This document shows, piece by piece, positions 1-64,000 of a stretch of DNA of 64,000 bases. The stretch is from an uncultured Alphaproteobacteria bacterium (lineage in GTDB: Bacteria; Pseudomonadota; Alphaproteobacteria; RF32; CAG-239): positions 22,909 to 86,908 of the forward strand of contig CALXWH010000003.1 of NCBI GenBank assembly GCA_944392315.1, written 5' to 3'. Made by a program: the position numbers and the translations under genes. The first letter of the stretch is position 1, and each line of letters starts with the position of its first letter. The notes beneath the pieces were generated by a model that searched no databases, had not been told where the DNA came from, and saw only the letters and a list, made by a program, of their open reading frames with translations.

Positions 1-840
1 TATATTCGCTTCATAAATGTATGAAATCACCTTGTCTTGATATTCTATATCGGTCCAGGTGGTTACCGCGTCTATCTTTTTAGGCAAGGTCTTTTTGATT
101 GTATCTAACATTATGCCTATTTGTTTTTCACGCTCGGCATCAGCGGTTGCTTTTTTTTCAGCGGCGGCTTTTGCCTCGGCTTCGGCTTTGGCTTTTTCTG
201 CAGCGGCTTGCTCTTTGGCGGCTTTTTCTTCCGGCGTTTCATTTATTTCGGCCAGCAAATTTTGCAGGTTTTCATCCTCGGATACCGACAAATCTAACTC
301 ATCTTTTGGTGCTACAGTTTTGGCTTCCTCTGTTTTTTTAGCCTCACTTAATATCTCCGGAGATAAAAGGTCTTTTTCGGGCATTACATCTTCTTTGGTC
401 AGGCCCTTTTCTTCTGCTTTCGGCTCACCTAATCCCCAATCTTCATCCAATGATAAATCATCTTCCATATCCAGTTCGTAGTCGGCCATGGCTTGTAATG
501 TTTTATTGACATCACCTAATGACTTTAACTCATCTTTTCCTTCTGTTTCAGAGGTCTGGGCAGCGGTTTGCTCTGCTGCTTCTGTGGATTTTTTATCTAC
601 AGAAGATTTTTTTGTATCAAAACCTTCCGCCTCTATGATGTTGGCACGGAAATTTTCAAACTGATAGTTTAAATATTCTTCCAACGACAATTTGTTATCT
701 TTGTTGGTGTCCATTTTTTTGAACTCGTTTACAAAGATGGCTTCCGTTGCTTTGAGCTGCTCGGCCGCAGTCAACGCATACGCGCTGCCCACAGACGACG
801 CAACCAGCGAAACTGAAAATAATAACAGAGATTTTTTCAT
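1..840 (-). CDS. Secreted EF-hand-containing protein with acidic and Ala/Glu/Lys-rich regions (3' end outside window)
   Basis: Own translation from ATG at 840: MKKSLLLFSVSLVASSVGSAYA signal peptide, EF-hand loop FKKMDTNKDNKLSLEEY, AAAEKAKAEAEAKAAAEKK tract; open to the window edge, absent from the ORF track. Confidence 0.75.
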   Translation of the reverse strand, partial: MKKSLLLFSVSLVASSVGSAYALTAAEQLKATEAIFVNEFKKMDTNKDNKLSLEEYLNYQFENFRANIIEAEGFDTKKSSVDKKSTEAAEQTAAQTSETEGKDELKSLGDVNKTLQAMADYELDMEDDLSLDEDWGLGEPKAEEKGLTKEDVMPEKDLLSPEILSEAKKTEEAKTVAPKDELDLSVSEDENLQNLLAEINETPEEKAAKEQAAAEKAKAEAEAKAAAEKKATADAEREKQIGIMLDTIKKTLPKKIDAVTTWTDIEYQDKVISYIYEANI

Positions 841-892
841 TGGGTTTCACCTTATAAAATTACATTTATAAGTGATTTTTGCACCGATTGTC

Positions 893-1534
893 TTAAATTT
901 TCTTTAACAGATGAAAATTATTTGCACCGTCATAGAACGTTACCGCATTGGCTAATTTTTGATAAGCCGTCGCATATTTTTTGATACCGGCGGCACGCTC
1001 CAATATCAGAGATTTGGGGACATAACGATTGATTTTCTTGGCTCTTTCTTCGGCGCGCTCAATCGCTAATGCCGTATCGCAGACGATGAAATCTACCGCC
1101 GTATGATAGCCCTTTTTATGGATATTCTTAAATAACTCCAAATGCGCCGGATTGGTGCCGCTATGTTCAAACATGATGTTTAATTTCATATTCATCGCGC
1201 GACGCAATAACTCATAACCGATAATACGCGCGGTCATCTCGTGGTTTTGAAAAGCAACAACATTGCCGAATTTGGCCAAATCTTTTTGATAGGACGGCAG
1301 AGATATCATTATCTTATCAAAACTCAAAAACAGAAAATTCTTAAGCTGATGTGTGGCGCAAAAAGTGCTTTTGCCGGCACCGGGAATACCTGATATTTGT
1401 CTTAATTCCGGCTGTGCAACCGGTTGAAGCCCTCGCAAATTATCTGCAATTATCGCTTCGGTTTCTTTGCTCTTAATCGCTTTATAGTCTGAAGTTATCA
1501 GCTGATTGATGGACGGCATTAGGGTTTTTAACAT
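893..1534 (-). CDS. Zeta-toxin-family P-loop kinase
   Basis: ISGIPGAGKST Walker A, SFDKI, NIMFEHSG, ERAEERAKKINRYVP lid; ATG 1534 preceded by AGGTGAG. Confidence 0.65.
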   Translation of the reverse strand: MLKTLMPSINQLITSDYKAIKSKETEAIIADNLRGLQPVAQPELRQISGIPGAGKSTFCATHQLKNFLFLSFDKIMISLPSYQKDLAKFGNVVAFQNHEMTARIIGYELLRRAMNMKLNIMFEHSGTNPAHLELFKNIHKKGYHTAVDFIVCDTALAIERAEERAKKINRYVPKSLILERAAGIKKYATAYQKLANAVTFYDGANNFHLLKKI

Positions 1535-1542
1535 ATTCTCAC

Positions 1543-2757
1543 CTATATTGCCCAAGACTCGGCCGGTCTTAATTCTTCTAACAGAGTAAATGTTTTACTG
1601 GCTATCATCAGCTCTTCGTTTGCCGGTATAACAAAAACTTTTACCTTGCTTGTCGGCGCGCTGATATCTGTTGGTGCCGGGCGCTGTTTATTCTTCTCGC
1701 TATCTAATTCCAACCCAAGATATTTTAAGCGTTGGCACAACTTTTCCCTAATTAAGGGTGCATTTTCGCCAATGCCTGCCGTGAAAATCAACGCATCAAT
1801 GCCGCCTAAGACTGCCACGTACGCACCGATTTTTTTGAGCAATCCATACACAAACGTATCTATAGCCAAGCGGCAGAGCTCATTTCCTTTTTCGGCATTT
1901 TCTATAATATCGCGCATATCCGAATGACCACCGGATAAACCGTACAACCCACTTTGTTTATTAAGCATTAAATTAACTTCATCGGCGGTTTTGCCTTGGG
2001 TCTTCATAATATGCAATGGAATATACGGATCCATATCTCCCGAACGTGTTGCCATCATCACCCCGGCAGACGGCGTATAGCCCATGGTCGTATCAACGCT
2101 CTTACCATCTTTTATGGCCGTTACCGAAGCACCGCCCCCTAAATGGCAGCAGATAAATTTACCTTTTCTCCCCAGTAACTCGGCAGCTTTTTGCGCGGCA
2201 TAATTATGTGACGTTCCATGAAAGCCATAGCGGCGAATGCGGTCTTTCTCATAATATTCTTTTGGGATAGCATACATAAATGCCGGCTTTTTCATACTTT
2301 GATGATACGCACTGTCAAATGTGGCTACTTGTATCACGCCGGGAAGAAGCTCCGTCATTGCCTCAACCCCATGCACAAATGCCGGTCCGTGCAAGGGTAG
2401 CAGTGGCAGTGTGTCATATATTTTTTTCATCACATCTTCATCTATAATAACCGAACGATCAAAATATTCTCCCCCATGCCCCATGCGATGTCCGACGGCA
2501 GAAAGCTCAGAGGTATTTTTCAAATATTTATGTGATAAATAGTCCAATATGGTTTTGATGGCTTCTTTATGGTCGGCAACCGCACACTCACAGGCTAATT
2601 CATGCCGATTATCCGGCTTGACGACTAACTTTGACCCGGGCAACCCTATGCGGTCTACCATGCCTTTGGTCAAAACTTCATGCACGCCTTTATCCATCTT
2701 AAAAAGCTGGAATTTTACGGTTGTTGAACCAGAGTTTAATACCAATATTTTTTCCAT
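1543..2757 (-). CDS. ackA: Acetate/propionate family kinase
   Basis: LVLNSGSTTVK, GHRxxHGG, RRYGFHGTSH, TRSGD, GIGEN, NEE motifs. Confidence 0.9.
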   Translation of the reverse strand: MEKILVLNSGSTTVKFQLFKMDKGVHEVLTKGMVDRIGLPGSKLVVKPDNRHELACECAVADHKEAIKTILDYLSHKYLKNTSELSAVGHRMGHGGEYFDRSVIIDEDVMKKIYDTLPLLPLHGPAFVHGVEAMTELLPGVIQVATFDSAYHQSMKKPAFMYAIPKEYYEKDRIRRYGFHGTSHNYAAQKAAELLGRKGKFICCHLGGGASVTAIKDGKSVDTTMGYTPSAGVMMATRSGDMDPYIPLHIMKTQGKTADEVNLMLNKQSGLYGLSGGHSDMRDIIENAEKGNELCRLAIDTFVYGLLKKIGAYVAVLGGIDALIFTAGIGENAPLIREKLCQRLKYLGLELDSEKNKQRPAPTDISAPTSKVKVFVIPANEELMIASKTFTLLEELRPAESWAI

Positions 2758-2947
2758 ATATTTCTCTTTCGGTTATTCACATTGTCGCCTGATTTAGCAC
2801 AAAAATCTTTTTTTGGCAATAAAAAAATATTTCCGCTTGGGGGAAAGTTCGGATTTTATCATTGAAATTAAGCTTTTATCGTTTATACTCCCTTTGATTT
2901 CAGAGAGTGATTTCAAGGTTTACGGTAATATTTTTTTAGGATAACAG

Positions 2948-4174
2948 ATGAAAGACGCCAGCAGAGTTCAGGCTATTATTGAAACGCTAGAGAGTATCTT
3001 TGAGGATAAATTTCCGGCGGATAATATTCTTGATAAATATTTTAAAGACCGGCGCTATATCGGCTCTAAGGATAGGCGTTTTATTGCCGATAATGTTTGG
3101 GCGATTATTCGTCAGCGGATGCATTTGTCCGAGGCACTCGGCGGGGTGGTTTCGGCAAGGCTTTTTGCAGCGCTTCATTTTGTTGATAAAGATTTGGATT
3201 TGCTTTTTAACGGGGAGGAATATGCCCCTCTAGTACTTAGCCGAGAGGAGAAAAATTTACTCGCTAAAGCGCAAGAGTTTGAGGATTTTTCTCAATATGC
3301 TTGTTATGAATGTCCACGTTGGCTCTTTGATAAAATCAATAATCCGGCGCTTATTGATGCGCTCAACACGACAGCGCCGGTTGATGTGCGGGCGAATTTG
3401 GTTGACCGTGAACACGCTCAGGAACGTTTGCGCAAAGAAGGATTGTTCTTTTCTTTCACCCCATATTCCCCTATCGGTTTACGCTCTCACGACCGTATTA
3501 ACCTTAATAACTGTATGACTTATCAAGACGGCGAAATTGAAGTAATGGATGAGGCTTCTCAACTTATCGCTTTGTTATGTCGGGTGAAACCTTTTCATAA
3601 AGTGATTGACTATTGCGCCGGTGCAGGTGGAAAATCTTTAGCTATCGGGGCTCTGCTTCACAACGAAGGACTGATTTGGGCGCATGATATCAGTCAAGAA
3701 AGGCTTTCTCGTATCAAAAAAAGAGCGGAACGCTTGGACATTCAAAATATTAAGACCATTGCATCCGTGCAAGATAAAGATTATACGCGTTTTATTATTG
3801 ATGCGCCCTGCTCCGGCTCCGGAACATGGCGGCGCACACCGGATGCAAAATATCGGTTATCTCAGCAGCGGCTCAATGAACTTTGCCGGACACAGGCAGA
3901 GATTTTGGACTTTGGTGCGGAACACACAGCTCCTAACGGACGACTCATTTATATCACTTGTTCGGTTTTGCCGGATGAAAATGAACAACAAATTGAAGCC
4001 TTTTTAAGCCGGCACCCGGACTTTGAGACGCTTGACCATCGTGCCTTATGGAAAGATGTTCTTGATATTGCCGTCTTTCCGTTTGATAATGAAAGATGGT
4101 TGAAATTTTCACCGCTACGCACACAAACTGACGGTTTCTTCTTCTGCGCTTTACAAAGAAAACAGGTTCTCTAA
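2948..4174 (+). CDS. RsmB/NOP family SAM-dependent RNA m5C methyltransferase
   Basis: DEASQL, DYCAGAGGKS, DAPCSGSG, YITCS, DGFF motifs. Confidence 0.9.
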   Translation: MKDASRVQAIIETLESIFEDKFPADNILDKYFKDRRYIGSKDRRFIADNVWAIIRQRMHLSEALGGVVSARLFAALHFVDKDLDLLFNGEEYAPLVLSREEKNLLAKAQEFEDFSQYACYECPRWLFDKINNPALIDALNTTAPVDVRANLVDREHAQERLRKEGLFFSFTPYSPIGLRSHDRINLNNCMTYQDGEIEVMDEASQLIALLCRVKPFHKVIDYCAGAGGKSLAIGALLHNEGLIWAHDISQERLSRIKKRAERLDIQNIKTIASVQDKDYTRFIIDAPCSGSGTWRRTPDAKYRLSQQRLNELCRTQAEILDFGAEHTAPNGRLIYITCSVLPDENEQQIEAFLSRHPDFETLDHRALWKDVLDIAVFPFDNERWLKFSPLRTQTDGFFFCALQRKQVL

Positions 4175-4311
4175 ACGGATGTGTTTAAATCTTTTTTAGG
4201 ACTTGATTTTCTTTTGCTTTTCTTTTATGCTATTTTTTAATCTGAAATACTTATCGGACATTGCTCCTTTTCGTTCAAAACGTATATATAAAAAAGGAAA
4301 TAATAAACGTT

Positions 4312-4896
4312 ATGATTTTATATTTGATGAGACACGGGCAAACAGATTGGAACGCAACCGGAAAGCTGCAGGGCAGAACAGATACGCAGCTTAATGAAAT
4401 CGGTGCCGCTCAAGTTCACGAGGCCTCATTGAAACTTATCGGGGAGCAGATTGAAACAATTTATGCCAGCGACCTTAAAAGAGCTAAAAAAAGTGCCGAC
4501 ATTGCCAGCAATGTTTTAGATTTGCCGGTGCACTATACCAAACGCTTGAGAGAAATGAGTTTCGGTAAAGCCGAAGGGATGACAAAAAATGATATTCAAG
4601 CGGTTTTTCCATATATTTATCAGGCTTTTAATGATGTTAAAAATCCGGACCGTTATGATATTTGTTACCCCGGCGGAGAAACTATCGGTGAAGTGCAACA
4701 GAGATTTATGAAACTGGTTAATAAACTGTTTGAAGAAGGACGTGAACGCGTTTTGCTCGTGACGCACGGGATGCTTATTCGGATTTTTACTGAAACTTGT
4801 TTGAAAAAAACTTTCCGACTCGAAAATGGGTCCGTGCTTAGGGTCGTTTTTGATGAAAAATCTAAAAAATTTAAATCCCCTAAAATCCTTTTTTGA
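4312..4896 (+). CDS. Histidine phosphatase (phosphoglycerate mutase family)
   Basis: RHGQT, SDLKRA, LREMSFG, VTHG motifs; ATG 4312 after AAGGA. Confidence 0.9.
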   Translation: MILYLMRHGQTDWNATGKLQGRTDTQLNEIGAAQVHEASLKLIGEQIETIYASDLKRAKKSADIASNVLDLPVHYTKRLREMSFGKAEGMTKNDIQAVFPYIYQAFNDVKNPDRYDICYPGGETIGEVQQRFMKLVNKLFEEGRERVLLVTHGMLIRIFTETCLKKTFRLENGSVLRVVFDEKSKKFKSPKILF

Positions 4897-5009
4897 TGAT
4901 TTTTTGCGAAAAAAGATGAAAAATCTGTGATTTAAATCTTGCACTCTCTTGTAAATATAATCCTTTTGACTATTATATACTTGTTTTGTAATTTTTTTGT
5001 GAGGAAAAT

Positions 5010-6053
5010 ATGGTTAGTAAAAAAACGAATGCTGCAAAGCAAACGGCTTCTCTGAAAAAAGCAGAAGATACGGCTCTTGCCGAACCGAAGAAAAAAACTT
5101 CAACGGTTAAATCTAAAGCGGCTGCTCCTAAAAAAAGCACCGAAAAAGAGGTTAAAAAACAAGTTGTGCCCGAAACTCATAATGTTGATGTTGTCGGCGA
5201 TGTCTTAAACATTAAATCTCAAAATGAAGCAAAAAAGGCCGGAAAATCCTCACGTAGCACTTCGTCTAAAGTTAAAGAAGAAGCTGTTGTGGAAGCGGCT
5301 GCTCCTGAAAGCAAAAATGCTTCTCATTCTAACAAACATGCTGCTGTTAAAGAAAATGCTAAAATTGCCGAAGCTAAAAAATTTGCTGAAATGAAAGGTA
5401 TTTTGGCTGAAATTGATACCGAAGCTGATGCGGAAAATTCTGCTGCTTGCGGCGGGGCATGGTGCGCTTGGCTTAACGCTTATAAAAATATATTTAATTT
5501 TAAGGGCAGAAGCTCTCGCTTTGAATTTTGGAGCTTTATGCTGATTAATATGTTTATCTTGCTCGCTTTTTGCCTTGGCATTGAATTTATGGGGGATTCT
5601 TTGCTGACGATGACGCTGTCTGCCGTTGTGTATATTGCACAAATCATTGTTTATTTGGCGATGTTTGTCAGACGTTTGCACGATGCCGGATACAGCTCTT
5701 GGAAAGGCTTTTTCAAACCGCTTTTGATTTCGTGGATTTTAACGGCGGCTACTTCCGTTTATCTCGTTACATTTACGCCGGTTGATCCTTTGGCGATACA
5801 AATTGCTCTTGTTGTTGCCGTTTTGCTCCTTTTGACTTATGGGTATTATGCCATCAAGACTTTTGTTGCCGCCGGTTTCTTTGAAGAAGAGAAAAATGCT
5901 AATGTTTACGGCGCCGCTTCGTTTATTGATGATGCGCACAAAATGAGAAGCCTGAAATATGCTTCTATTTATCTTTTGATTATTATCTTGGGATATTTGA
6001 TTTCGCTCTCTTCTATCTTTTATGGCGTTCTTGCCAGCATTTACGCTTACTAA
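5010..6053 (+). CDS. DUF805 membrane protein with long Lys/Ala/Glu-rich N-terminal extension
   Basis: FNFKGRSSRFEFW and VRRLHDAG motifs, multiple TM helices. Confidence 0.8.
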   Translation: MVSKKTNAAKQTASLKKAEDTALAEPKKKTSTVKSKAAAPKKSTEKEVKKQVVPETHNVDVVGDVLNIKSQNEAKKAGKSSRSTSSKVKEEAVVEAAAPESKNASHSNKHAAVKENAKIAEAKKFAEMKGILAEIDTEADAENSAACGGAWCAWLNAYKNIFNFKGRSSRFEFWSFMLINMFILLAFCLGIEFMGDSLLTMTLSAVVYIAQIIVYLAMFVRRLHDAGYSSWKGFFKPLLISWILTAATSVYLVTFTPVDPLAIQIALVVAVLLLLTYGYYAIKTFVAAGFFEEEKNANVYGAASFIDDAHKMRSLKYASIYLLIIILGYLISLSSIFYGVLASIYAY

Positions 6054-6120
6054 AGGTGGATAATCGGGTTGTTTTAGAGGGAACAGTCTTGTGATTGTTT
6101 CCTCTTTTTGTATCATGCAC

Positions 6121-6151
6121 AAAAAAAGCAGGAGATTGCCTCTGCTCTTTT
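6121..6151. terminator. Bidirectional intrinsic terminator
   Basis: AAAAAAAGCAGGAG...CTCTGCTCTTTT hairpin between convergent genes. Confidence 0.6.
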
Positions 6152-6267
6152 ATGTTTTGCATCATTCTACTTTTTCTTTTAATTTTTCCAGCACTCTAAT
6201 TTTTTATGCTGCATTTTACTTTTCTTTAATTTCTTCTTGATCTCTTGTATTGTTTCCCTTCTCTTGC

Positions 6268-6954
6268 TTACAGCCATTCTTCATTCAGCGCGTGCAAAAC
6301 GACATCAACCATTAAGGCAGCTTTTTCGGGAACATTTTGCCAGAAATTGTTATATTCTTCCTCTTGATTAACTTTCCCGACGACATCACTGATAATCCGC
6401 AAAGAAATATATGGACGCCGCTCGTTCAAAAACGCCGTTTGGGCAATAGCAGCACTTTCCATATCAACGGCCAGAGCTTCGGGAAATTCTTTTTTTATTT
6501 CTTTTAACCGTTTGGCATCGGTCAAAAATTGATCTCCGCTGACGGTTAATCCCGCTTTCAGATATCCTTCCGGCAAACCTTCTATTATCTTCCCGATAAT
6601 GTTCGGACGTGTTTCAAAATACAACGGCAATCCCTGCACTTGGCCTTTGGCATTGGGCTCTCCGCACCACACATCATGATAACATACCTTTTCGGCCAGC
6701 ACGATATCTCCTTGTTGCAGACTGGTATCTACCCCTCCGGCAAGCCCCGTGGTCATAAGCAAATCCGCACCGGCATCGCACGCCTTTTGCGCCGCTAAGG
6801 CCGCATTTACTTTACCGATACCGCTTTTTATCAGCAGTATCTTATTGCCGTGAGCTTCCGTTTCCGGAAAATCTCCGTCTTCTGAAAAATTATACAGTTT
6901 GCGGACAGCATCATATTCACTATCCATTGCGGTTATGACGGCTATGGTTTTCAT
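6268..6954 (-). CDS. mtnN: 5'-methylthioadenosine/S-adenosylhomocysteine nucleosidase
   Basis: AMDSE, SGIGKVNAA, SGDQF, VDMESAA, RIISD. Confidence 0.9.
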   Translation of the reverse strand: MKTIAVITAMDSEYDAVRKLYNFSEDGDFPETEAHGNKILLIKSGIGKVNAALAAQKACDAGADLLMTTGLAGGVDTSLQQGDIVLAEKVCYHDVWCGEPNAKGQVQGLPLYFETRPNIIGKIIEGLPEGYLKAGLTVSGDQFLTDAKRLKEIKKEFPEALAVDMESAAIAQTAFLNERRPYISLRIISDVVGKVNQEEEYNNFWQNVPEKAALMVDVVLHALNEEWL

Positions 6955-6965
6955 CTTGGCTCCTC

Positions 6966-7643
6966 TTAATTATATTTGCGAACGATACCGTACAAAATAC
7001 CTTGTATTTTTAAGCGGTCTGCCGTTAATTTTATCGGACTGTAATCTTTATTGCAAGGTAATAACCAAACTTCATTACCGCCTTTTTTATCCAATACCTT
7101 CAACGTAGCTTCTTCATTATCTACCAAAGCCACAACGATTTGACCATTTTCGGCTCTATCGGCTCTGCGGATGATGGCCGTATCGCCATCAAAAATCCCT
7201 GCCTCAATCATAGATTCACCTTCAATCGTCAGCGCGTATAGTTCTGATTTGGTAGAAAAGCTTTTGGGGATATAAATGTACTCTGACGGATTGGCTATGG
7301 CCTCTATCGGGGTGCCGGCAGCGATTTTGCCATACAATGGTATCATCAACGAAAATTCTGTTTCTCCGTTATCATTGGCAAAATGTTCTGCCTCTGAGAG
7401 TTCTTCCGCCTCGTCTAAATGCGCTTCAATTTGCGGGACTTTTAAGACTTCCAAGGCGCGGGCTTTATGCGCCAGTTTACGAATAAATCCTCTTTCTTCC
7501 AGGGCGTTTATCAAAGCGTGAATACCGGATTTTGACTTTAACCCGACCGCGTTTTTCATCTCTTCAAATGATGGTGAGTGGCCGGTTTCTTTAATGAAAT
7601 TATCTATATAAACCAATAGCTTATGTTGTTTTGGCGTTAACAT
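6966..7643 (-). CDS. lexA: SOS repressor LexA
   Basis: LTPKQ...SPSFEEM...SKSGIH wHTH, IAAG cleavage site, GESM Ser and TLK Lys catalytic motifs. Confidence 0.95.
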   Translation of the reverse strand: MLTPKQHKLLVYIDNFIKETGHSPSFEEMKNAVGLKSKSGIHALINALEERGFIRKLAHKARALEVLKVPQIEAHLDEAEELSEAEHFANDNGETEFSLMIPLYGKIAAGTPIEAIANPSEYIYIPKSFSTKSELYALTIEGESMIEAGIFDGDTAIIRRADRAENGQIVVALVDNEEATLKVLDKKGGNEVWLLPCNKDYSPIKLTADRLKIQGILYGIVRKYN

Positions 7644-7668
7644 ATTCCCTCCGTCTGTGTTTAATTTT

Positions 7669-7683
7669 GTTCTACTTTAGTTC
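7669..7683 (-). promoter_or_regulatory. Alphaproteobacterial LexA box (GTTC-N7-GTTC)
   Basis: GTTCtactttaGTTC 25 bp upstream of the lexA start. Confidence 0.85.
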
Positions 7684-7725
7684 TTTTTATCAGACTTGTC
7701 AAGCGCTTTTTTTTCTCTCTCCTTT

Positions 7726-9003
7726 TCACACTCTCTGGCAGGCTTGCAGGCGGCTTAAATATTCGTTTTTGCTTAAGTCATAACCGTTTTTTATCAGCTC
7801 TTTACTGGTTAATTTTTCTGCTACCAACCGACGGCGCATTTCTAAAACATTGTAGCTTATCTGCTTATCCGTTTTCTTGGGATGCTCGTACCCATAGGTC
7901 TTATGCTGGATGGCTCGCAAAATTTTTAATACGGTTGCAACTTTGATGTCTGTTCCGGCTAATTCGTGCGCGACATTCGGATAGGAATATACCAAACTCA
8001 ATGGCAATATCTTTTTATAGCTTTCAGGATATTTTCCCCAACCGATGTCAAAACGAGATTCGCCTTTGACGCGATATGGATGCGCTGTGCAGTTGCCGAT
8101 GATAATGTCTGATGCGATACCATTTAGATTATCATATGAAAAATAACGCTCATACTCGTTTTGACTGGGTTTATACGCGGGCATAATAAAGTTTACGCCT
8201 TGGCATGTCCCGGCCTTTTCCATTTGCGCAAAGCTCCATGCAAATTCCGTGGCCACACGGGTTTGATACACCGGATAGCCGAACATGGCGAATTTTACCT
8301 CTCTGTTACCCCAGATTTTATTTTTTATCTCGGATAATCTTTGAATATTATCCTTGGTGGAGATATCATAGGCTTCGCTGATGCACTCATCCACTATTTC
8401 ATGCGAAACACCCATCGCCTTAAAATAACGACGATACATTTCTTGCTCGGACCCCACATTATAAATTAAACTTGAATCGGTAAAGTCTGAATTGCCTTGA
8501 TTATCCCTTAAACCTAAAAAAATTAGTTTGACAGCCTGTTTGGTGCGGCGCAAATGTTTAAACCATGCATAAACGGCCGGACTTGCGGCTCCCGGATGTC
8601 CTGAAAACACCACAAATGCATCGGTATCGGCGGGTAAGTTCGTGTAGTCATAACCGATAATCTTTCTGTTATACCCTTTAAACGTTATAACCTCTCCGGC
8701 TTTGATGCGGCCCTGTTCTTCGGCTCTTAAGATTGTTTTCTTTTCTGAAGGTAGAAATAAAAACTCAGGTACTGGGGCTTCAGATATTTGAGCTTTCTTT
8801 GCGGTTTCTATCGCTGATTTTAAATTGAAATCTTTTTGATTAACTAAACCATACACATAGCGCGCATAGGTTACAAATGCGGCAAATTCCTCTCTATAAT
8901 GTCCGCGGCGACGCCATTCTTCGGCATAATCGCTATATTTTAACTCTTGTTTTTTGCAGATTGCCGTGACGATTTTTTCATATACGCTATGGTGGTGCAA
9001 CAT
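7726..9003 (-). CDS. Hypothetical protein with divergent YdcF/DUF218-like domain
   Basis: DAFVVFSG...LIFLG...SEQEMYRRYFKAMGV...STKDNI pattern; ATG 9003 with AGAGGG SD. Confidence 0.5.
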   Translation of the reverse strand: MLHHHSVYEKIVTAICKKQELKYSDYAEEWRRRGHYREEFAAFVTYARYVYGLVNQKDFNLKSAIETAKKAQISEAPVPEFLFLPSEKKTILRAEEQGRIKAGEVITFKGYNRKIIGYDYTNLPADTDAFVVFSGHPGAASPAVYAWFKHLRRTKQAVKLIFLGLRDNQGNSDFTDSSLIYNVGSEQEMYRRYFKAMGVSHEIVDECISEAYDISTKDNIQRLSEIKNKIWGNREVKFAMFGYPVYQTRVATEFAWSFAQMEKAGTCQGVNFIMPAYKPSQNEYERYFSYDNLNGIASDIIIGNCTAHPYRVKGESRFDIGWGKYPESYKKILPLSLVYSYPNVAHELAGTDIKVATVLKILRAIQHKTYGYEHPKKTDKQISYNVLEMRRRLVAEKLTSKELIKNGYDLSKNEYLSRLQACQRV

Positions 9004-9118
9004 GATTTCCCTCTTTTGTTTCTGAAAATTCTTACTCAATATTCGTAAATTTTTCGTATATATTAGCTTATTCTTAACTTTTATGCGGCTAAACATCTTT
9101 ATATTAAAGGGGGATTTT

Positions 9119-9817
9119 ATGAGTATCTATAAATACAAAGCTTTTCAGTCCGGCAGTAAGGTTAATAAACTTATTGTGTTCTTGCATGGATATAACAGCT
9201 GTATTGAAGATGTTGAACCGTTTGCCGAAACTCTGGCTCAAAATGTTCCGGGGGCTTTGGTTGTGGTACCGGAGGCCGATATGCAAAGCGAACGAAACCC
9301 CGCTAAAAAACAATGGTACGCCTTGGTTGATGTTGACCCGGATCGTAAGAGAAGAAAGCCCGAAACATCCACCGCTGAAATTGTGGAAATTTATAACAAA
9401 ACCGGTCTTCGTATCAGTCAGGTTGCTAAAAAATTAAATTCTTTTATTACCTCCTTGCAACGCGAACTTAAAGTGAAGAATAAAGATACTTTTTTGATGG
9501 GCTTTTCTCAAGGGGCCATGCTTTCTATGTATGTCGGATTGACACGCAAATATGAACTTGGAGGCGTTTTCCCCTTTGCAGGAATTATTTGCGGCAAAGA
9601 TATGCTTGAAAAAGAACTTTCTTCTCGGCCGGAAATTTATTTATTCCATGGCACCAGCGATCTGTCCGTTCAGTATAAGACTCTTGATTTTACTAAAGAC
9701 TGGCTGGAAAAGCACAATATTGATTGGGAAGCGATTGAATATGACGGGATTGAACATCGCTTGATTGATGAAGAAATGAAAGATGCGGCTTCCATCATCA
9801 ACCGTCGTTATCGCTAA
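9119..9817 (+). CDS. Alpha/beta hydrolase (phospholipase/carboxylesterase)
   Basis: FLHGY, GFSQG nucleophile elbow, HGTSD, EH. Confidence 0.9.
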   Translation: MSIYKYKAFQSGSKVNKLIVFLHGYNSCIEDVEPFAETLAQNVPGALVVVPEADMQSERNPAKKQWYALVDVDPDRKRRKPETSTAEIVEIYNKTGLRISQVAKKLNSFITSLQRELKVKNKDTFLMGFSQGAMLSMYVGLTRKYELGGVFPFAGIICGKDMLEKELSSRPEIYLFHGTSDLSVQYKTLDFTKDWLEKHNIDWEAIEYDGIEHRLIDEEMKDAASIINRRYR

Positions 9818-9823
9818 TTTTCT

Positions 9824-10792
9824 CTATTCGGCTCGGTTTTGATTGAGCCACTGTATCATTTGATGCAATTTTTGCGCTGTGGCTTCTGAACTTAGTTTTT
9901 CTGCGGTGATTTTTTGTGCCGCAATGATTTTTGTATTCACTATTTCCGGATGACTGAGATAATATGAAACTAACTTATCAACATCATCCATGCTCTCATA
10001 TATAATGACATTATCTCCATATAGCTCTTTAACAGCCTCATTCGGGGTACTGAACACCAAAGCTCCGGAGGCAGCGGCTTCCATTATTTCGGGCTCAATA
10101 TATTTTGTTTCAGGACTGTTTGGGGTATTATACAAAGCAGCAATATTGGCTTTTGATAAGAAAATTCCCCTTTCTCTGGCGCTGCCTTCTTTGGCTTGCA
10201 AAATATTTGCTCCATCTTCTCCGGCGCTTCCTAAAAACTTCACTCTTTTATCTTTACGCAATCTTTCTGCCAAGGGCGAAAGCGTGTTATCTCCATAATA
10301 AAGCACCGGATACTCTTTATACCCAGACTTAAAATTGTTCGTATTTAGCGAAAAGTCTGCCAAATTAACGCCCAATGTAAACTTGGCACTTTTGATATTG
10401 GAGCGGACATAGTGTTCATACAAATCTTGATATGGTGTTAGAACTATCACGTCTGATTGTATTTCATTCCAATTCAGCGGATAATAATTCTCACTATAGA
10501 TAAAATTATATTTTGCTTGCGAACGATTTATTTTTTCTGCATATCCCGATGACGATATCCACAAGCCGATACTGTCGTGTTTTTGAGTGTTTCTATCATT
10601 TATTTTAACTTCATACCCCAAACGCTTCAATTCATTGGCCAAACCTTGTTCGCGAGAATCTATTTGGTTTGTTTGCGTATAGATATAAATAATCTCTTTC
10701 GTTGCTGCCAAAAACGGCAGGACGCATAGCGTCACTGCCGCGGCAACGGCCAATAGCCCAAGACTTATTTTTTGTGCTACAGGCAACTTCAT
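9824..10792 (-). CDS. CgeB-like (GT-B) glycosyltransferase-domain protein, N-terminal membrane anchor
   Basis: EIMEAAASGALVFS...ELYGD C-terminal GT motif; paralog of the upstream gene. Confidence 0.6.
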   Translation of the reverse strand: MKLPVAQKISLGLLAVAAAVTLCVLPFLAATKEIIYIYTQTNQIDSREQGLANELKRLGYEVKINDRNTQKHDSIGLWISSSGYAEKINRSQAKYNFIYSENYYPLNWNEIQSDVIVLTPYQDLYEHYVRSNIKSAKFTLGVNLADFSLNTNNFKSGYKEYPVLYYGDNTLSPLAERLRKDKRVKFLGSAGEDGANILQAKEGSARERGIFLSKANIAALYNTPNSPETKYIEPEIMEAAASGALVFSTPNEAVKELYGDNVIIYESMDDVDKLVSYYLSHPEIVNTKIIAAQKITAEKLSSEATAQKLHQMIQWLNQNRAE

Positions 10793-10794
10793 GC

Positions 10795-11808
10795 TTAGAG
10801 TTTCTTTTCGTTAATCAAAAACTCTACCAAGCCATTGATTCGTTGAACAAATAAATCAACGTTATACTCTGAAACAGCTATCTTATAGGCTTTCTCTGCC
10901 TTTTCTGCACGTGCCTTTTCATCATTGATATATTTGTTATATAACGTTTTCAATTCTTCAGCATTGTTATACATCGGAATAGCATCACCGAAAATTTCTT
11001 TTATTCCTTTGTTATACGGCGCAATCATAAAGCCTTTGCTTGCGGCTATATCATATACGCGAGACGGAACAATGCCCAAGCCTGCTTCATGGTCACTGAC
11101 GTTTACCAAATTGATTTTAGCAGAAGAGAAATATGCGCCTAAATCGTTATCATGAATATATTCGCCTTTGATGAATTGATCATCAATGTTTCCAGTCCAG
11201 AAACGTCCGTAAATCTCTAACGGTAATTTGGCTTCTACGGCTGCTGCAATGGCCGTACTCGGACGGTCATTATCACCGACATAGAGCAAATCTCTCTCCA
11301 ATTCTTTTTTCGGAGCCGGATAGAAAACAGACGGATCCGTAAATTCCGGAACAAATGCTGCCGCATATCCTGCACCCAATAAGTAATTATAGAAATCAGG
11401 TGATGATGTTGCTACACCGTCAAAGGCTTTGGTTTCTTCTTCAAACAGAGAATCATAATCTCTGATGTATACAATATTCACCCCTTTTGCATTGGTCTTT
11501 ACTTCATTATACGGACCATAGCCACGGATGTATAAATTTACACCGGCGTCTTTGGCTGCGTCCGGATATAAATTATCTTCCGTTGAGGCGACAACATTAT
11601 ACCCGACACGCGCAAATGCTTTTTCCATTGCTCCGTTTATATCAGCTCGGTTCATCGTCCGATATTGGCGTAATTCCCCTATTCTTAAAGCTAACTTATT
11701 TAAGTCTGCCTTGGTTGCTCCACCTTTCATGGCAACTAAGCCAACTATTAAAGCCAGCAAAATTACCGTTAAGACAGAGAGTATTATCTTCATGGTCTTA
11801 TCACTCAT
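10795..11808 (-). CDS. CgeB-like (GT-B) glycosyltransferase, N-terminal membrane anchor
   Basis: TDPSVFYP, IYGRFW, SSAKINL, SRVYDIAASKGF. Confidence 0.75.
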   Translation of the reverse strand: MSDKTMKIILSVLTVILLALIVGLVAMKGGATKADLNKLALRIGELRQYRTMNRADINGAMEKAFARVGYNVVASTEDNLYPDAAKDAGVNLYIRGYGPYNEVKTNAKGVNIVYIRDYDSLFEEETKAFDGVATSSPDFYNYLLGAGYAAAFVPEFTDPSVFYPAPKKELERDLLYVGDNDRPSTAIAAAVEAKLPLEIYGRFWTGNIDDQFIKGEYIHDNDLGAYFSSAKINLVNVSDHEAGLGIVPSRVYDIAASKGFMIAPYNKGIKEIFGDAIPMYNNAEELKTLYNKYINDEKARAEKAEKAYKIAVSEYNVDLFVQRINGLVEFLINEKKL

Positions 11809-12016
11809 AAACTATCTCCCTCATATTATCTAAGCTCTTATCTTAATCTCAGCTTTTCTGTCACTTGCTTTATAACAGTGCTTGTGGTTATTTTAAACAT
11901 CTCTTTTTTCAGCTCAAGTTAAAACTTTTTCTTTACACAACTTTTAGTATTTGACTTTTTAATTTTTGCTCCCTACATATACGTTGTTCAAATTTATTAT
12001 GAAAGGGACTAATCTC

Positions 12017-12556
12017 ATGAAATATATATGTACAGTTTGCGGGCAAGTTATTGAAAGCGACACAATGCCTGAAGTTTGCCCAGTATGCGGCGCTAAAACT
12101 TTTAAGGTTTTGGATGAAGAAAATAAAACTTATGCCGATGAACATAGAATCGGTGTTGCCAAAGGTTTGGATGAACGTGTTGTCGCAGGCCTTCGTGAAC
12201 ACTTTAACGGTGAATGCTGCGAAGTTGGTATGTATATCGCTATGAGCCGTCAGGCTGACCGTGAAGGCTATCCGGAAATTGCAGAAGCTTTCAAACGCTA
12301 CGCTTTGGATGAAGCTGATCACGCTGCTCGTATTGCCGAAATGCTCGGTGAAGTTGTTACAGATTCAACTGAGAAAAACGTTCAAATGCGTGCTGATGCC
12401 GAATTTGGTGCTTGTGACGGTAAAAAGAAAATTGCTACTTTGGCTAAAGAACTTGGCTATGATGCTATTCACGACAGCATCCACGAAATGGCTAAAGACG
12501 AAGCTCGTCACGGTAGAGGCTTTGACGGTTTGTTGAAACGTTATTTCAATAAATAA
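12017..12556 (+). CDS. Reverse rubrerythrin (N-terminal rubredoxin domain, NADH peroxidase)
   Basis: CTVCG...CPVCG followed by ferritin-like E..EADH..E..EARH; ATG 12017 after AAGGGA. Confidence 0.9.
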
Positions 12557-12573
12557 TTCTTGCGCTTAAGATT

Positions 12574-12604
12574 AAAGCACCAAACCTCTCGGCTTGGTGC
12601 TTTT
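12574..12604. terminator. Intrinsic terminator
   Basis: AAAGCACCAA...TTGGTGCTTTT. Confidence 0.7.
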
Positions 12605-12613
12605 ATTTTTCTC

Positions 12614-12988
12614 TTACTTTTCCTTCGGGGCTGTTTGGCTTTGCGGACGAAAGGCTTTGGCATAGCGGTTAAAATCTTTAACTTGCTGATTACCCCAACC
12701 CATTATGTATTGATTTCCCATGACAATAAACGGTGTTCCTAAATTTTGTTGGGATACCTTAAATTTACGTGCATAACCCAACATATATCCCATATTATTG
12801 CCTTCGCGAATGTTCAACTCTTTGATGTCATAATTTTTGTAATATCTTTGCATATATTCACGCGCATGCTCGCAGTGGATACATCCCGGTTGCGAAAAAA
12901 CATAAATACGATTTGTGGTATTTTCACTTTTGCAGCCGTTTATGATAAATGCCGATACAATCAATAGGCAAGCTAGAATTTTTTTCAT
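12614..12988 (-). CDS. Glutaredoxin-like lipoprotein
   Basis: Lipobox IINGC, CIHC active site, GTP cis-Pro motif. Confidence 0.75.
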   Translation of the reverse strand: MKKILACLLIVSAFIINGCKSENTTNRIYVFSQPGCIHCEHAREYMQRYYKNYDIKELNIREGNNMGYMLGYARKFKVSQQNLGTPFIVMGNQYIMGWGNQQVKDFNRYAKAFRPQSQTAPKEK

Positions 12989-13155
12989 TTATACCTTATC
13001 CTTTCTTTTTTAATCTGTTGATGAATTTATCTAAAAACTCTTAAAAATTATTAAACGTATTGCCGCTTTGTGCACTAATATTCTTGACATAACTTTTTTT
13101 TAGGTGTTAAATTTGCTCGCTTTTTAAAACAATTTTAATAAAAGGATATTTGGTT

Positions 13156-14679
13156 ATGGCTCTGAAAAATATTAGAGAGAACAGCTATCCGGATTGGTAT
13201 CAAAATGTGATAGCTGCTGCTGATATGGCCGAAGTTTCCTCTTCTCCGGGGTGTATGGTTATTAAACCTTGGGGGTACGGAATTTGGGAACGTATTCAGC
13301 GCTTATTAGATGAAAAGATTAAGGAAACTAATCACGAAAATTGTTATTTCCCGCTTTTCATCCCGTTAAGCTATTTCCAAAAAGAAGCCGAACACGTTGA
13401 AGGTTTTGCTAAAGAAATGGCTATTGTTACTCATTCTCGCTTGAGCTTGGAAGATGGTAAACTCGTTCCGGCCAGCCCACTTGAAGAACCTCTTATCGTT
13501 CGACCTACTTCAGAGACCATTATTGCCGATTCATTCTCTAAATGGGTACACTCTTATCGTGATTTGCCGGTTTTGATTAACCAATGGGCTAACGTCGTTC
13601 GTTGGGAAATGAGACCGCGTTTATTCTTGCGTACTCGTGAATTCTTGTGGCAAGAAGGACATACCGCTCACGCCACTTTCCAAGAGGCTGAGCAAGAAGC
13701 CGAAACAATGCTTAAAGTGTATGAAGATTTGTGTGTTAATGATATGGCGATGCCGGTCATTCAAGGCAAAAAGCCGGAATATGATAAATTCCCGGGCGCC
13801 GTTACAACTTATTGCATTGAAGCTATGATGCAAGATGGACGCTCTTTACAAGCCGGTACTTCTCACTTCTTGGGGCAGAACTTTGCTAAATCTGCAAACA
13901 TCACGTTCATTAACTCTAATAATGAATCTGAATTTGCTTACACAACCTCTTGGGGTGTTTCTACACGTCTTATCGGTGGTTTAATCATGACACACGCTGA
14001 CGATGAAGGTATGTGCGTTCCGCCGAAACTGGCTCCTTATCAGGTGGTTATTATCCCTATTCTTAAAGATAAGAGTAAAACGGATGAAATTAACGCTTAT
14101 GCCGAAAAAATCAAAAACGCTATTAAAGAGAAATTCTTTGGCGGCGAGAAGGTTCGCGTTAAACTTGATAATCGTCCGAAAGAGGCTGTTGACAAGATGT
14201 GGGAATGGACACGTAAAGGTGCGCCGCTTATTGTTGAAGTCGGGGCTAAAGATTTGGAGAAGAACGCCGTTATGTTCCGTAACCGTATCAATATCAGCGG
14301 TAGTGATTGGAAGAATTTTGAAGATGTGGAGGCCTTTATTGCTTCTGTTTCCGATAAATTGCAGAACATTCAAGACACGATGTTGAAACGGGCTCAAGAA
14401 CGCTTGCAACATAACGTTGTGACCGACATCAAAACAGCAAAAGATTTTAAAGAATATTTTGCTCATCAAAATGTTTATTTGGAAGACAACGGTAAAGCGC
14501 CAAAAGTTGCCTTTGTTCGCGGTAAGTGGTCCGGCGATGAGGCTACTCTTGATACATTGAAAGAAATGCGTTTGACTATTCGTTGCATTCCGTTTGATCA
14601 AAGCGGAACCGAAGGCGAATGTCTGCTTTCCGGAAAACCGGGCGCAACGCTTGATGTTATCTACGCGCGTTCTTACTAA
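13156..14679 (+). CDS. proS: Proline--tRNA ligase, archaeal/eukaryote-like type
   Basis: RPTSET, QWANVVRWE, FLRTREFLWQEGH, QAGTSH, SWGVSTR, C-terminal ARSY; no INS editing domain. Confidence 0.95.
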   Translation: MALKNIRENSYPDWYQNVIAAADMAEVSSSPGCMVIKPWGYGIWERIQRLLDEKIKETNHENCYFPLFIPLSYFQKEAEHVEGFAKEMAIVTHSRLSLEDGKLVPASPLEEPLIVRPTSETIIADSFSKWVHSYRDLPVLINQWANVVRWEMRPRLFLRTREFLWQEGHTAHATFQEAEQEAETMLKVYEDLCVNDMAMPVIQGKKPEYDKFPGAVTTYCIEAMMQDGRSLQAGTSHFLGQNFAKSANITFINSNNESEFAYTTSWGVSTRLIGGLIMTHADDEGMCVPPKLAPYQVVIIPILKDKSKTDEINAYAEKIKNAIKEKFFGGEKVRVKLDNRPKEAVDKMWEWTRKGAPLIVEVGAKDLEKNAVMFRNRINISGSDWKNFEDVEAFIASVSDKLQNIQDTMLKRAQERLQHNVVTDIKTAKDFKEYFAHQNVYLEDNGKAPKVAFVRGKWSGDEATLDTLKEMRLTIRCIPFDQSGTEGECLLSGKPGATLDVIYARSY

Positions 14680-14704
14680 TTCGCTCATTTAGAAACGCTT
14701 TATC

Positions 14705-14741
14705 TCACCTCTTGAGGCTTTGGTCTTGAGAGGTGTTTTTT
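14705..14741 (+). terminator. proS terminator
   Basis: CACCTCTTGAGGC-TTTG-GTCTTGAGAGGTG followed by T tract. Confidence 0.75.
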
Positions 14742-14796
14742 TGCTTTATATACAAAAAATGCGTTAGCTCTTTTTACAAGAGGTAACGCTTTAAAA

Positions 14797-15057
14797 TCAT
14801 CTCGGGGCCAATGTACCTTCCAGTTCTTTTATCAGATTTTTGCCGTTTAATAACCGTGCAAAGTACCTGATTTCAATCAAAGACAGTCTATCTGACCATT
14901 TGAAAAAATGTCTTGGCTCTTTTATCACATACCTACTTCGGATTTTTTTACGAAGTTCATGTCTTTCTTTTTTGATAAAATGAGTTAACCACTGGGTGCT
15001 GCAAATTACGATTGCGACACCGCACATGACTACGATAATCGTTATTACTTTTTCCAT
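14797..15057 (-). CDS. Small hypothetical membrane-anchored protein (solo gene)
   Basis: N-terminal hydrophobic helix, basic tail; own TTGACA-17-TAATAT promoter and a terminator at ~14757-14793. Confidence 0.55.
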   Translation of the reverse strand: MEKVITIIVVMCGVAIVICSTQWLTHFIKKERHELRKKIRSRYVIKEPRHFFKWSDRLSLIEIRYFARLLNGKNLIKELEGTLAPR

Positions 15058-15297
15058 AGCACAATAATTTTAAAATTATAAAAACACGTCGGCGATATTA
15101 TGGTGTTTCTTTTTTTATGTCAATATTTTTTCTTCTGTCTTATTCGCTTTTTCATCTGTCTCTATTCTTATTTTTTATTTCAAGTATTTATTTTTGGTTA
15201 CACCGCTTATAGACAAAAAGTTCTTGCAAAAATATTTTTTTGTGTTATATACCTATGGTGATATTTTAAGTCTATGTTTATTTTTAAAACTATTTCT

Positions 15298-15714
15298 ATG
15301 AACAAGAAAAAATTTAGAGGACAGAACGGCCAAGCTGTTTCCCCTCGCAAAAGACAGCAAAAAACTGCTACAGTGATTAACCGCCCCTCATCACCTTACA
15401 TTGTTTTGCAATGCCTGGCGGATATCTATAATTTAGATAGAAATCTGCTTTCGTTTGCCATTGCAGAAACTTCTGATGATGACGGCTCCTTTGTTCCTGA
15501 ACCGGTGGTGCTTATCGCTCACTCTGATAAGTACATTGATTTGAAACACGGTATTATCCAGCAAAACGCTCATGCGCGTAACGCCAAGCAAAACTTTTTT
15601 GCGGCAGTCGTCAAATTTGAAGACGGCGATTTTGTTTTTTCCGCACCTCGCGTTGAAGCCAAAATCAACAAAAACGTTTTGATTAAACACTACGGCACGG
15701 CTATTGTCGGATGA
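15298..15714 (+). CDS. Hypothetical protein, basic N-terminus (solo gene)
   Basis: ORF with TTGCAA...TATAT promoter upstream and a terminator at 15741-15773. Confidence 0.6.
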   Translation: MNKKKFRGQNGQAVSPRKRQQKTATVINRPSSPYIVLQCLADIYNLDRNLLSFAIAETSDDDGSFVPEPVVLIAHSDKYIDLKHGIIQQNAHARNAKQNFFAAVVKFEDGDFVFSAPRVEAKINKNVLIKHYGTAIVG

Positions 15715-15740
15715 TAATCAGTTCTTCGTTCTTGAAAACA

Positions 15741-15773
15741 AAAACACCGCTTCCTTATGGATAGCGGTGTTTT
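15741..15773. terminator. Bidirectional terminator
   Basis: AAAACACCGCT...AGCGGTGTTTT. Confidence 0.75.
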
Positions 15774-15793
15774 CTTTTGTGGACTTTTGAGGG

Positions 15794-16360
15794 TTAAAAG
15801 CCCTGTATCGGATACGGACTGAATTTTACATACGTTGCATGGTCATGCAAGCCCGTATAGTGATACATGGCTTCTTTTTGTATCCCTTCCAAAGTATAGC
15901 CTGCGCGCAATGCGACGTGTGCCGAATTGATGTTATTCACATCACAACATATGGTTACGCGGTGCATTCCTTCTTCAAAAAGCTCTTTTTCCACCGCTAA
16001 TACGGCCTCGGTCATATAACCTTTTTTAGTTTCTGACTTGCGCAGCCAATAGCCCAGTTCTGCGGATTGATTCATGAATTGAATGTTGTGGACACCTATG
16101 CTACCGAGTAATTTATTTTCATCTCGGCTGTAAATGTCGTAGCACCACTCATCATCATCATCCCATTTTTTGAAGAACATATCCGTTGATTTTATCACGT
16201 CTTTTAATGATTGAGTTTTATCTACCCAAAACAGATATTCTCGGATAAAATCCCGGCTTTCTTCAATCGCTTCCCACATTTCGGCGTCATGTTCGTGTTG
16301 GCGCTTCAATATCAACAATCGCTTACTGACGATTGTTTCTTTTAACTTAAACTTTTCCAT
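15794..16360 (-). CDS. RimJ/RimL-type GNAT N-acetyltransferase
   Basis: AELGYWL, KGYMTEAV, NINSAHVALRAGYTLEG. Confidence 0.85.
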   Translation of the reverse strand: MEKFKLKETIVSKRLLILKRQHEHDAEMWEAIEESRDFIREYLFWVDKTQSLKDVIKSTDMFFKKWDDDDEWCYDIYSRDENKLLGSIGVHNIQFMNQSAELGYWLRKSETKKGYMTEAVLAVEKELFEEGMHRVTICCDVNNINSAHVALRAGYTLEGIQKEAMYHYTGLHDHATYVKFSPYPIQGF

Positions 16361-16463
16361 CTGAACTCCTGTTTTAAATTAATAATATTTTATATGTTTA
16401 TTTTTTTTTGACAAGAAAAAATCCTCACTCCGTGTAACACGAAATGAGGATTATTTTTTTATT

Positions 16464-17249
16464 TTAAGCTTCTTCTGCAGCATGCGTCTCTTCTACCAGC
16501 GCACGCCGACGAGCGTAAAATTCTTGCTGAGCCTTTGAGCGCAATCCATACTTTTCAAAGTACTTTTCGGCTAACTCAAAATGATTTTTCACCAACATTT
16601 GTTGCGATAAATCGGATATCAGTTCATTTGCTTTTATCCTTAGTGCAACCATACTTGCCGGTGCTTTTTCCAGCAGTGTTTCTTCTTGTTCTTTAGATAA
16701 TTTCACTTTTTGGATGAGGTAACGAACAGCAAAACTATCCGTTGATTGTTCCAAGAGGAAATTTAACAAGTCATCCGTCATAATGTCTCTGGCGTTATTG
16801 TCTATATACGCCTTGAACAATTCTATGCCTACGGTCTTGTTTGATTTGACCATCCCTTGTATGTAGCCATATTCGGGGATACGCTTAAACCGCCGAGCAC
16901 TTTCGTAGTAGCCGTTCGGCGACAGATAACTTTCAAGAAATAAAACATCGTTTTTAGATACCATCAGGTTCTGCTGTTCCTCATTTAAGATGTTATTTCT
17001 CAATATGCTCTGAACCAATTTCATCGTATTCAACTCTTGTTCGTCACCAAAATATTCCAATATGTTGGTTATTTGGTATGACGACAGTTGATTATACTTG
17101 ATATACTCCATCAGGAGTGGGATCTTTTTTTCACGGATTAAATAATCCACGATTTCATCGTTCAACCTATGCTTTCGCACGTACCGTACGAACAGCCCAA
17201 ACCCCATGAATCTGACAAGGAGTTTTTGGAAAAATTTATTCAGTTCCAT
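16464..17249 (-). CDS. Hypothetical helical-repeat protein (solo gene)
   Basis: Repeated LSxxxQxxL units; TTGACA-16-TATTAT promoter; terminator ~16415-16460. Confidence 0.65.
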   Translation of the reverse strand: MELNKFFQKLLVRFMGFGLFVRYVRKHRLNDEIVDYLIREKKIPLLMEYIKYNQLSSYQITNILEYFGDEQELNTMKLVQSILRNNILNEEQQNLMVSKNDVLFLESYLSPNGYYESARRFKRIPEYGYIQGMVKSNKTVGIELFKAYIDNNARDIMTDDLLNFLLEQSTDSFAVRYLIQKVKLSKEQEETLLEKAPASMVALRIKANELISDLSQQMLVKNHFELAEKYFEKYGLRSKAQQEFYARRRALVEETHAAEEA

Positions 17250-17412
17250 AATATTATAAGAATAAAAGTTAGACATAATTTTATAAAATTCTGTCATATA
17301 ATAGCTTTTTTTATATATTTGTCAAGCATTTTCGTTCGGCGCTTTCTTATATCAACTTTTTAGATAGCAAAATCCCGTCTAAACCTTATGGTCTAAACGG
17401 GATTCTTTTACT

Positions 17413-18828
17413 TTAGAAAAAGACGATTTTACCTTCTTTTAGCAGTTCCATACGCTTTTGCAGCACTCTCTTTTGAGAATCTGAAAGCACTGACATCTCC
17501 TGTTTGAGCAGTTTGGCGCCAATGGCTTGTGTTTCCGGCGTGGCGTAATTATCCAAATACTCTTTGAGCGTTAACAAAGCATTTGGCGTGCAGAATTTAT
17601 GAATTTGCTGCTTTTTGCAAATGGCCATAAAATCTTCACCGACACGACCGTTGCCATAGCACGATGTGCAGAAACTCGGCACATGATGTTGCTCCATTAA
17701 CCAACGTACAACTTCATCCAAACTTCGGTTATCCGAAATTTCAAACTGCGAGCTATCCGGCTCTTCTTCATGAGAGGCATATCCGCCAACACTTGTTTTT
17801 GAGCCTCCGCTGATTTGCGATATTCCCAACCTCAGCGCTTTCTCCCTTATCCGCTTGCCTTCTCGGGTGGAAATTATTAACCCCGTATATGGCACAGAAA
17901 TGCGAAGTAAGGCGATGATCTTTAAGAATATTTCATCCGGAAGAGCATTTTCAAAATCTGTCGTTTTGATGTCATCTGCCGGACATAATCGCGGAACGCT
18001 TATCGTATGCGGCCCTGCCCCATACTTGGCTTCCAAATGTTCGGCGTGCATCAGTAAACTGACAAATTCTGAAGCATAATTATGCAACCCGAACAAAACG
18101 CCCAATCCGACATCTTCTATGCCTGCTTGCATGGCTCTATCCATGGCTTCCGTATGCCACTCGTAATTTGCTTTCGGGCCGCGCGGATGAAGCCGCTCAT
18201 AATCCTCTTTGTTATATGTTTCTTGAAACAAAATGTAGGTTCCGATTTTGGCTTCGTGCAGACGGCGATAGTTTTCTACCGTGGTTGCCGCTATGTTCAC
18301 ATTCACTCGCCTGATGGCGCCTGATTTGTGTTTGATGCCATAAATCGTATCTATACTCTCAAGAATATACTCCAGAGGATTCATAACCGGATGTTCTCCG
18401 GCCTCTAACGCTAAGCGCTTATGCCCCATATCCTGCAAAGCTATCACTTCCGCTTTTATCTCTTCTTGAGTCATTTTTTTGCGGAAAATGTGTTGGTTTT
18501 GAGAATGATATGGGCAATACGTACAACCGTTCACGCAATAATTGCTCACATAAAGCGGCGCAAACAGAACAATGCGATTGCCATAATAGGCTTCTTTTAT
18601 CTGCTCGGCTAGTTGGAAAATTTGATGATTGATATCTTCATTTTCACATAGGAGCAATACAGCAGCTTCAACATGGGTTAGCCCATGCTTGGCGCGGGCT
18701 TTATCCAAAATGTAGTTGAGCATAAACGGATCTTTACAATACTTTTTGGCGTAACTCAGCGCGAAGCTGACTTCCTGCGGATTGATAAAACTTTGCGCTT
18801 TATCTGACATTAAATCATACTTTTCCAT
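17413..18828 (-). CDS. hydG: [FeFe]-hydrogenase H-cluster radical SAM maturase HydG
   Basis: CVNGCTYC radical SAM motif, LFQETY, GPHTISVPR, C-terminal CxxC-x22-C (CTSC...FC). Confidence 0.9.
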   Translation of the reverse strand: MEKYDLMSDKAQSFINPQEVSFALSYAKKYCKDPFMLNYILDKARAKHGLTHVEAAVLLLCENEDINHQIFQLAEQIKEAYYGNRIVLFAPLYVSNYCVNGCTYCPYHSQNQHIFRKKMTQEEIKAEVIALQDMGHKRLALEAGEHPVMNPLEYILESIDTIYGIKHKSGAIRRVNVNIAATTVENYRRLHEAKIGTYILFQETYNKEDYERLHPRGPKANYEWHTEAMDRAMQAGIEDVGLGVLFGLHNYASEFVSLLMHAEHLEAKYGAGPHTISVPRLCPADDIKTTDFENALPDEIFLKIIALLRISVPYTGLIISTREGKRIREKALRLGISQISGGSKTSVGGYASHEEEPDSSQFEISDNRSLDEVVRWLMEQHHVPSFCTSCYGNGRVGEDFMAICKKQQIHKFCTPNALLTLKEYLDNYATPETQAIGAKLLKQEMSVLSDSQKRVLQKRMELLKEGKIVFF

Positions 18829-18905
18829 ACATATCTATATTTAAATGATTAATTTTAGAATTTTGATGTATGACTTTTTTTGATTTTTGTCAATACGGCA
18901 TCTAT

Positions 18906-18939
18906 AAAAAAAGCGCAGAATCCACTCTACGCTTTTTTT
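18906..18939 (-). terminator. Terminator after elbB
   Basis: AAAAAAAGCG...CGCTTTTTTT. Confidence 0.65.
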
Positions 18940-18961
18940 CTTTTTCTGATACTAAGAGGCT

Positions 18962-19627
18962 TTATTGAGCTAACTCTAACATAGCCTTTATCAAAGATTT
19001 TGCTCCTTTGTTTACCTCTGTAATATTACTTGCCAACATATAAGCCGGTGTGGTTACGATGCGATTTTTAACATCAACACACGCATCTTCCACTTTGGTG
19101 TCTTGCTGATGGGCTCCGGTTGCCTCTATGGACTTTGCGACTGTTTTATCGTTCCCTATTGTGACGGTAATACCATATTTCCCCAAAACTTTGGCCACAA
19201 TTACGGGCGCAATGCACATCGCACCGATGACTTTCTTTTGCTTATAGGCTTCTTCCAAAATGCGACTGATTGAATTTTCTACCCGACAGTCTATCCCGGC
19301 TTTGGCAAAATCACACCAGTTTGTTACGGCACCCAGGCCTCCCGGCAATAAAATTGCATCGTACGCACTTAAATCTAATTCGCTGATATCTTTTATATCG
19401 CCTCTGGCCAAACGGGCGGATTCTACCAATACATTACGGCGCTCTGAGGTCTTTTCCGATGTTAAACCGTTTATCACAACAGCTTGCTCAATATTCGGCG
19501 CATAACAATCATAGGTGCAACCTGCATCCGAGATGGCTAGCATGGCGGTCACCGTTTCATGAATTTCTGATCCGTCGGCACGGCCGCATCCGGATAATAT
19601 CATTGCAAATCTTGGCATCTTCTTCAT
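18962..19627 (-). CDS. elbB: DJ-1/PfpI family glyoxalase ElbB
   Basis: LSGCGRADGSEIHE, RNVLVESARLARG, PGGLGA, CIAP, TTPAYM. Confidence 0.9.
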   Translation of the reverse strand: MKKMPRFAMILSGCGRADGSEIHETVTAMLAISDAGCTYDCYAPNIEQAVVINGLTSEKTSERRNVLVESARLARGDIKDISELDLSAYDAILLPGGLGAVTNWCDFAKAGIDCRVENSISRILEEAYKQKKVIGAMCIAPVIVAKVLGKYGITVTIGNDKTVAKSIEATGAHQQDTKVEDACVDVKNRIVTTPAYMLASNITEVNKGAKSLIKAMLELAQ

Positions 19628-19790
19628 TTTTACTCTCCTTTGGTTCGTTTTGTTTCTTTCTTATACATAATACAAAATTAAAAAAAATTTAAGTGTTTTG
19701 GTTTATCTATTCTATTGATTTATTTTTAAGCGTGATTATACTGTTTGAACTTAAGTATCTGTTGTAATTTTTTTTGTGAAGTTTTGGGTT

Positions 19791-21053
19791 ATGGAAATTA
19801 AACAAACGACTTTATCTAACGGTTTAAAAGTTATTACCGCGGAAAGACCACAAATTGAAACTGTTTCTTTGGGTGTCTGGGTGAATACCGGGGCTGCTGC
19901 CGAATCGGAACAGGATAACGGGATTTCCCATTTTATTGAGCATATGGTTTTTAAGGGAACAAAAAAGAGAACTTCTTTGCAGATTTCCGAGGATATTGAA
20001 AATGTCGGCGGCGCTACAAACGCTTATACATCCAGACATTTTACCTGCTTTTATGCCAAAATGCTCAAAGATGACTTGGAATTAGCGGCGGATGTTATTT
20101 GTGATTTTATCACGGATCCGACGTTTGATGCCGGTGAAATGAAAAAAGAAAAAGAAGTCGTTGTGCAGGAAATTAAGCAATCTGTTGATGCTCCTGATGA
20201 CCTTGTATTTGATTATTTCCAAGAAGCTGCTTTTCCGCATCAGGCTTCGGGACGGACTATTTTGGGCAGTGTTGAAAATGTCAGAAGTTTTACAAAAGAA
20301 CGGATGCTTGCTTATATGCATACACATTATACGGCTGATAATATGGTTGCTGTTGCCGTGGGACGCGTTAATCATGATGACTTTGTGAAAATGATTGAAC
20401 AGCGTATGAGTGCGTTACCGCAGCATGTTGACTTTGTTGAAGATAAGCAAGTTTATGTCGGCGGTGGACGGGTGGAATGTAAAGATATTGAACAAACCCA
20501 TTTGGTTCTTGGCTTTAAGGGTGCTTCTTATATGGATAAAGATTACTATAACTATTCTGTTTTATCCACTATTTTCGGCGGAGGAATGTCCTCAAGATTG
20601 TTCCAAGAAATTCGCGAAAAACGTGGTTTGGTCTATACAATCAACAGCTTTAATCAGGCTTTGAAACACGCCGGTATTTTTGGTATCTATGCCGGAACGA
20701 CGCCTAAAGAATTAGATGAATTGTTGCCGGTGGTTGTTACCGAAATTAAAAAGCTAATGAATGAAAAAGTTTCGGAGACGGAGCTTAAAAGAGCTAAAAC
20801 ACAGATTAAGGCCAGCCTTTTGATGTCTTTGGAAAGTTCTTCTACCACAGCTGAAATTATCGCAAGACAAATGTTGCTCTTTAAACGCGTTATTCCGACT
20901 TCGGAAATTGTGGAGAAAATTGAGGCTATTTCCGCTCAAGACTTGCAAACCTTAGCGCAAAAGATTTTTACTTCCACGCCTACTTATGCTTTGCTTGGTT
21001 GTCAGGGTGGAAATTATCCTTCTTATGAAAAGGTTTGTGAGCTTTTGAAATAA
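19791..21053 (+). CDS. M16 family zinc peptidase (MPP-like)
   Basis: HFIEHMVFKGT, NAYTS, GGGMSSRLFQEIREKRGLVY. Confidence 0.92.
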   Translation: MEIKQTTLSNGLKVITAERPQIETVSLGVWVNTGAAAESEQDNGISHFIEHMVFKGTKKRTSLQISEDIENVGGATNAYTSRHFTCFYAKMLKDDLELAADVICDFITDPTFDAGEMKKEKEVVVQEIKQSVDAPDDLVFDYFQEAAFPHQASGRTILGSVENVRSFTKERMLAYMHTHYTADNMVAVAVGRVNHDDFVKMIEQRMSALPQHVDFVEDKQVYVGGGRVECKDIEQTHLVLGFKGASYMDKDYYNYSVLSTIFGGGMSSRLFQEIREKRGLVYTINSFNQALKHAGIFGIYAGTTPKELDELLPVVVTEIKKLMNEKVSETELKRAKTQIKASLLMSLESSSTTAEIIARQMLLFKRVIPTSEIVEKIEAISAQDLQTLAQKIFTSTPTYALLGCQGGNYPSYEKVCELLK

Positions 21054-21080
21054 TAAGGTAATTTACTGTTTTTTTAGTTA

Positions 21081-21112
21081 AAGAAAAGATGGAGGAATCC
21101 ATCTTTTCTTTT
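21081..21112. terminator. Bidirectional terminator
   Basis: AAGAAAAGATGGA-GGAA-TCCATCTTTTCTT. Confidence 0.75.
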
Positions 21113-21129
21113 TGCTTTTAAATGATTTT

Positions 21130-22713
21130 TTAGAAATATAAGAGAGATTTGGCCTTGTCTAAACCTTCCTCGGTTAGGACGATTATCACGATATCGCCAT
21201 CTATGTAAATTGACTTCTGTGACGGCCAGATCGCTGCTTCATTTCTGATAAAATCTTGACCTTTTTTAGATAATTGACCGACCACAGCGTTATCATAAAA
21301 GATATCTTCCGGATAATAGAAATTATATACTATGCGGGACATAAATTCAGGCGTATAGGAGGTCTCTAACAAATCCAAACTGGTTGCCTCTTTATTGGCT
21401 TTACGGTAATAATTTTCTCGCAAAGCAAAACTCCCTATTTGCAATAAGCGGTATTTTCGGTGGGCTGAAAAGGACGGTTGTTCTTCTAATCGGGAAACAA
21501 TGCGTTCATGCGCTTTCATTTCTGCATCAAAACCTAATTTCCACACTTTTTGAGCATATACATCACGCACGCAAGACATAAACGTTACAATAACCAATAC
21601 TCCCTCTATCAGTTTTTTTGTATATCGGTTATTATAAAACTCTAAGCACAACCGTGCGCCGAAAGCATATATCAGCGCTAATCCATAAAAATCAAGTCTC
21701 GGTACAAATGCAAAATTTTCCATTTCTGCCAAAACTTGTCCTCTTTCTTCTGCTAAAAAGTATGCTATTTTAGAAGCAAATAACATGCCCGCCATCCCTA
21801 TTATCAATATCGGGAGTTTTTTTATTCCGCCTTTTTGCATCAAAGCTATTACACCCAATACCGTGACCACTAGCAGAATAATTTTATATTTATATTCCAT
21901 AAAAGGCAGCGGCGTTATAAACTGTGTGAACATCACTTTGAAGGTTTCCCCTAACTTTGTCGGCAGATAATCAAGACTTATCATTTGCGTATTGTAGTTT
22001 GAGGTTAATGAAGCAAAGCTAATAACGATTTTGTAGCCTATCAACGCGATGAGGATATCGGCCATAACTGCCAGTTTATTCTTAATAATCCCGCTTAAAT
22101 CTTTATCTTTTGCATATTCTACCAACATTTTCCCGATGAGGCACACCCCATAAAAATTGATGACGGCCGCATATGACGAAAAGGAAAACAACATCAACAC
22201 CACCGCGCCGATATGCCAGAGCCATTTGGGTTTTCCTTCCTTTTTTTCTGCCATCATCAATGCACCGACACTTATTAGCGGCAAACTTAAATTTATCAGT
22301 GTATCTTTGGCATAGTAGAGCCACACCAACGTATAAGGCAAAACAGCAAAAAAAGTGGCAAACACCGCATAATTAAAAGTCGTTAGCGGTAACTTCCAAT
22401 ATTTGGCAAGCATTATTCCGCCTAGAACTAAAGCCGCGAAGGAAATGAGATTATTCAGAACCGGCAAAATCTGACCATCAAAAAAGATACTTTGCAACAC
22501 AAAATGCAGCGGACGCCCTTCAAAAGAGCCTTCACTCCAATATGTTCCGCTTCGGATATAATTCCAATCATGGTCGCCAAACATAAAGTTTATTGTGTGA
22601 AACAAAAAGACGATGTTCACAATGCCAAAAGCTATCAGAAACGCTCGTAAATAACTTTTATCCATGTTCTTTAGTTTGGTTTTAAGACTTTTTTCCAACT
22701 CTAAATATCCCAT
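21130..22713 (-). CDS. GtrII-like integral membrane glucosyltransferase (GT-C)
   Basis: About 11 TM helices, GDHD...EGRP first-loop motif, PR motif, soluble C-terminal domain. Confidence 0.65.
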   Translation of the reverse strand: MGYLELEKSLKTKLKNMDKSYLRAFLIAFGIVNIVFLFHTINFMFGDHDWNYIRSGTYWSEGSFEGRPLHFVLQSIFFDGQILPVLNNLISFAALVLGGIMLAKYWKLPLTTFNYAVFATFFAVLPYTLVWLYYAKDTLINLSLPLISVGALMMAEKKEGKPKWLWHIGAVVLMLFSFSSYAAVINFYGVCLIGKMLVEYAKDKDLSGIIKNKLAVMADILIALIGYKIVISFASLTSNYNTQMISLDYLPTKLGETFKVMFTQFITPLPFMEYKYKIILLVVTVLGVIALMQKGGIKKLPILIIGMAGMLFASKIAYFLAEERGQVLAEMENFAFVPRLDFYGLALIYAFGARLCLEFYNNRYTKKLIEGVLVIVTFMSCVRDVYAQKVWKLGFDAEMKAHERIVSRLEEQPSFSAHRKYRLLQIGSFALRENYYRKANKEATSLDLLETSYTPEFMSRIVYNFYYPEDIFYDNAVVGQLSKKGQDFIRNEAAIWPSQKSIYIDGDIVIIVLTEEGLDKAKSLLYF

Positions 22714-22726
22714 TTCCGCGCCTCTC

Positions 22727-23896
22727 TTATTTATATGATTTTTCGTATATATCCAAGCAATCCTTTACGCTTAAATCACATGGGTCTAATAAAAACGATA
22801 CGGCATTTTGCGTCTTTGCGGCTTCGGCAAACTCTTTTAAGCGTGACTTTTCTATGCCATAATCGCTCATCTTCAAATTATCCGCACCGCAGGCTTTTTG
22901 CAAATCTTTTAAGGCTTCAATAAAGTCTTCCGGTGTTTTGGCATCTTTTTTACCCATTGCTTTGGCCATTTCAACCAAACGTTCATCACTGCTGTGTTTC
23001 TCGGCTATCTTGCTAAAATATGCCACACTCAGCATAATTAAGCCGGCGCCATGCGGCAAATTTTTGTGTGCACCGCTTAATACGTGTTCCAATGCGTGCT
23101 CGGAAATGCATCCAGATGTGCTTTCTACCATGCCGGATAATGTATTTGCCAGTGCCATATTTTCACGCGCATCCATATCGTTTCCGTCAAAAACGGCTAA
23201 TGGCAAATTTTTAGCAATCAGGCTAATGGCTTTTAAGGCAAAAATATCGCTTATCGGGGTGGCAATATTTGCCAAATATCCCTCTAAACTATGAAACAGT
23301 GCATCAAACCCTTGGTATATGGTATAATTTTTCGGAACGCTCAGCATAAGTTCCGGATCAACAACAGCCAAAACCGGAAATGTTTCATCTATGCCAAAAC
23401 CGAATTTTTCTTCTGTTTCTTCATTGCTGATAACCGTCCATGGGTCTGCTTCCGTTCCGGTGCCGGCGGTGGTGGTTATGGCGACTATCGGGAGAGGTTT
23501 TTGAGTTATCTTTTGTCTTTTGCCGGTGCCGCGCATCATATAATCCCAGTAATCGCCTTTGTTGGTGGCCATAATCGCAATAGCCTTTGATGCGTCTATC
23601 GGTGAACCGCCGCCCAAACCTAATACAAAATCACATCCCTCCTTCTTGGCAAGTGCTGCTCCTTCCATTACTTCTTTTCTATCCGGATTGGCGGTGATTT
23701 TATTATATATAACATAAGATACACCGGCGGCTGTCAGCTCTTCTTCCGTTCTTGCCAAATAACCGTTATCTATTACCGAACGTCCGTTGGTCGTTACTAT
23801 CAAGGCCTTTTTACCGGGGAGCTTTTCTTTGTGCAGATTGCTCAACTGTCCGCGGCCGAAGAGAATTTTTGTCGGTATATAATATGTAAAATTCAT
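22727..23896 (-). CDS. Iron-containing alcohol dehydrogenase
   Basis: GGGSPIDASK, TTAGTGTE, DALFHSLE, HALEH, HGAGL. Confidence 0.92.
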   Translation of the reverse strand: MNFTYYIPTKILFGRGQLSNLHKEKLPGKKALIVTTNGRSVIDNGYLARTEEELTAAGVSYVIYNKITANPDRKEVMEGAALAKKEGCDFVLGLGGGSPIDASKAIAIMATNKGDYWDYMMRGTGKRQKITQKPLPIVAITTTAGTGTEADPWTVISNEETEEKFGFGIDETFPVLAVVDPELMLSVPKNYTIYQGFDALFHSLEGYLANIATPISDIFALKAISLIAKNLPLAVFDGNDMDARENMALANTLSGMVESTSGCISEHALEHVLSGAHKNLPHGAGLIMLSVAYFSKIAEKHSSDERLVEMAKAMGKKDAKTPEDFIEALKDLQKACGADNLKMSDYGIEKSRLKEFAEAAKTQNAVSFLLDPCDLSVKDCLDIYEKSYK

Positions 23897-23905
23897 GTTT
23901 GCCTC

Positions 23906-24856
23906 CTATTTGAATATTTCAAAACTCTTGTTATAATTTAATGACAGGCCAAATGTACTTTGAGCGCGCGATCTTGAGGCACCTCTGGTCTTGGCTAATT
24001 CATAATTGTAAAACGGTGCTAAATATAAGTCGCCAACGAGCTTTGTTTCAATACGATTGTTTAGGCTTAATTTATATTCAAAGTCCGTTGCTTCATATTC
24101 ACTGTAACTGAAGAAATGACGATAGTACCCTTCTGATACAAATGAGGTCAGCGGATTTATCGGATAATTGAATTCATAACCGATTTCACCGCCGGTTTTC
24201 ATATTGTCTTCTTCATAGGTCATGTCATCTTCTTCTACTAAGGCGACATATAGTTGCTTAAAATATTGTCCGTCATAAAATTTTAAACCGGTTTTTCCGC
24301 GTAAAATTTGCGTGCGATAACTGCTGCCGTCCAAATCAAAATCCGTAAATTCCGTCTCATACCCCAAATACGCAAAAGGACCGATTGAACCTTCATCTAA
24401 ATGCCATGTTTTTTGTGTATAATCCGTAAACAGCAATATCTCATCGTCTTTTTCATTTTCGCTCGTTTTGCCGTCTTCACTGGTTTTGGATTTGCTGTAG
24501 ATTGCATATAGCCCGTTTACCCAGACCATACTGTTTTTTTCAAACGTTACATTTCCGTCAAAAACGCCGCCGATATTGGTTTCTTCATCTGCATTATATG
24601 TGTCCGGATAATTTTCGTCTTCTTTGTTGGTGACGCTGTGTTCCATATATTCCACACCGATACGTTTGATATTTGCGCTCCAAAGTCCCTGCTCCGATTG
24701 TTTGAGCTTATCTTGTGCGGCTTCTTCAGCGATTGCTTCAGCTAAAACTTTTTCTTCTAAATCTTCACTTGCTTCCTCTGCCTTTACTGCTTGCGGTGTT
24801 ATGCTCAGCAAAATCCCCGCTAACAAGAAAACGACACCTAAACTTCTTATTTGCAT
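23906..24856 (-). CDS. Putative outer-membrane beta-barrel protein (DUF481/DUF3078-like)
   Basis: Signal peptide, alternating amphipathic beta strands, near-terminal Phe. Confidence 0.55.
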   Translation of the reverse strand: MQIRSLGVVFLLAGILLSITPQAVKAEEASEDLEEKVLAEAIAEEAAQDKLKQSEQGLWSANIKRIGVEYMEHSVTNKEDENYPDTYNADEETNIGGVFDGNVTFEKNSMVWVNGLYAIYSKSKTSEDGKTSENEKDDEILLFTDYTQKTWHLDEGSIGPFAYLGYETEFTDFDLDGSSYRTQILRGKTGLKFYDGQYFKQLYVALVEEDDMTYEEDNMKTGGEIGYEFNYPINPLTSFVSEGYYRHFFSYSEYEATDFEYKLSLNNRIETKLVGDLYLAPFYNYELAKTRGASRSRAQSTFGLSLNYNKSFEIFK

Positions 24857-24960
24857 ACCTATCCCTTTTTACTGTTTATCGGGTATAAGTCTAGCTGCTT
24901 TTGCTTTGTTCGCAAAAGTTTTTATTACTTTATCAACGACTATTATCGGTATTTGAAATT

Positions 24961-25812
24961 TTAGTGGCTGCTGCTGTTTTTCTTAAACAAGGCACGCATT
25001 ATCAGCTTAAATCTATCTTTGAATTTCAGCTCCGGCTTAGGGGATATTATTTCCCAGCCGCGCTTATCCATTAGCTCAAAATAGGCGTGGTACAAATTCA
25101 GCATATAGACAATCGGCTTTGAGTTGCGGTTATGCTTTTCTTCTAACAGGCGATAGGCTTCGGCAAAAGCTGAACGCGCCATGTTCGCCATTTTTTGACG
25201 AGCAACATATAAATTTTTATGCGTCAAAATATCTTTGGCCGTTAAACTTTCATCAATTTCCGCTGCTTTCAAGTATTCGTCCGGAATATACATATGACCG
25301 CCCAAAGCATCTTCTTTGATGTTTTTTAAGATGTTGGTTATTTCTACCGCGCGGCCGATTTGCTTGCCTAATTCCATTGTTGTTTCTTCATCAAAATCGC
25401 CCACCACTTTTAAAATCAAATAACACGGAAGTTCCGATACACCGCGGCAATAGGTTTCAAATTCTTGCAAACTCGGGCGAAACAAAGGCTTCGGGCAATC
25501 CATGGCAAAACTTGATAAAATCGTTTCCAAATTTTCTCTTGAAAACTTGAAACGCATACAATTTTTATATATACGCCGGCCGATATCCGTCTCGGGAACT
25601 TTTTTATCATAGATATTAGAAACTTCTCGCTGCCATGCGGCCAGAATATCTCCTTTTTCTTTTTCAGGTAAAGAACTGGAGCTTAAATCATCAAAATGTT
25701 TCACCAGCGCATATAAGGTATATACCGCTTCTCGCTTGGCTTTGGGATAGTGTCTCGTGCACCAAAATAAAGCTGAATGATTTTTTCTGACAATTCGTCC
25801 TATGGAGCTCAT
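24961..25812 (-). CDS. Squalene/phytoene synthase family, HpnD-like, degenerate motifs
   Basis: LYA...FDD, YCRGV, TNILKNIKEDA..G.MYIP. Confidence 0.75.
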   Translation of the reverse strand: MSSIGRIVRKNHSALFWCTRHYPKAKREAVYTLYALVKHFDDLSSSSLPEKEKGDILAAWQREVSNIYDKKVPETDIGRRIYKNCMRFKFSRENLETILSSFAMDCPKPLFRPSLQEFETYCRGVSELPCYLILKVVGDFDEETTMELGKQIGRAVEITNILKNIKEDALGGHMYIPDEYLKAAEIDESLTAKDILTHKNLYVARQKMANMARSAFAEAYRLLEEKHNRNSKPIVYMLNLYHAYFELMDKRGWEIISPKPELKFKDRFKLIMRALFKKNSSSH

Positions 25813-25836
25813 TTTCTTTCCTATTCTTGAAACAGT

Positions 25837-26625
25837 TTATTTGATTTTCATCTCTTTGGTTTGATTTTTTGTAGTTAAGTTGTACCATAAACCATATAAA
25901 AATGCGTTAACATATACTAAAAAATTTATTTTTTGTACGACTTTTTCGGTTAAAATTGTATTAAGTCCGATAAAAAAACCGATTTTAGAGCGAAATGTCA
26001 CACCTCTCGTGACGCTTAGCAGTTGTTGTTCTGATTTTAAGCCTTTCTTTAGGCGTTGGGTTATCTTCTTATCGCCCGTGCTGATACCGGATTTTTTTAA
26101 GATTCGGCGTAGGCCCTCATATTCTTGCACATAGCGGCTGATATATGAAAATACTAAATTTGAAAACGGTTGATAAAACGACGGCGTTTGATTATTCAAG
26201 ACCGCGACCATTCTTGATATTGGTGATATAATTTGCAACCCCATCGGGGAGGCTTCCGTTAATTCTAGGGGATACAAATTCTTTGAAACCCACTCAAAAC
26301 CGTCTAACGGTTCTAACAATAATGACAGAGATAAATTGCGCTTTATAAACTCTTTTTGCAAATAGCCCAACAGATTTTTTTCGCTCCATTCTCGTTTGCT
26401 CACAGCTTGATAAAGGTAATTAAAACTCTTTTGATGAACTTTCTTTTCTCCCAAACCTCGGATTGCCAACAGATGCAGATACTTCAGGTATTGCACAAAA
26501 AATGCCTCGTCCTTTTTTGGAATTAGCTTCAAATACAACGATAACGGCGGCAATATCACCGCTTCGTTCTTTTTACTATTCAGCAACGGAAATAGCGGCT
26601 TTTCTGTTGTCTTAACCGATTTCAT
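25837..26625 (-). CDS. Highly divergent HpnC-like squalene-synthase-fold protein
   Basis: Sits between trmFO and hpnD-like; remnants LLEPLDGF and SPISRMV; no DDxxD. Confidence 0.4.
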
Positions 26626-27961
26626 GCAGCCATCCTTCCAATGCTTTGAGTGCACGCGCCGATAAGGCTGCTTTTTTTTCGGTTCCTTTTAAATAACGCA
26701 ACTTTCCTTTAGCGGTTTCTACCTTCGGCAGTTCCGGAAACAATCCGAAATTGATATTCATCGGCTGATAGTGTTCAATATCCGTATCATCTTGCAAGTG
26801 CGCCAACTGACACCCAAATGCCGTTTCTCGCGGCGGCAGATGCGGCGTGTTCCCTTTGATGATTTCTGCGGCAAAATATCCGGCAAGCCAACCGACGGAA
26901 GCACTCTCCACATATCCTTCGCATCCGGTGATTTGTCCGGCAAACATGAGGTATGGCTTTGTTTTTAGCCGCAAATATTTATCTAGGAGAATCGGAGACT
27001 TTATGAACGTATTTTTATGAATTCCACCTAGTCTTGCAAAAACGGCGTTTTCAAGTCCCGGAATCGTGCGGAAAATGCGTGTTTGTTCGGCGTGTTTTAA
27101 TTTGGTTTGAAATCCGACCATATTGCGCAAGGTATCTTCTTTATTATCTTGTCTTAACTGCACAACCGCATAAGGACGCTCTCCGGTGTGCGGATTGGTT
27201 AGTCCAACCGGCTTCATCGGACCATACATCAGAGTATCTTTTCCACGTTCTGCCATAACTTCCACGGGCAAGCAACCGTCAAAATATGTCGGTGTTTCAA
27301 AATCGTGAAATTCAGCTTTTTCTCCGTTCAGCAACGCCTCAACAAAAGCGTAATATTGCTCTTTATCAAGCGGACAATTGATATAATCAAACTTATCGCC
27401 TTTGTCGTACCGGGATTGATACCAGGCTTTGGTAAAATCTATGCTCTCTTTATATACGACCGGGGCTATCGCATCATAGAAAGAAAGTTTTTCACCGCCT
27501 ATGGCTTCAGATATGCCGGCAGACAAAGCCTCTGAAGTCAACGGACCGGTGGCAATAATACTTAGCCCATCTTCTTCTTTGGGAAGTGAGGTTATCTCTT
27601 TTTCTATCACTTCTATTTTGGGGTGAGATTTGATTTTTTCAGTTATATAGGCGGAAAACCCCTCTCTATCCACGGCCAGAGCCCCACCTGCCGGGACTTT
27701 ATTTTTATCGGCACTTTCCATGATTAAAGATTTGGCTCGCCGCATTTCTTCATGTAATAAGCCGACGGCGTTATAAACCGCATCATCCGAACGAAGTGAA
27801 TTGGAACATACCAACTCGGCCAAAGTATCGCTTTTATGCGCTGGTGTATGTTTTTGCGGTTTCATTTCATAGAGCTTTACCTCTACACCTCTTTGTGCGA
27901 TTTGCCACGCTGCCTCGGCGCCGGCTAAACCTCCGCCTATAACGTTTATATGTTCGGACAT
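26612..27961 (-). CDS. trmFO: Folate/FAD-dependent tRNA m5U54 methyltransferase TrmFO
   Basis: [48 protein letters not shown]. Confidence 0.95.
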
Positions 27962-28080
27962 TACTTCCCTCTTTTCTTCTTATTTTTGCTTTTTGGTTAT
28001 ATGATGACTTCTTCGGTTTGTAAATACTAAAAATTAGATGATTTTTAAAAAAAGTTTGTTATAATGGCGCAAAATGGATT

Positions 28081-29049
28081 ATGGAAATGAGTAAAAACAG
28101 ATTGTTAGCTTTCTTCTTCGTTTTATACGGCGGCGTGATGCTTTTGGTTACGCCGGCGTTGGCGCAATCTGAAATGGATCTGCTGATGTTTGAGAAAAAA
28201 GCCGAAGGTGTCCAAAATTCTCAAAAGAAAAAAAATAAATCCTCTGTTGATATTTCCGAATCTCTTACCGAAAACTTATCCAAATCCGAAAAGAAAAAAG
28301 AAAGCAGCAATGATAGCGAAAATCCAGAAACGGAAAGTTGGCTCAAAAGTTTGATTTCTAAAGGTACAAGCGAAATTTTTAAAGAGCAAACTGTTAAAGA
28401 AAAAGAAGCCGAAGAAAAACGCATTGAGCGTGTCTTGCTTAACAGACGCTCTAATGCCGCTAATTTTGATATTTCTAAAGTTAAGCTCAGAATGTCCCCA
28501 AAAGAGGTTGAAGATACCTTAACCGCACAAGGTTATCGTAAAATTCAGGAAAAAATGGAAATTCCTAACTTTATTAAATGGCGTAGTGAAGAATTATGTC
28601 GGCAACACGGTGTTATCGGATTTGAAAGACTTAATGCATGCGCAACCATGATGGCTAAAGAAAATGGTTTTCAATTTGTGGAGTACCAAATTTATAACCG
28701 TTATATCACGCGCGAAAGTATTGAGGTTTATTTTACTTCTACCTTTACGGATAATTTGGCTCATAGAATTTTTTATAAAAGCTCTGTGCCTTTTAACGAC
28801 AGTAAAGCCTCTAAAAATGTTTATTTGAACAATCTGAAAGTGTTTGACTTTTGGCGGCGCATAGATTTGAAATACGGCAAGCCCGATAACGAAACGGAAG
28901 TTAAATGGGGATTGGGCGGTAAAAAGCCTTATCTGAAGGCATCAACCGGACGCTTGGAACTAGCAGACCCTTTGCTTAAAGATTTGGATACGGCGCGAAT
29001 GCTCAATGAAGATACAAGATTCGCCAATACGCAATATTACACCTTTTAA
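28081..29049 (+). CDS. Exported hypothetical protein
   Basis: Signal peptide ending ALA-Q, charged linker, globular C-terminal domain. Confidence 0.7.
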   Translation: MEMSKNRLLAFFFVLYGGVMLLVTPALAQSEMDLLMFEKKAEGVQNSQKKKNKSSVDISESLTENLSKSEKKKESSNDSENPETESWLKSLISKGTSEIFKEQTVKEKEAEEKRIERVLLNRRSNAANFDISKVKLRMSPKEVEDTLTAQGYRKIQEKMEIPNFIKWRSEELCRQHGVIGFERLNACATMMAKENGFQFVEYQIYNRYITRESIEVYFTSTFTDNLAHRIFYKSSVPFNDSKASKNVYLNNLKVFDFWRRIDLKYGKPDNETEVKWGLGGKKPYLKASTGRLELADPLLKDLDTARMLNEDTRFANTQYYTF

Positions 29050-29129
29050 ACGTTTTTTTAAATGCTTTGCGTGCATATAAGGGATAATTTATTTGACTTA
29101 TAGAAGCCTTTAATTGAAAGATTTTTGAT

Positions 29130-29735
29130 ATGAGTAATAGTAATGTTTATTTATCCGAACTTATCGCAACGAGATTATCTCATGACCTTATCGGCAATAT
29201 CGGCGCCGTTTCTAATGCCGTGGAGCTGCTTAATGAAGGGGATGAGGATGATAAAGAAGATATTTCAAATATCTTAAATTTCAGCTCAAAAGTTTTAAGT
29301 AAAAGGCTTAAATTTTTTAGACTCTGCTTTGGGCTGTCTAATGCGGCGGTTAAGTCTTTGGATGAGTTGATTACGATTTCTAACGATTACCTTTCTACTT
29401 TGGGGAACCCTAATTTTCCGATTGTGGCGGATTTTAAGATTTCTACCCCGAAGGTTTATAAATTAGTTATGCCCGCAGTGATGATGATGGCCGACACGAT
29501 TATTAAAGGCGGCAAAATTACCATTACCGAAACCGAAGAGGCTCTGCTTATTCAGCCCTCCTCTCCGGCTACACTTAACCAGACCAAGTTTGATAATATC
29601 AACCATATTCTTAATGGCGGAAAACCTGAGGAAAATCCATCTTCGTATGCACCTTTGATTTATTTGTTGGAATATCTGAAAGGAAGCGGTGTACAGGTGC
29701 AATTAAACAACCAAACTTTAGTTATCGGAGCTTAA
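29130..29735 (+). CDS. chpT: Histidine phosphotransferase ChpT
   Basis: LIATRLSHDLIGNIGAVSNAVELL and RLKFFRLCFG motifs. Confidence 0.85.
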   Translation: MSNSNVYLSELIATRLSHDLIGNIGAVSNAVELLNEGDEDDKEDISNILNFSSKVLSKRLKFFRLCFGLSNAAVKSLDELITISNDYLSTLGNPNFPIVADFKISTPKVYKLVMPAVMMMADTIIKGGKITITETEEALLIQPSSPATLNQTKFDNINHILNGGKPEENPSSYAPLIYLLEYLKGSGVQVQLNNQTLVIGA

Positions 29736-29740
29736 GGGTA

Positions 29741-31921
29741 ATGGCTATCTACGGCGTTCTTCTTCCCTTGCCTTTTGATGATGTTTTTGATTATTCCGGC
29801 GACGACGGATTGGTCATCGGGCAAATGGTGGAAGTTTCGTTCGGTAGAGAAGATTTAGTCGGAGTTATTTGGAAAATCGGTCAAACTGCCAATATTGCTT
29901 TATCTAAAATCAAACCGATAAAATCTGTTATTAACTTGCCTAAATTGACGCAGCCGATGATGGTGTTTATTCAAAAGACCGCGCAATATAATCTTGCACC
30001 GCTCGGGCTTGTGCTCAAAATGGTTTTGGGGCTTAAAAGCAACCAATTACCCAAACAAAAAATTACGCTTTACGGATTGAATATCAAAAACGAGAATCTT
30101 GAAGGAATCCGAATTACGGAAACGAGAAAAGCCGTTTTTGATTTTTTAAGCAACGGATTTGAAGCAGAAAAAGAACAGATTGTTAATGCCACGGGCGCCA
30201 GTGATGCCGTGATTTCCGCTATGATTAAGCACGGCTTTTTGTATAAGAAAGAGGTTTTAGTCAACGAAGAGGCAGATGAACAAATTGTCAACTTAAGCAA
30301 ACCGACGCAGCTGACTTCTGAGCAACAAAGTGCCGCGGATATTTTGGTTCGGAAAGTGAATAACGGTTTTTCCGCCACTCTATTGGATGGTGTGACCGGA
30401 TCCGGTAAGACTGAAGTTTACTTTGAGGCTGTGGCGGCGGCGCTTGCACTCGGAAAACAAGTGTTGGTTTTGGTGCCGGAAATTTCTTTAACTTCACAAT
30501 GGCTCAGGCGCTTTGAGGTTCGTTTTGGCGTTACCCCTTTTATTTGGCATTCGGAAGTGGGCGTTAAGGATAAAGCCAAAACGTGGAAGGCCGTTGCGCT
30601 TAATAAAGCTAAAGTTGTGGTCGGGGCGCGTTCGGCACTCTTTTTGCCTTTTGCGGATTTGGGAATTATTGTTGTTGATGAAAGCCACGACCACTCGTTT
30701 AAACAAGAAAGTTTGGTTACATATCAGGGACGCGATATGGCCGTGCTTCGGGCGCATCTGGAAAAAATTCCGGTTATTCTTTCTACGGCAACGCCTGACC
30801 TTGAGACATTGGTTAATGTTGAAGAAGGAAAATATGATTGTGTTCGCTTAACAAAGCGTTTTGCTAAAGCGGTTCTGCCGGAAATCAAAATTATTGATCT
30901 CAAAAAAGATAAACCGCAAAAAGGACCTTGGGGAGTTTCTTTTTTGGCACCGACGCTCGTGGAAGAGCTTAATCACAATTTACAAAAAGGTGAACAGTCT
31001 ATGCTCTTTCTTAACCGACGGGGATATGCGCCGCTTCTTATTTGCAGAGATTGCGGACACCGAATCCAATGTCCGCATTGCACGGCTTGGCTTGCCGAAC
31101 ACAGAATTACGGGTGAGCTTATCTGTCATCATTGCGGGTTCAAGATGTTTACACCAAAGCGCTGTCCAGAATGCGGTTCGGAAGATGGGTTGACAGCTTG
31201 CGGACCAGGAGTTGAGCGAATCGCAGAAGAAGTTCGCAATCGTTTTCCGCAGGCGCGAACGGCTATCCTTTCCAGTGATATTACAACCAATTATAAGCAA
31301 ATTTCCGATGTTATTCACCGGACGGCTCAAAAAGAAGTGGATATTCTGATTGGAACGCAGATTTTAGCCAAAGGGCACAATTTTCCAGATTTAACTCTGG
31401 TGGGGGTTGTGGATGCGGACCTTGGTTTGCTCGGTACCGATTTACGTTCCAGCGAGCAAACGTTCCAACTTTTGGAGCAAGTTTCCGGTCGTGCCGGACG
31501 CGGCGAGAAAAAGGGGACGGTTTATTTGCAAACCCTCTATCCCGATAATTTGGTGTTGCAGGCAGTGATTGAACATGATCGTGATAAATTTGTGGAAATT
31601 GAAAAAAGCTCCAGAAGGCTCTTACATATGCCCCCGTATGGGAAATTGGCGGCGCTGATTGTTTCTTCCACCAACCAACAAGCGGCTGAAGCGGCGGCTT
31701 ATTACCTTGGTAAATGCGCACCAAACACCGAACTTATTGAAACACTCGGCCCGGCTCCGGCTCCGATGAATTTGCTCAGAGGACGGTATCGCTATCGTTT
31801 GCTCCTTAAAACGGCTCGCAACGTCAATATTCAAAACGTGCTTAAAAAATGGCTAGCTATGGTCAAAATTAAAAGTAATGTTCGGGTTGATGTTGATGTT
31901 AACCCCTACTCGTTTATGTGA
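29741..31921 (+). CDS. priA: Primosomal helicase PriA
   Basis: GVTGSGKTEVY, VDESHD, LNRRGY, four CxxC zinc motifs, QVSGRAGR. Confidence 0.97.
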   Translation: MAIYGVLLPLPFDDVFDYSGDDGLVIGQMVEVSFGREDLVGVIWKIGQTANIALSKIKPIKSVINLPKLTQPMMVFIQKTAQYNLAPLGLVLKMVLGLKSNQLPKQKITLYGLNIKNENLEGIRITETRKAVFDFLSNGFEAEKEQIVNATGASDAVISAMIKHGFLYKKEVLVNEEADEQIVNLSKPTQLTSEQQSAADILVRKVNNGFSATLLDGVTGSGKTEVYFEAVAAALALGKQVLVLVPEISLTSQWLRRFEVRFGVTPFIWHSEVGVKDKAKTWKAVALNKAKVVVGARSALFLPFADLGIIVVDESHDHSFKQESLVTYQGRDMAVLRAHLEKIPVILSTATPDLETLVNVEEGKYDCVRLTKRFAKAVLPEIKIIDLKKDKPQKGPWGVSFLAPTLVEELNHNLQKGEQSMLFLNRRGYAPLLICRDCGHRIQCPHCTAWLAEHRITGELICHHCGFKMFTPKRCPECGSEDGLTACGPGVERIAEEVRNRFPQARTAILSSDITTNYKQISDVIHRTAQKEVDILIGTQILAKGHNFPDLTLVGVVDADLGLLGTDLRSSEQTFQLLEQVSGRAGRGEKKGTVYLQTLYPDNLVLQAVIEHDRDKFVEIEKSSRRLLHMPPYGKLAALIVSSTNQQAAEAAAYYLGKCAPNTELIETLGPAPAPMNLLRGRYRYRLLLKTARNVNIQNVLKKWLAMVKIKSNVRVDVDVNPYSFM

Positions 31922-32026
31922 GCTCCTACGTTATTTATTTTCGTAATTCTTATTGACTTTACTTTCTAATATAACTACATTCGCTCGTAGAGTTTTTTAT
32001 TATTTTATGTTTAAATTTTTATCATT

Positions 32027-32695
32027 ATGAATGTTAAAGAATTATTGGGAGTAACGGATCTTCCGGCAGATGTTAAAATGCTGTATAGAGGTCTTATTAA
32101 AAAGAAAATTAACCTCAAAAACGGTTGGGTGGCCATTGTACTCAAAAACAATTTGGCTGTCTTTCTTAAAGACGGAGTTCAGATGATGTCTTTCGGAGCT
32201 GTTTGCGCAATTTTTAGTGCCGATGACGGAAAGTTTATGGTTATCAAAGAAAATAAGGAAAAAGCTATTTGGGATAAGGATGGGCTATGTTTAGCGCCTT
32301 TTTCCAAGGAAACAGAACTTTATCGTAACGGTTGGTACAGAAAAGAAAGTCATGGTGAATTGGCTTTGTTTGATGACCAAAATAACTGTCTGGGGCAACA
32401 CCTTAGAGAAACAAAAGTTTTTCGTAACGGTTCTTATTTTATGTCAGTCATAGACGCCAAAGACGGAGGCTTGGCCGGTGTTTATAACAAGCAAAGAGAA
32501 AAATTGCTTTTTACAAATACGAGGCGTATTTATATGCTGAACAACGGATGGTTTATTGCTGATGGCTGGTTGCACGATAACTTGGGTGAACCTTATATTC
32601 AGTATGGTCATCCTTACAAGCTCTCTCTTTTCTTGCTTATTTGCTTGGGCTCGCTGATGCCGTTCAGAAAACAGTGTTTGCCTAAAGCAAGTTGA
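32027..32695 (+). CDS. Hypothetical beta-repeat protein (solo gene)
   Basis: Repeated NG-aromatic units (LKNGWV, YRNGWY, FRNGSY, LNNGWF); own promoter and terminator 32722-32750. Confidence 0.6.
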   Translation: MNVKELLGVTDLPADVKMLYRGLIKKKINLKNGWVAIVLKNNLAVFLKDGVQMMSFGAVCAIFSADDGKFMVIKENKEKAIWDKDGLCLAPFSKETELYRNGWYRKESHGELALFDDQNNCLGQHLRETKVFRNGSYFMSVIDAKDGGLAGVYNKQREKLLFTNTRRIYMLNNGWFIADGWLHDNLGEPYIQYGHPYKLSLFLLICLGSLMPFRKQCLPKAS

Positions 32696-32904
32696 CTTTT
32701 GCATGAGGTTATGATGTTTTTAAGCCGATTTTTATAATCGGCTTTTTTTTGTTTTTCTTTTCCATACCTTTTTATGCAATTTCATGGTGAAAAAATGCGT
32801 TTAGTGGTGGAAATTTTAATTTAAAATAAGTAATTTTGTGGTAATTGCTGTTTAAGTGATTAGCTATATGCTATTTGCAAAAGCTTTTATTTAGGTAAAT
32901 ACAG

Positions 32905-33471
32905 ATGCAGAAATGTTCAAAATTTAAAATCGCAGCAAATTATGCCAACGCTTGGTTTGGCGCCGCTAAAGATAAAGGAATTGAAGATAAAGTATTTGAC
33001 GAAGTTCAATTGCTTAAAGACTCTTATGCGCAAGATAAAAAAACATGGAATTTACTGGCGGCTCCGATTGATGATGCGACTTTAAGACAAAACATTATAG
33101 AATCTTTGGCAAAAAAAATTAAGCTCTCTGATGTTTCTACCGAAACGCTCTTGATTACTGCCGAACACGGTCGTATTGCCTTGTTAGACTTTATTCTTGA
33201 TGAATTTATCAGGCTTTATTACCAAGATAAGGGAATTACCGAAGTTGTGGTGGAGACGGCGGTCAAACTCTCGGAAACTCAGGATAAAAAATTACGTTCC
33301 GTGTTAGAGGATAAACTTAATACCAAAGTTTTGCTTAAATATTTGATTGATCCTCAGGTGTTGGGCGGATTGAGAGTTCATTTTAATTCTTTTTTGATTG
33401 ATGATACGCTGCAGACAAAATTAAAACGTATTAAATTACTTTTAAGTAGCAACGGAGGAGATGTTAATTGA
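32905..33471 (+). CDS. atpH: F1 ATP synthase delta subunit
   Basis: A..YA.A, ETAVKLS, DPQVLGG, IDDTL; first gene of the atp cluster. Confidence 0.9.
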   Translation: MQKCSKFKIAANYANAWFGAAKDKGIEDKVFDEVQLLKDSYAQDKKTWNLLAAPIDDATLRQNIIESLAKKIKLSDVSTETLLITAEHGRIALLDFILDEFIRLYYQDKGITEVVVETAVKLSETQDKKLRSVLEDKLNTKVLLKYLIDPQVLGGLRVHFNSFLIDDTLQTKLKRIKLLLSSNGGDVN

Positions 33472-33510
33472 TGTTTTTTCAAATTTTTATGGTGAAGAAA
33501 GGAAACTGAT

Positions 33511-35067
33511 ATGGCTGTGAAAGCAGAAGAAATTTCCAATATTCTCAAAGAAAAAATTGAGCACTATAACTTTAATCCGGATATGGAAGAAGTTGGACGT
33601 GTTCTTTCTGTCGGTGACGGTATTGCAACCGTTTACGGATTGACAGGTGTTGAATATAATGAAATGGTTGAGTTTTCATCCGGTGTTAAGGGGATGGCTC
33701 TTAACTTGGGTGAAGACAGCGTCGGCGTGGTTATTTTTGGTTCCGATGCCGAAATTAAAGAAGGCGACACGGTTAAACGTACTAATAAAATTATCAGCGT
33801 GCCGGTTGGAAAAGAATTGCTTGGGCGTGTGGTTGATGCTTTGGGACAACCAATTGACGGATTGGGCTCAATTAAAGCTAAAGAATCAGCACACGTTGAA
33901 ACAAGAGCGCCGGGTATTATTGAGCGTCGCAGCGTGCATGAACCGGTGCAGACCGGACTTAAAATCATAGACTCGCTTATTCCTATCGGAAGAGGACAAC
34001 GTGAGTTGATTATCGGCGACAGACAAACCGGTAAAACTTCTATTATCGTTGATACAATCATCAACCAAAAATCCGTTAATGATGCAGCTAAAAATGATAA
34101 AGAAAAATTGTTCTGCATTTATGTTGCTATCGGGCAAAAGCGTTCTACCGTTGCTCAAGTGGTTAAAACGCTTAAAGATTACGGAGCGATGGATTATACG
34201 ATTGTTGTTGCGGCTACGGCTTCGGATGCGGCGCCTTTGCAATATATCGCACCTTATGCCGGATGCGCTATGGGTGAATATTTCCGTGATCGCGGTATGC
34301 ACGCCGTTATCTTTTATGACGACTTATCTAAACAAGCTACGGCTTATCGTCAGATGTCTTTGCTTTTGCGTCGTCCGCCTGGGCGTGAAGCTTATCCGGG
34401 TGATGTGTTCTATTTGCACTCAAGATTGCTGGAAAGAGCGGCTAAACTTGATGAAGCTCATGGCAGCGGTTCTTTGACGGCTTTGCCGGTTATTGAAACT
34501 CAAGCCGGAGATGTGTCTGCTTATATTCCGACTAACGTGATTTCTATTACGGACGGACAGATTTTCTTGGAAACAAGTTTGTTCTATCAGGGTATCAGAC
34601 CTGCCGTTAACGTTGGTATTTCCGTTAGCCGTGTTGGTTCGGCTGCCCAAGTTAAAGCCATGAAACAAGTGGCTGGTACCATGAAATTGGATTTGGCTCA
34701 ATATCGTGAAATGGCAGCTTTCTCTCAATTTTCTTCGGATTTGGATATTGCTACGAAAAAATTGTTGGAAAGAGGTGTGCGTTTGACGGAATTATTGAAA
34801 CAACCGGTTTACCATCCGTTCCCTGTTGAAGAGGAAGTGGTATCGTTGTTTGCCGGTGCACGCGGTTTCTTGGATGAAATTGAAGTTTCGCAAGTTAAAG
34901 AATTTGAGCAATTCATGCTTGAAACCATCAGACGCGAAAAGAGTAGTCTCTTGAAGGAAATTCGTGAGCAAAAAGTTCTTTCGGAAGAATTGGAAAAATC
35001 GCTTGCGGACTTTATGAAACAAACTCTTGAGGCTTTTAAGAAAAAAACGGCTCAAGCAGCAGCTTAA
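33511..35067 (+). CDS. atpA: F1 ATP synthase alpha subunit
   Basis: [30 protein letters not shown]. Confidence 0.99.
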
Positions 35068-35074
35068 TGTTATG

Positions 35075-35110
35075 TCGTCGGGAATAGAGCTTCGGCTTTA
35101 TTCTCGGCGA
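35075..35110 (+). promoter_or_regulatory. Intercistronic 16-bp stem with C(UUCG)G tetraloop
   Basis: TCGTCGGGAATAGAGC-TTCG-GCTTTATTCTCGGCGA, no U tract. Confidence 0.7.
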
Positions 35111-35158
35111 GAAAATTTGATGCATGATTTGATGCATAAAAAGAAAGGATTGTAAAAT

Positions 35159-36073
35159 ATGGCAGGCTTAAAAGAACTCCGTACCCGGATTGAAAGTATT
35201 AAGTCTACACAAAAAATTACTTCCGCGATGAAAATGGTGGCAGCATCTAAATTTCGTCGTGCTCAGCTGACTTTGGATAAAAGTGAGCTCTTTCAGGCTA
35301 TGCTGATTAAGCAGATTAAAAATGTTCTCTGTGAACTTAAATCTGAAGAGCAAGAAAAAGGCATTTCTTTTCTTTTGCCGGCAACGCTGGTACAGCCCAA
35401 AAATCCGCAGACCTATGTGCTGTTTGTTTTGTCTTCGGACAGAGGCTTGTGCGGTAGCTATAACTCGCAAATTGCCAAAGAAGCTAAAAAGCGCATTCAA
35501 GAGTTAAAGCAAAACGGCAAAAAGGTTTTTGTCTTTTGTTATGGTAAAAAAGGAAGTTCAGCCTTGAAGCGCATGGGGTGCGAGGATATTGTTCAGACGT
35601 ATCCGAATGTTATCAAAAAGCATTTGACATATGAAGAAGCCCTTTCCTTTTTGCACGATGTTTGGGATACAAAAGAGCAGTATCATGCGGACGTTTGTGA
35701 AATTGTTTACAGCGACTTTTTATCCGGCTTAACGCGGACGCTTGTTTCTAAGCAAGTCTTTCCGTTTGATATTGTTTTAGATGAAAATGATGTCGGGCTT
35801 AATCGGGTCGGTAATGCCTATTATGGATATTTGCCGGATAAATTGGAATTGCTGAAAAGACTTTCTAATCTCTATATGCGCACGGCTATGTTTGAAATTT
35901 TGATTAACTCTCAAGCATCAGAGCATGCGGCGCGAATGAGCTCTATGGATAATGCTAATCGTAACGCGCGTGATATGATTAGCTCTCTTACCTTTAAATA
36001 CAACACCCTCAGACAATCGGCGATTACAACCGAACTTACCGAAATTGTTGCCGGTGCCGAGGCGATGTCTTAA
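35159..36073 (+). CDS. atpG: F1 ATP synthase gamma subunit
   Basis: KITSAMKMVAA, SDRGLCG, RQSAITTEL. Confidence 0.97.
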   Translation: MAGLKELRTRIESIKSTQKITSAMKMVAASKFRRAQLTLDKSELFQAMLIKQIKNVLCELKSEEQEKGISFLLPATLVQPKNPQTYVLFVLSSDRGLCGSYNSQIAKEAKKRIQELKQNGKKVFVFCYGKKGSSALKRMGCEDIVQTYPNVIKKHLTYEEALSFLHDVWDTKEQYHADVCEIVYSDFLSGLTRTLVSKQVFPFDIVLDENDVGLNRVGNAYYGYLPDKLELLKRLSNLYMRTAMFEILINSQASEHAARMSSMDNANRNARDMISSLTFKYNTLRQSAITTELTEIVAGAEAMS

Positions 36074-36096
36074 CCTTTGCTGATGACTTGTTTTGA

Positions 36097-37656
<1,560 letters not shown>

Positions 37657-37658
37657 TC

Positions 37659-38027
37659 ATGGCTTTGGATATTCAACTTAAAATCTATATGCCGGAAAAG
37701 TTGGTGCTTGACACGAAGGTGCATCGGGTGGTTTTGCCCGCGCGCGATATGCCGCTCACGGTTATCAAAGGCCGGGCACCGACGCTTTTGGCTCTCGGGA
37801 TGGGACTTTTGCAAATTCTTGATGAAACAAACCATGTGATTGATGAGTGGTTGCTTTCTGTCGGCTCGGCCGATATTAAAGAAGATACTTGCACGGTCTT
37901 GACCGAATCTGCTTTTCATAAAAAAGATTTAAATCTGGACGTGGTTAAGCAGATGTATGCCGATTTTGAAAATCCTTATTATAAATGGCTCGTTGATTAT
38001 TTTGAAAGAGATGCTAAGAAAAAGTAA
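37659..38027 (+). CDS. atpC: F1 ATP synthase epsilon subunit, divergent
   Basis: Follows atpD; N-terminal beta-sandwich pattern (L.I..PEK, V.LP, AP.L..L..G). Confidence 0.7.
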   Translation: MALDIQLKIYMPEKLVLDTKVHRVVLPARDMPLTVIKGRAPTLLALGMGLLQILDETNHVIDEWLLSVGSADIKEDTCTVLTESAFHKKDLNLDVVKQMYADFENPYYKWLVDYFERDAKKK

Positions 38028-38046
38028 TTTTCCTTTAAGCCTTTTG

Positions 38047-38078
38047 TGCCGTTCTTATTTCTTGGGGCGGCTTTTTTA
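38047..38078 (+). terminator. atp operon terminator
   Basis: GCCGTTC...GGGCGGC followed by T tract. Confidence 0.65.
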
Positions 38079-38190
38079 TTTTCTCAAGGTGGGCTTCTTA
38101 TGAGCCTTTGTTTTTGTGTAAAATTGTTTGATGGGGTTGACCTCGGTTTGTTATTTGTTTACGCTAAATTTAATTTTAGGGAGGATTGAG

Positions 38191-39699
38191 GTGAGCGTGT
38201 TTTTATTTATCAAAGAACAATTTGCAAAATTTCAGGTCAAAGCGTGGAGTTTAATTATTCTGACAGCCCTACTCTATGGCAGTTTGCTTAATAACATCAA
38301 CCTTTGGACAGATGAAATCTATTCGGTTTTGATGGCCAATGACAACCTTAAGGATATGTTTTATCTGCTAATGACCGAAGATTCCAAACCGCCGCTTTAT
38401 TATTTATATCTGAAGTTTGTGCTCTTTTTCTTCCCGAAATCTTATGAAATTTTGGGTGCGCATTTTGCCTCTTATATTTTGCTTGTTGCGGCGCAAATTT
38501 TTGCTGCAACGGAAATGCGGCGTGATTATGGCGATAAAGTCGCACTCTGGATGATGGGGCTTATTCTGCTGATGCCGCACTCCTTATGGTTGGCTTTTGA
38601 AGTGCGAACCTATATGCTGTCGGCGCTCTTGATGTTGATGGCGCTTGTTTATGGATGTCGCCTTCTTAACAAGCCTACTAATCTTGATTTTATAAAATTT
38701 ACCATTGCATCTTTGTTAGCGCTTTATACACACTACTATTGCGCGATTTGGCTGATGTTTCTGTATGGAGCTTTAGGCGTATTTCTTATTCGTCAAAAAA
38801 ATTATGCAGTCTTAAAGAAATTTCTTTATGTGGCGGTTATAGTTGCAGTGTTCTTTGCGCCATGGATTTTAGTACCATTGCAAACTGCCGGTACGATTAG
38901 CCAATCTTGGTATGTCTCAATGGATTTTGTTAAAACAAGCGGACAGTTTTTCACAAACCCGTTATCCGGAGAAATGGTGCAATCTATCTATTTTGCTTTT
39001 GAGATTTTATCGGCTTCTGCTCTTAGTTTTTGTGTTGTATCCGGTGCTTTATCCGGAGCTGATTTGCGGCAAAAATCTCCACGTTTATATCAGCTTTTAA
39101 TACTCGCCTTTTTTAGCGTAATGGCAGCTTGTATCTTGCTCCTTATTCTTTCAGTTGTCATCAGACCGATGGTTACTACTCGTTATATGCTGATTTTTTC
39201 GCTTATATGGATGGCGGGTGGAGCTATTGTTTTAGTTACGCGACCTTTTTTACAACGAGGCTTTTTCATCCTTGCGTTATTAGGTTTTTGTGTTTCTTAT
39301 GACGATATTCGTGCCGCTTCATTTGATAAAGGGTATTCTAATCTTGCTCACGATATTCGCATGTTTGTCCCTAAATGGATGCCTATTGTTGCTATGGATA
39401 ACAATAATTTATTCTGTGAATATTACTTGCCAGAATATAAATGCTTGGTTGTTGTTGGCGAAAAAGGTGAAATTTTACGACTTCCTTCGGTTCTCAAAAA
39501 CGTCCCCTTGTATTCTCAAGAATTGCCTCCTGTTGTTTTTGCCTTATCCTCTTATACGCAATTGTCTAAAAAATATGAGTGTCTTAAATTTGATACTTTT
39601 TACAGAAAAAGTTTTGGTATTGACCTTTGTAAAATCAACGCGGATGACGCTCATTTATTGTTGCAAAATAGCCTAAAATTACGTTTGAACAAGTATTAA
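38191..39699 (+). CDS. GT-C fold (PMT/ArnT-like) membrane glycosyltransferase
   Basis: LWTDEIYS, D.KPPLYY, EVRTY, LYTHYY; many TM helices; GTG start after GGAGG. Confidence 0.8.
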   Translation: MSVFLFIKEQFAKFQVKAWSLIILTALLYGSLLNNINLWTDEIYSVLMANDNLKDMFYLLMTEDSKPPLYYLYLKFVLFFFPKSYEILGAHFASYILLVAAQIFAATEMRRDYGDKVALWMMGLILLMPHSLWLAFEVRTYMLSALLMLMALVYGCRLLNKPTNLDFIKFTIASLLALYTHYYCAIWLMFLYGALGVFLIRQKNYAVLKKFLYVAVIVAVFFAPWILVPLQTAGTISQSWYVSMDFVKTSGQFFTNPLSGEMVQSIYFAFEILSASALSFCVVSGALSGADLRQKSPRLYQLLILAFFSVMAACILLLILSVVIRPMVTTRYMLIFSLIWMAGGAIVLVTRPFLQRGFFILALLGFCVSYDDIRAASFDKGYSNLAHDIRMFVPKWMPIVAMDNNNLFCEYYLPEYKCLVVVGEKGEILRLPSVLKNVPLYSQELPPVVFALSSYTQLSKKYECLKFDTFYRKSFGIDLCKINADDAHLLLQNSLKLRLNKY

Positions 39700-39772
39700 A
39701 CTCGTTGACTCTATAATTTTACACGCTATACTCTAAGAAAGTTTTGTATTTTAATAAAATAAAAGAGGCGTC

Positions 39773-40630
39773 ATGGTCGGAAAAAGTAAAAAACCTCAGG
39801 TGGCTGCCATCGGAGAAGTTGTTTTTGATATTATGCCGGATAGCCGAAAATTAGGCGGAGCACCGGCTGATTTTTTACATTATGCCGTTAAATATGGAGC
39901 GCGCGGACACCTTATCAGTGCTATCGGGGCTGATGATTTGGGCAGAGAAGTTGTTACGGAACTTAATAAATTTGAAATTACTCCTGTGCTTGCTATTACT
40001 CCTTATCCGACAGGTCGGGTAATTATCTTTAAAAACTCTAATGGTTCTCTTACCGCTCATATTCTTGAAAATGCCGCGTGGGATTATATTCCTTTTACCG
40101 AAGATGCTGAAAATTGTATTAAAAATGTTGATGCCGTTTACTTTGGTACGCTTGCTCTCAGAAAAGCTTATTCTAAAGGAACTATCTTGGACTTAATCGG
40201 CTCTGCCCCTCAAAATGCTTTTAAATTCTTTGATATCAATTTGAGGCAAGATTACTATGATAAAGCCACTATTCTGAAATTGTTGGATTTGGCTGATATT
40301 CTGAAACTTAATATGAATGAATTGAAAATTTTGAAATCTATTCTTAAACTTTCCGGTTCTCTGGAAGAAATGTGTGATTTCATCAAAAATCAATATCAGC
40401 TTAAATACCTTATCTTAACAGATACTGCAAAAGAAAGCCGCATCTTTGGGGATACGTTAACGTATGTTAAAAATGATGGTATTCGGCAGACCTTTGCTTA
40501 TGGGGCGGGAAATGCTTTCTCGGGGGCTTTTATTGCTTCTATTCTTAAAGGACTTTCTCAGCAAGAAGCTCATGAAATTGCCAACCATGCGGCTGTTGAA
40601 GTGTGTAGAGCCTCTTGTAAATGTTCTTAA
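39773..40630 (+). CDS. PfkB family carbohydrate-kinase-like protein (catalytic Asp replaced)
   Basis: IGEVVFD, GGAPA, IGADDLG, FDINLR; C-terminal GAGNAF instead of GAGDxF. Confidence 0.8.
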   Translation: MVGKSKKPQVAAIGEVVFDIMPDSRKLGGAPADFLHYAVKYGARGHLISAIGADDLGREVVTELNKFEITPVLAITPYPTGRVIIFKNSNGSLTAHILENAAWDYIPFTEDAENCIKNVDAVYFGTLALRKAYSKGTILDLIGSAPQNAFKFFDINLRQDYYDKATILKLLDLADILKLNMNELKILKSILKLSGSLEEMCDFIKNQYQLKYLILTDTAKESRIFGDTLTYVKNDGIRQTFAYGAGNAFSGAFIASILKGLSQQEAHEIANHAAVEVCRASCKCS

Positions 40631-40662
40631 ACTAATTATTTTATTAGAAAAAAGATTCTGAA

Positions 40663-41775
40663 ATGTCGGTAGATGTTAAACATAGTAATCAGGAACTTTA
40701 TTTAGTCTTCAACGAAGATGATAAATCAGTTGAAGATGATACTTCTATGCAAGATATTGCCGAGTGGAAAAATCGCGGCGGTAAACAAGTTTTTTTTAAG
40801 TTAGCCAAAGATGGAGTTCCCTATTCTTCTCAGATAGCTGCACAAATTTTCGGATGGGCTAAAAAACTTAAAACTCTTGGCCTTGATGCTAATCTTTCGC
40901 AGTTACCCAAAAACTTGCAAGAGATGCTTAATCTTGCTCTAAAGGTGGAAAACACGCCGCCGAAAGACAATAGAAACTCACTTCCTCTGCTTGAAAAAAT
41001 TGGGAAAAAGAGCCTAATTGTTTTTGAAAAAATTAAATCGGCTTGTCTTTTCATTCATGAAGTAAACTTATCGCTTTTGCGCTTCTTTACCGGGCGGGCT
41101 ATTTGGCGGAAAAATGACTTTTTATTTATTTTTGCCGATTGTAGTTACAAAGCGGTCGGTATTATTTCTTTGGTTAGCTTTTTAGTTGGACTTATTTTGG
41201 CCTTTGTCGGCGCTCTGCAACTGCGAACTTTTGGTGCGGGAATTTATGTTGCCAGCATGGTTTCTATCGGTATGACAAGAATTATGGCGGCGATTATGGT
41301 CGGAATTATTATGGCCGGCCGGACGGGCTCTTCTTACGCGGCAACACTCGGAACCATGCAGGTTAATGAAGAAATTGATGCGCTTAAAACGTTAGGTATT
41401 AAAATCTCTGATTATCTTATTACGCCGCGATTGGTTTCGCTGGTCTTTACTATCCCGTTTTTGACAATGTTGGCGGATGTTTTGGGAATTTTCGGCGGAG
41501 CTGTTGTGGGTGTTGCTTTTTTGGATATTTCTTCATCCTCTTATTTTGATTATGCGATTAAGGCGTTGAGTTTGAGAAATATTCTTGTGGGGCTGTTGCA
41601 TAGCGTCATTTACGGCATTATTATTTCTTTATGCGGATGCTATGAAGGGCTTAATGCCGGACGGGATGCCGACAGCGTTGGTAAAGCAACGACCGGGGCG
41701 GTTGTTACGGCCTTAGTTTGGATGATTGTCGCAACCGGTATTTTGACTGTTCTCTTGGAGGTGGCTGGAATATGA
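40663..41775 (+). CDS. mlaE: MlaE-family ABC permease with N-terminal STAS-like domain
   Basis: AGRTGS, GTMQVNEEIDAL, SVGKATT. Confidence 0.88.
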   Translation: MSVDVKHSNQELYLVFNEDDKSVEDDTSMQDIAEWKNRGGKQVFFKLAKDGVPYSSQIAAQIFGWAKKLKTLGLDANLSQLPKNLQEMLNLALKVENTPPKDNRNSLPLLEKIGKKSLIVFEKIKSACLFIHEVNLSLLRFFTGRAIWRKNDFLFIFADCSYKAVGIISLVSFLVGLILAFVGALQLRTFGAGIYVASMVSIGMTRIMAAIMVGIIMAGRTGSSYAATLGTMQVNEEIDALKTLGIKISDYLITPRLVSLVFTIPFLTMLADVLGIFGGAVVGVAFLDISSSSYFDYAIKALSLRNILVGLLHSVIYGIIISLCGCYEGLNAGRDADSVGKATTGAVVTALVWMIVATGILTVLLEVAGI

Positions 41776-42536
41776 CACAGGATATTATTACAGTCAAAAA
41801 CCTTAGGGTTGCTTACGGTGATTTCATCTTATTTGATAATATCAATTTTTCCGTGCGAGAAAAAGATATTTTTATCATTATGGGGGCGAGCGGCTGCGGT
41901 AAGAGCAGTATGCTCCGCGTATTAACGGGATTGGTTACGCCGGTGCAAGGTGAAGTCTTAATTAACGGGCAAGACTTTTCCGGCGCCGATAACTTAAAAC
42001 AAACAGAAATTATGAAAAGTTGCGGCGTGCTCTATCAAAGTGGGGCTCTATTCTCCTCTATGACTTTAAAAGAAAATGTGGCGATGCCGTTGGAGCTCTA
42101 TACAAACTATTCAAAAAAAGAAATTGATGAGCTGGCATCGTATAAATTAGCTCTCACTGGTTTGTACGGTTTTGAGGATTTTTATCCTTCAGAAATTTCC
42201 GGCGGTATGAAAAAAAGAGCGGCCCTTTCCAGAGCTCTGGCACTTGATCCTAAAATTGTCTATTGTGATGAACCTTCAGCGGGGCTTGATCCTATCAGTT
42301 CTAAGCGCTTGGATGATTTAATTTTGGAACTTAATCATAATTTGGGGACGACGTTTGTGGTGGTTACACACGAATTGCAATCTATTTTTGCTATCGGAAA
42401 TAATTCTATCTTTCTTGACGGGAAAGTTAAAAATATTACCGGAAGAGGTAATCCGATGCAAATGTTACAAACGCCGCCTAACCCCGAAATTCTTGAATTT
42501 TTAACAAGAGGTGTAGAAAATGGTCAAACAGCCTAA
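41772..42536 (+). CDS. mlaF: MlaF-family ABC ATPase
   Basis: GASGCGKS, QSGALFSS, ISGGMKKR, DEPSAGLDP. Confidence 0.9.
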   Translation: MTQDIITVKNLRVAYGDFILFDNINFSVREKDIFIIMGASGCGKSSMLRVLTGLVTPVQGEVLINGQDFSGADNLKQTEIMKSCGVLYQSGALFSSMTLKENVAMPLELYTNYSKKEIDELASYKLALTGLYGFEDFYPSEISGGMKKRAALSRALALDPKIVYCDEPSAGLDPISSKRLDDLILELNHNLGTTFVVVTHELQSIFAIGNNSIFLDGKVKNITGRGNPMQMLQTPPNPEILEFLTRGVENGQTA

Positions 42537-43359
42537 TTTGAAAATGATTGGTCTTTTTGTCAGCATTGGGCTTTTATCGCTCTTTTTGATGTTGGCTTAT
42601 TTTTTGAAATCTAAATTTTCCGATAACGAATCTATTGTGGTGATGTATTTTGACGAATCGGTTAAAGGGCTTGATGTCGGCGCACCGGTTTTGTTTAAGG
42701 GCGTGAAAATCGGGGAAGTAACCGAGGTTCGTTTGCAGGCTAATTTGCAAACCATGCAGTTTCTTATCCCTGTTTATGCCAAAATCTATAACGGCAAATC
42801 TTTTGTTACGGATAGCCGTGATGAAAGAGCTAAATTGAATAAATTTATTCAAGACGGTCTCCGTGCTCGCTTGGCCATTAACTCGGTTATTACGGGGCAG
42901 CTTTTGGTTGAATTGGATTTGTTCCCTAAATCTAAAATTATTCTTCATAACGAGGCAAAAAACGAATTTGAAATTCCTACTATCGGCTCGCCTTTTGCCG
43001 AGATTTCCAAGAGTATACAAGTTATGCCGATTACACAGATTGCCGATGATGTTCATAATATCACGCAGACACTTGATAAAGAATTGCCGCCTTTGTTGAC
43101 AAAGATGAATTCTACTTTGGATACCGTTGATTATATCTTGAAAGAAAATAAGAATAATACAACCAAAATGGTGGCTGAGTTTGGTACGGCAGCGCAAAAT
43201 GTCGGTGGTGCTGCTAAATCTTTGGATTTAATGATGAGTGAAAACGCAGTGGAAATTTCTGCCATGATTGAGACTTTAACGGCAGCTGCAAACTCGCTTA
43301 AAAATTTAACTGACTATTTGCAAATGTACCCCAGTGCCATTATTACCGGAAAGGAATAA
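42520..43359 (+). CDS. mlaD: MCE/MlaD family protein
   Basis: SVKGLDVGAPVLFKGVKIGEV MCE motif followed by a helical tail. Confidence 0.88.
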   Translation: MVKQPNLKMIGLFVSIGLLSLFLMLAYFLKSKFSDNESIVVMYFDESVKGLDVGAPVLFKGVKIGEVTEVRLQANLQTMQFLIPVYAKIYNGKSFVTDSRDERAKLNKFIQDGLRARLAINSVITGQLLVELDLFPKSKIILHNEAKNEFEIPTIGSPFAEISKSIQVMPITQIADDVHNITQTLDKELPPLLTKMNSTLDTVDYILKENKNNTTKMVAEFGTAAQNVGGAAKSLDLMMSENAVEISAMIETLTAAANSLKNLTDYLQMYPSAIITGKE

Positions 43360-43363
43360 TAAA

Positions 43364-43927
43364 ATGAAAAAATTTTGGATGCTTTTATTGATTTTTACGA
43401 TTTCTGCCTGCAGCAGTCGGAACCCGAATTTTTATCAACCTATAGCGATGAACGAAACGCAGCAGGTTTATCCGGATTTCAAACAAAATATTTTGGTAGA
43501 CAATGTTTTGTTGCCGGCGGTACAAGCTAAACCGCAAATTACCACTTTGGGTGATGAAAACTATGAACTCAAAATTGATGAATTTAATCGCTGGGGGGCT
43601 AATCCAGATAAACTTATTCAGCAAGTTATTAATGATGATTTAAGCCTTATCTTTCCTAATGCCTTGGTTGAAAACAAAACAACCTTGCGCAAAAACTATA
43701 AATATGCCGTGTGGATAGAAATTCAAAAAATGAGCGGGCGGCTTGATGAAGATGCAACGTTGCAGGCCTCTTATTTTATTAAAAACAAGACTGGGCGCAT
43801 TATCAAGCAAGGGCAGTTTAAGAAAACTATTCAAATTGATGGTGATTATGAGGCCTATATTCCTGCACAAAGCAAGCTGTTCAGCCTTTTAGCAGGAACC
43901 ATTGCCGATGATTTGATTAAACTTTAA
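43364..43927 (+). CDS. PqiC-like ABC-transport auxiliary lipoprotein
   Basis: Lipobox ISAC, RW motif, last gene of the MCE operon. Confidence 0.75.
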   Translation: MKKFWMLLLIFTISACSSRNPNFYQPIAMNETQQVYPDFKQNILVDNVLLPAVQAKPQITTLGDENYELKIDEFNRWGANPDKLIQQVINDDLSLIFPNALVENKTTLRKNYKYAVWIEIQKMSGRLDEDATLQASYFIKNKTGRIIKQGQFKKTIQIDGDYEAYIPAQSKLFSLLAGTIADDLIKL

Positions 43928-43945
43928 TCTAATTCTTTTCCTACG

Positions 43946-43982
43946 AAATCCAATCAAATATTTGTGTTTGATTGGATTTTTT
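43946..43982 (+). terminator. MCE operon terminator
   Basis: AAATCCAATCAAA...TTTGATTGGATTTTTT. Confidence 0.75.
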
Positions 43983-44013
43983 TAGGCTTTTTTGATTTAT
44001 TCTTAAAAAATAT

Positions 44014-44041
44014 TTGACAAAAAAATATTTTGGCCTATGCT
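44014..44041 (+). promoter_or_regulatory. Sigma70-type promoter of solo gene
   Basis: TTGACA-16-TATGCT. Confidence 0.65.
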
Positions 44042-44073
44042 TGTTTTTGTACTTTTATTAAAAACATATATTT

Positions 44074-44760
44074 ATGGACGAAAAAATTGTAAAGACCGTT
44101 ATGTGGTCTGATGCTAAGGTGCTTTTATCAGCCCTTGCCAGTAAAAATTTAGGTAGAGCCAATAATAAAAAGCCTGCCGATTTTTGTGAGTTTGTTGTTT
44201 CTTATCCGACGGTTACCAGAAGGCGGATGGTTGAGTTTCTGGAAAATGTTGTCTTAAACAATCAACTCAGTGATGTTACTTCTATGGCAACCACAGCCGA
44301 AGACAGTTGTTTGTTTTCCGCTGAACACGCAACAGCCATTGAAGTTATGCTCAGACACCTGAATAAACTTAACACCGGTGGAAAATTACAGTCTCTCTGG
44401 GCTTTTTTGGACGATGATAAAAAAGCTATTATCCATTTCATCAATAAAGGGGGATGGTATGCGGAGGCTTTTTTCTGCAGTCCGGAAGAGTTTTCGGTCG
44501 TTCACTTGATGACGTCATCTCGGGGAGAAAAATTTTTTATCCCGGTGGCCTTCGTCAGGGATTTAAGCAAATTGGCAGCTAAAGTCAGTTTGACCGGAAA
44601 TTTCTGTTTGCAAGATTATTTGCCGCGGACTAAATTTGATTTTCTTTCTAAAGGAGGGAAAAAAGGTAAATCCGAAAAAAACGGTAAAAACGGCAAACAG
44701 CATACTGAGAAAAAAGAAAATCCTCATCGTCAATTTCGTGATGGCTGGGATGGACTTTGA
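44074..44760 (+). CDS. Hypothetical protein with Lys/Gly-rich C-terminal tail (solo gene)
   Basis: 228-aa ORF with own promoter and a structured 3' region. Confidence 0.65.
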   Translation: MDEKIVKTVMWSDAKVLLSALASKNLGRANNKKPADFCEFVVSYPTVTRRRMVEFLENVVLNNQLSDVTSMATTAEDSCLFSAEHATAIEVMLRHLNKLNTGGKLQSLWAFLDDDKKAIIHFINKGGWYAEAFFCSPEEFSVVHLMTSSRGEKFFIPVAFVRDLSKLAAKVSLTGNFCLQDYLPRTKFDFLSKGGKKGKSEKNGKNGKQHTEKKENPHRQFRDGWDGL

Positions 44761-44778
44761 GTTTTTGAGTTTATAATT

Positions 44779-44908
44779 GCAACTTGAAATTTGTTTATAG
44801 CAAATTTTGTTTTGTATGTTGCCGTGGGGAATTGTCGTGAGACAGGTATCCCCACTTTATTGAGTTACTTACCTTGGGAGGACTTCGTTGAGAAACGAAG
44901 TTCTTTTT
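44779..44908 (+). ncRNA. Candidate structured 3' RNA (three hairpins, GUGA and GAGA tetraloops, last one terminator-like)
   Basis: GCAAC/GTTGC, GTGGGGA..TGTC-GTGA-GACA..TCCCCAC, GGACTTCGTT-GAGA-AACGAAGTTC+T tract. Confidence 0.4.
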
Positions 44909-44956
44909 TATGTAAAAAAGACAGCCTGAATACAAACTCAGACTGTCTTAATTTTC

Positions 44957-45778
44957 TTAAAGCCAAAAGCATGGAATAACTTTTATATCCCTGTCAATGT
45001 ACACAGAACCTTGAAAGCAACCTCCGTCTTTTTGCATACATATACCTTCCAGAGAGCGGCCGTTCCAATGTGACATGGGAAATGTCCCTACTCCGTACCA
45101 TAGACCTAAAAGCGGAGTAACCATCTCATTTGCAGATCTAGCCGCTTTCATCTCTGCCGATGATATCATAAAGCAATCATTCGGATTAAGACCATTTTTA
45201 GCATAATTGGTAATATACTCCCAAACTTCTGTCTTTATTCCTTTTAACCGAAACGCTTTATATATTGCTTGGGTATTCGCATAGCCGTCAGGAAAAACCT
45301 CAATAGCATCCGGAAGATGTTTATCCAAACTTAAATAAATGAGTTTCATTTCCACAAAATCTGGGACACAACACAAAGCCCGATAACCTATCGGTGCGTT
45401 TTTATCCGGATTTACCCACAAAATATATCCGCTTAATTCTGCTGTAGAAAAACCATTGCGTATGCATATCCCTCCGTTATTATAAACTTTTCCGCCACAT
45501 TCGGCTTTTGCTATTTGTTCCGGCATTACCTTCTTTGCCAGCTCAATAATCGGTGCGGATGATTGCGGCATTTTAATCGGTTGGGGCTTTTTCACAGATG
45601 ATTCCGTCAATGATTTTTCTTGCAAGTTATCAGCCTCAAAGGGGTGCTTTACCGTTGCTATGGCATTTAAACTACCATTAACGAATTTACGCCCGTAGCT
45701 TCCATCTTTGAATAGATAAAACGGATAGCCGATTTCTTGTCCGATGGCATTTAATTGGCTTAAATTTAATTTTTCCAT
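44957..45778 (-). CDS. Hypothetical protein, weak DUF1566/C-type-lectin-like pattern (solo gene)
   Basis: GYILWVNPD, DGYANTQAI, terminal VIPCFWL; perfect TTGACA-16-TATAAT promoter. Confidence 0.55.
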   Translation of the reverse strand: MEKLNLSQLNAIGQEIGYPFYLFKDGSYGRKFVNGSLNAIATVKHPFEADNLQEKSLTESSVKKPQPIKMPQSSAPIIELAKKVMPEQIAKAECGGKVYNNGGICIRNGFSTAELSGYILWVNPDKNAPIGYRALCCVPDFVEMKLIYLSLDKHLPDAIEVFPDGYANTQAIYKAFRLKGIKTEVWEYITNYAKNGLNPNDCFMISSAEMKAARSANEMVTPLLGLWYGVGTFPMSHWNGRSLEGICMQKDGGCFQGSVYIDRDIKVIPCFWL

Positions 45779-45823
45779 AATTGTTGATTTTAATAGTTTT
45801 GATAATAATTTTCTTTGGGTGTG

Positions 45824-45851
45824 ATTATATGGGGTTATCCTCAATTGTCAA
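45824..45851 (-). promoter_or_regulatory. Consensus sigma70 promoter
   Basis: TTGACA(45851-45846)-16-TATAAT(45829-45824). Confidence 0.75.
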
Positions 45852-45945
45852 TCTCTTCTGCTTACCTTTTTTTGTGGGAAAAAGGGTTTTATGGTTGCAA
45901 GTTTTCTCTTTGCGTTTATGGTGTAAGAAATAAGGAGTTTTTCTG

Positions 45946-47205
45946 ATGATTTTTTCAAAATTTGAGAATATGGTCGCGGGCAGATATTTGCGCGCCAAAC
46001 GCAAAGAAGGTTTTATTTCGGTTATTACTTCTTTTGCTTTTATCGGTATTGCTTTGGGTGTGGCAACGCTTATTATCGTTACCTCGGTTATGAACGGTTT
46101 TAAATCCGAATTACTTGGGCGCATCCTAGGAATTAACGGGCATATCAGCATTGTTGCCATTCGTAATATGCCGTTTAATAACTATCAAGAGGCCGTCAAA
46201 CTTTTAGAAGATAAAATCCCCGGCGTTAATATCGCTATTCCGATGGTAGAAAAGCAATTACTCGCAACTGCAGGAAATTCTGCCGAGGGTGTTATGGTGC
46301 GCGGTATCAATGCTGATGATATTCAAAAGAAGCAAGTACTACGTGACGGTTTTAAAGATTTTGATTTGAAGTTATTTAAGGGTGATACGATTGTTTTGGG
46401 GCAACGTTTGGCCAATAAACTCGGTGTTATGGAGGGCGATGAGGTTACCCTGCTCTCTCCCAGCGGAAAAATCACGATGTTTGGTACTGTGCCGAGGATG
46501 AAAACTTATCGTGTCGCCGGAACTTTCAATTTCGGTATGTATGAATATGATGCCAATTTTATCTTTATGCCGCTTGAAGCTGCGCAAAAATTCTTTTCTT
46601 TAGGCAACGGTGTTACCGGTATTGACGTTACGCTTCGTGATGATGCCGATGTAGATTATACGCGTCAGATTATTGCGGCGGCCATAGAATCTTCCGGCAA
46701 TAAGGCGTTTGTTTACGATTACAGACAAACAAACTCGGCGTTCTTTAATGCCGTTGATGTGGAAAGAAACGTTATGTTTATTGTGTTGACGTTGATTATT
46801 TTGGTGGCCGCGTTTAATATTATTACCGGTTTGATTATGCTCGTTAAAGATAAAGGGCGGGATATTGCTGTTTTGCGGACAATGGGCGCAACGAAAGGTG
46901 CTATTATGCGGATTTTCTTCCTTGATGGCGCATTTATCGGTGTGGTCGGAACAATGCTCGGCGTCATCTTGGCTTTGCTCTTCTGCGATAATATTGAAAA
47001 TATCAGACAGTTTTTGCAATCTATTTCCGGACGGGATTTATTTGCCGCAGAAATCTATTTCTTATCTCAACTGCCGGCAAAAGTTGAATTGCCTGTTGTC
47101 TTAACCGTTGCCGGTATTTCTCTGTTGCTTTCGTTCTTGGCAACTCTCTATCCGGCTTATCGTGCCGCTAAAATGGACCCTGTGGAGGCTTTGCGCTATG
47201 AATAA
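45946..47205 (+). CDS. lolE: Lipoprotein-releasing ABC permease LolC/E
   Basis: [46 protein letters not shown]. Confidence 0.92.
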   Translation: MIFSKFENMVAGRYLRAKRKEGFISVITSFAFIGIALGVATLIIVTSVMNGFKSELLGRILGINGHISIVAIRNMPFNNYQEAVKLLEDKIPGVNIAIPMVEKQLLATAGNSAEGVMVRGINADDIQKKQVLRDGFKDFDLKLFKGDTIVLGQRLANKLGVMEGDEVTLLSPSGKITMFGTVPRMKTYRVAGTFNFGMYEYDANFIFMPLEAAQKFFSLGNGVTGIDVTLRDDADVDYTRQIIAAAIESSGNKAFVYDYRQTNSAFFNAVDVERNVMFIVLTLIILVAAFNIITGLIMLVKDKGRDIAVLRTMGATKGAIMRIFFLDGAFIGVVGTMLGVILALLFCDNIENIRQFLQSISGRDLFAAEIYFLSQLPAKVELPVVLTVAGISLLLSFLATLYPAYRAAKMDPVEALRYE

Positions 47206-47935
47206 TGATATCAACGATAATGCTCCTATTTTACAACTGAGTGATGTTGTTAAAAATTATAAACAAGGAAAGCAAACGTTGGAGGTGCTTTCCGGTGTGG
47301 ATTTAACTATTCATAGCGGCGAAATTATTGCTTTGGTCGGACAAAGCGGTTCGGGTAAATCTACTTTGTTGCAAATTGCCGGTCTTTTAGATAGACCTTC
47401 TGGCGGACGGGTTTTTATTAACGGAGAAAATATCGGTAAAGTTTCTGATGACGTGCGCACATCGCTTCGGCGTGATTATATCGGTTTTGTTTATCAATAT
47501 CATAACCTTTTGGGGGACTTTTCTGCACTTGAAAACGTTATGATGCCGATGCTTATTGCCGGTAAATCTCCTAAAGATGCGGCTGACAGAGCAACGTTTT
47601 TGCTTGATAAATTAAAACTTTCTCATCGCTTAAAACATCGTCCGGCAGAGCTTTCGGGCGGTGAACAGCAACGTGTGGCTATTGCCAGAGCTTTGGCTAA
47701 TTCGCCAAAATTGCTCCTTGCCGATGAACCGACAGGTAACCTTGATCCGAATACCTCCGAAGAAGTTTTCTCGGCTCTGCTCAATATTATCAAAGAAACC
47801 GGATTAGCGGCTTTGATTGCGACGCACAATATGGAATTGGCTGCGCGGATGAATAAACAATTTAAGCTTAAAGACGGGGTTTTGGAAAATATGAATGAGC
47901 CGCTCTTTACAAAGGTTCGGAAAAATTTTTATTAG
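47198..47935 (+). CDS. lolD: Lipoprotein-releasing ABC ATPase LolD
   Basis: [39 protein letters not shown]. Confidence 0.92.
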
Positions 47936-48002
47936 CCTTTGCCTATTTCTTATTTCAACCGCCCTATCTCTAGAAATATCGCGCGTTTCTTTAAAAAAAT
48001 GC

Positions 48003-48201
48003 TTGCAAAATTATTTTTTTGCGATATGTTAGGGGCACTTCCGAGAAAGAGGACGGTGCTTTTTTGGAGATGTGAGGTGTGGGGATATATACCCTTTTCC
48101 TTTTGTTTCCTAAGCATAACGCCCCGTTTGCGCAGATATTTATCTCAACGACAAAACTATCGGGACAATAAATTAATTAACCGTTTAAAGGATTTTATTT
48201 A
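48003..48201 (+). promoter_or_regulatory. rpsD promoter and ~165-nt structured leader
   Basis: TTGCAA-16-TATGTT, then overlapping stems at 48035-48068. Confidence 0.5.
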
Positions 48202-48816
48202 ATGAAAAGTATTGTTAACGCAAAAAAGAAAAGTAGCCGTCGTTACGGTCAAAATCTTTGGGGTGATTCTAACAGCCCTATTTTGAAGAGAAATTATGCT
48301 CCGGGTCAACATGGTCAAAAGAGAAAAAAGACAACTGACTATGGTGAGCAATTATATGCTAAACAGAGATTAAAAGTTTACTATGGTAACATTTCTGAAA
48401 AGCAATTCCACAAATATTATGAAGAAGCTATTCGTAGAAGAGGCGACGCCGCTGAAAACCTTATCGGCTTGTTGGAATCTCGTTTGGATAACTTGGTTTA
48501 TAAAGCAAAATTTGCTTCTACCGTTTTTGCTGCTCGTCAGTTTGTTAACCACGGTCACATTACCGTTAATGGTAAGAAAGTTAACATCCCTTCTTATATG
48601 GTTAAAGCCGGTGATGTTATTGAAGTTCGTGAGAAATCTAAGCAATTAGCCGTTGTTTTGACTGCTATTCAATCTCAATCTCGTGACTTCCCTTCTTATT
48701 TGGAAGTTGATGCTTCTAAATTAACAGCTAAATATTCTTTTGTTCCGAAATTTGATGACGTTCCTTACGCTGCTCAAATGGAACCAAACTTGGTTATCGA
48801 GTTCTACTCCAGATAA
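48202..48816 (+). CDS. rpsD: 30S ribosomal protein S4
   Basis: [29 protein letters not shown]. Confidence 0.98.
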
Positions 48817-48865
48817 TAGCTGTTATATGGCGGTTTTCTTCTGGAGAATCGCAACAGAATATCAC

Positions 48866-48896
48866 AAAAAAGCAGAGTTTCGGCTCTGCTTTTTTT
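48866..48896 (+). terminator. rpsD terminator
   Basis: AAAAAAGCAGAGT-TTCG-GCTCTGCTTTTTT. Confidence 0.8.
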
Positions 48897-49041
48897 GTAA
48901 CAAGAGCGCTATTGGCTAGGCCGGTGGGGCTCTTTTTTTGCTTTTCTGCCTCTGTCATGCCCTTTCTATTGACAAAAAAATATTTTCCATTATCCTTTTG
49001 GCAATTAAATATTATTATTCACTTTTTTAAATTATCAACTT

Positions 49042-50109
49042 ATGGAAAATTATTTTAAATCTGCTGAACAAACACAAAGTGTGTTGGAAGCGCTGAAATG
49101 TTATTGGGACTTTTTTGGTGAAAGAAGCATTGATGAAGAAGATGATGATTTGACATTTTTTTCAAATGGTTTCTTTAGCCTTGTTAATCCCCAAAACTAT
49201 CATCGGCAAATCTATGACAATCGTTGCCAGTTGTTTGCACCTGAGGTCATTGATTTTCATGTTTTTGAAAATGGATACTATGCTCTCTCTGTGGTTAAAA
49301 ATAATTCTTATCAATTTTTTAATCCTCAGGGGGAAAGTATTGCCTGCTTTGATGATGTTATCTTTTGCGGGCAATATCGGCATTTTGTCGTCAAAAAAGA
49401 TGATAAACTCTATGTCTTGTCGGTGGATGATTTATCTCAAAGCCACGTTATCGGCTCTGCTCATGACATCGCCGATTTTTGGGATGCCGATGATGGGAAA
49501 ATGGCCATTGAGAGAGATAATCAAATTATCTTGTATGACAAAGATTTCTGTGTCATACATCTTTTGCAGGATATAGTGGACGTTTCTTTCTTCACCGGAG
49601 GAAATTTTATCACTTGGACAAAGAAAAAGGGGGTTCTCTTTGATACAAACTTAGTTCCCCTATTGGATGATCTGGATGTTAATTATCATTGGGCGACGCT
49701 TAAAAATATGTGTCGGAATATGGATGCGACATACGATTGTCTGACGGCAAAACCTATTGCCAAATATTACACTCTTACCGGAGTTCCTAATTGCGCATAT
49801 TACATATCCGGTACAGGTAATGTTTGTTTGCGCTTAGGCAACGGGGAGCAAATTGAATTTCAAGAAACCGATCGTTCATTCATTATTGCCAAGCAATTCG
49901 TCGGTATCATCCGTCAAAATCGTTTGGTGATTCTGGCTCTTGAGATTCCACTGCAGCAGCAAAGGATGCTTTTTGATACCTTTATTCGAGAAGTCTCCGG
50001 AGAGGATATTTCTGAAGCCTTGTTTGACTATGGGCAGAAATTTGTGGCGTTTGCTCAAGGTGCCAGATTGAATAAGCGTGAAACTTTGCGCTATTTATTA
50101 TCGCACTAA
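49042..50109 (+). CDS. Hypothetical beta-repeat/propeller-like protein (solo gene)
   Basis: FSNGFF and FENGYY repeats; TTGACA-16-TATCCT promoter; terminator 50134-50160. Confidence 0.65.
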   Translation: MENYFKSAEQTQSVLEALKCYWDFFGERSIDEEDDDLTFFSNGFFSLVNPQNYHRQIYDNRCQLFAPEVIDFHVFENGYYALSVVKNNSYQFFNPQGESIACFDDVIFCGQYRHFVVKKDDKLYVLSVDDLSQSHVIGSAHDIADFWDADDGKMAIERDNQIILYDKDFCVIHLLQDIVDVSFFTGGNFITWTKKKGVLFDTNLVPLLDDLDVNYHWATLKNMCRNMDATYDCLTAKPIAKYYTLTGVPNCAYYISGTGNVCLRLGNGEQIEFQETDRSFIIAKQFVGIIRQNRLVILALEIPLQQQRMLFDTFIREVSGEDISEALFDYGQKFVAFAQGARLNKRETLRYLLSH

Positions 50110-50133
50110 CCGCTGTTTTTATCTCTTTTATTA

Positions 50134-50160
50134 CAGCCCTCTTCGGAGGGCTTTTTTTTA
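50134..50160 (+). terminator. Intrinsic terminator
   Basis: AGCCCTC-TTCG-GAGGGCTTTTTT. Confidence 0.8.
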
Positions 50161-50239
50161 TTTTTCTTTTTATCCCCTCTTTACTCTTTATTCTTCTTGG
50201 GTTATAATTAAATTAGGAATAACAGCTTATAGGTATTTT

Positions 50240-51133
50240 ATGTTTATTTTATTTATTGCTTTACTTGCTCCGCTATTCACTTCTTTTGCTAATATCATTG
50301 AGTGCAAACTTTCTAATAATAATTTTAAGCACCCTCTCACGATGATTTTTTACATTTCTTTGATGAACTGCGTCTTTTTGCCGCTGTTGCTCTTTTTTGG
50401 TATGCCGACGTTGCCGACGCTTAGTGTCTTGCCTTTTTATCTTGTCTTAGCCGTTATTGATGTTGTTTATCTCTATCCTTATTACAAAGCTATGAAGGTT
50501 ATTGACACCTCTATCGTATCTGCTCTATTCTCTTTGGGGCAAATCACTATCCCGATTATGACGTATCTCTTTTTGGATGAACACCTCAAACAATCGCAAT
50601 ATTTTGGTTTTGTCATTATCATTCTTGCCTCTATTGTTTTGAGCATCAACGACTTTAAAATGCCTAAACTTAATCGCGCCTTTTACTATATGGTCTTTGT
50701 TTCGTTTTTGAGAGCGTTTTATGTGGTTATTCAAAAATGTGCTTTTCAGTATGATGACAGTTGGATCAATATGATGATTTACGTCAATACACTTTCCGGC
50801 CTTTTACCCTTTTTACTCTTTTTCCATAAGCCTTCAGCAGAACGTATCAAAAAAGCTTTTAACTCTTATCGCAAACGAACCAAAATTTTTTGCTTAAATG
50901 AACTTCTTTGCTTTTTAGGTGGAGCGGCTTTTATTTTTGCATTATCTCATATGTCTGCCGTGACACTTTCTGCAATCAACGCTACGGCGCCAATCTTTAT
51001 GCTCTTTATCAGCATTACCTTAAAAAAGATTTTTGACATTAGAGTCAAAGAAACCATCTCTCCACGCATTATGGTGAAAAAGATGGTCTGCTTTGTCGTT
51101 ATCGTTATTGGCGTTGTTTTAGTCGCTTTATAA
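50240..51133 (+). CDS. EamA/DMT family transporter
   Basis: About 10 TM helices in two repeats, YLFLDEHL motif. Confidence 0.8.
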   Translation: MFILFIALLAPLFTSFANIIECKLSNNNFKHPLTMIFYISLMNCVFLPLLLFFGMPTLPTLSVLPFYLVLAVIDVVYLYPYYKAMKVIDTSIVSALFSLGQITIPIMTYLFLDEHLKQSQYFGFVIIILASIVLSINDFKMPKLNRAFYYMVFVSFLRAFYVVIQKCAFQYDDSWINMMIYVNTLSGLLPFLLFFHKPSAERIKKAFNSYRKRTKIFCLNELLCFLGGAAFIFALSHMSAVTLSAINATAPIFMLFISITLKKIFDIRVKETISPRIMVKKMVCFVVIVIGVVLVAL

Positions 51134-52085
51134 TTTTTACAACTCTTTTGACTGCTTTTGTATATTTCATCGTCATTTGAGGATGGGCTTGTTTATACAT
51201 CTTTGCTTTTTGAGCAATGTAATCATACAAATGCTGCATTTTTTTATTTCCTTTAGCAGCCAAATCTTCAGGATGGCCTTGAACGCATAAAATCCCTGCG
51301 GCTTCATTACCCCATATTTCCGGTATACCGTCCGAATCTGATACGGCATATAGGTCCATTTTAACTAGCGGCGTGCCTTCCACATAATCTTGCAAAGCCG
51401 GATGAACCATGGCCTGGTTGTGACGCGAATTTATCATAATCTTATCTTCATTCGCATCTAACCCCATAATATCAAATATCGGTGTTCCTTTGATTAACTT
51501 CAATCCATGAATACGTACGTCGGTTTCAGCTTTTGGCTTATGAACTGTCTTTTTTGACACTTCTTTTTCTAAGCTACGGTACATTTTCATATTCCCCAAT
51601 AGAGCCCCTATCATCTGCGCACCGGCACAAATACCCAGCATCGGTTTATGATGACGGTAGGCTTCGGTTATCGCTGCTTTATATGCAAAAAAGCGTTTGC
51701 CTTCTTTACCCCCCATATCTTTTCCGTCTATGAAGAAATCTTCCGGATTATCAAAGGCTCCTCCCGGCAAAATGACGCCATCGCAATCTTTCATCTGTTG
51801 ATAGGTGTTTTCATAATCCAAAAACTTTATTTCCGCACCTGTTGACAACGCCGCTTGCGCATAGGTCAATCCGATGGTGTAATATTCTTCGCCATTATCG
51901 CCTTTATCTTGCCCCAATAAAAATCCTACTGTCGGGCGGTTTGAACTTTTATCTTCATATAACTCTTTATGAAAGCGAATATCGGCCGCGATACCTTGTG
52001 CCTTTAATTCTTCTATCTCTTTTTTGGGAATGCCGAAACTCTTAAACTCTTCCAAATACTCCAGATATATTTTTTTAGTTTTCAT
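51105..52085 (-). CDS. Peptidase C26 / gamma-glutamyl-GABA hydrolase family glutamine amidotransferase
   Basis: DGVILPGG, LGICAGAQ, NSRHNQA, VQGHPE. Confidence 0.85.
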   Translation of the reverse strand: MKTKKIYLEYLEEFKSFGIPKKEIEELKAQGIAADIRFHKELYEDKSSNRPTVGFLLGQDKGDNGEEYYTIGLTYAQAALSTGAEIKFLDYENTYQQMKDCDGVILPGGAFDNPEDFFIDGKDMGGKEGKRFFAYKAAITEAYRHHKPMLGICAGAQMIGALLGNMKMYRSLEKEVSKKTVHKPKAETDVRIHGLKLIKGTPIFDIMGLDANEDKIMINSRHNQAMVHPALQDYVEGTPLVKMDLYAVSDSDGIPEIWGNEAAGILCVQGHPEDLAAKGNKKMQHLYDYIAQKAKMYKQAHPQMTMKYTKAVKRVVKIIKRLKQRQ

Positions 52086-52179
52086 CGTAAAAAACTCCTT
52101 TTTTGCATATACCTAAGTGTACCCGAAAATTGAGAGTCTGTCAATCGGGTTATTTATTCAGTTTTTAGGCGCTGGCTTT

Positions 52180-52890
52180 TTATATTTCCAGATATTTCAA
52201 AACATCATCCGGACTATTAACCGGTACAACTTCCGTATTTTCCATACCGCGCAGAGCTTCTGCCAATGCATAGTCATTACCCCCCTTTTCCGTGCGGTCT
52301 CCTAAGAAAATTATTTTATAATTTGGGTGCATCTCTCTTACTTTATGCGCGATTTGCTCTTTGCTGCAGCCTTTGGTCACAATATCTATGGATATCTTGC
52401 CGCCGACGCTCGCTTCATATTCCGGAAAATTCTCATTCACATCTTGGACAATGGTTTCACGTTCGTGATGTACATTATCCCATTCATTATATTTGGCGCG
52501 CTCCGAAAATGGACAATTTCTTCCTAACACGCTGAAATTCAGCATTCCGGGGCGCAACTCCATGTAATTTCCAAAAAGTTGTCCTTCGTATTCCGTATTG
52601 CGACGATAACGCTCCAACGTTTGCAATAACTCTTTCTTTAATTTAATTTCGTGACGATAAATTTCTTTGCCTTTTTGATGAAATACATTGCCCATGGAGC
52701 TATAAATGCCGCTAAATGACAGCATCGCTTCGGATGGAATCTGTTCACATACTTTTTCATAGTTTGAACCTGCAGCTAAATAAGCTAAATGAGATTTTAA
52801 CCAAGGGATAAATCTGCGACTGAAATCAGGCGTCATCTGTTGGCGGGCCGGCGTTATCGTTCCATCCATATCAAATATATATATTTTCAT
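52180..52890 (-). CDS. HAD-IIB eukaryote-type phosphomannomutase
   Basis: FDMDGTITPARQ, ELRPGMLNFSVLGR, GGKISIDI, GDRTEKGGNDY. Confidence 0.85.
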   Translation of the reverse strand: MKIYIFDMDGTITPARQQMTPDFSRRFIPWLKSHLAYLAAGSNYEKVCEQIPSEAMLSFSGIYSSMGNVFHQKGKEIYRHEIKLKKELLQTLERYRRNTEYEGQLFGNYMELRPGMLNFSVLGRNCPFSERAKYNEWDNVHHERETIVQDVNENFPEYEASVGGKISIDIVTKGCSKEQIAHKVREMHPNYKIIFLGDRTEKGGNDYALAEALRGMENTEVVPVNSPDDVLKYLEI

Positions 52891-52969
52891 AGCGTCTCCT
52901 TTCTTATAAGTGCGCCTGCAGAGACCAACTTACGGAAATATTCCTTATTTTATTTCCTTTTCATCTCAA

Positions 52970-53284
52970 CTATTTGTCTGCGACGCATTTATAATAAGCT
53001 TTGGAGGGTACAAAAAGTCTGCACGTAAAAATATCATTATCTATTTCTTCCGCATGCGTCTTTTCCTTGTGCGCTCGGCATAGTTCATCTGCTTTGGCCT
53101 TTACTTCTTCTTTATCATAAAATAAAGGATTGTAACAGATGGCCGGACGACCGGGTTTTGAACTGCCGACATATACATATTCTGTTCCGGGCTCTCGTCT
53201 TCGGTCCTCAAAAGGGGCAAATTGCGAGCACGCACTCAGCAGGCAAAACACAGATAGTAACAATGATAATTTTAGTGTGGACAA
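52970..53284 (-). CDS. Small Cys-containing lipoprotein
   Basis: Lipobox LSAC, four further Cys. Confidence 0.7.
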   Translation of the reverse strand: MSTLKLSLLLSVFCLLSACSQFAPFEDRRREPGTEYVYVGSSKPGRPAICYNPLFYDKEEVKAKADELCRAHKEKTHAEEIDNDIFTCRLFVPSKAYYKCVADK

Positions 53285-53342
53285 TTTGTAAAACTCCCGT
53301 TAAATTGTGTATGTTAGTCATTATATATAAAGATGAATTAAA

Positions 53343-53954
53343 ATGCAAAGCGAAAATGTATATATTGGGGATGATAAATTTGAACGCTTCCTCGCTCATT
53401 ATAATTGTCCGACACCTGTTGATGTTGCGAAACTGAAATTTGCCGGTGCTATTTGCAGCCCTAACCCTAATTTGAGACCAACGGATGTTATTGCTTCTTT
53501 CTTTCCGGATAATGCTCAACCACGTTTGACGACGAAGGCTGAAGCCGAATTGTTCTTTAAGTTTTTTATGGGATTGTGGGATCAGATGTTTGTTGAAATT
53601 AAAACCAATTCTTTGGAATTGCCCGAATTTCACGGTGATATTCATGATACACAAAGTCTTATTGAATTATGCTATAATCGGGCGGATCAAATTGAATGCG
53701 GTTTTGTGGAAGGTTTTTGGGGCGGTTGCGAAACGCTTAATATCCCTAATTTTGCGGCAGAGTTAATCTCTTCTCTTTCTGATATGGCCGGTGTTTATGC
53801 CATGCTCGCTAAAAAACTTTCTCAATCTGAAAATCCCGATGATATTTATCCGGTTATTCTTAATACCGATAAAATGGTGCTCAAAACCTTGCATTTCCTT
53901 ATTGAACATTTGGTCTTGCCACATATTGAGAAACTACAAAGAAGTGTTAACTAA
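53343..53954 (+). CDS. Hypothetical protein, UPF0149/YecA-like
   Basis: GAICSP...P, GFVEGF pattern. Confidence 0.5.
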   Translation: MQSENVYIGDDKFERFLAHYNCPTPVDVAKLKFAGAICSPNPNLRPTDVIASFFPDNAQPRLTTKAEAELFFKFFMGLWDQMFVEIKTNSLELPEFHGDIHDTQSLIELCYNRADQIECGFVEGFWGGCETLNIPNFAAELISSLSDMAGVYAMLAKKLSQSENPDDIYPVILNTDKMVLKTLHFLIEHLVLPHIEKLQRSVN

Positions 53955-53980
53955 TCTGCCTTTTTACAGGAGTTTTTACT

Positions 53981-54511
53981 ATGGAATTATATGAAGGACT
54001 TTTAACCAGACGCTCCATCAGAAAATATGATCCAGAAAAAAAATTATCTGATGAGCAAATTATTGAACTTTTGCGGGCGGCGAGCTATGCCCCTTCCGCG
54101 CACAACAAGCAGCCTTGGCATTTTTTGGTGCTCAAAGATGCTGAAACCTTGCGCACACTTAGAACCGTTCAACCGTGGACTTCTTTTGCTAAAGATGCCG
54201 CTTGCGTTGTTATTGTTTGTGCTGATGAATTGGAAACTTTCCACCGTGAAAAAGAAGGTTGGAACTATGCGCAAATTGATGGTTCGTTGGCGGCAGAAAA
54301 TCTTTTGCTTGCTTGCCATGCCAAAGGGCTTGGTGCTTGTTTCTGCGGTGCGGCTCCGATGCCAATGGTCGTTGACAACCTGCGCAAAAAATTTAATATG
54401 CCCGAAACTATACTCCCTATTGCTATTATTACAATCGGGTATCCACTGGAAACACCTAAGCAACCTGAAGATAGGTTTAATCCTGAGAAAGTACATTGGG
54501 AAACTTTTTAA
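53981..54511 (+). CDS. Nitroreductase family protein
   Basis: RRSIRKY, APSAHNKQPWHF, ENLLLACHAKGLG, IGYP. Confidence 0.92.
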   Translation: MELYEGLLTRRSIRKYDPEKKLSDEQIIELLRAASYAPSAHNKQPWHFLVLKDAETLRTLRTVQPWTSFAKDAACVVIVCADELETFHREKEGWNYAQIDGSLAAENLLLACHAKGLGACFCGAAPMPMVVDNLRKKFNMPETILPIAIITIGYPLETPKQPEDRFNPEKVHWETF

Positions 54512-54576
54512 TCATTTTTTTCAACAAAATAGCCTCGCAGAATATTCTGTGAGGCTTTGTTTTTCTCTGTTACAGT

Positions 54577-55326
54577 TTACATGGCTGCATAGCGTTCAAA
54601 ATAGGCTTTCACCTCTTCGCGATTGCCTCGTTCCAACAGTTCATCTTCTACTTCAAGTCCTTTGGTTGAGTCTTGAATGTAATCCATGATTGCTTTGTGG
54701 TTACCGCTCTTGATTAACAAACGCTGCGCTTCTGGGCACAATGCCTTGTACTTAAAAATATATCCTCTGACGCATTGCTCACACTTGTCTATTAAACTAT
54801 CTTTACCGTAACCGATGTTCAGATAGCTCATCAACTCCTTTTCGCCAAACGGGGAAAGAGGATTTGAGGCCAAATAGTTTTCAACATCTTCAAGATAGGC
54901 CAATGTATGCCTATCTTGACTTTTCGCAAGACTTTGTTGGAGCAAGTAGACTTCGGCTTGCGGAGAAAATTTCTTTTGCACCCTTAAAGCGCTCAGACCT
55001 TTATTGATTATTTCTTTTTCAAGTTCTAGGCACCAATGCCCATTTTCTAACATCTGTTCACAAATCACATCGTTTGAACCGGCGTGTTTATAAATATACA
55101 ACTGCACTTCATGGCTTAACGGATAACTTTCCCCAAAAACTTCCAACATCTTGGTAATTTCTGTTTTATTACCTCTCTTGACAATTGCCATTTGTTCTTC
55201 ATCGGTCAGAACTTCTTCTGTGCGATGCTGTGCAATTTTTGCCATGATTTCACGATGTTTTCGTCTTTCTTCCTCTGCAGCTTCACGCATACGGCTGATT
55301 TCTGCAACACTGATTTTTTCTTCCAT
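54577..55326 (-). CDS. Hypothetical helical-repeat protein (solo gene)
   Basis: Repeated L(S/C)xxxQxxL..GN units; own TTGACA promoter and terminator 54527-54560. Confidence 0.65.
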   Translation of the reverse strand: MEEKISVAEISRMREAAEEERRKHREIMAKIAQHRTEEVLTDEEQMAIVKRGNKTEITKMLEVFGESYPLSHEVQLYIYKHAGSNDVICEQMLENGHWCLELEKEIINKGLSALRVQKKFSPQAEVYLLQQSLAKSQDRHTLAYLEDVENYLASNPLSPFGEKELMSYLNIGYGKDSLIDKCEQCVRGYIFKYKALCPEAQRLLIKSGNHKAIMDYIQDSTKGLEVEDELLERGNREEVKAYFERYAAM

Positions 55327-55419
55327 AATTTTACAATTTAATTGGTTTGACATATCTATACTTTATCACGATTTGATGTATTCCTGTTTCGGCTTCTTGT
55401 CAATCTATTTTCTTGTTAC

Positions 55420-55449
55420 AAAAAAGGGAGCTCATCGGCTCCCCTTTTC
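55420..55449 (-). terminator. Terminator
   Basis: AAAAAAGGGAGC...GCTCCCCTTTTT. Confidence 0.7.
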
Positions 55450-58400
55450 TATTTATAGACATCGTAGAGTTTCTTTAAGACTTCCGGAACATCTACTTTT
55501 AATTCCGCCAATATGTACGCGGCTGTATCTAAGTTCAACCTTGCAATTGACTTAATGCTGTATTTGTCTTGATTTTCTACCCACCGCGGATTGTTATAAT
55601 CTACCCAATAACGTTCCCGATACGATGGAATGGTGTGTACACTCGGCTTTTGAATATAGAGTTTTCCGTTTGGTGCCAGATAAGCAAATTTTGCTAAATT
55701 GCCTTCTTTATCATACGATTTTACCGAAATTTCGCCATTGTTATAGAACATTATTTCCGTCTTTGTTTTGCCGTTACCATAATATTCCATAACCGCATTG
55801 CCTTTGCTGTCTGACTTAAATTCTGATGTTACACCGCCTTTTTTGCCATATACTTTCAGGCTGTCTTTTAACAGTTCGGCACTATTCTTAGCTAAATTCT
55901 GCGGCATATCGGCTTTGTTGAGTTTTAATGACTTGACTTTGCCTGTGTCATCATATTCTTTTTCAACAGAGGCTATGCCTTGTTGCTCGGTTTCTTTAAC
56001 TAACTTGCCCTTCTTGTTATATTCTTTGGTGATAAATACAAGTGGTGTTGTTTGTTCGCTTTCTGATTTTACGGTGCCATCCGGATAATATGTCTTATCT
56101 GCGAACAGTAATGTTTCCGGTTTGCGTTGTATCTCATAACGCGATTTACCGTTATCAAAGTAGTCTTCTCTTGATACAAACGCCATGACGGCATTATCCG
56201 TATAATCTTTATGCGTTTTACGGCGTATTTCTCCTGAACCATAGTATTTTTCAATCAAAATTCCGTCTTTTTCATACTTTGTATCCGTGATTAAGAGACC
56301 AGTTTTTGAGTATTCTTTCACCTCTTCCGTGCGGCCGTCTTTGGTCTTTATCGTTTTACGCAGATTTCCGTTCGGATAATAAAACTTTTGGATTTCAGGT
56401 TCAGATGTTGTTGCTTTTTCTGCTGCCTGCGTCATATGTTCTTTTGACACAACATCGGTTAAATCCTCTATATCCGGTTTGGAAACAGGGCCGATATTTT
56501 TAGCGGCCAATTCTGCCTCTTTCTTTTCTTCGGCGGTCGGGATAATAGCATTTTTAACCTTTATGTCTTCAAACGATATCGGCTCCAAATCTTCTACCAT
56601 TGGGGCAGCTTCGGCAGGAAGAACCGGAGAAACTTCCGCTTCTTTTTCACTATGCTCTATGGCCGGTTCTGTTGTTTCTTTATTTTGACTTACTGCTTTT
56701 TCCGCTACAGCCTTATTGATATTTTCATCCTTATTTACCGTTATCGCTTTTTCTATAACCGGTGTCGGAACAATTATCGGTAAAGCACTTGCCACCGGCT
56801 TATCGGCACTGATTGTCAGCTTACTTTCTTCTTTTGGCTCCAGTGTTGCTTTGACTTCCGGTGTAACTACCTTTTCGCTCGGTTGCTCTGCAATCTGCGC
56901 AGGTTCTTGCTTGATTTCCGTTGGTTGATTTTCAACCTTATCTACCACTACAGCCTTATCAGCCATCTCCGTTGCAACCGGTGCTTTAGTAGCCGTTTGT
57001 TGCGGAGTAGATATCTCTTTTTGCGGTTGAGCTATTTGTGTGGTTGCTTCTTGCTTAATCTTTGGCTCTGCTGTCTTTGAAGCGCTCTCTATTGCAGGCT
57101 CTGACGGCACCTTTGGTTCTGTTACTGGGGTTGTGGTTGGCGTATCCGCGTTTTCATATCCGCAAATATGGCCGCCTTTTATCAACTGATTATTTTTATA
57201 TACCAGATATTCTCCCAATGCCAGGTTATATTCTATATAATTGAAAGGATTGCCGGCATTTACCTCTCTGATGTAATCCATCTTATCATCATAGAATCGG
57301 ATAAAGATATCCTTATTCTTGCTCGGCTCGGCAATGAACGCATCTGTTTTTTCGTTATCGTTATAATTTGCACTAAACGCTAACTTTCCGTTTTGAGTAT
57401 AGCGCACGTATACTGATTTTGGAGAATCTTCTGCAATTGTCATCATCTCCTTTACTGCACCGTTTGGATGATAACTTCTGGCGCTTTCTGACTGTTTATC
57501 CTGATTATATGGAACTTCCGCCAATAATTCCCCTTTTTCATCAAACTTTTGCGCTATGCCTTGTTTTTGCTTTTGATAATACGGAATACTATAGATGCGG
57601 TTGCCTTTTTCATCATATACCGTTTCTACCGCATATTCGCCGCGATTATACCCTGTCGGGAACACTGCTCTTAATCTGTTTAAGCGGTCATAGCAGGCGT
57701 AATTGCTGTTCTCCGGCTTAAAAGATGTGAACTCTATGCAATCTCTCGGAATATCAAATTGAAAAGCCTTCTTTATCGTGTTTACATTGGCGTCTACTTC
57801 TAATTGCAGCTCGCTTTGTTTATTGGCAAAATCCAAACAGCCTTTATCCGGTTGTTTTAGCTCGGCTAATTTAGACGGATTGATTATTCTGGGTTTTACT
57901 TCAGGTTCGGCTCCGTCTATTTTGCCCGCCGTAAACTTTATTTCTCTTCCTTGCGGTCCATAAATTTTCGCAACGCCATCTTTTAGGCCATTTTTATATG
58001 GAAATTCCGCCGCAACGCCGCCGGTCGGAAAATAACAGGTTAATTTTCCCGATACTTTACCGTTATTATATCTTTTTCTGAAAGCTACTTGTTTGGTCGG
58101 GAAATAGCCATTGGCCATACCATCTTTTACACCTTGTTTATAATTGATTTCCGCCGTTAAATTGCCGGCTGCATCAAACTTTTGCTCAACGCCATTTTTT
58201 AGTCCGCCGACATAAGGCGTGATTTTTCGTATCATACCCGTTTCATCATAACTGATTTTGGAGGTTGTATTACCTTTGCTATCGGCTATTTCATATACGA
58301 AATTTTCCCGATAAGGTAATCCGCATTTGTTATAAGAAATGTCTCCCTCGTCTTCATATAACTCCACCAATTCTTCCAGACTTAGTTTAACGACTTTGTC

Positions 58401-59159
58401 TTTGCAATTTTCTGCGTTTAAATCCGGCGCAAAATTCAAAATATTAACATTCTCAACTTCTTTGATACTACGCCCCTGGCGGTTGAAGAAAATATTTTTG
58501 CCTTCTCTCCCAACGGCAAAAGACGCGGCAATGCGTCCATCCGGATAATAGGTGATGATATTGCCTTGACGAATCGTCTGCTGGTTTTCGGGTTTATCCT
58601 TATCTGCGGCTTTCGGCAAAACCCAAGGTATTTCTTGGCGCAGAACGCCATTGTTATCGTATCTCTTTTCTGTGCCGATTTTATTGTTTTCATTAAGATA
58701 GGTTGCTTGGGCTGCCAGTTTTCCATTGGTATAATAGTCTTCCGCATAAAAACCTTTTCCGTCTTCCAAAGCGGTGATTTGACGCGATATCTGCCCATTT
58801 GGATGATAGTAGTTCAGAACTTTTTTGACAATCTCTCCGTCTCGGATGGTCTTTTCGGCAATCACCTTACCATCTGGCGAAATAAGCTTTTCTATATGTC
58901 CGTCTTCGGTTTCTTCTTTGATAATTTTAGGCTTGTTATTGTCTTCTGGCTCTTCTTGTTTGTTTTGGGGCTTTTGAGACAATGATGCACTTAAATCCTT
59001 TTGTGCTTGTTTTTCTTCTGCTTTGGCTTCTGCCTTTTCTTCATCTAATGTATAAACTCCGACTGATGATGAATCTGTCTGCATATTGGTTGAGTTTGCG
59101 CAGACCAACGCCGGTAATGAAACTGTGAGCAATAAAGCGATACTAAGTGATTTTTTCAT
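55449..59159 (-). CDS. Large exported MORN-variant repeat protein with central P/E/A/T-rich linker
   Basis: Signal peptide; many YYxNGxL/YxxGxKxG repeats in two blocks. Confidence 0.8.
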   Translation of the reverse strand: MKKSLSIALLLTVSLPALVCANSTNMQTDSSSVGVYTLDEEKAEAKAEEKQAQKDLSASLSQKPQNKQEEPEDNNKPKIIKEETEDGHIEKLISPDGKVIAEKTIRDGEIVKKVLNYYHPNGQISRQITALEDGKGFYAEDYYTNGKLAAQATYLNENNKIGTEKRYDNNGVLRQEIPWVLPKAADKDKPENQQTIRQGNIITYYPDGRIAASFAVGREGKNIFFNRQGRSIKEVENVNILNFAPDLNAENCKDKVVKLSLEELVELYEDEGDISYNKCGLPYRENFVYEIADSKGNTTSKISYDETGMIRKITPYVGGLKNGVEQKFDAAGNLTAEINYKQGVKDGMANGYFPTKQVAFRKRYNNGKVSGKLTCYFPTGGVAAEFPYKNGLKDGVAKIYGPQGREIKFTAGKIDGAEPEVKPRIINPSKLAELKQPDKGCLDFANKQSELQLEVDANVNTIKKAFQFDIPRDCIEFTSFKPENSNYACYDRLNRLRAVFPTGYNRGEYAVETVYDEKGNRIYSIPYYQKQKQGIAQKFDEKGELLAEVPYNQDKQSESARSYHPNGAVKEMMTIAEDSPKSVYVRYTQNGKLAFSANYNDNEKTDAFIAEPSKNKDIFIRFYDDKMDYIREVNAGNPFNYIEYNLALGEYLVYKNNQLIKGGHICGYENADTPTTTPVTEPKVPSEPAIESASKTAEPKIKQEATTQIAQPQKEISTPQQTATKAPVATEMADKAVVVDKVENQPTEIKQEPAQIAEQPSEKVVTPEVKATLEPKEESKLTISADKPVASALPIIVPTPVIEKAITVNKDENINKAVAEKAVSQNKETTEPAIEHSEKEAEVSPVLPAEAAPMVEDLEPISFEDIKVKNAIIPTAEEKKEAELAAKNIGPVSKPDIEDLTDVVSKEHMTQAAEKATTSEPEIQKFYYPNGNLRKTIKTKDGRTEEVKEYSKTGLLITDTKYEKDGILIEKYYGSGEIRRKTHKDYTDNAVMAFVSREDYFDNGKSRYEIQRKPETLLFADKTYYPDGTVKSESEQTTPLVFITKEYNKKGKLVKETEQQGIASVEKEYDDTGKVKSLKLNKADMPQNLAKNSAELLKDSLKVYGKKGGVTSEFKSDSKGNAVMEYYGNGKTKTEIMFYNNGEISVKSYDKEGNLAKFAYLAPNGKLYIQKPSVHTIPSYRERYWVDYNNPRWVENQDKYSIKSIARLNLDTAAYILAELKVDVPEVLKKLYDVYK

Positions 59160-59287
59160 AACAGCACCATAATTCCTAAAATTCAAAAATAAAGTTCTCC
59201 GTTGTTGATTTAAACATATCTCTCTTATTTTTTAAAGCATAAATTCGCATTTACACAGCTTGTTTTTGCTTGCTTAGTTTCTTGATA

Positions 59288-60532
59288 TTATAAGGCTTTT
59301 ACTTTTTCTAACATAAGTTTTGTTTTTTGATTTTGAAAGTCTTGCGGCGTTATTTTTTGGGTTTTAAGTTGGTTTAAGAGCTGATGAAACTCAGGAATCT
59401 CATTTAAGTGTATTTGTGAGGCTTTTTCATATAGCTCTCGTAACGCCTTCTCTATTTCTCTAAAATTTTGCTCATCGGTTTTAGGAATTTCATAATCTCG
59501 CCCGTGTATATCCGCAGACATGACCGCGATAAAACGCTCCAAATATATCTTTTGCGGAAAATTGTGCAAACAAATGGCTATCTGCATCAGCTGCTTTTTG
59601 ACTTTTGATAACGGATTGTGCGATACCATATGATTTAGAGCACAAAATCTGGCAAACTTTGTATAAGCCGCGGGAAAATGCAGCCTTTTGGATATATCGG
59701 CGATGATTTTATCTCCCAATACATCGTGCCCTTTGTGCGAAGGCCATCTTTGCGGATTTGTCGCGCCTTTGCCGACATCATGCAGTAATGTCCCAAAATT
59801 TACAAACGCATCATCTGAGGCAATTGCTTGGAGCGCCAGCAATGTATGTTGTCCGCTATTACCTTCAGGGTGATAATCCAATCTTTCCGGAACGCTCCAG
59901 AGTTTGTCTACTTCAGGCAATATTTCTTGTAATGCGCCACATTCTCTGGCTGTTAAGATGAATTTGTCAAAATGCTTACAATGCAAAGCCTTTTCTATTT
60001 CACACCAGATGCGTTGCGGGCTCAAATTTTTTAACTCGCCGTTTTGCACCATCCGGCGGCATAATTCCATGGTTTCCAAAGCCACCGCAAAATTTAACTG
60101 CGCGGCAAAACGACACATCCGTAAAACTCGTAGCGGATCTTCACAAAAATGGTCGGAAATGTGTCGTAAAATATGATTTTTGATATCCTCTAACCCGTTA
60201 TGATAATCTATGATTTGATTTGTTTCTTCATCAAAGTAAAGGGCATTACAGGTAAAATCGCGCCGTAGAGAATCTTCCTCTAACGTGATATCCGGCGTAA
60301 ACTCAAACTTAAAATCTTGATGTCTTTTGCCTGTTTTTATTTCTTTTCTCGCTAATGCATATTCTTCACCGGTTTTTGGGTGCAAAAAAACAGGAAAGCT
60401 TTTGCCCACTTTCTTAAAGCCTAAAGATATCATTTCTTCTTCAGTTCCGCCTAAAACAACGTAATCTTTATCTTGACTTGGTCTTTGCAATATCTTGTCT
60501 CTGACGGCACCGCCAACCTGATAAAAACGCAT
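59288..60532 (-). CDS. cca: Multifunctional CCA-adding enzyme with HD domain
   Basis: VGGAVRD, DKD, EYALAR, RRDFTCNA, EDPLRVLR, HPE...LLHDVGKG. Confidence 0.92.
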   Translation of the reverse strand: MRFYQVGGAVRDKILQRPSQDKDYVVLGGTEEEMISLGFKKVGKSFPVFLHPKTGEEYALARKEIKTGKRHQDFKFEFTPDITLEEDSLRRDFTCNALYFDEETNQIIDYHNGLEDIKNHILRHISDHFCEDPLRVLRMCRFAAQLNFAVALETMELCRRMVQNGELKNLSPQRIWCEIEKALHCKHFDKFILTARECGALQEILPEVDKLWSVPERLDYHPEGNSGQHTLLALQAIASDDAFVNFGTLLHDVGKGATNPQRWPSHKGHDVLGDKIIADISKRLHFPAAYTKFARFCALNHMVSHNPLSKVKKQLMQIAICLHNFPQKIYLERFIAVMSADIHGRDYEIPKTDEQNFREIEKALRELYEKASQIHLNEIPEFHQLLNQLKTQKITPQDFQNQKTKLMLEKVKAL

Positions 60533-60679
60533 TTTGCTCCCTTTCTTGTTGGTTTAATGTAATAAAATAATCTCTATTTTGCAAGGTGTTTATCGGGAGC
60601 TTAAAAAAAATATCAAAAATTAAAAATAATTGTTGCAAAAAAAAATCTTTTGGTTATAGTCATGAAAGATTTTGGTTAT

Positions 60680-60756
60680 GGATGCGTAGCTCAGTTGGCT
60701 AGAGCAACTGACTCTTAATCAGTGGGTCCAGGGTTCGAATCCCTGCGCGTCTACCA
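60680..60756 (+). tRNA. trnK: tRNA-Lys(CTT)
   Basis: Cloverleaf: GGATGCG/CGCGTCT acceptor, ACTGA-CTCTTAA-TCAGT anticodon arm, GGTTCGAATCC, encoded CCA. Confidence 0.95.
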
Positions 60757-60760
60757 CTTT

Positions 60761-60790
60761 GAAAGCCGTCTCATATGAGACGGCTTTTTA
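60761..60790 (+). terminator. tRNA terminator
   Basis: AAAGCCGTCTCA-TA-TGAGACGGCTTTTT. Confidence 0.85.
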
Positions 60791-60833
60791 TTATAGCTTT
60801 ATTGTGCTTTATACGCCCGCCCACTAATATAAG

Positions 60834-60927
60834 AAAATATCCTCGGATCCTATTAGCCGCATCCAAGCGTGCCAATAGATACTGACTGGGCGATTTCGAT
60901 TTCATTCCCAGTAGCCGAGGACACTTT
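60834..60927 (-). ncRNA. Candidate small RNA, three-way junction
   Basis: 13-bp closing stem plus two inner hairpins, with G-U pairs on the minus strand only; TTGACG-17-TATATA promoter at 60958-60930. Confidence 0.55.
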
Positions 60928-61016
60928 TATATATAGAAATAATTCGCCTTCTCGTCAACTATTTAATTGCATTACCTATATGCTTTCTGTCAAATTGCAT
61001 TTTATTCTGGTTAGCA

Positions 61017-61721
61017 TTAAAAGGGAACATCATCATCTATATCGTGTTTCTTGTTTTGCTTTTGAGAGACTTTTTTCCATTCTTCATCATAATTGCCGAG
61101 ATCTTCGTTCAAACCTTCATTATCTGAGTATTCTATATCCGAATCTTGATACTCGTTAGGATATCCATTCTTTTCTCTCGTTAATTCCGTATTTTCTTTA
61201 TTTGTATGCGCCCTTATCCTTGTTAATAGGCCTTTTATCTTCCAATAGTACGATTTGAGTGTAATTATTATTTTTTTCTGCCAAGGTATACTTTCGTACA
61301 TCTTACTGATTATTTGCCCGTAAATATACTGTTGCAGCCTATCAAAAGGTAGATTGTCTTTTCCATATCGGCTAATAAAATATTTTGATATTTGACTGAC
61401 TTCATCATTGTTTACCAACGGCAGGCATCGTCTGATTTTTTCTTTCAACTGATGTTCGGCTAAATCTTCATCCGTAATTGATAATTCCTCTTCTTCATTG
61501 GCATAGACGACATCTTCCAATACGATATCATCTTCATATCTATCGGGTTCATAATCATCATACTCCAAATCTTCTTCCTCATATTTTTCCGGATCATCTA
61601 ATAATACCATTCTTTCATATTCGGAAGCGCTTTTTTCTGCCACCCTATCTTCTTCATCTAATAATGGATGTGTTTCTTTTTGATAAACTTCACTGATTTC
61701 TTCTTTGGAATATTTAGACAT
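61017..61721 (-). CDS. Acidic hypothetical protein with SSB-like C-terminal tail (DDDVPF)
   Basis: D/E-rich termini, no OB-fold motif, ends HDIDDDVPF. Confidence 0.7.
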   Translation of the reverse strand: MSKYSKEEISEVYQKETHPLLDEEDRVAEKSASEYERMVLLDDPEKYEEEDLEYDDYEPDRYEDDIVLEDVVYANEEEELSITDEDLAEHQLKEKIRRCLPLVNNDEVSQISKYFISRYGKDNLPFDRLQQYIYGQIISKMYESIPWQKKIIITLKSYYWKIKGLLTRIRAHTNKENTELTREKNGYPNEYQDSDIEYSDNEGLNEDLGNYDEEWKKVSQKQNKKHDIDDDVPF

Positions 61722-61736
61722 ACTGTTTCCCTAATT

Positions 61737-62213
61737 TTAATCTGATGCTGAGCATTTTCCTTGATTTATCATATATGTTGTCACGCTTTTATTGCCAATA
61801 TATAGAGTTCCCAGCAATCTGCCCCATACATCATAATGTGGAAGTATTTGACCTTTGAAATAAATTTCATTTTTATGTTTAGCCAGTAAATCCGATAATA
61901 TTTGTTTTGATTTTTTACCTATAGACACTACTTCTTCTGCTGTTATATTTTGTTGTTTTGCCTGTTGACGAGCCTTGGCCGTCCTTTTTATTTCATTGCA
62001 TTCGATATCCGTAAATCTGATTGTTTGTACCGTATCCAGATTACCTTGCCATTTTTCTAAAAACACAGTAACCGTATCTCCGTCTATCACTCTATAGTCA
62101 TAGACTTTCTGCATACGAGTATTATACAAAAAAACAGATGTAACACATAAGAACAAAATGCTCCATATAACTGCATCAGAATGTTTTGCCAGAAACTCTT
62201 TATATTTATTCAT
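61737..62213 (-). CDS. Thermonuclease (SNase-like), membrane-anchored
   Basis: TM helix, VIDGDTV, IRFTDIECNE, DVWGRLLG. Confidence 0.8.
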   Translation of the reverse strand: MNKYKEFLAKHSDAVIWSILFLCVTSVFLYNTRMQKVYDYRVIDGDTVTVFLEKWQGNLDTVQTIRFTDIECNEIKRTAKARQQAKQQNITAEEVVSIGKKSKQILSDLLAKHKNEIYFKGQILPHYDVWGRLLGTLYIGNKSVTTYMINQGKCSASD

Positions 62214-62218
62214 GTTTT

Positions 62219-62677
62219 CTATTTATCCGCACAAGTAAATGGTCTGCATTTGCTATTTTTTAGCATATAATCATTTACATTTGTTTCACCTGCGTACAAA
62301 TTTCCAACCAGACGCTTCTCTCCTTTGCATACGTTTTCCGGTGTTTCTTCAAAGTAAATTTTACCTTCGTTGAAATCTAATAATTTTTTCAATGTCTTTT
62401 GAGCCTCTTTACCTAATATTTTTACTTCTTCCGGTTCAATCTTCATTTCACGAGCTTGTTTTAAAGATTTATCACTTGTTCTAATCTCCGGACAATCCAC
62501 ATTAGCTAACCTTATGGTAACTTTTTCTTGTCCCTTTACGGCCTTTATTGTATCTCCATCACTCACTTTAGTCACAACAATTGGTTCCTTTACTTTTTTA
62601 TCAGTTTCGGCAAAACTATTGGTAAACGCTGCACTTGCCAGTAAAATAGTCATTAGCGGTAATATGATTTTTTTCAT
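62219..62677 (-). CDS. Thermonuclease (SNase-like), secreted
   Basis: Signal peptide, VSDGDTI, IRLANVDCPE, KRLVG; SD GGGGAG. Confidence 0.85.
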   Translation of the reverse strand: MKKIILPLMTILLASAAFTNSFAETDKKVKEPIVVTKVSDGDTIKAVKGQEKVTIRLANVDCPEIRTSDKSLKQAREMKIEPEEVKILGKEAQKTLKKLLDFNEGKIYFEETPENVCKGEKRLVGNLYAGETNVNDYMLKNSKCRPFTCADK

Positions 62678-62701
62678 AACAAATCTCCCCATTATTGCAT
62701 T

Positions 62702-62945
62702 AAAAAGAAAACCACCTTCAAAAAGGCGGTCGGAGAGTTCGTAAATCATATATGGTTAGATGACTCTTTTAGCCTTTCAGACTATTTTTTTCAAGGATCA
62801 AGATAGTCTTTGGACATACGCTAAAAGCCCCCCGACCTTCATCGGGGATATACGTCATTGTCTTATTACAATAACTAACGATGTTATCCAACACCGAACC
62901 ATATTAAAGAGCTTACGACAGCTCCGCACCTTTCTCAAGGTACCG
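62702..62945 (-). ncRNA. C4/CI-like antisense RNA module with a1/b1 targets and terminator
   Basis: Target loops TCGTAA and ATATGGTT upstream; complementary TTACGA and AACCATAT in a downstream cloverleaf closed by 62837-62828/62737-62728; terminator 62730-62702. Confidence 0.6.
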
Positions 62946-62949
62946 TTTT

Positions 62950-62982
62950 ATGCTATAGAATTATGAGTTAATTTATAGTTAA
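62950..62982 (-). promoter_or_regulatory. CtrA-box-like site (TTAA-N7-TTAAC) with TAGCAT -10
   Basis: Minus strand TTAActataaaTTAAC-11 nt-TAGCAT immediately 5' of the RNA module. Confidence 0.4.
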
Positions 62983-63081
62983 GACGGCTTTTTCGTTTAT
63001 AACATTTGTTTTTTGTTGAAATCGCAATTTTTTTATCTACACTTTGTTTTAGACTTATACCTATTCATTGGAGAGCGTACT

Positions 63082-63420
63082 ATGCAGCGTTGTATTGAAC
63101 CTAATATTAAAATTGAAGATACCGGCTTTGGATATACCATGTCTATTATCGGCGGTAAATATAAAATGATTATCTTATATTGGTTAGGCGAATTTAATGT
63201 GTTGCGTTATAACGCTTTGCAACGTCTTATCGGTAAAATATCCTTTAAAATGCTTAGCTCTACCTTAAAAGAATTAGAGGCAGACGGTTTGGTTATTCGT
63301 ACCGTCTACCCCCAGATGCCTCCTAAGGTGGAATATAGCCTTTCACCTAAAGGAAAATCGCTTATTCCAATATTATTTTCTTTGTGTGATTGGGGAGATA
63401 AAAACCGTCCGCACTTATAA
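63082..63420 (+). CDS. HxlR family winged-helix regulator
   Basis: IGGKYKMIIL, ISFKMLSSTLKELEADGLV, PPKVEYSLS. Confidence 0.9.
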   Translation: MQRCIEPNIKIEDTGFGYTMSIIGGKYKMIILYWLGEFNVLRYNALQRLIGKISFKMLSSTLKELEADGLVIRTVYPQMPPKVEYSLSPKGKSLIPILFSLCDWGDKNRPHL

Positions 63421-63969
63421 TGATGCGCCCAAGGATTTGGCTTCTTCCAGGGCTTTGTGTCCCTCTATATCTCCAATGTGCAGCACACCTCCGGCAACCA
63501 CAATTCCGAGATTATGCCATTCCAGATTTTTTAGTAACGACATATAGTATTTCTCTACAGGTTCAAAATTGCTTTTACTGTCGCCCTCGGAGGCCATTAG
63601 TAAAATACAGTCCTTCTTTGGGTTTTCATAAGATGGATTACATTCTGCTACGGCAAATAATCTGTCAAAAGCACATTTTAATTGGCCGGAAAATCCCCAA
63701 TAATACATCGGGGACGCTAATACGACTATTTCTGCGGCCATGTATTCCGGATAAATTTTTAACATATCGTCCTTTTGCACGCATGGACTTAATTTATCTT
63801 TGCCACCACCAAAACATCCGCGGCATCCATGGATGTTCATGGTTTGTAAATCAAAACATTTTACTGTGTGGCCTTTACTTTCTGCGCCTTCCGTAAATTT
63901 TTGTATTAATGCTTTGGTGTTCCCGTTGGGACGAGGACTGCCGTTTAAGATTATAATTCTTTTACTCAT
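63415..63969 (-). CDS. Flavodoxin family / iron-sulfur flavoprotein (NADPH-dependent FMN reductase fold)
   Basis: NGSPRPNGNT, CRGCFG...CVQKDDM, ASPMYY, LKCAFDR. Confidence 0.88.
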   Translation of the reverse strand: MSKRIIILNGSPRPNGNTKALIQKFTEGAESKGHTVKCFDLQTMNIHGCRGCFGGGKDKLSPCVQKDDMLKIYPEYMAAEIVVLASPMYYWGFSGQLKCAFDRLFAVAECNPSYENPKKDCILLMASEGDSKSNFEPVEKYYMSLLKNLEWHNLGIVVAGGVLHIGDIEGHKALEEAKSLGASL

Positions 63970-64000
63970 AATTGCTCCTTTCGCAAAGCTACTTCATCAT

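Follow-up and report, generated by a model that had tools for sequence, protein, structure and literature searches.

The nine dispersed genes studied here lie in a window (the whole stretch of DNA analysed, 64,000 nucleotides) from an uncultured alphaproteobacterium and represent a class of genes without a Shine-Dalgarno (SD) motif that is sharply separate from the other genes of the genome, makes up about 7-8% of them, and constitutes an old accessory gene set inherited within the genus rather than a group of recently spread cassettes. The shared promoter, leader, T at -1 and terminator that an earlier note had described from the sequence are borne out in all nine. The -35 box starts 60-77 nt 5' of the start codon in every gene, reads TTGACA in seven, TTGCAA in one and TTGACT in one (at 32027), and is followed by a spacer of 16-18 nt and a TAnnnT-like -10 box. 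The anti-SD duplex energy is 0 at all nine starts, so that SD pairing is absent; T occupies position -1 and a hairpin with a T-run lies 3' of the gene in 9/9, and six of the nine open with ATG-GAA. The leaders had been called AT-only with a usual TTAAA, of which the TTAAA is found, beginning at -14 to -16, in eight of the nine (exception 17249), but the last 20 nt hold 1-3 G/C and are hence not strictly AT-only. The genes (Table 1) are flanked by core genes, and no integrase is present among the 65 window proteins scanned.

Searches of Pfam, PHROG and NCBIfam give no match for eight of the nine, the set described earlier as ORFans. Strictly speaking that term does not apply, because all eight have orthologues in the genus and five of them belong to two paralogue families with 19 and 8 members in their own genome. 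Distant relatives of the 32027 family contain WG repeats. The structure model of 49042 is too poor to use (pLDDT 46), and that of 55326 is an alpha-solenoid whose best match (Z 7.7) is unspecific. In two RNA libraries (X1, X2) there are short contigs that match internal parts of 44074 and 45778 almost perfectly; they are not counted as evidence because a depth of 2-3 cannot exclude DNA.

Table 1. Class genes of the window and their promoter and leader regions (positions counted from the first nucleotide of the window).
Feature	Position	Strand	Remarks
86-aa gene, N-terminal hydrophobic stretch, no family, SD-less start	14797..15057	-	
TTGACA promoter and SD-less leader of 15057	15058..15123	-	
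TTGCAA promoter and SD-less leader of 15298	15224..15297	+	
138-aa genus-restricted gene	15298..15714	+	dN/dS 0.07; syntenic in G018, G021, G009, G015
261-aa alpha-helical repeat protein, 19-member paralogue family	16464..17249	-	dN/dS 0.05-0.08
TTGACA promoter and SD-less leader of 17249	17250..17325	-	
hydG, [FeFe]-hydrogenase maturase, single copy	17413..18828	-	
TTGACA promoter and genus-conserved SD-less leader of hydG	18829..18893	-	
TTGACT promoter and SD-less leader of 32027	31953..32026	+	
222-aa beta-repeat protein, priA-atpH interval, 8-member family	32027..32695	+	dN/dS 0.23-0.25
TTGACA promoter and SD-less leader of 44074	44014..44073	+	
228-aa genus-wide gene without assigned function	44074..44760	+	dN/dS 0.13-0.16
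273-aa 'GYPF' subfamily member (8 paralogues)	44957..45778	-	dN/dS 0.12-0.27
TTGACA promoter and SD-less leader of 45778	45779..45851	-	
TTGACA promoter and SD-less leader of 49042	48969..49041	+	
355-aa beta-repeat protein, family of 32027	49042..50109	+	dN/dS 0.15-0.19
249-aa alpha-helical repeat protein	54577..55326	-	dN/dS 0.13-0.19
TTGACA promoter and SD-less leader of 55326	55327..55403	-	

The class was delimited genome-wide by a three-class EM over 1448 called genes, in which the third class was seeded only by 'no SD, few G'; it replaced a two-class EM that divided genes by strand composition only. The posterior is bimodal, with 1287 genes below 0.01, 102 above 0.95 and 122 of the 1448 above 0.5, and six of the nine window genes are recovered (15057 is not called, 17249 is called with another start and 15298 is not assigned to the class by the model). 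An anti-SD energy above -0.5 kcal/mol is found for 80% of the class weight vs 4% in the SD classes, which comprise 92% of genes, so the ribosomes are not SD-blind genome-wide. Class genes are monocistronic in 98% of 92 cases vs 42% of 918 SD genes, carry an upstream TTGAC in 50/93 vs 82/459 first-in-unit SD genes, and are followed by a terminator in 80/90 vs 35/90, thereby supporting the earlier proposal that a second class of genes exists, marked by a distinct start signal together with a host-type promoter and a terminator. The TAnnTTTG promoter precedes 7/93 class genes vs 65/459 SD genes. The distance from the end of the -10 box to the ATG spans 41-47 nt (interquartile, predicted starts), which indicates a narrow leader length and not leaderless mRNA, and 50/93 class leaders contain an upstream ATG within 40 nt, in mixed frames. 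Scoring SD motifs against family status, as had been suggested, shows that the class mostly lacks Pfam families (84/99 at E<=1e-3 vs 19/100 SD controls at E<=1e-5; Fisher p=9e-22), where 140 of the 334 SD genes in fetched loci were picked at random and 100 of these served as controls; a PHROG match is found for 1 of 88 class proteins tested. The 122 class calls include some core genes and some misplaced starts, such as one inside an rmlB-like gene.

Vertical inheritance is evident from the synteny of class genes in relatives whose AtpH identity falls to 47-50% and from dN/dS values of 0.05-0.27 for the window genes (15057 left out), which denote purifying selection. Orthologues of 44074 occur in 7/7 relatives examined and, at 25-30%, in G007 and G008, where those of 55326 are found at 31-33%. 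Leader composition is also conserved, as class leaders remain G-poor in a relative of 48% GC (G015). The suggested recent spread as mobile cassettes is not supported, since the synteny that had been named in advance as a refuting outcome is present at the genus level. In the comparison of empty and filled sites, most are ancestral, and a slow single-gene turnover is nevertheless real because site-specific gains, losses and tandem duplications occur, including an extra outer-membrane gene in G021. The 32027 site is empty in G007 (L022), G015 and G020 lack 45778 at the corresponding position, and 15057 has orthologues of 46-52% in G018, G021 and G009 and none at the site in G015. No capture machinery is seen (Pfam RVT_1 absent), and a reverse transcriptase is absent from the genome that contains the window (G000).

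The sole window gene of known function encodes HydG (TIGR03955, 778 bits, cut-off 312), found in 28/36 genus genomes with an SD-less leader in 25 of the 28, down to 65-70% protein identity. Its partners hydA, hydE and hydF are in the same genome and all belong to the SD class. The class hydG branches beside SD-using Melainabacteria and not Bacteroidales; a long hydG branch, our first reading, vanished once the genus was sampled. Another class gene, C20:17277, has three Patescibacteria as its named outside homologues, the copies seen have SD motifs, and a 76-protein tree leaves the G000 clade without resolution. Since the relatives of hydG and C20:17277 use SD, a Bacteroidota origin of each gene together with its leader is too simple an account. 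Patescibacteria as a general donor were rejected, with a profile correlation of r=0.27 to hand-picked, pooled low-SD metagenome loci of putative taxonomy.

The start profile of the class is rich in A at -14 to -11 (54-79%), at -6 (53%) and at -3 (44%). It correlates with the profiles of Paraprevotella (0.56) and crAss001 (0.59) vs 0.29 for Bacteroides heparinolyticus, 0.10 for a Lak phage and 0.01 for the SD class of its own genome, which upholds the likeness to Bacteroidota starts noted earlier; the match is moderate, and the class model is favoured at no more than about 30% of starts in Paraprevotella and crAss. The genome G043, labelled Muribaculaceae, was dropped as a Bacteroidota reference, as it uses SD and its HydG falls among Melainabacteria. 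The same A positions are described for Flavobacterium johnsoniae in the available part of PMC6847099, where bS1 binding is stated as a hypothesis and A-3 and A-6 are active in E. coli too; SD-free initiation of Bacteroidota appears also to be treated in PMC7797042 and PMC13000457. Inspection of the ribosomal components, likewise suggested earlier, gives a canonical anti-SD in 3/3 full genus 16S genes, one bS21 and one six-domain bS1, and no second copy of either protein. The absence of 16S, rplL and rpoB from the G000 assembly is read as an assembly gap because relatives carry them.

Two class lipoproteins are shared with Bacteroidaceae. C26:1073 has matches in 24/36 genus genomes (about 17 strong) with class-type leaders, and occurs in 10/401 Bacteroidaceae genomes (9 substantial) and in Phocaeicola coprophilus. 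The Bacteroidaceae copies are interleaved with those of the genus, falling at five places inside the genus tree, with monophyly rejected (p-AU 2.6e-50) in a final tree that omitted G748 (long branch), G841 (fragment) and nine unlabelled proteins. The same interleaving is seen for C7:50106 (24/36 genus genomes), whose four Bacteroidaceae copies fall at two places (p-AU 0.003) and derive from the donor clades already seen for C26:1073; the trees were built by a quick method and have no root. The two lipoproteins track genus AtpA distances (Mantel rho 0.66 with 10 genomes and 0.75 with 15). The copies of genus and Bacteroidaceae reach at most 88% nucleotide identity, as for G246 vs G954 (87.9% over 1893 nt), where the flanking SD genes are not common to both; in G954 the last 120 coding nt match G246 at 118/120, so that this copy is a mosaic of recent date and suggestive of recombination between DNAs. 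The Bacteroidaceae copies are preceded by Bacteroidales-type, TAnnTTTG-like promoters, and in G834 homology extends past the stop and ends in the 3' arm of the donor terminator stem, a boundary found in 1/3 compared copies and adjoining a palindromic repeat. A Ser-Cys lipobox is present in 5/8 class vs 3/30 SD lipoproteins and in 6/16 in Bacteroidales loci. On these trees it is likely that both lipoproteins moved several times from the genus to Bacteroidaceae, and the gene flow suggests close, likely parasitic contact. Matches were absent for one SD-class control gene (0/401 Bacteroidaceae), for the class outer-membrane family (0/201 Bacteroidales), for the lipoprotein C21:15111 (0/5), for the beta-repeat profile (0/5 chosen Bacteroidaceae) and for C26:1073 in a phylum-wide draw (0/201 genomes). 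An alpha-repeat search gave 22 unnamed matches, and no Bacteroidota homologue was found for the eight no-family window genes.

A further class member, C8:24352, lies outside the window and encodes an L12 N-terminal domain of Bacteroidota type, scoring 98-127 against six Bacteroidota L12s vs 53-62 against the L12 of the genus itself. It is syntenic in 9/36 genus genomes, and a PDB search with the fragment gave no match. A VirB cluster at C10:505-18841 contains VirB2, VirB4, two VirB8 and VirB9 families, and a relaxase of family PF03432, the family searched, is not found in the 96.7% complete genome. Several searches for phage sources of class genes gave no match, one matching only a basic tail; a DUF1523 gene has matches of <60% in phages with a wide variety of hosts, and plasmids gave no match. 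No paper on the SD-less class or the lifestyle of the lineage turned up, PMC12306168 concerning another order in its available part and PMC10783764 proving unrelated to the question.

The explanation we tentatively favour, at somewhat less than an even chance, is that these are old stand-alone genes of the genus, each with a sigma70-type promoter of the cell itself, a terminator and a conserved Bacteroidota-type SD-free start that is likely read by bS1 and likely readable in Bacteroidales, with exchange likely occurring through close contact. The A-run at -14 to -11 would be recognised by bS1, the cell's own ribosomes would translate the class mRNAs, as hydG suggests, and the leader could also be used by Bacteroidales ribosomes. 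Part of the class may be of Bacteroidota origin, the lipoproteins would have passed from the genus to Bacteroidaceae, and the lifestyle would involve parasitic or predatory contact with Bacteroidales. A less probable account is a purely internal translational regulon, in which a single A/U-rich leader of bS1 type would allow accessory genes and hydG to be translated in conditions, or by a ribosome state, different from those of SD genes. Convergence would then explain the resemblance to Bacteroidota, and ordinary gene transfer in the gut, filtered for genes on which a Bacteroidota ribosome is able to initiate, would explain the copies in Bacteroidaceae. This account is the less probable one, although it draws support from the leader on a hydG of an SD-using donor group, from plsX, an SD-less core gene whose class-like start is kept in G020, from the narrow leader length and from the effect of A-3 and A-6 in E. 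coli (PMC6847099, available part). It leaves the Bacteroidota-type L12 fragment, the Ser-Cys lipobox bias and the transfer of one gene on five or more separate occasions without explanation, and the single bS21 and bS1 also speak against it.

More doubtful is a role of class transcripts as messages made for Bacteroidales ribosomes, with mRNA, or DNA transcribed by the parasite polymerase, delivered via a type IV system or phage-like particle and rare copies fixed in the host. The genus would then be a parasite or predator of Bacteroidales with about 100 single-gene units written for the host ribosome and delivered as nucleic acid, the fixed Bacteroidaceae copies being remnants, a picture that we regard as improbable to the same degree. 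The donor-type promoter set against a Bacteroidota-type start, the arrangement of one gene with one terminator, the TAnnTTTG-like promoters gained by fixed copies, the end of the G834 homology in the donor terminator stem, the VirB cluster without the PF03432 relaxase, and a truncated Bacteroidota L12 that could work only on a matching ribosome are all in keeping with such delivery, but the cell with hydA, hydE and hydF would then lack HydG, the terminator boundary is confined to one copy and adjoins the repeat, the G954 mosaic indicates DNA recombination, and G000 has no reverse transcriptase. A literature search turned up no bacterial mRNA export system, and we know of none. A mobile promoter-leader-terminator cassette that copies or captures genes to new sites would account for unrelated genes with very similar leaders, for tandem paralogues and for site-specific gains and losses; it is quite improbable, as ancestral sites predominate in the genus, promoters and terminators vary in sequence between genes and reverse transcriptase is absent. 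Hardly any weight attaches to an artefact, whether due to intergenic regions rich in AT, to miscalled starts or to contamination by contigs of Bacteroidota: the miscalled class members fit it, but class genes lie amid alphaproteobacterial core genes on 22/27 contigs with contamination of 0.3%, their codon usage matches that of SD genes (r=0.98), leaders are G-poor in G015, and synteny together with dN/dS far below 1 refutes it.

Read cautiously, the genome contains two cleanly separate initiation codes that are sorted by gene type and conserved in the genus, offering a test bed for the A-run and bS1. The leader marks out about 100 uncharacterised genes in each genome as candidates for interaction with a host, and the recurrence of class genes in Bacteroidaceae indicates this family as a likely partner of a widespread uncultured gut lineage, a hint for culturing. 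If the messages do target host ribosomes, bacteria would be interacting in a way not described before, by the delivery of messages from bacterium to bacterium.

Among known systems, integron cassettes and phage morons are likewise self-contained single genes, and morons bear their own promoter and terminator; unlike these, the class shows no array and no integrase among the window proteins scanned, lies outside prophages and occupies mostly ancestral sites. Agrobacterium T-DNA has recipient promoters, borders and a relaxase, and the VirB-D4 system that moves it resembles the present case in combining genes with foreign-type expression signals and a VirB system in the genome, whereas the class genes are dispersed and have a donor promoter, and the PF03432 relaxase was not found in the genome. 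SD-free initiation in Bacteroidota, as in F. johnsoniae, shares the missing SD, the A at -14 to -11, -6 and -3 and the proposed bS1 contact. Unlike there, the signal is restricted to about 8% of the genes of an alphaproteobacterium that uses SD and has a canonical anti-SD and a single bS21, its leader is U-richer (-16/-15, -9 to -7, -2/-1), and its promoter is a sigma70 TTGACA and not TAnnTTTG. The epsilon element of T7 gene 10 is a bS1-dependent A/U-rich enhancer that functions in Proteobacteria. Such enhancers and the SD-independent starts of Proteobacteria likewise combine an unstructured A/U-rich leader with an SD-competent ribosome (for E. coli, PMC6847099, available part), but the class differs from them as a discrete set of monocistronic, lineage-specific genes with a position-fixed signal conserved genus-wide.

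When the start regions of the 1448 genes of G000, the 1.56-Mb genome (96.7% complete) whose contig C3 holds the window, were sorted with a three-class model, two Shine-Dalgarno (SD) classes accounted for 92% of starts and an SD-less class for 8%, with hardly any intermediates. This genome-wide separation, based on genes from a self-trained caller, bears out the second gene class proposed in the earlier note, and the layout described there for nine window genes is present at all nine starts. Class genes are monocistronic in 98% of cases against 42% for SD genes, have their own terminator in 80 of 90 against 35 of 90, and are without a Pfam family in 84 of 99 against 19 of 100. Their promoters are sigma70-type with a consensus equal to that of SD genes, though stronger, their leaders span a narrow length range, and their codon usage matches that of the host genome (r=0.98). 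Several of the 15 family-bearing members resemble wrong starts or low-posterior calls, and plsX looks like a true member. Close relatives of G000, which probably belongs to the RF32 group, are gut-metagenome genomes labelled uncultured Alphaproteobacteria or Rickettsiales, and its AtpA is ~69% identical to rhizobial copies.

Locations of individual features and accompanying observations
Feature	Location	Observation
Zeta-toxin-family P-loop gene	window 893-1555	Immediately after ackA; kept in relative G021
rpsD	window 48202-48816	Weak SD; intermediate class posterior, 0.79
tRNA	window 60680-60753	Corresponds to the G005 tRNA of the next row
Phage-like genes	G005:C3:28870-39685 (L155)	Inserted next to tRNA downstream of poly(A) polymerase gene
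Beta-barrel genes	G000:C8:3062-6088	Three class genes in tandem; predicted outer-membrane proteins
Beta-barrel relative	L159:17594-18223	Inserted elsewhere in G021
L7/L12-like gene	G000:C8:24352-24558 (L048:301-507)	Bacteroidota-type N-terminal domain plus basic tail; factor-binding C-terminal domain absent; neighbours rarA and pseudouridine-synthase-like gene in 9/36 genus genomes
ATTATGATTTTTATAATT-like box	G000:C26:about 945-965 (L115-type leaders); L359-L372	~100-130 nt upstream of lipoprotein gene C26:1073 (longer leader); conserved in most genus copies displayed
Adjacent lipoprotein pairs	G834 (L418), G951 (L420), G759 (L375), G954 (L419)	Four Bacteroidaceae; two distinct donor clades
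VirB cluster	G000:C10:505-18841 (L435)	VirB2-like pilin, VirB4, two VirB8, VirB9 with SPOR domain; five genes without VirB family match, one of 1800 aa
HydG	L146	Alphaproteobacterial, outside class clade; start likewise SD-less, A/T-rich
HydG	L083, L124	Genomes labelled Muribaculaceae, HydG among Melainabacteria; labels look wrong; in G043, examined for start signals, SD motifs are in use

The recent spread of solo cassettes that had also been proposed is contradicted by the age of the genes. Window genes occupy the same sites, leader retained, in regions from seven relatives; the gene at 32027 lies between priA and atpH in relatives as distant as ~50% AtpH identity (it is missing there in G007), and those at 44074 and 55326 persist in G007 and G008 at 25-33% identity with class leaders. 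The dN/dS values of the eight window genes tested are 0.05-0.27; controls whose dS could be used give 0.03-0.18. Sampled stretches of relatives contain class starts in G008 (5/64), G007 (4/55), G020 (3/41) and G015 (3/67) and none in G022 (0/65) or G014 (0/54), in both of which class leaders do occur on other genes; a stretch from another family has one doubtful case in 82. The class is thus a trait at genus level whose genes are slowly gained, lost and duplicated, rather than a recent invasion, and it is real, old and under selection.

As to the translation machinery, which the earlier note had singled out for inspection, the anti-SD is canonical in all three full 16S genes found in the genus, and bS21 and bS1 are each encoded by one gene. 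The window's hydG is single-copy in 28 of 36 genus genomes and has the SD-less promoter-leader in 25 of these 28, the exceptions being G007 (ambiguous), G246 (SD-like) and an independently acquired copy with an SD in G014; hydA, hydE and hydF of G000 are SD class. Because HydG is required where HydA matures, the hydG leader is most likely read by the cell's own ribosomes. In the HydG tree the class clade adjoins SD-using Melainabacteria, so the leader was likely fitted after acquisition or within an unsampled intermediate.

The link to Bacteroidales comes from class members outside the window; for the eight window genes of no family, no Bacteroidota homologue was demonstrated. Negative searches were those with the beta-repeat profile (0 of 5 selected Bacteroidaceae), the class's outer-membrane family (0 of 201 Bacteroidales), lipoprotein C21:15111 (0 of 5) and, in a draw of 201 genomes from across the phylum, C26:1073 itself. 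The C26:1073 lipoprotein is genus-wide, tracks species distances and is syntenic within subclades, and it has relatives in Phocaeicola coprophilus and in Bacteroidaceae (10 of 401 genomes); the contigs bearing the latter reach 207 kb, and housekeeping genes near the copies are just 22-53% identical to those of G000 (one 72%). The Bacteroidaceae copies fall at five positions within the unrooted genus tree, for which five outward transfers would be a simpler reading than many more inward. A second lipoprotein, C7:50106, agrees with C26:1073 on which donor clade goes with which recipient. In these recipients the two homologues are adjacent, although no linkage between the two genes exists in those genus genomes that were examined. 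Between G246 and G954 the C26:1073 gene is 87.9% identical in nucleotides, with promoter and signal peptide unlike and flanking SD genes unshared, and in G834 the stretch shared with the donor stops inside the donor terminator. One SD-class control gene was found in 0 of 401 Bacteroidaceae. For another class gene, C20:17277, the named outside homologues point to Patescibacteria instead.

The L7/L12-like class gene C8:24352, retained at a single site in 9 of 36 genus genomes, encodes 68 aa, of which residues 1-35 match Bacteroidota L7/L12; the protein fits Bacteroidota L12 far better than the genus's own, and of 151 Bacteroidota genomes 70 contain a match to the G008 copy (identity up to 74%). 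Its product is a candidate ribosome stalk binder.

We favour, tentatively, a dual-compatible and likely bS1-read leader on accessory genes whose bacterium would live in close contact with Bacteroidales, a reading that the nested Bacteroidaceae lipoprotein copies and the L7/L12 match favour. A purely internal regulon, compatible with the narrow leader length and the hydG leader, is rather less probable. Transcripts serving as messages directed at a Bacteroidales host are unlikely. A possible route for transfer is the chromosomal VirB cluster on contig C10 of G000, which has VirB8 in duplicate alongside several long genes without family, in an arrangement resembling Rickettsiales systems; Pfam family searches of G000 found neither a PF03432 relaxase nor an RVT_1 reverse transcriptase. 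A mobile capture cassette would suit the solo promoter-gene-terminator units and is improbable given their conserved sites. An artefact, suggested at most by the doubtful calls among family-bearing members, is very improbable beside the selection on the window genes. SD-free translation initiation is already known; what makes the class merit testing is its sorting by gene type together with the gene flow.

In the class matrix, A marks positions -14 to -11, -6 and -3, whereas U marks -16/-15, -9 to -7 and -2/-1; GA or AA follows the ATG. According to PMC6847099, adenines at -14 to -11 are typical of Bacteroidetes, those at -12, -13, -6 and -3 raise translation, and binding of the leader adenines by bS1 is a hypothesis. 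The Bacteroidota likeness noted earlier is upheld and real: profile correlation with the class is 0.56 for Paraprevotella (70 starts) and 0.59 for crAss001 (45), followed by 0.29 for B. heparinolyticus (41), 0.27 for low-SD environmental loci (108), 0.10 for Lak phage (24) and 0.01 for the genome's own SD class. Compared with these reference starts, however, the class leader is richer in U and more uniform, and unlike those of Bacteroidota the promoters of the G000 class genes examined are of the sigma70 type and rarely contain the TAnnTTTG box (7 of 93, against 65 of 459 SD genes).

What the first reader, a model, noticed from the sequence alone, without database searches (positions are those of the whole stretch)
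60778..62993. tRNA-Lys-linked islet: RNA-gated nuclease / SSB-mimic cassette
Seen: AGACGGCTTTTT (the 3' arm of the tRNA terminator) recurs at 62982-62993 and brackets 2.2 kb of AT-richer DNA. The whole content is on the minus strand: promoter, C4-like RNA, terminator, secreted SNase, anchored SNase, acidic DDDVPF protein, separate sRNA. No integrase is present. Inference: a compact, possibly undescribed system (DNA-entry exclusion, defence or extracellular DNA processing) under antisense-RNA control; alternatively the remnant of a satellite or prophage.
Basis: partly seen in the sequence, partly recalled or inferred. Interest (0 to 1): 0.72.

Follow-up and report, generated by a model that had tools for sequence, protein, structure and literature searches.

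The report
RNA-gated nuclease islet, candidate antitoxin RNA
This 2.2-kb insert, present or absent between strains of an uncultured gut bacterium, carries two predicted exported nucleases and a protein ending like the host's single-strand-binding protein, behind a predicted self-addressed RNA switch that likely helps block incoming DNA, plus a small folded RNA of an uncatalogued family that elsewhere sits tail-to-tail with a predicted RNase toxin gene and likely acts as its antidote.

Summary
One contig from an independent metagenome skips 60790-62997, so the 12-bp repeat marks a real empty/filled junction. The islet has two separable layers.

(1) A cassette: C4-type leader, SNase A, SNase B, acidic protein. 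It recurs in 9 other genomes at 6 kinds of loci and is under purifying selection. In 42 distinct leaders the upstream a/b sites match the downstream a'/b' loops copy by copy (b 38/42 own, 4/1684 cross), which points to an address-coded attenuator. The acidic protein ends in the same six residues as host SSB and shows no OB fold. Most likely role (inferred): blocking entry or recombination of DNA.

(2) The 'separate sRNA' is one unit of a covarying three-way-junction RNA family absent from Rfam. It forms tandem arrays with variable loops. It lies convergent to a PBECR-like RNase domain at 28 of 30 domain loci, and weakly so in one other family. This genome has three RNA copies and no such domain. 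Best reading: orphan RNA immunity for a polymorphic toxin. A toxin-type versus RNA-type correlation was not found. Expression and all functions are untested.

The parts
60680..60756 (+). tRNA-Lys(CTT), an integration hotspot; the DNA behind it differs among nearly all relatives read
60762..60789 (+). tRNA terminator hairpin; its 3' arm is the left copy of the 12-bp repeat (60778-60789)
60828..60926 (-). About 99-nt three-way-junction RNA of an uncatalogued family; here an orphan unit; candidate antitoxin of a PBECR-like RNase domain
60930..60958 (-). Inferred sigma-70-type promoter of the small RNA (-35 at 60958-60953, 17-nt spacer)
   Evidence: read from sequence; similar elements precede other units; not called by the scan
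61017..61721 (-). 234-aa acidic protein with a small helical domain (about residues 81-144) and a C-terminal tail identical in its last six residues to host SSB; no OB fold seen
61737..62213 (-). SNase B, 158 aa, predicted membrane anchor; one metal-ligand position changed D to E; last helix of the family missing
62219..62677 (-). SNase A, 152 aa, predicted signal peptide; catalytic motifs kept; last helix missing; conserved Cys pair
62700..62731 (-). Intrinsic terminator closing the leader (stem 62731-62710, then U tract)
62728..62837 (-). 110-nt C4-like cloverleaf with b' (62757-62750) and a' (62744-62739)
62897..62930 (-). Upstream target region with a (62918-62913) and b (62904-62897), complementary to a' and b'
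62945..62981 (-). Inferred promoter region of the leader; conserved in related cassettes up to 62982
   Evidence: not called by the scan
62982..62993 (+). Right copy of the 12-bp repeat; junction of the islet

Best explanation
The islet is a horizontally moving three-gene cassette, predicted to be switched by its own C4-type antisense RNA and likely acting to block entry and recombination of outside DNA, with an unrelated small RNA, likely an orphan antitoxin, inserted beside it. Switch (structure shown by covariation, mechanism inferred): without free C4-like RNA, the upstream a/b sites pair with a'/b' in the same transcript and weaken the terminator, so the genes are read. Processed C4-like RNA from earlier transcripts would bind a/b on new transcripts and let the terminator form. 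This gives a burst in a naive cell and then self-limitation, with each a/b code insulated from the other leaders. Effectors (inferred): the two SNases would cut DNA in the periplasm, one free and one anchored. The acidic protein would act in the cytoplasm as an SSB-tail decoy for SSB-binding recombination and repair enzymes. Small RNA (association shown, function inferred): it would neutralise a PBECR-like RNase encoded by competitors or phage-like particles; this genome holds three copies and no such domain.
For: Empty site at the repeat. Cassette in 9 other genomes at 6 kinds of loci, next to a tyrosine integrase with AAA_25, a serine recombinase, HipA with type I R-M, or Cas9 with resolvase. 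A tRNA 3'-half copy lies beyond the cassette in G050. dN/dS is 0.06-0.28; dS of SNase B and the acidic gene is about 0.35 where cca gives 1.6 or saturation (G018, G050), implying transfer. a:a' and b:b' covary: 181 double-change cells against 59 shuffled. Mean terminator probability is 0.46 free and 0.96 with the 5' target blocked in 36 leaders. Only 2 of 2098 ORFs end in an acidic-x-PF tail: SSB and this protein; 11 of 14 aligned homologues keep the PF tail. The host has ComEC and DprA. Mobile-element DNases that block transformation are known (PMC12378983, passages). RNA lies at 28 of 30 domain loci, all convergent.
Against: No assay of any step, and expression was not seen. ComEC and DprA are near-universal (10 of 14 control genomes over cut-off), so they are weak support. 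A self-silencing switch suits a short burst better than lasting exclusion, and the same leader mostly heads surface genes. Both SNases lack the last helix (71-73 of 107 profile positions), SNase B has a D-to-E change, and SNase B is found in only 6 of 10 cassettes. Three of 14 acidic homologues have lost the PF tail, as has P0069. In several leaders as cut, the window's included (0.89), the terminator forms even unblocked; the result depends on the unknown 5' end (compare). Toxin type and adjacent RNA type did not correlate.
Confidence: 0.42

Rival explanations
1. Anti-phage system: periplasmic SNases cut injected DNA, the SSB-tail protein decoys or senses phage replication proteins, and loss of the C4-like RNA during infection derepresses the operon.
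For: Neighbours include type I R-M, HipA, Cas9 and a type II methyltransferase. Other copies of the leader head a PD-(D/E)XK nuclease and SLOG genes. SNase A weakly matches a PADLOC model (E 2e-5).
Against: No PADLOC match beyond the shared SNase domain and a weak, probably compositional hit for the acidic protein (E 0.003). Two cassettes sit between housekeeping genes. Most leader cargo is not defence.
Confidence: 0.22
2. Ordinary surface or nutritional operon: the SNases degrade extracellular DNA for nucleotides or biofilm turnover, the leader is a domesticated expression homeostat, and the acidic protein has an unrelated job.
For: The leader precedes pilin-like, outer-membrane, lipoprotein, adhesin-like and glycosyltransferase genes. 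Middle genes of the cassette vary and are small membrane proteins.
Against: The acidic gene follows SNase A in 10 of 10 genomes, and its SSB-like tail survives down to 33% identity, which points to DNA metabolism in the cytoplasm.
Confidence: 0.22
3. Decaying remnant of a satellite or prophage with no present function.
For: No integrase; scars of serial tRNA integration; an integrase-bearing element carries the cassette in G024; IS110 splits the leader in G050 and probably G018.
Against: All three ORFs are intact with dN/dS 0.06-0.28; gene order is kept across 10 genomes; the acidic family was not found in viral contigs. A mobile origin is likely, decay is not.
Confidence: 0.06
4. For the small RNA only: it is not a protein-binding antitoxin but a convergent antisense or 3'-end regulator of the toxin-like gene, or a structured recombination site that shuffles C-terminal cassettes.
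For: Always convergent, mostly 14-50 nt from the domain end, and overlapping the reading frame in G285. No global toxin-RNA type correlation (rho 0.03 and -0.04).
Against: Orphan units keep their own promoter-like elements and loops far from any domain gene. The same loop pair recurs in several genomes. Arrays stack different loop types behind one promoter.
Confidence: 0.35

Closest known systems
C4 antisense RNA of phages P1/P7 and C4-like RNAs (Rfam RF01695, c4-a1b1, sRNA-Xcc1 RF02221; A. baumannii Group 1 sRNAs)
   Same: Three stems, a' and b' specificity loops, GGU start, many copies per genome (PMC5320573 passages; PMC2864571 table passage).
   Different: Below every Rfam threshold (best 18.9 bits against 53); long P2 insert; terminator directly behind; no antirepressor among 27 cargo proteins scanned; 30 distinct a/b code pairs in one genus.
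Mobile-element DNases that block natural transformation (IdeA and SxnA of Vibrio ICEs; Dns of Campylobacter CJIE1)
   Same: Exported nuclease as cargo of an integrated element (PMC12378983 passages).
   Different: Here SNase-family enzymes in a pair, with an SSB-tail protein and an antisense attenuator; the effect is untested.
Bacterial SSB C-terminal tip
   Same: Last six residues identical to host SSB.
   Different: No SSB Pfam match; all-helical low-confidence model (pLDDT 56); family limited to this genus in the searches.
Type III toxin-antitoxin systems (ToxIN, AbiQ, CptIN, TenpIN; recalled)
   Same: Structured RNA, often tandem, beside a predicted endoRNase gene.
   Different: Units are about 100-nt three-way junctions, convergent rather than upstream, with different loops within one array and orphan copies; the partner is the C-terminal domain of a polymorphic protein.
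MuF and PBECR phage polymorphic toxins
   Same: BECR-like C-terminal domain, orphan C-terminal cassettes, phage tail-like neighbours (PMC5512222 and PMC5576092 passages).
   Different: In MuF toxins a small ORF follows 89% of toxin genes; here an RNA gene takes that place. The passages read mention no RNA partner.

Membership tests
C4 antisense RNA (RF01695 and relatives) | Rfam gathering score | tested here: not met
   only sRNA-Xcc1, 18.9 bits against 53
C4 antisense RNA (RF01695 and relatives) | Three-stem fold starting GGU, with a' and b' exposed | tested here: met
   98% of cells paired, 20 double changes against 2.9 shuffled; P1 and P3 vary on one side only
C4 antisense RNA (RF01695 and relatives) | a'/b' complementary to own upstream target | tested here: met
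   b 38/42, a 42/42; cross 4/1684 and 13/1428
C4 antisense RNA (RF01695 and relatives) | Controls an antirepressor operon (icd-ant) | tested here: not met
   no antirepressor family among 27 cargo proteins (11 had a Pfam hit, 16 none)
C4 antisense RNA (RF01695 and relatives) | RNase P processing and action in trans | not testable with these tools
   needs RNA data
SNase (PF00565) | Curated cut-off | tested here: met
   29.6 and 27 bits against 21
SNase (PF00565) | Catalytic Asp/Arg/Glu set (numbering recalled) | tested here: inconclusive
   kept in SNase A; one D-to-E change in SNase B
SNase (PF00565) | Full domain with last helix | tested here: not met
   profile positions 1-71 and 1-73 of 107
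SSB | OB-fold DNA-binding domain | tested here: not met
   no Pfam hit; the model has no strands but is of low confidence
SSB | Acidic tail ending in PF | tested here: met
Phage satellite / tRNA-integrated island | Own integrase | tested here: not met
   present in the G024 element
Phage satellite / tRNA-integrated island | Direct repeats marking an empty/filled site | tested here: met
   (one contig)
Type III toxin-antitoxin | RNA repeats upstream of, and co-transcribed with, the toxin gene (recalled) | tested here: not met
   28 of 28 are convergent
Type III toxin-antitoxin | RNA binds and inhibits the toxin protein | not testable with these tools
   needs bench work
PBECR / BECR RNase (partner domain, not in the window) | Pfam cut-off | tested here: not met
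   PBECR3 E 0.029, PBECR1 E 0.061
PBECR / BECR RNase (partner domain, not in the window) | [quoted passage not shown] | tested here: met
   invariant H67 and S120; helices then a strand meander
PBECR / BECR RNase (partner domain, not in the window) | BECR fold | tested here: inconclusive
   best 7m5f_C (CDI system) E 0.068, prob 0.97, then HigB2 and RelE, none at E<=0.001; Atlas first hit PBECR1 0.89, 176 features (a lead)

The most novel reading that the evidence does not exclude
The small RNA founds a class of RNA immunity genes for polymorphic, phage-type BECR RNase toxins. Each toxin cassette carries a convergent three-way-junction RNA in place of an immunity protein, and cells collect orphan units and multi-type arrays as an acquired RNA immunity bank. 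The same islet would also carry an SSB-tail decoy paired with periplasmic nucleases under an orthogonal antisense address code.
Probability: 0.35. Interest if true: 0.9.

Novelty: new variant of a known kind. Interest (0 to 1): 0.76.

Why it matters
PBECR domains are common in phage virion proteins, and the passages read give no immunity partner for them. A conserved RNA at the immunity position, with orphan arrays, makes that question directly testable with a 125-aa domain and a 100-nt RNA. The leader family offers about 30 natural, mutually insulated antisense codes used for host surface genes, which extends C4 biology and could serve as orthogonal switches. An SSB-tail protein without a DNA-binding fold, tied to exported nucleases, would be a new way for mobile DNA to control gene entry.

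Full report
Setting. The window is G000:C3 of a 1.56-Mb genome. Record titles of relatives say uncultured Alphaproteobacteria, and the best-matching runs are chicken gut metagenomes.

Observation. The 12-mer has only these two exact copies in the genome, though two matches at one mismatch are common in shuffles (21/100). The AT shift is mild (0.344 against 0.386; 67 of 697 windows as low).

Boundaries. Alignments with the cassettes of G021, G018 and G050 all stop at 62982, as does a contig of run X10. One contig of run X11, from another study, joins 60790 to 62997 and also skips 63073-63960; other contigs of that run cover the cassette at lower depth. This is one contig among four runs laid, at 85% likeness. 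G021 and G023 go from tRNA-Lys straight to the gene that lies beyond the FMN-reductase gene in G000, so hxlR with FMN reductase is a second layer. G050 has a copy of the tRNA 3' half about 130 bp beyond the cassette, and degenerate tRNA-end/terminator scars show serial integration. How the 12-bp junction arose, by site-specific insertion or by microhomology deletion, is not resolved.

Cassette. The acidic family is tiny: 15 proteins, 6 representatives among 1.84 billion, 9 other genomes among 185,579, none in viral contigs. In all 9 the acidic gene lies downstream of SNase A and the leader precedes SNase A. SNase B is in 6 of 10 and the middle genes vary. Loci: tRNA-Lys in 4; beside a serine recombinase; inside a tyrosine-integrase/AAA_25 element; beside HipA and type I R-M; beside Cas9 and a resolvase; and between housekeeping genes in 2. 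dN/dS is 0.06-0.28. Synonymous distance of SNase B and the acidic gene to G018 and G050 is about 0.35, against 1.6 or saturated for cca, so the cassette moved between species. SNase A shows 1.3-1.5, an allele swap. SNase A keeps the catalytic motifs seen in staphylococcal nuclease (residue roles recalled). SNase B has one D-to-E change. Both end early and keep a Cys pair, possibly a periplasmic disulfide (inference). The acidic protein (60 D/E in 234) ends in the same six residues as host SSB, and only these two of 2098 ORFs end that way. 11 of 14 aligned homologues keep the PF end. The model is low-confidence and helical with no telling fold match.

Leader. 29 of 36 genus genomes have blastn matches, and 6 viral contigs hold the core pattern. 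From the fetched loci 42 distinct leaders were parsed and 32 aligned. The 7-nt b' core matches its own upstream site in 38/42 against 4/1684 cross pairs; the 4-nt a' core in 42/42 against 13/1428. There are 30 code pairs, and duplexes average -28.5 own against -14.4 kcal/mol cross. Both folds are supported: cloverleaf plus terminator (20 double changes against 2.9) and long-range pairing (181 against 59). Both structures were drawn from the window copy, which favours them over the slid controls. Blocking the 5' target raises mean terminator probability from 0.46 to 0.96 in 36 leaders, with wide spread; the window copy as cut gives 0.89 unblocked, while a longer 5' end breaks the terminator. 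The unit resembles C4 as described in PMC5320573 (passages) but misses Rfam thresholds. Of 27 cargo proteins scanned, 11 had Pfam hits (glycosyltransferases, outer-membrane barrels, pilin, Bor, SNase, SLOG, PD-(D/E)XK, Cthe_2159), and none was an antirepressor.

Small RNA. It has two more copies in G000 and forms a six-unit tandem array in G017, whose last unit has nearly the same loops as the window's. There is no Rfam match. A model-fitted alignment of 49 matches, two of them reverse-strand artefacts, gives 259 double-change cells against 85 shuffled; the unfitted 21-sequence alignment has 10 of 23 pairs with double changes. Models find it in 26/151 genomes of the order and 29/151 of the family, 8 genera each. 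Neighbouring genes share a roughly 125-aa C-terminal domain, found in 26/201 family genomes and not in G000. The converse test: 28 of 30 domain loci (30 of the 42 matches listed were returned as loci) have the RNA on the opposite strand within 171 nt, 22 within 50 nt. Of 16 loci not used to build the models, 14 have it; the misses are one weak domain hit and one locus with an RNA-like stretch the model missed. Kin are not independent. Outside the family, 1 of about 149 class genomes (G285) gave two weak RNA hits (E 3e-5, 6e-5). Each lies antisense at the end of a distant domain copy (E about 1e-5 for two of three copies), in the order long protein, two orphan C-terminal cassettes, tail-fibre-like and lysozyme-like genes (named by eye). 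The domain is PBECR-like by weak Pfam hits, the Atlas, invariant His and Ser (PMC5512222 passages) and Foldseek ranks led by a CDI-system chain, HigB2 and RelE, none significant. Against cognate immunity: no correlation between domain type and adjacent RNA type. Many RNA loci have no domain, and some face other toxin-like genes (SLT, Tlde1, GH108).

Literature. 'PBECR' with 'noncoding RNA' gave 0 papers. Listings showed no such system. The SSB-tail mimic search gave one unrelated paper. The library lacks most subscription papers, and no supplements were read; those of PMC2864571 and PMC5512222 may bear on novelty. Seen as passages only: PMC5320573, PMC2864571, PMC12378983, PMC5512222, PMC5576092, PMC12189769 and 10.64898/2026.08.28.747851. 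An earlier AI note (e1-6788319) reports a convergent RNA beside MuF in another genome; it is a lead, not support.

Verdict. Shown: a real, mobile, selected cassette; a covarying C4-type code; an SSB-identical tail; a new RNA family tightly paired with a PBECR-like domain. Inferred: attenuation in trans, blockade of incoming DNA (0.42), and RNA immunity (about 0.5 for some antitoxin role, 0.35 for the full immunity-bank reading). Interest 0.76.

Noticed in passing
L072:7705-8868 (G050:C7); also L048, L065: A 308-aa IS110 transposase element splits the C4-like leader at one conserved position in G050. The same IS end abuts the leader in G018 and G009. Its non-coding end holds short stretches matching both sides of the target, as a bridge RNA would (by eye; concept recalled).
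   Followed up: partly
window 63082-63969: hxlR plus FMN reductase form a second presence/absence layer, skipped by the X11 contig and absent at this site in G021, G023, G050 and G018.
   Followed up: partly
L078:6536-6777 (G000:C5): Second leader of this genome with a different a/b code, ahead of a lipoprotein-like gene.
   Followed up: partly
L077:3674-7400 (G000:C9): An identical-looking 466-aa ATPase/DUF234 gene plus small-RNA unit occurs twice in tandem (duplication or assembly artefact), near tail-fibre-like and holin-like genes.
   Followed up: no
L169:3129-3686 and L173:2336-2944: In two viral contigs the leader heads an exported protein resembling a PLD-type nuclease (by eye; PHROG of unknown function), near a serine-recombinase-like gene.
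   Followed up: no
L084, L110, L080, L185: Polymorphic genes with shared N-termini and swapped C-terminal domains (SLT, Tlde1, GH108), followed by small exported or membrane proteins, lie near small-RNA units.
   Followed up: partly
L200, L201: Orphan small-RNA units lie next to rtcB, an RNA-repair ligase gene, in two genomes.
   Followed up: no
L025:4180-12000 (G005:C3): Phage-like genes follow tRNA-Lys in G005, confirming the hotspot.
   Followed up: no
window 55449-59186: Large MORN_2-repeat exported protein upstream of cca, conserved in the genus.
   Followed up: no

Follow-up and report, generated by a model that had tools for sequence, protein, structure and literature searches.

The question raised by this locus is what a strongly folded stretch of the minus strand, lying directly upstream of a pair of predicted nuclease genes, does for the genes behind it. 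In the window, by which we mean the whole 64,000-nucleotide stretch of DNA that was analysed, the element sits just 5' of the Shine-Dalgarno sequence of a SNase-family gene (62219..62677, minus strand; Pfam SNase, E 9.9e-07) whose product has a signal-peptide-like N-terminus; both points agree with the initial annotation of this region. A second SNase-family gene (61737..62213, minus strand; Pfam SNase, E 6.7e-06) starts 6 nt after the first and is probably part of the same operon, as probably is the gene that follows (61017..61721, minus strand), which encodes an acidic protein of 234 aa with no Pfam family; the gene order is kept in a relative. Our analysis indicates that the minus strand encodes a folded leader RNA of about 250 bases, which most likely turns off both downstream secreted-nuclease genes, their export being predicted. 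With moderate confidence, we favour the reading that the SNase operon has this element as its 5' leader and that the element belongs to an alphaproteobacterial family of attenuators that includes a Brt-type locus, its 3' domain having the topology of C4 RNA and acting as an OFF/ON switch with feedback in trans.

The minus strand from 62941 to 62702 forms a more stable fold than shuffled sequences. The minimum free energy of the 256-nt RNA was -85.2 kcal/mol compared with -57.9 +/- 4.7 kcal/mol for 200 shuffles (z -5.79), none of which was equally stable. Among 26 homologues, the whole leader structure was paired in 92.8% of cells versus 81.4% in shuffles, and none of 500 shuffles reached this level. 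The elements that the initial annotation had listed on this strand, including the hairpins, a1, b1, the cloverleaf, the rival hairpin and the terminator, are all present, and all coordinates below refer to the minus strand. The RNA is made of two domains. A candidate promoter read by eye (62953..62982; TTAACT at 62982-62977, an 18-nt spacer and CTATAG at 62958-62953) precedes it; this promoter was absent from the output of a sigma-70 scan, while in several homologues a clear TTGACA-17-TAnnnT is found 10-35 nt 5' of the first hairpin. The 5' domain comprises a hairpin, a second hairpin with a1 in its loop, and the single-stranded b1. Its first hairpin, P0 (ACCTT-GAGA-AAGGT, 62928..62941), was paired in 81% of cells with 4 of 5 pairs double-changed across the 26 homologues. 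The a1 hairpin (62908..62925) has a 5-bp stem (strands V and V') and an 8-nt loop holding a1, TCGTAA (62918-62913); in the same homologues this stem was paired in 97.6% of cells, with double changes in 2 of 5 pairs. Then come b1, ATATGGTT (62897..62904), which pairs with b', and two small hairpins (62854..62896): hp1 (62896-62879) was paired in 92.9% of cells and hp2 (62875-62854), in a poorly aligned region, in 71.5% (26 homologues). The hp2 hairpin is missing in distant members of the family.

The 3' domain is a cloverleaf with a closing stem Y:Z and two arms, backed by covariation, in which b' occupies a loop and a' a linker. Its closing stem has Y, GGTCGGGGGG (62828..62837), as the 5' strand; shortly upstream lies X, CCCCGA (62842..62847), a competitor for strand Y, and a rival hairpin spans 62847-62830. 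Arm 1 (62766..62827) is formed by CTTTTAGC/GCTAAAAG and contains an internal loop (GTATGTCCAA ... GAAAG) as well as an inner hairpin that varies; 8 of 8 of its pairs showed double changes, and the internal-loop sequence was almost invariant. Arm 2 (62745..62764) pairs GTCAT with ATGAT around a 10-nt loop that holds b', AACCATAT (62757-62750), and all 5 of its pairs were double-changed in the class-wide sets. The single-stranded linker that follows contains a', TTACGA (62739..62744). Strand Z, CTCTCCGACC (62728..62737), serves both as the 3' strand of the closing stem and as the anti-Shine-Dalgarno strand, while an intrinsic-terminator-like hairpin has its base in the last 4 nt of Z. This terminator (62702..62731) consists of a hairpin of 9 pairs with a 4-nt loop (62731-62710) and a T-run (tail TTCTTTTTAA), and its stem was paired in 94% of cells (26 homologues). 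The Shine-Dalgarno region itself, strand W (TGGGGAG, 62685..62691), shares 7 nt of complementarity with Z.

The complementarity behind the two long-range helices, which the initial annotation had pointed out, is real, covarying and specific to the locus. Compensatory changes, proposed earlier as a check, were found in the 26 homologues for both: helix a (a1:a') was paired in 100% of cells with 4 of 6 pairs double-changed, and helix b (b1:b') in 95.7% with 8 of 8 pairs double-changed. When the 3' partners were shifted by 1 to 3 columns as a control, pairing fell to 36-49%. The pairs a1:a' and b1:b' are selected for pairing and differ between copies. In a set of 107 copies, 85 had, upstream, a Watson-Crick complement to the b' loop that was 6 nt or longer, compared with 789 of 11342 non-self combinations; for the a' linker, an upstream complement of at least 6 nt was present in 98 of the 107, compared with 1093 of 11342. 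The start of b1 fell 11-14 nt past a1 in 87 of these 107 copies. Column entropy was 1.35-1.38 bits in helix b versus 0.08-0.44 in other helices, and all 24 b' loops across 4 genomes were distinct. An exception is copy L017, which carries a non-matching b pair. Helices a and b could be purely intramolecular.

The strands around the closing stem suggest how such pairing might matter to the genes downstream. The Y:Z stem was paired in 98.5% of cells within the genus and in 98.6% in the class sample, where 7 of 10 pairs were double-changed. For X:Y, pairing was 98.1% in the genus with zero double changes and 90.8% in the class sample with double changes in 2 of 7 pairs, so that covariation was small overall. 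Strand Z can pair with Y, overlaps the base of the terminator and complements the Shine-Dalgarno region, and X can strip Y from Z. This overlap, together with the competition of X with Z, goes beyond the initial annotation and looks like a switch of both termination and translation. Complementarity of at least 7 nt between Z and the sequence directly 5' of the start codon occurred in 12 of 26 genus copies, which is partly expected because Z contains CTCC; there were also compensating Z/Shine-Dalgarno variants, for example ACTTCTC/GGGAAGT, CACCCC/GGGGTG, ACATCC/GGATGT and ACTTCC/GGAAGT. The alternative folds, built by hand, have similar energies, within -57 to -66 kcal/mol. In 84% of cells the 5' segment could pair with Z and the terminator, which is hardly above shuffles, 9 of 500 of which scored as high; the covariation of this pairing did not exceed that of shuffles.

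The element is most likely a cis attenuator whose fold is set by private a/b pairs. In the mechanism that we propose, local hairpins would form first during transcription, beginning with X:Y, followed by the terminator and lastly by Z paired to the Shine-Dalgarno region. Transcription would therefore mostly halt at about 62702, and any read-through message would be poorly translated, making OFF the default state. Pairing of b1 with b' and of a1 with a' would nucleate a long-range fold in which the strand immediately 5' of a1 would pair on into Z and the 5' strand of the terminator, releasing the Shine-Dalgarno region and weakening the terminator; this would be the ON state. To this is probably added a C4-like self-feedback in trans, a step that we infer. 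Terminated leaders would build up, and their exposed a' and b' could bind a1 and b1 only on transcripts being made from their own locus. Such occupation in trans would prevent the ON fold, giving a negative feedback like that of C4/CI, and the private a/b code would insulate the five paralogous loci of the genome from cross-talk.

How widely is such a leader distributed? In a DNA search, 31 of 61 genomes gave matches (the source genome counted), including 28 of 35 other members of the genus, with 1-5 copies per matched genome. We also built two covariance models, R1 and R2, on the 3' domain only. R1 matched 18 of 151 alphaproteobacterial genomes taken one per family (again with the source genome counted), and the named loci number more than 120, almost all of them in Alphaproteobacteria; the named matches include Rhizobium, Rickettsia and Sphingomonas as well as some Acidobacteria. 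Among 141 genomes sampled from the family of a Rhizobium genome, 20 had matches; four genomes of this sample (1.1-2.8 Mb) were searched again with R2, which gave one match in one of them and none in the other three. The source genome itself has five copies, which have diverged and each precede a gene of their own: the DNA search recovered one other copy, at 71% identity, and the covariance models brought the total to five. The element is one copy of a family of 5' leader RNAs that is large in Alphaproteobacteria and largely unrecognised, and in which each copy has a private address pair. A search of a limited literature collection found no work that connects a class-wide alphaproteobacterial family with Brt, sRNA-Xcc1 or C4. 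We considered and rejected an integron attC site, given that the copies are dispersed rather than arrayed, that every copy comes with a promoter and a terminator of its own, and that their G-U pairs are valid on a single strand.

The genes behind the copies are diverse. An ORF preceded by a Shine-Dalgarno sequence begins 12-37 nt past the element in most of 54 copies, and the genes found elsewhere include those for envelope proteins, regulators and restriction-modification, among others. An HTH_3 gene lies downstream of 1 of the 54 copies and of 6 of 74 named copies. The initial annotation had viewed the element as a switch repurposed for nucleases; what emerged, instead of a one-off repurposing, is a class-wide leader family standing ahead of many kinds of genes. 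For one copy of the source genome, on contig C4, no ORF was seen nearby by eye.

A probable published counterpart is found in Bartonella. R2 matched plasmid pBGR3 of B. grahamii at 26544-26688 over its full length with 37 bits (E 1e-8), and R1 gave 25.1 bits; these scores come from a single Bartonella sequence. The match lies directly 5' of an HTH regulator gene, and by eye its a1/a' and b1/b' match. According to the Brt paper (Tu et al. 2016; PMC5387305), pBGR3 carries one Brt copy, and Brt RNAs (Brt1-9) are abundant RNAs of 194-203 nt behind which the genes are poorly transcribed. In a review, deletion of the 3' stem-loop of brt1 is reported to raise trp1 transcription, and Brt1 is called riboswitch-like, with a reporter that responds to heme concentration; self-antisense control is not proposed there (PMC8070961). 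Brt RNAs and our element are alike in being multicopy leaders of about 200 nt with a 3' terminator, Brt ending about 15 nt before the poorly transcribed gene, and the attenuator role of Brt's 3' stem-loop is published and experimentally shown. In its sequence, our element likewise has an RNA of about 200 nt and a stem-loop that ends a few nt before the next gene. They differ in that Brt was published as Bartonella-specific and always accompanied by an HTH-XRE gene, whereas our element precedes SNase genes. The available text of PMC5387305 and PMC8070961 does not describe a/b address pairs, a cloverleaf or a C4 link for Brt. On the strength of the one Bartonella sequence, the family appears to include a Brt-type locus on a Bartonella plasmid.

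Among Rfam families, the nearest was sRNA-Xcc1 (RF02221), which scored 18.9 bits at the window copy, below its gathering score of 53 bits. Elsewhere the same model gave 35.5 and 35.4 bits at two other copies of the source genome and 33.2 and 32.1 bits at two distant copies, all likewise below 53. The two RNAs share their topology, a similar closing-stem sequence and their multicopy nature, and in Xylella sRNA-Xcc1 adjoins C4 and isrK. Unlike our element, however, sRNA-Xcc1 was described from integron cassettes, plasmids and phages of Xanthomonadaceae as a short trans-acting sRNA.

The resemblance to C4 is one of architecture. The order and topology of the elements match the P1 annotation (a1, b1, c4) as well as the consensus structures that Rfam gives for C4 and c4-a1b1, as had been claimed: the C4/c4-a1b1 region of P1/P7 runs from a hairpin through a1 in a hairpin loop, b1 and a spacer to the closing-stem RNA, and C4 shares with our element hairpin 1, hairpin 2 (5 bp with a large b' loop), the 7-nt linker with a' and an RCC(A) after the closing stem. 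In three sets of copies, RCC followed Z in 23 of 26, 27 of 30 and 53 of 79, and RCCA in 0 of 26, 15 of 30 and 25 of 79. C4 is an RNase P substrate with a tRNA-like RCCA end, and Hartmann et al. are said to have described its processing by RNase P in 1995. Membership in the C4 family by Rfam model, on the other hand, was not borne out, no model of clan CL00128 scoring at the locus or genome-wide: on 62600-63100 (501 nt) the clan's models gave no match at E<=10, RF01695 (C4) likewise had 0 matches at E<=10 when run across the entire genome, and the best genome-wide score of RF03163 (c4-a1b1), 17 bits, lay away from the element. Both of the latter models matched P1 as a positive control (68.8 and 51 bits, respectively), while R1 and R2 gave no match on phage P1.

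There are other differences from C4. The element lacks a second target, a2/b2, at the ribosome site of the regulated gene; in 30 copies searched downstream of the element none was found, the best complements being mostly 4-6 nt long and unfixed in position. Arm 1 is far larger than in C4 and has a conserved internal loop, and the terminator and anti-Shine-Dalgarno strand are integral to the closing stem. Whereas C4 and its kind act on icd/ant or kil, the element is chromosomal and outside phage immunity, and its genes in the window are SNases. With P4 CI it shares a target located upstream (seqA in P4), and P4 CI RNA is reported to bring about termination through pairing to seqA upstream and seqC downstream (PMC4825925). 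A further parallel comes from IsrK/STnc1160 of the Salmonella prophage Gifsy-1, in which the a1b1-type IsrK has sequences complementary to those of a processed downstream RNA and the pair governs termination and translation of one shared transcript, much as proposed here. The isrK model matches the a1b1 region of P1; it gave no match at our element, and the setting of IsrK, unlike that of the element, is a prophage antiterminator.

Three other explanations should be weighed against the attenuator reading. The strongest, though we consider it somewhat unlikely, is a purely cis-acting riboswitch or sensor, in which the cloverleaf, with the invariant internal loop of arm 1, binds a small molecule, an ion or a protein and thereby chooses between Y:Z and X:Y with the terminator, the a/b helices being structural components of one of these folds that do not act between molecules. 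The internal loop of arm 1, GTATGTYCARR ... YAAAG, is indeed the best-conserved unpaired sequence class-wide, riboswitch expression platforms typically have such a four-strand layout, and Brt1 has been termed riboswitch-like, with a heme-responsive reporter (PMC8070961). Such a sensor leaves unexplained, however, the 3- to 10-fold greater variability of a and b compared with the other helices and the difference in b pairs among all 24 paralogues of the 4 genomes. Moreover, the downstream genes are too varied for a single metabolite logic, and no known riboswitch model scores, Rfam at gathering thresholds finding only a tRNA in the window.

It is improbable, in our judgement, that the element is a free-standing C4-like antisense RNA with its true targets elsewhere, in phages, plasmids or other messages, with a1/b1 upstream serving only as a decoy or to aid processing and the gene downstream being incidental. 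The topology identical to that of C4, the RCC/RCCA end reminiscent of a tRNA-like RNase P substrate, the description of the related sRNA-Xcc1 as trans-acting and borne on mobile elements, and the contig C4 copy without an ORF nearby by eye would all fit such a role. A two-part target search of the organism's own genome, though, returned 8 matches versus 8 for a control pattern, and no consistent downstream a2/b2 appeared in the 30 copies. The conserved spacing to the Shine-Dalgarno sequence and start codon and the covariation of the Shine-Dalgarno region with Z tie the RNA to its own gene and argue against free-standing antisense action. We give hardly any credence to an element acting only at the DNA level, such as a MITE, a recombination site or an insertion target. 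An IS110-family insertion at the identical base of strand Y in three genomes and weaker reverse-strand model matches at the same places would point that way. The many genomic copies that would mark a MITE, envisaged earlier as a possible refutation, did not appear, there being just five diverged copies in the genome, the nearest at 71% identity and with no terminal repeats seen. Many G-U pairs can form on just one of the two strands, the layout of promoter, leader, terminator and Shine-Dalgarno sequence has a fixed orientation towards a gene, and the Bartonella relatives are abundant RNAs (PMC5387305).

The attenuator reading has wider implications. More speculatively, and in our view rather doubtfully, the family may be a class-wide programmable RNA "lock" on accessory and surface genes: a C4-like cloverleaf would read only its own a1/b1, terminated leaders would silence their own locus in trans, expression would burst upon transfer, paralogues would use orthogonal codes, and Brt, sRNA-Xcc1 and C4/CI would be branches of an ancient superfamily. 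If accumulated leaders do shut off their locus in trans, a gene entering a cell without its RNA, for example after horizontal transfer, would therefore burst into expression and then be silenced. Such a burst followed by silencing, if true, would be a good fit for what stands behind such leaders, namely restriction-modification methylases, regulators and surface proteins. Brt RNAs would gain a concrete and testable structure and mechanism, and the closing stem of a tRNA-like RNA is seen to incorporate both a terminator and Shine-Dalgarno masking. The family also offers more than 100 orthogonal loop-loop address pairs set in a constant scaffold, a natural library of use in studies of RNA-RNA specificity and in synthetic control. 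The phage-immunity curiosity of C4/CI and the supposedly Bartonella-specific Brt would become one widespread chromosomal regulatory principle.

All the elements listed in the initial annotation, which had read 62702-62945 as a C4/CI-type antisense RNA switch, were found at their coordinates within 62950-62695 on the minus strand of the window. The leader RNA folds with an energy of -85.2 kcal/mol, compared with -57.9 +/- 4.7 kcal/mol across 200 shuffles that keep the dinucleotide composition (z -5.79, no shuffle as good), and together with the elements this confirms the observation. The leader ends in a terminator-like hairpin with a T-run (62731-62702, minus strand). The first of two SNase homologues on the same strand begins 25 nt beyond it (62677-62219, E 9.9e-07; the second at 62213-61737, E 6.7e-06). 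Both ORFs have signal-peptide-like N-termini, and they are followed by an acidic 234-aa protein without known family (61721-61017, minus strand). Several family copies have sigma-70-like promoters 10-35 nt 5' of the first hairpin; for the window leader the promoter assignment is putative, a guess. Downstream of the SNase operon lie a tRNA (60680-60753, plus strand), a CCA-adding enzyme gene with PolyA_pol and HD domains (59288-60532, minus strand) and a repeat-rich secreted protein of 1245 aa (55449-59186, minus strand). On the 5' side, a divergent HxlR-type regulator gene (63013-63420, plus strand) has the intergenic region 62945-63013 in common with the leader, and its 3' end overlaps by 6 nt that of a convergent FMN-reductase-like gene (63415-63969, minus strand).

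We show a two-domain structure for the leader, in which upstream "address" strands a1 (in a hairpin loop) and b1 match a' (in the linker) and b' (in the arm-2 loop) of a 3' cloverleaf made of the closing stem Y:Z, arm 1 and arm 2. In an alignment of 26 full-length copies from the genus, with a and b entered as pseudoknots, the whole structure was paired in 92.8% of cells. Shuffles gave 81.4%, none of 500 reaching the observed value, and sliding the partners by 1 to 3 columns left 36-49% paired. Helix a was paired in 100% of cells, with double-side changes at 4 of 6 pairs; helix b was paired in 95.7%, with double-side changes at all 8 pairs and 4-6 pair types in 6 of 8 columns. For the cloverleaf, 30 copies sampled across the class gave 98.6% for Y:Z (double-side changes at 7/10 pairs), 97.8% for arm 1 (8/8) and 97.0% for arm 2 (5/5). 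The two arms behaved similarly in 79 named copies, a set preselected on the Y sequence (97.4% and 95.0%; 8/8 and 5/5).

The a/b complementarity proved to be under selection and private to each locus. Sufficient upstream sequence was available for 107 copies. In 85 of them the arm-2 loop had, within the upstream 120 nt of its own copy, a Watson-Crick complement 6 nt or more in length, versus 789 of 11342 non-self combinations. By the same criterion the linker had its own upstream complement in 98, versus 1093 of 11342. Of the 22 copies with a "weak" b match, several, read by eye, reflect the model's placement of the loop boundary or G-U pairs. The spacing is regular as well, b1 beginning 11-14 nt after a1 in 87 of the 107 copies. 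Within the genus, column entropy was 1.35-1.38 bits for b1/b' and 0.69-0.83 for a1/a', compared with 0.08-0.44 for all other helices, and 18 distinct b1 sequences occurred among the 26 copies. Across four genomes that carry 5, 9, 5 and 5 copies, no two of the 24 b' loops were alike; four paralogues of one of these genomes have a common a and differ in b only. One locus (L017) has an intact a pair and mismatched b1 (ATAAGGTT) and b' (TGAGCAAT); recombination or natural breakage of the address may account for it. Over the whole window the b1 octamer of the leader, ATATGGTT, was counted 10 times where 2.6 occurrences are expected, and none of 100 shuffles had as many; eight of these sites are far from the leader.

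We also show that strand Z has multiple pairing partners. Directly 5' of Y lies a Z-like strand, X, which is able to pair with Y; X:Y was 98.1% paired in the genus, and in the class sample the signal was weak (90.8%, double changes at 2/7 pairs). In the copies inspected, the terminator stem begins with the final 3-4 nt of Z. In 12 of the 26 copies from the genus, Z is also complementary over at least 7 nt to the SD region immediately 5' of the start codon, going beyond plain GGAG (for example TCGGAGAG and TGGGGAG), and a run of at least 7 was found in 38 of 133 copies, some not next to the start codon; part of this signal is the generic anti-SD character of CTCC. Where Z deviates, the SD region tracks it: ACTTCTC/GGGAAGT (L019), CACCCC/GGGGTG (L045), ACATCC/GGATGT (L055) and ACTTCC/GGAAGT (contig C11 of the window's own genome). 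Reading folds and sequences, we found a GGAG-type strand 5' of a1 with complementarity to the 5' half of Z, so the a1:a' contact could extend into Z. An extension of the 5' strand into the terminator was paired in 84% of cells, not above shuffles. Alternative folds constructed by hand for the window RNA span -57 to -66 kcal/mol. The apparent expression platform inside the cloverleaf is new here.

The element's position is that of a leader: in most of 54 copies from the genus and class sample, an SD-bearing ORF begins 12-37 nt after it. The Pfam families behind these copies were SNase (9), outer-membrane beta-barrel (4) and PMT_2 (2), with single matches to autotransporter, Chlam_PMP, pyruvyl transferase, FkbM, PAP2, MCP, Bor, TM2, DUF1232, HTH_3 and YpsA; 27 of the 54 copies had downstream ORFs without a Pfam family. 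Behind 74 named copies we found HTH_3 (6), DUF5818 (6) and outer-membrane beta-barrel (2), and single or double matches to autotransporter, Bor, glycosyltransferase 2, DegT, EcoRI-type methylase (2), GmrSD, GGDEF/EAL (2), RovC (2) and TraM. The common theme of the downstream genes is envelope and accessory functions.

We rejected the reading as a MITE-type repeat with many genomic copies, since the leader belongs to a gene-linked family with few diverged copies in the genome. DNA similarity gave one other copy in the 1.56-Mb genome (contig C5, 71% identity, before a lipoprotein-like ORF), and covariance models with the sRNA-Xcc1 model gave three further copies, which are more compact (contigs C20, C11 and C4); the five copies have five different a/b pairs. 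The compact copy on contig C4 (46932-47014) has no SD-bearing ORF nearby by eye, and a similar variant in another genome (L055) lies just 3' of a 5S rRNA gene; these two may be free-standing RNAs. A DNA search matched 31 of 61 genomes, the window's own counted; of the 35 other genomes in the genus, 28 were among them, each with 1-5 matches. R1, a model of the 3' domain from 26 copies, matched 18 of 151 genomes sampled one per family across the class (again with the window's own); a 16S fragment on one matched locus was alphaproteobacterial. Scanning for the conserved core as an exact pattern gave more than 120 stretches among the matches listed, nearly all from Alphaproteobacteria (Rickettsia, Rhizobium, Shinella, Devosia, Sphingomonas, Celeribacter, Xanthobacter and gut MAGs). 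R1 found 79 matches in the 77 named loci tested, out of 80 listed. The remaining core matches among those listed came from several Acidobacteriaceae and one Flavobacteriaceae MAG, suggesting horizontal spread beyond Alphaproteobacteria (L090, L109, L117, L122, L130, L132, L135 and L137; for example Granulicella rosea, Acidobacteriaceae). Two class-sample rows (L053, L069) come from an unpublished genome, G077, and enter the class-sample figures for helices and X:Y, the 107-copy address counts, the 133-copy Z:SD counts, the 30-copy search for a consistent downstream a2/b2 target (none found) and the counts of RCC directly after Z (27 of 30 class copies), as well as one of two sub-threshold sRNA-Xcc1 matches on distant copies; no claim depends on these two rows alone, and none of their sequence is given. 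Several loci had weaker reverse-strand model matches (13-26 bits) at the same places because the helices are near-palindromic, so strand assignment of weak matches needs caution.

In one genome, a 1162-bp IS110-family element (L012, 1631-2792; 308-aa DEDD transposase, Pfam E 1.1e-27) sits inside strand Y of the orthologous SNase leader, at GGTCGGGG^AGCTTTT, equivalent to about 62830/62829 in the window. An identical junction of IS end and leader starts L016 and L033 from two other genomes. Since the junction is common to three genomes, the element seems to target the leader's conserved core.

The phage P1 record has the annotated order a1, b1, c4, a2, b2, icd, and the Rfam models C4 and c4-a1b1, which score 68.8 and 51 bits there, have consensus structures of the same topology as the leader. 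Nevertheless, none of the C4-clan Rfam models, which the initial annotation had proposed as a check, scores on the window or the whole genome, and the downstream genes are not phage anti-repressors. Our family models R1 and R2 (the latter built from the 79 named copies) gave no match to P1. The best Rfam match at the leaders was sRNA-Xcc1, always under its 53-bit threshold: 18.9 bits for the window copy, 35.5 and 35.4 for two others of the same genome, and 33.2 and 32.1 for two distant copies. This RNA is described in multicopy arrays and beside C4 and isrK in Xylella (PMC12189769) and on APSE phages (bioRxiv 10.1101/2020.03.17.996009). In some genomes two leader copies stand in tandem, 300-650 nt apart (L143 2600-2743 and 2907-3040; G207 C1:3003736-3004516; G302 C1:294373-295081), reminiscent of a tandem sRNA-Xcc1 array reported from Xylella.

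The closest relatives studied experimentally are probably the Brt RNAs of Bartonella. They are described as multicopy RNAs of 194-203 nt among the most abundant transcripts, each just 5' of a poorly transcribed HTH-XRE gene, and are reported as genus-specific, with one copy counted on a B. grahamii plasmid (PMC5387305). On that plasmid, R2 gave a full-length match (26544-26688, 37 bits, E 1e-8) directly before the only HTH regulator gene, with matching a and b pairs visible in the sequence. Deletion of the brt1 3' stem-loop is reported to raise trp1 transcription, and a brt1 reporter to respond to heme (PMC8070961).

By default the locus would be OFF, held by local hairpins: X:Y, the terminator, and Z with the SD region. 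Contacts of a and b would nucleate the long-range fold, freeing the SD region and weakening the terminator. By analogy with the relatives, terminated leader would be abundant and its 3' hairpin would attenuate. Accumulated leaders may then bind a1/b1 of nascent transcripts from their own locus and keep it OFF, as with C4 and CI; in P4, CI RNA is described as pairing with seqA upstream and seqC downstream, leading to termination (PMC4825925). A serious rival is a purely cis sensor working through the invariant arm-1 loop. The fast divergence of the addresses, never coincident among paralogues, is explained only by the intermolecular-contact model. Overall, the initial interpretation, a C4/CI-type switch gating nucleases, is partly supported. 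In the leader, C4-like architecture and private addresses are joined to a probable Brt-type attenuator and an apparent four-strand switch built into the RNA, and the class-wide distribution of its family was largely unrecognised in the literature searched.
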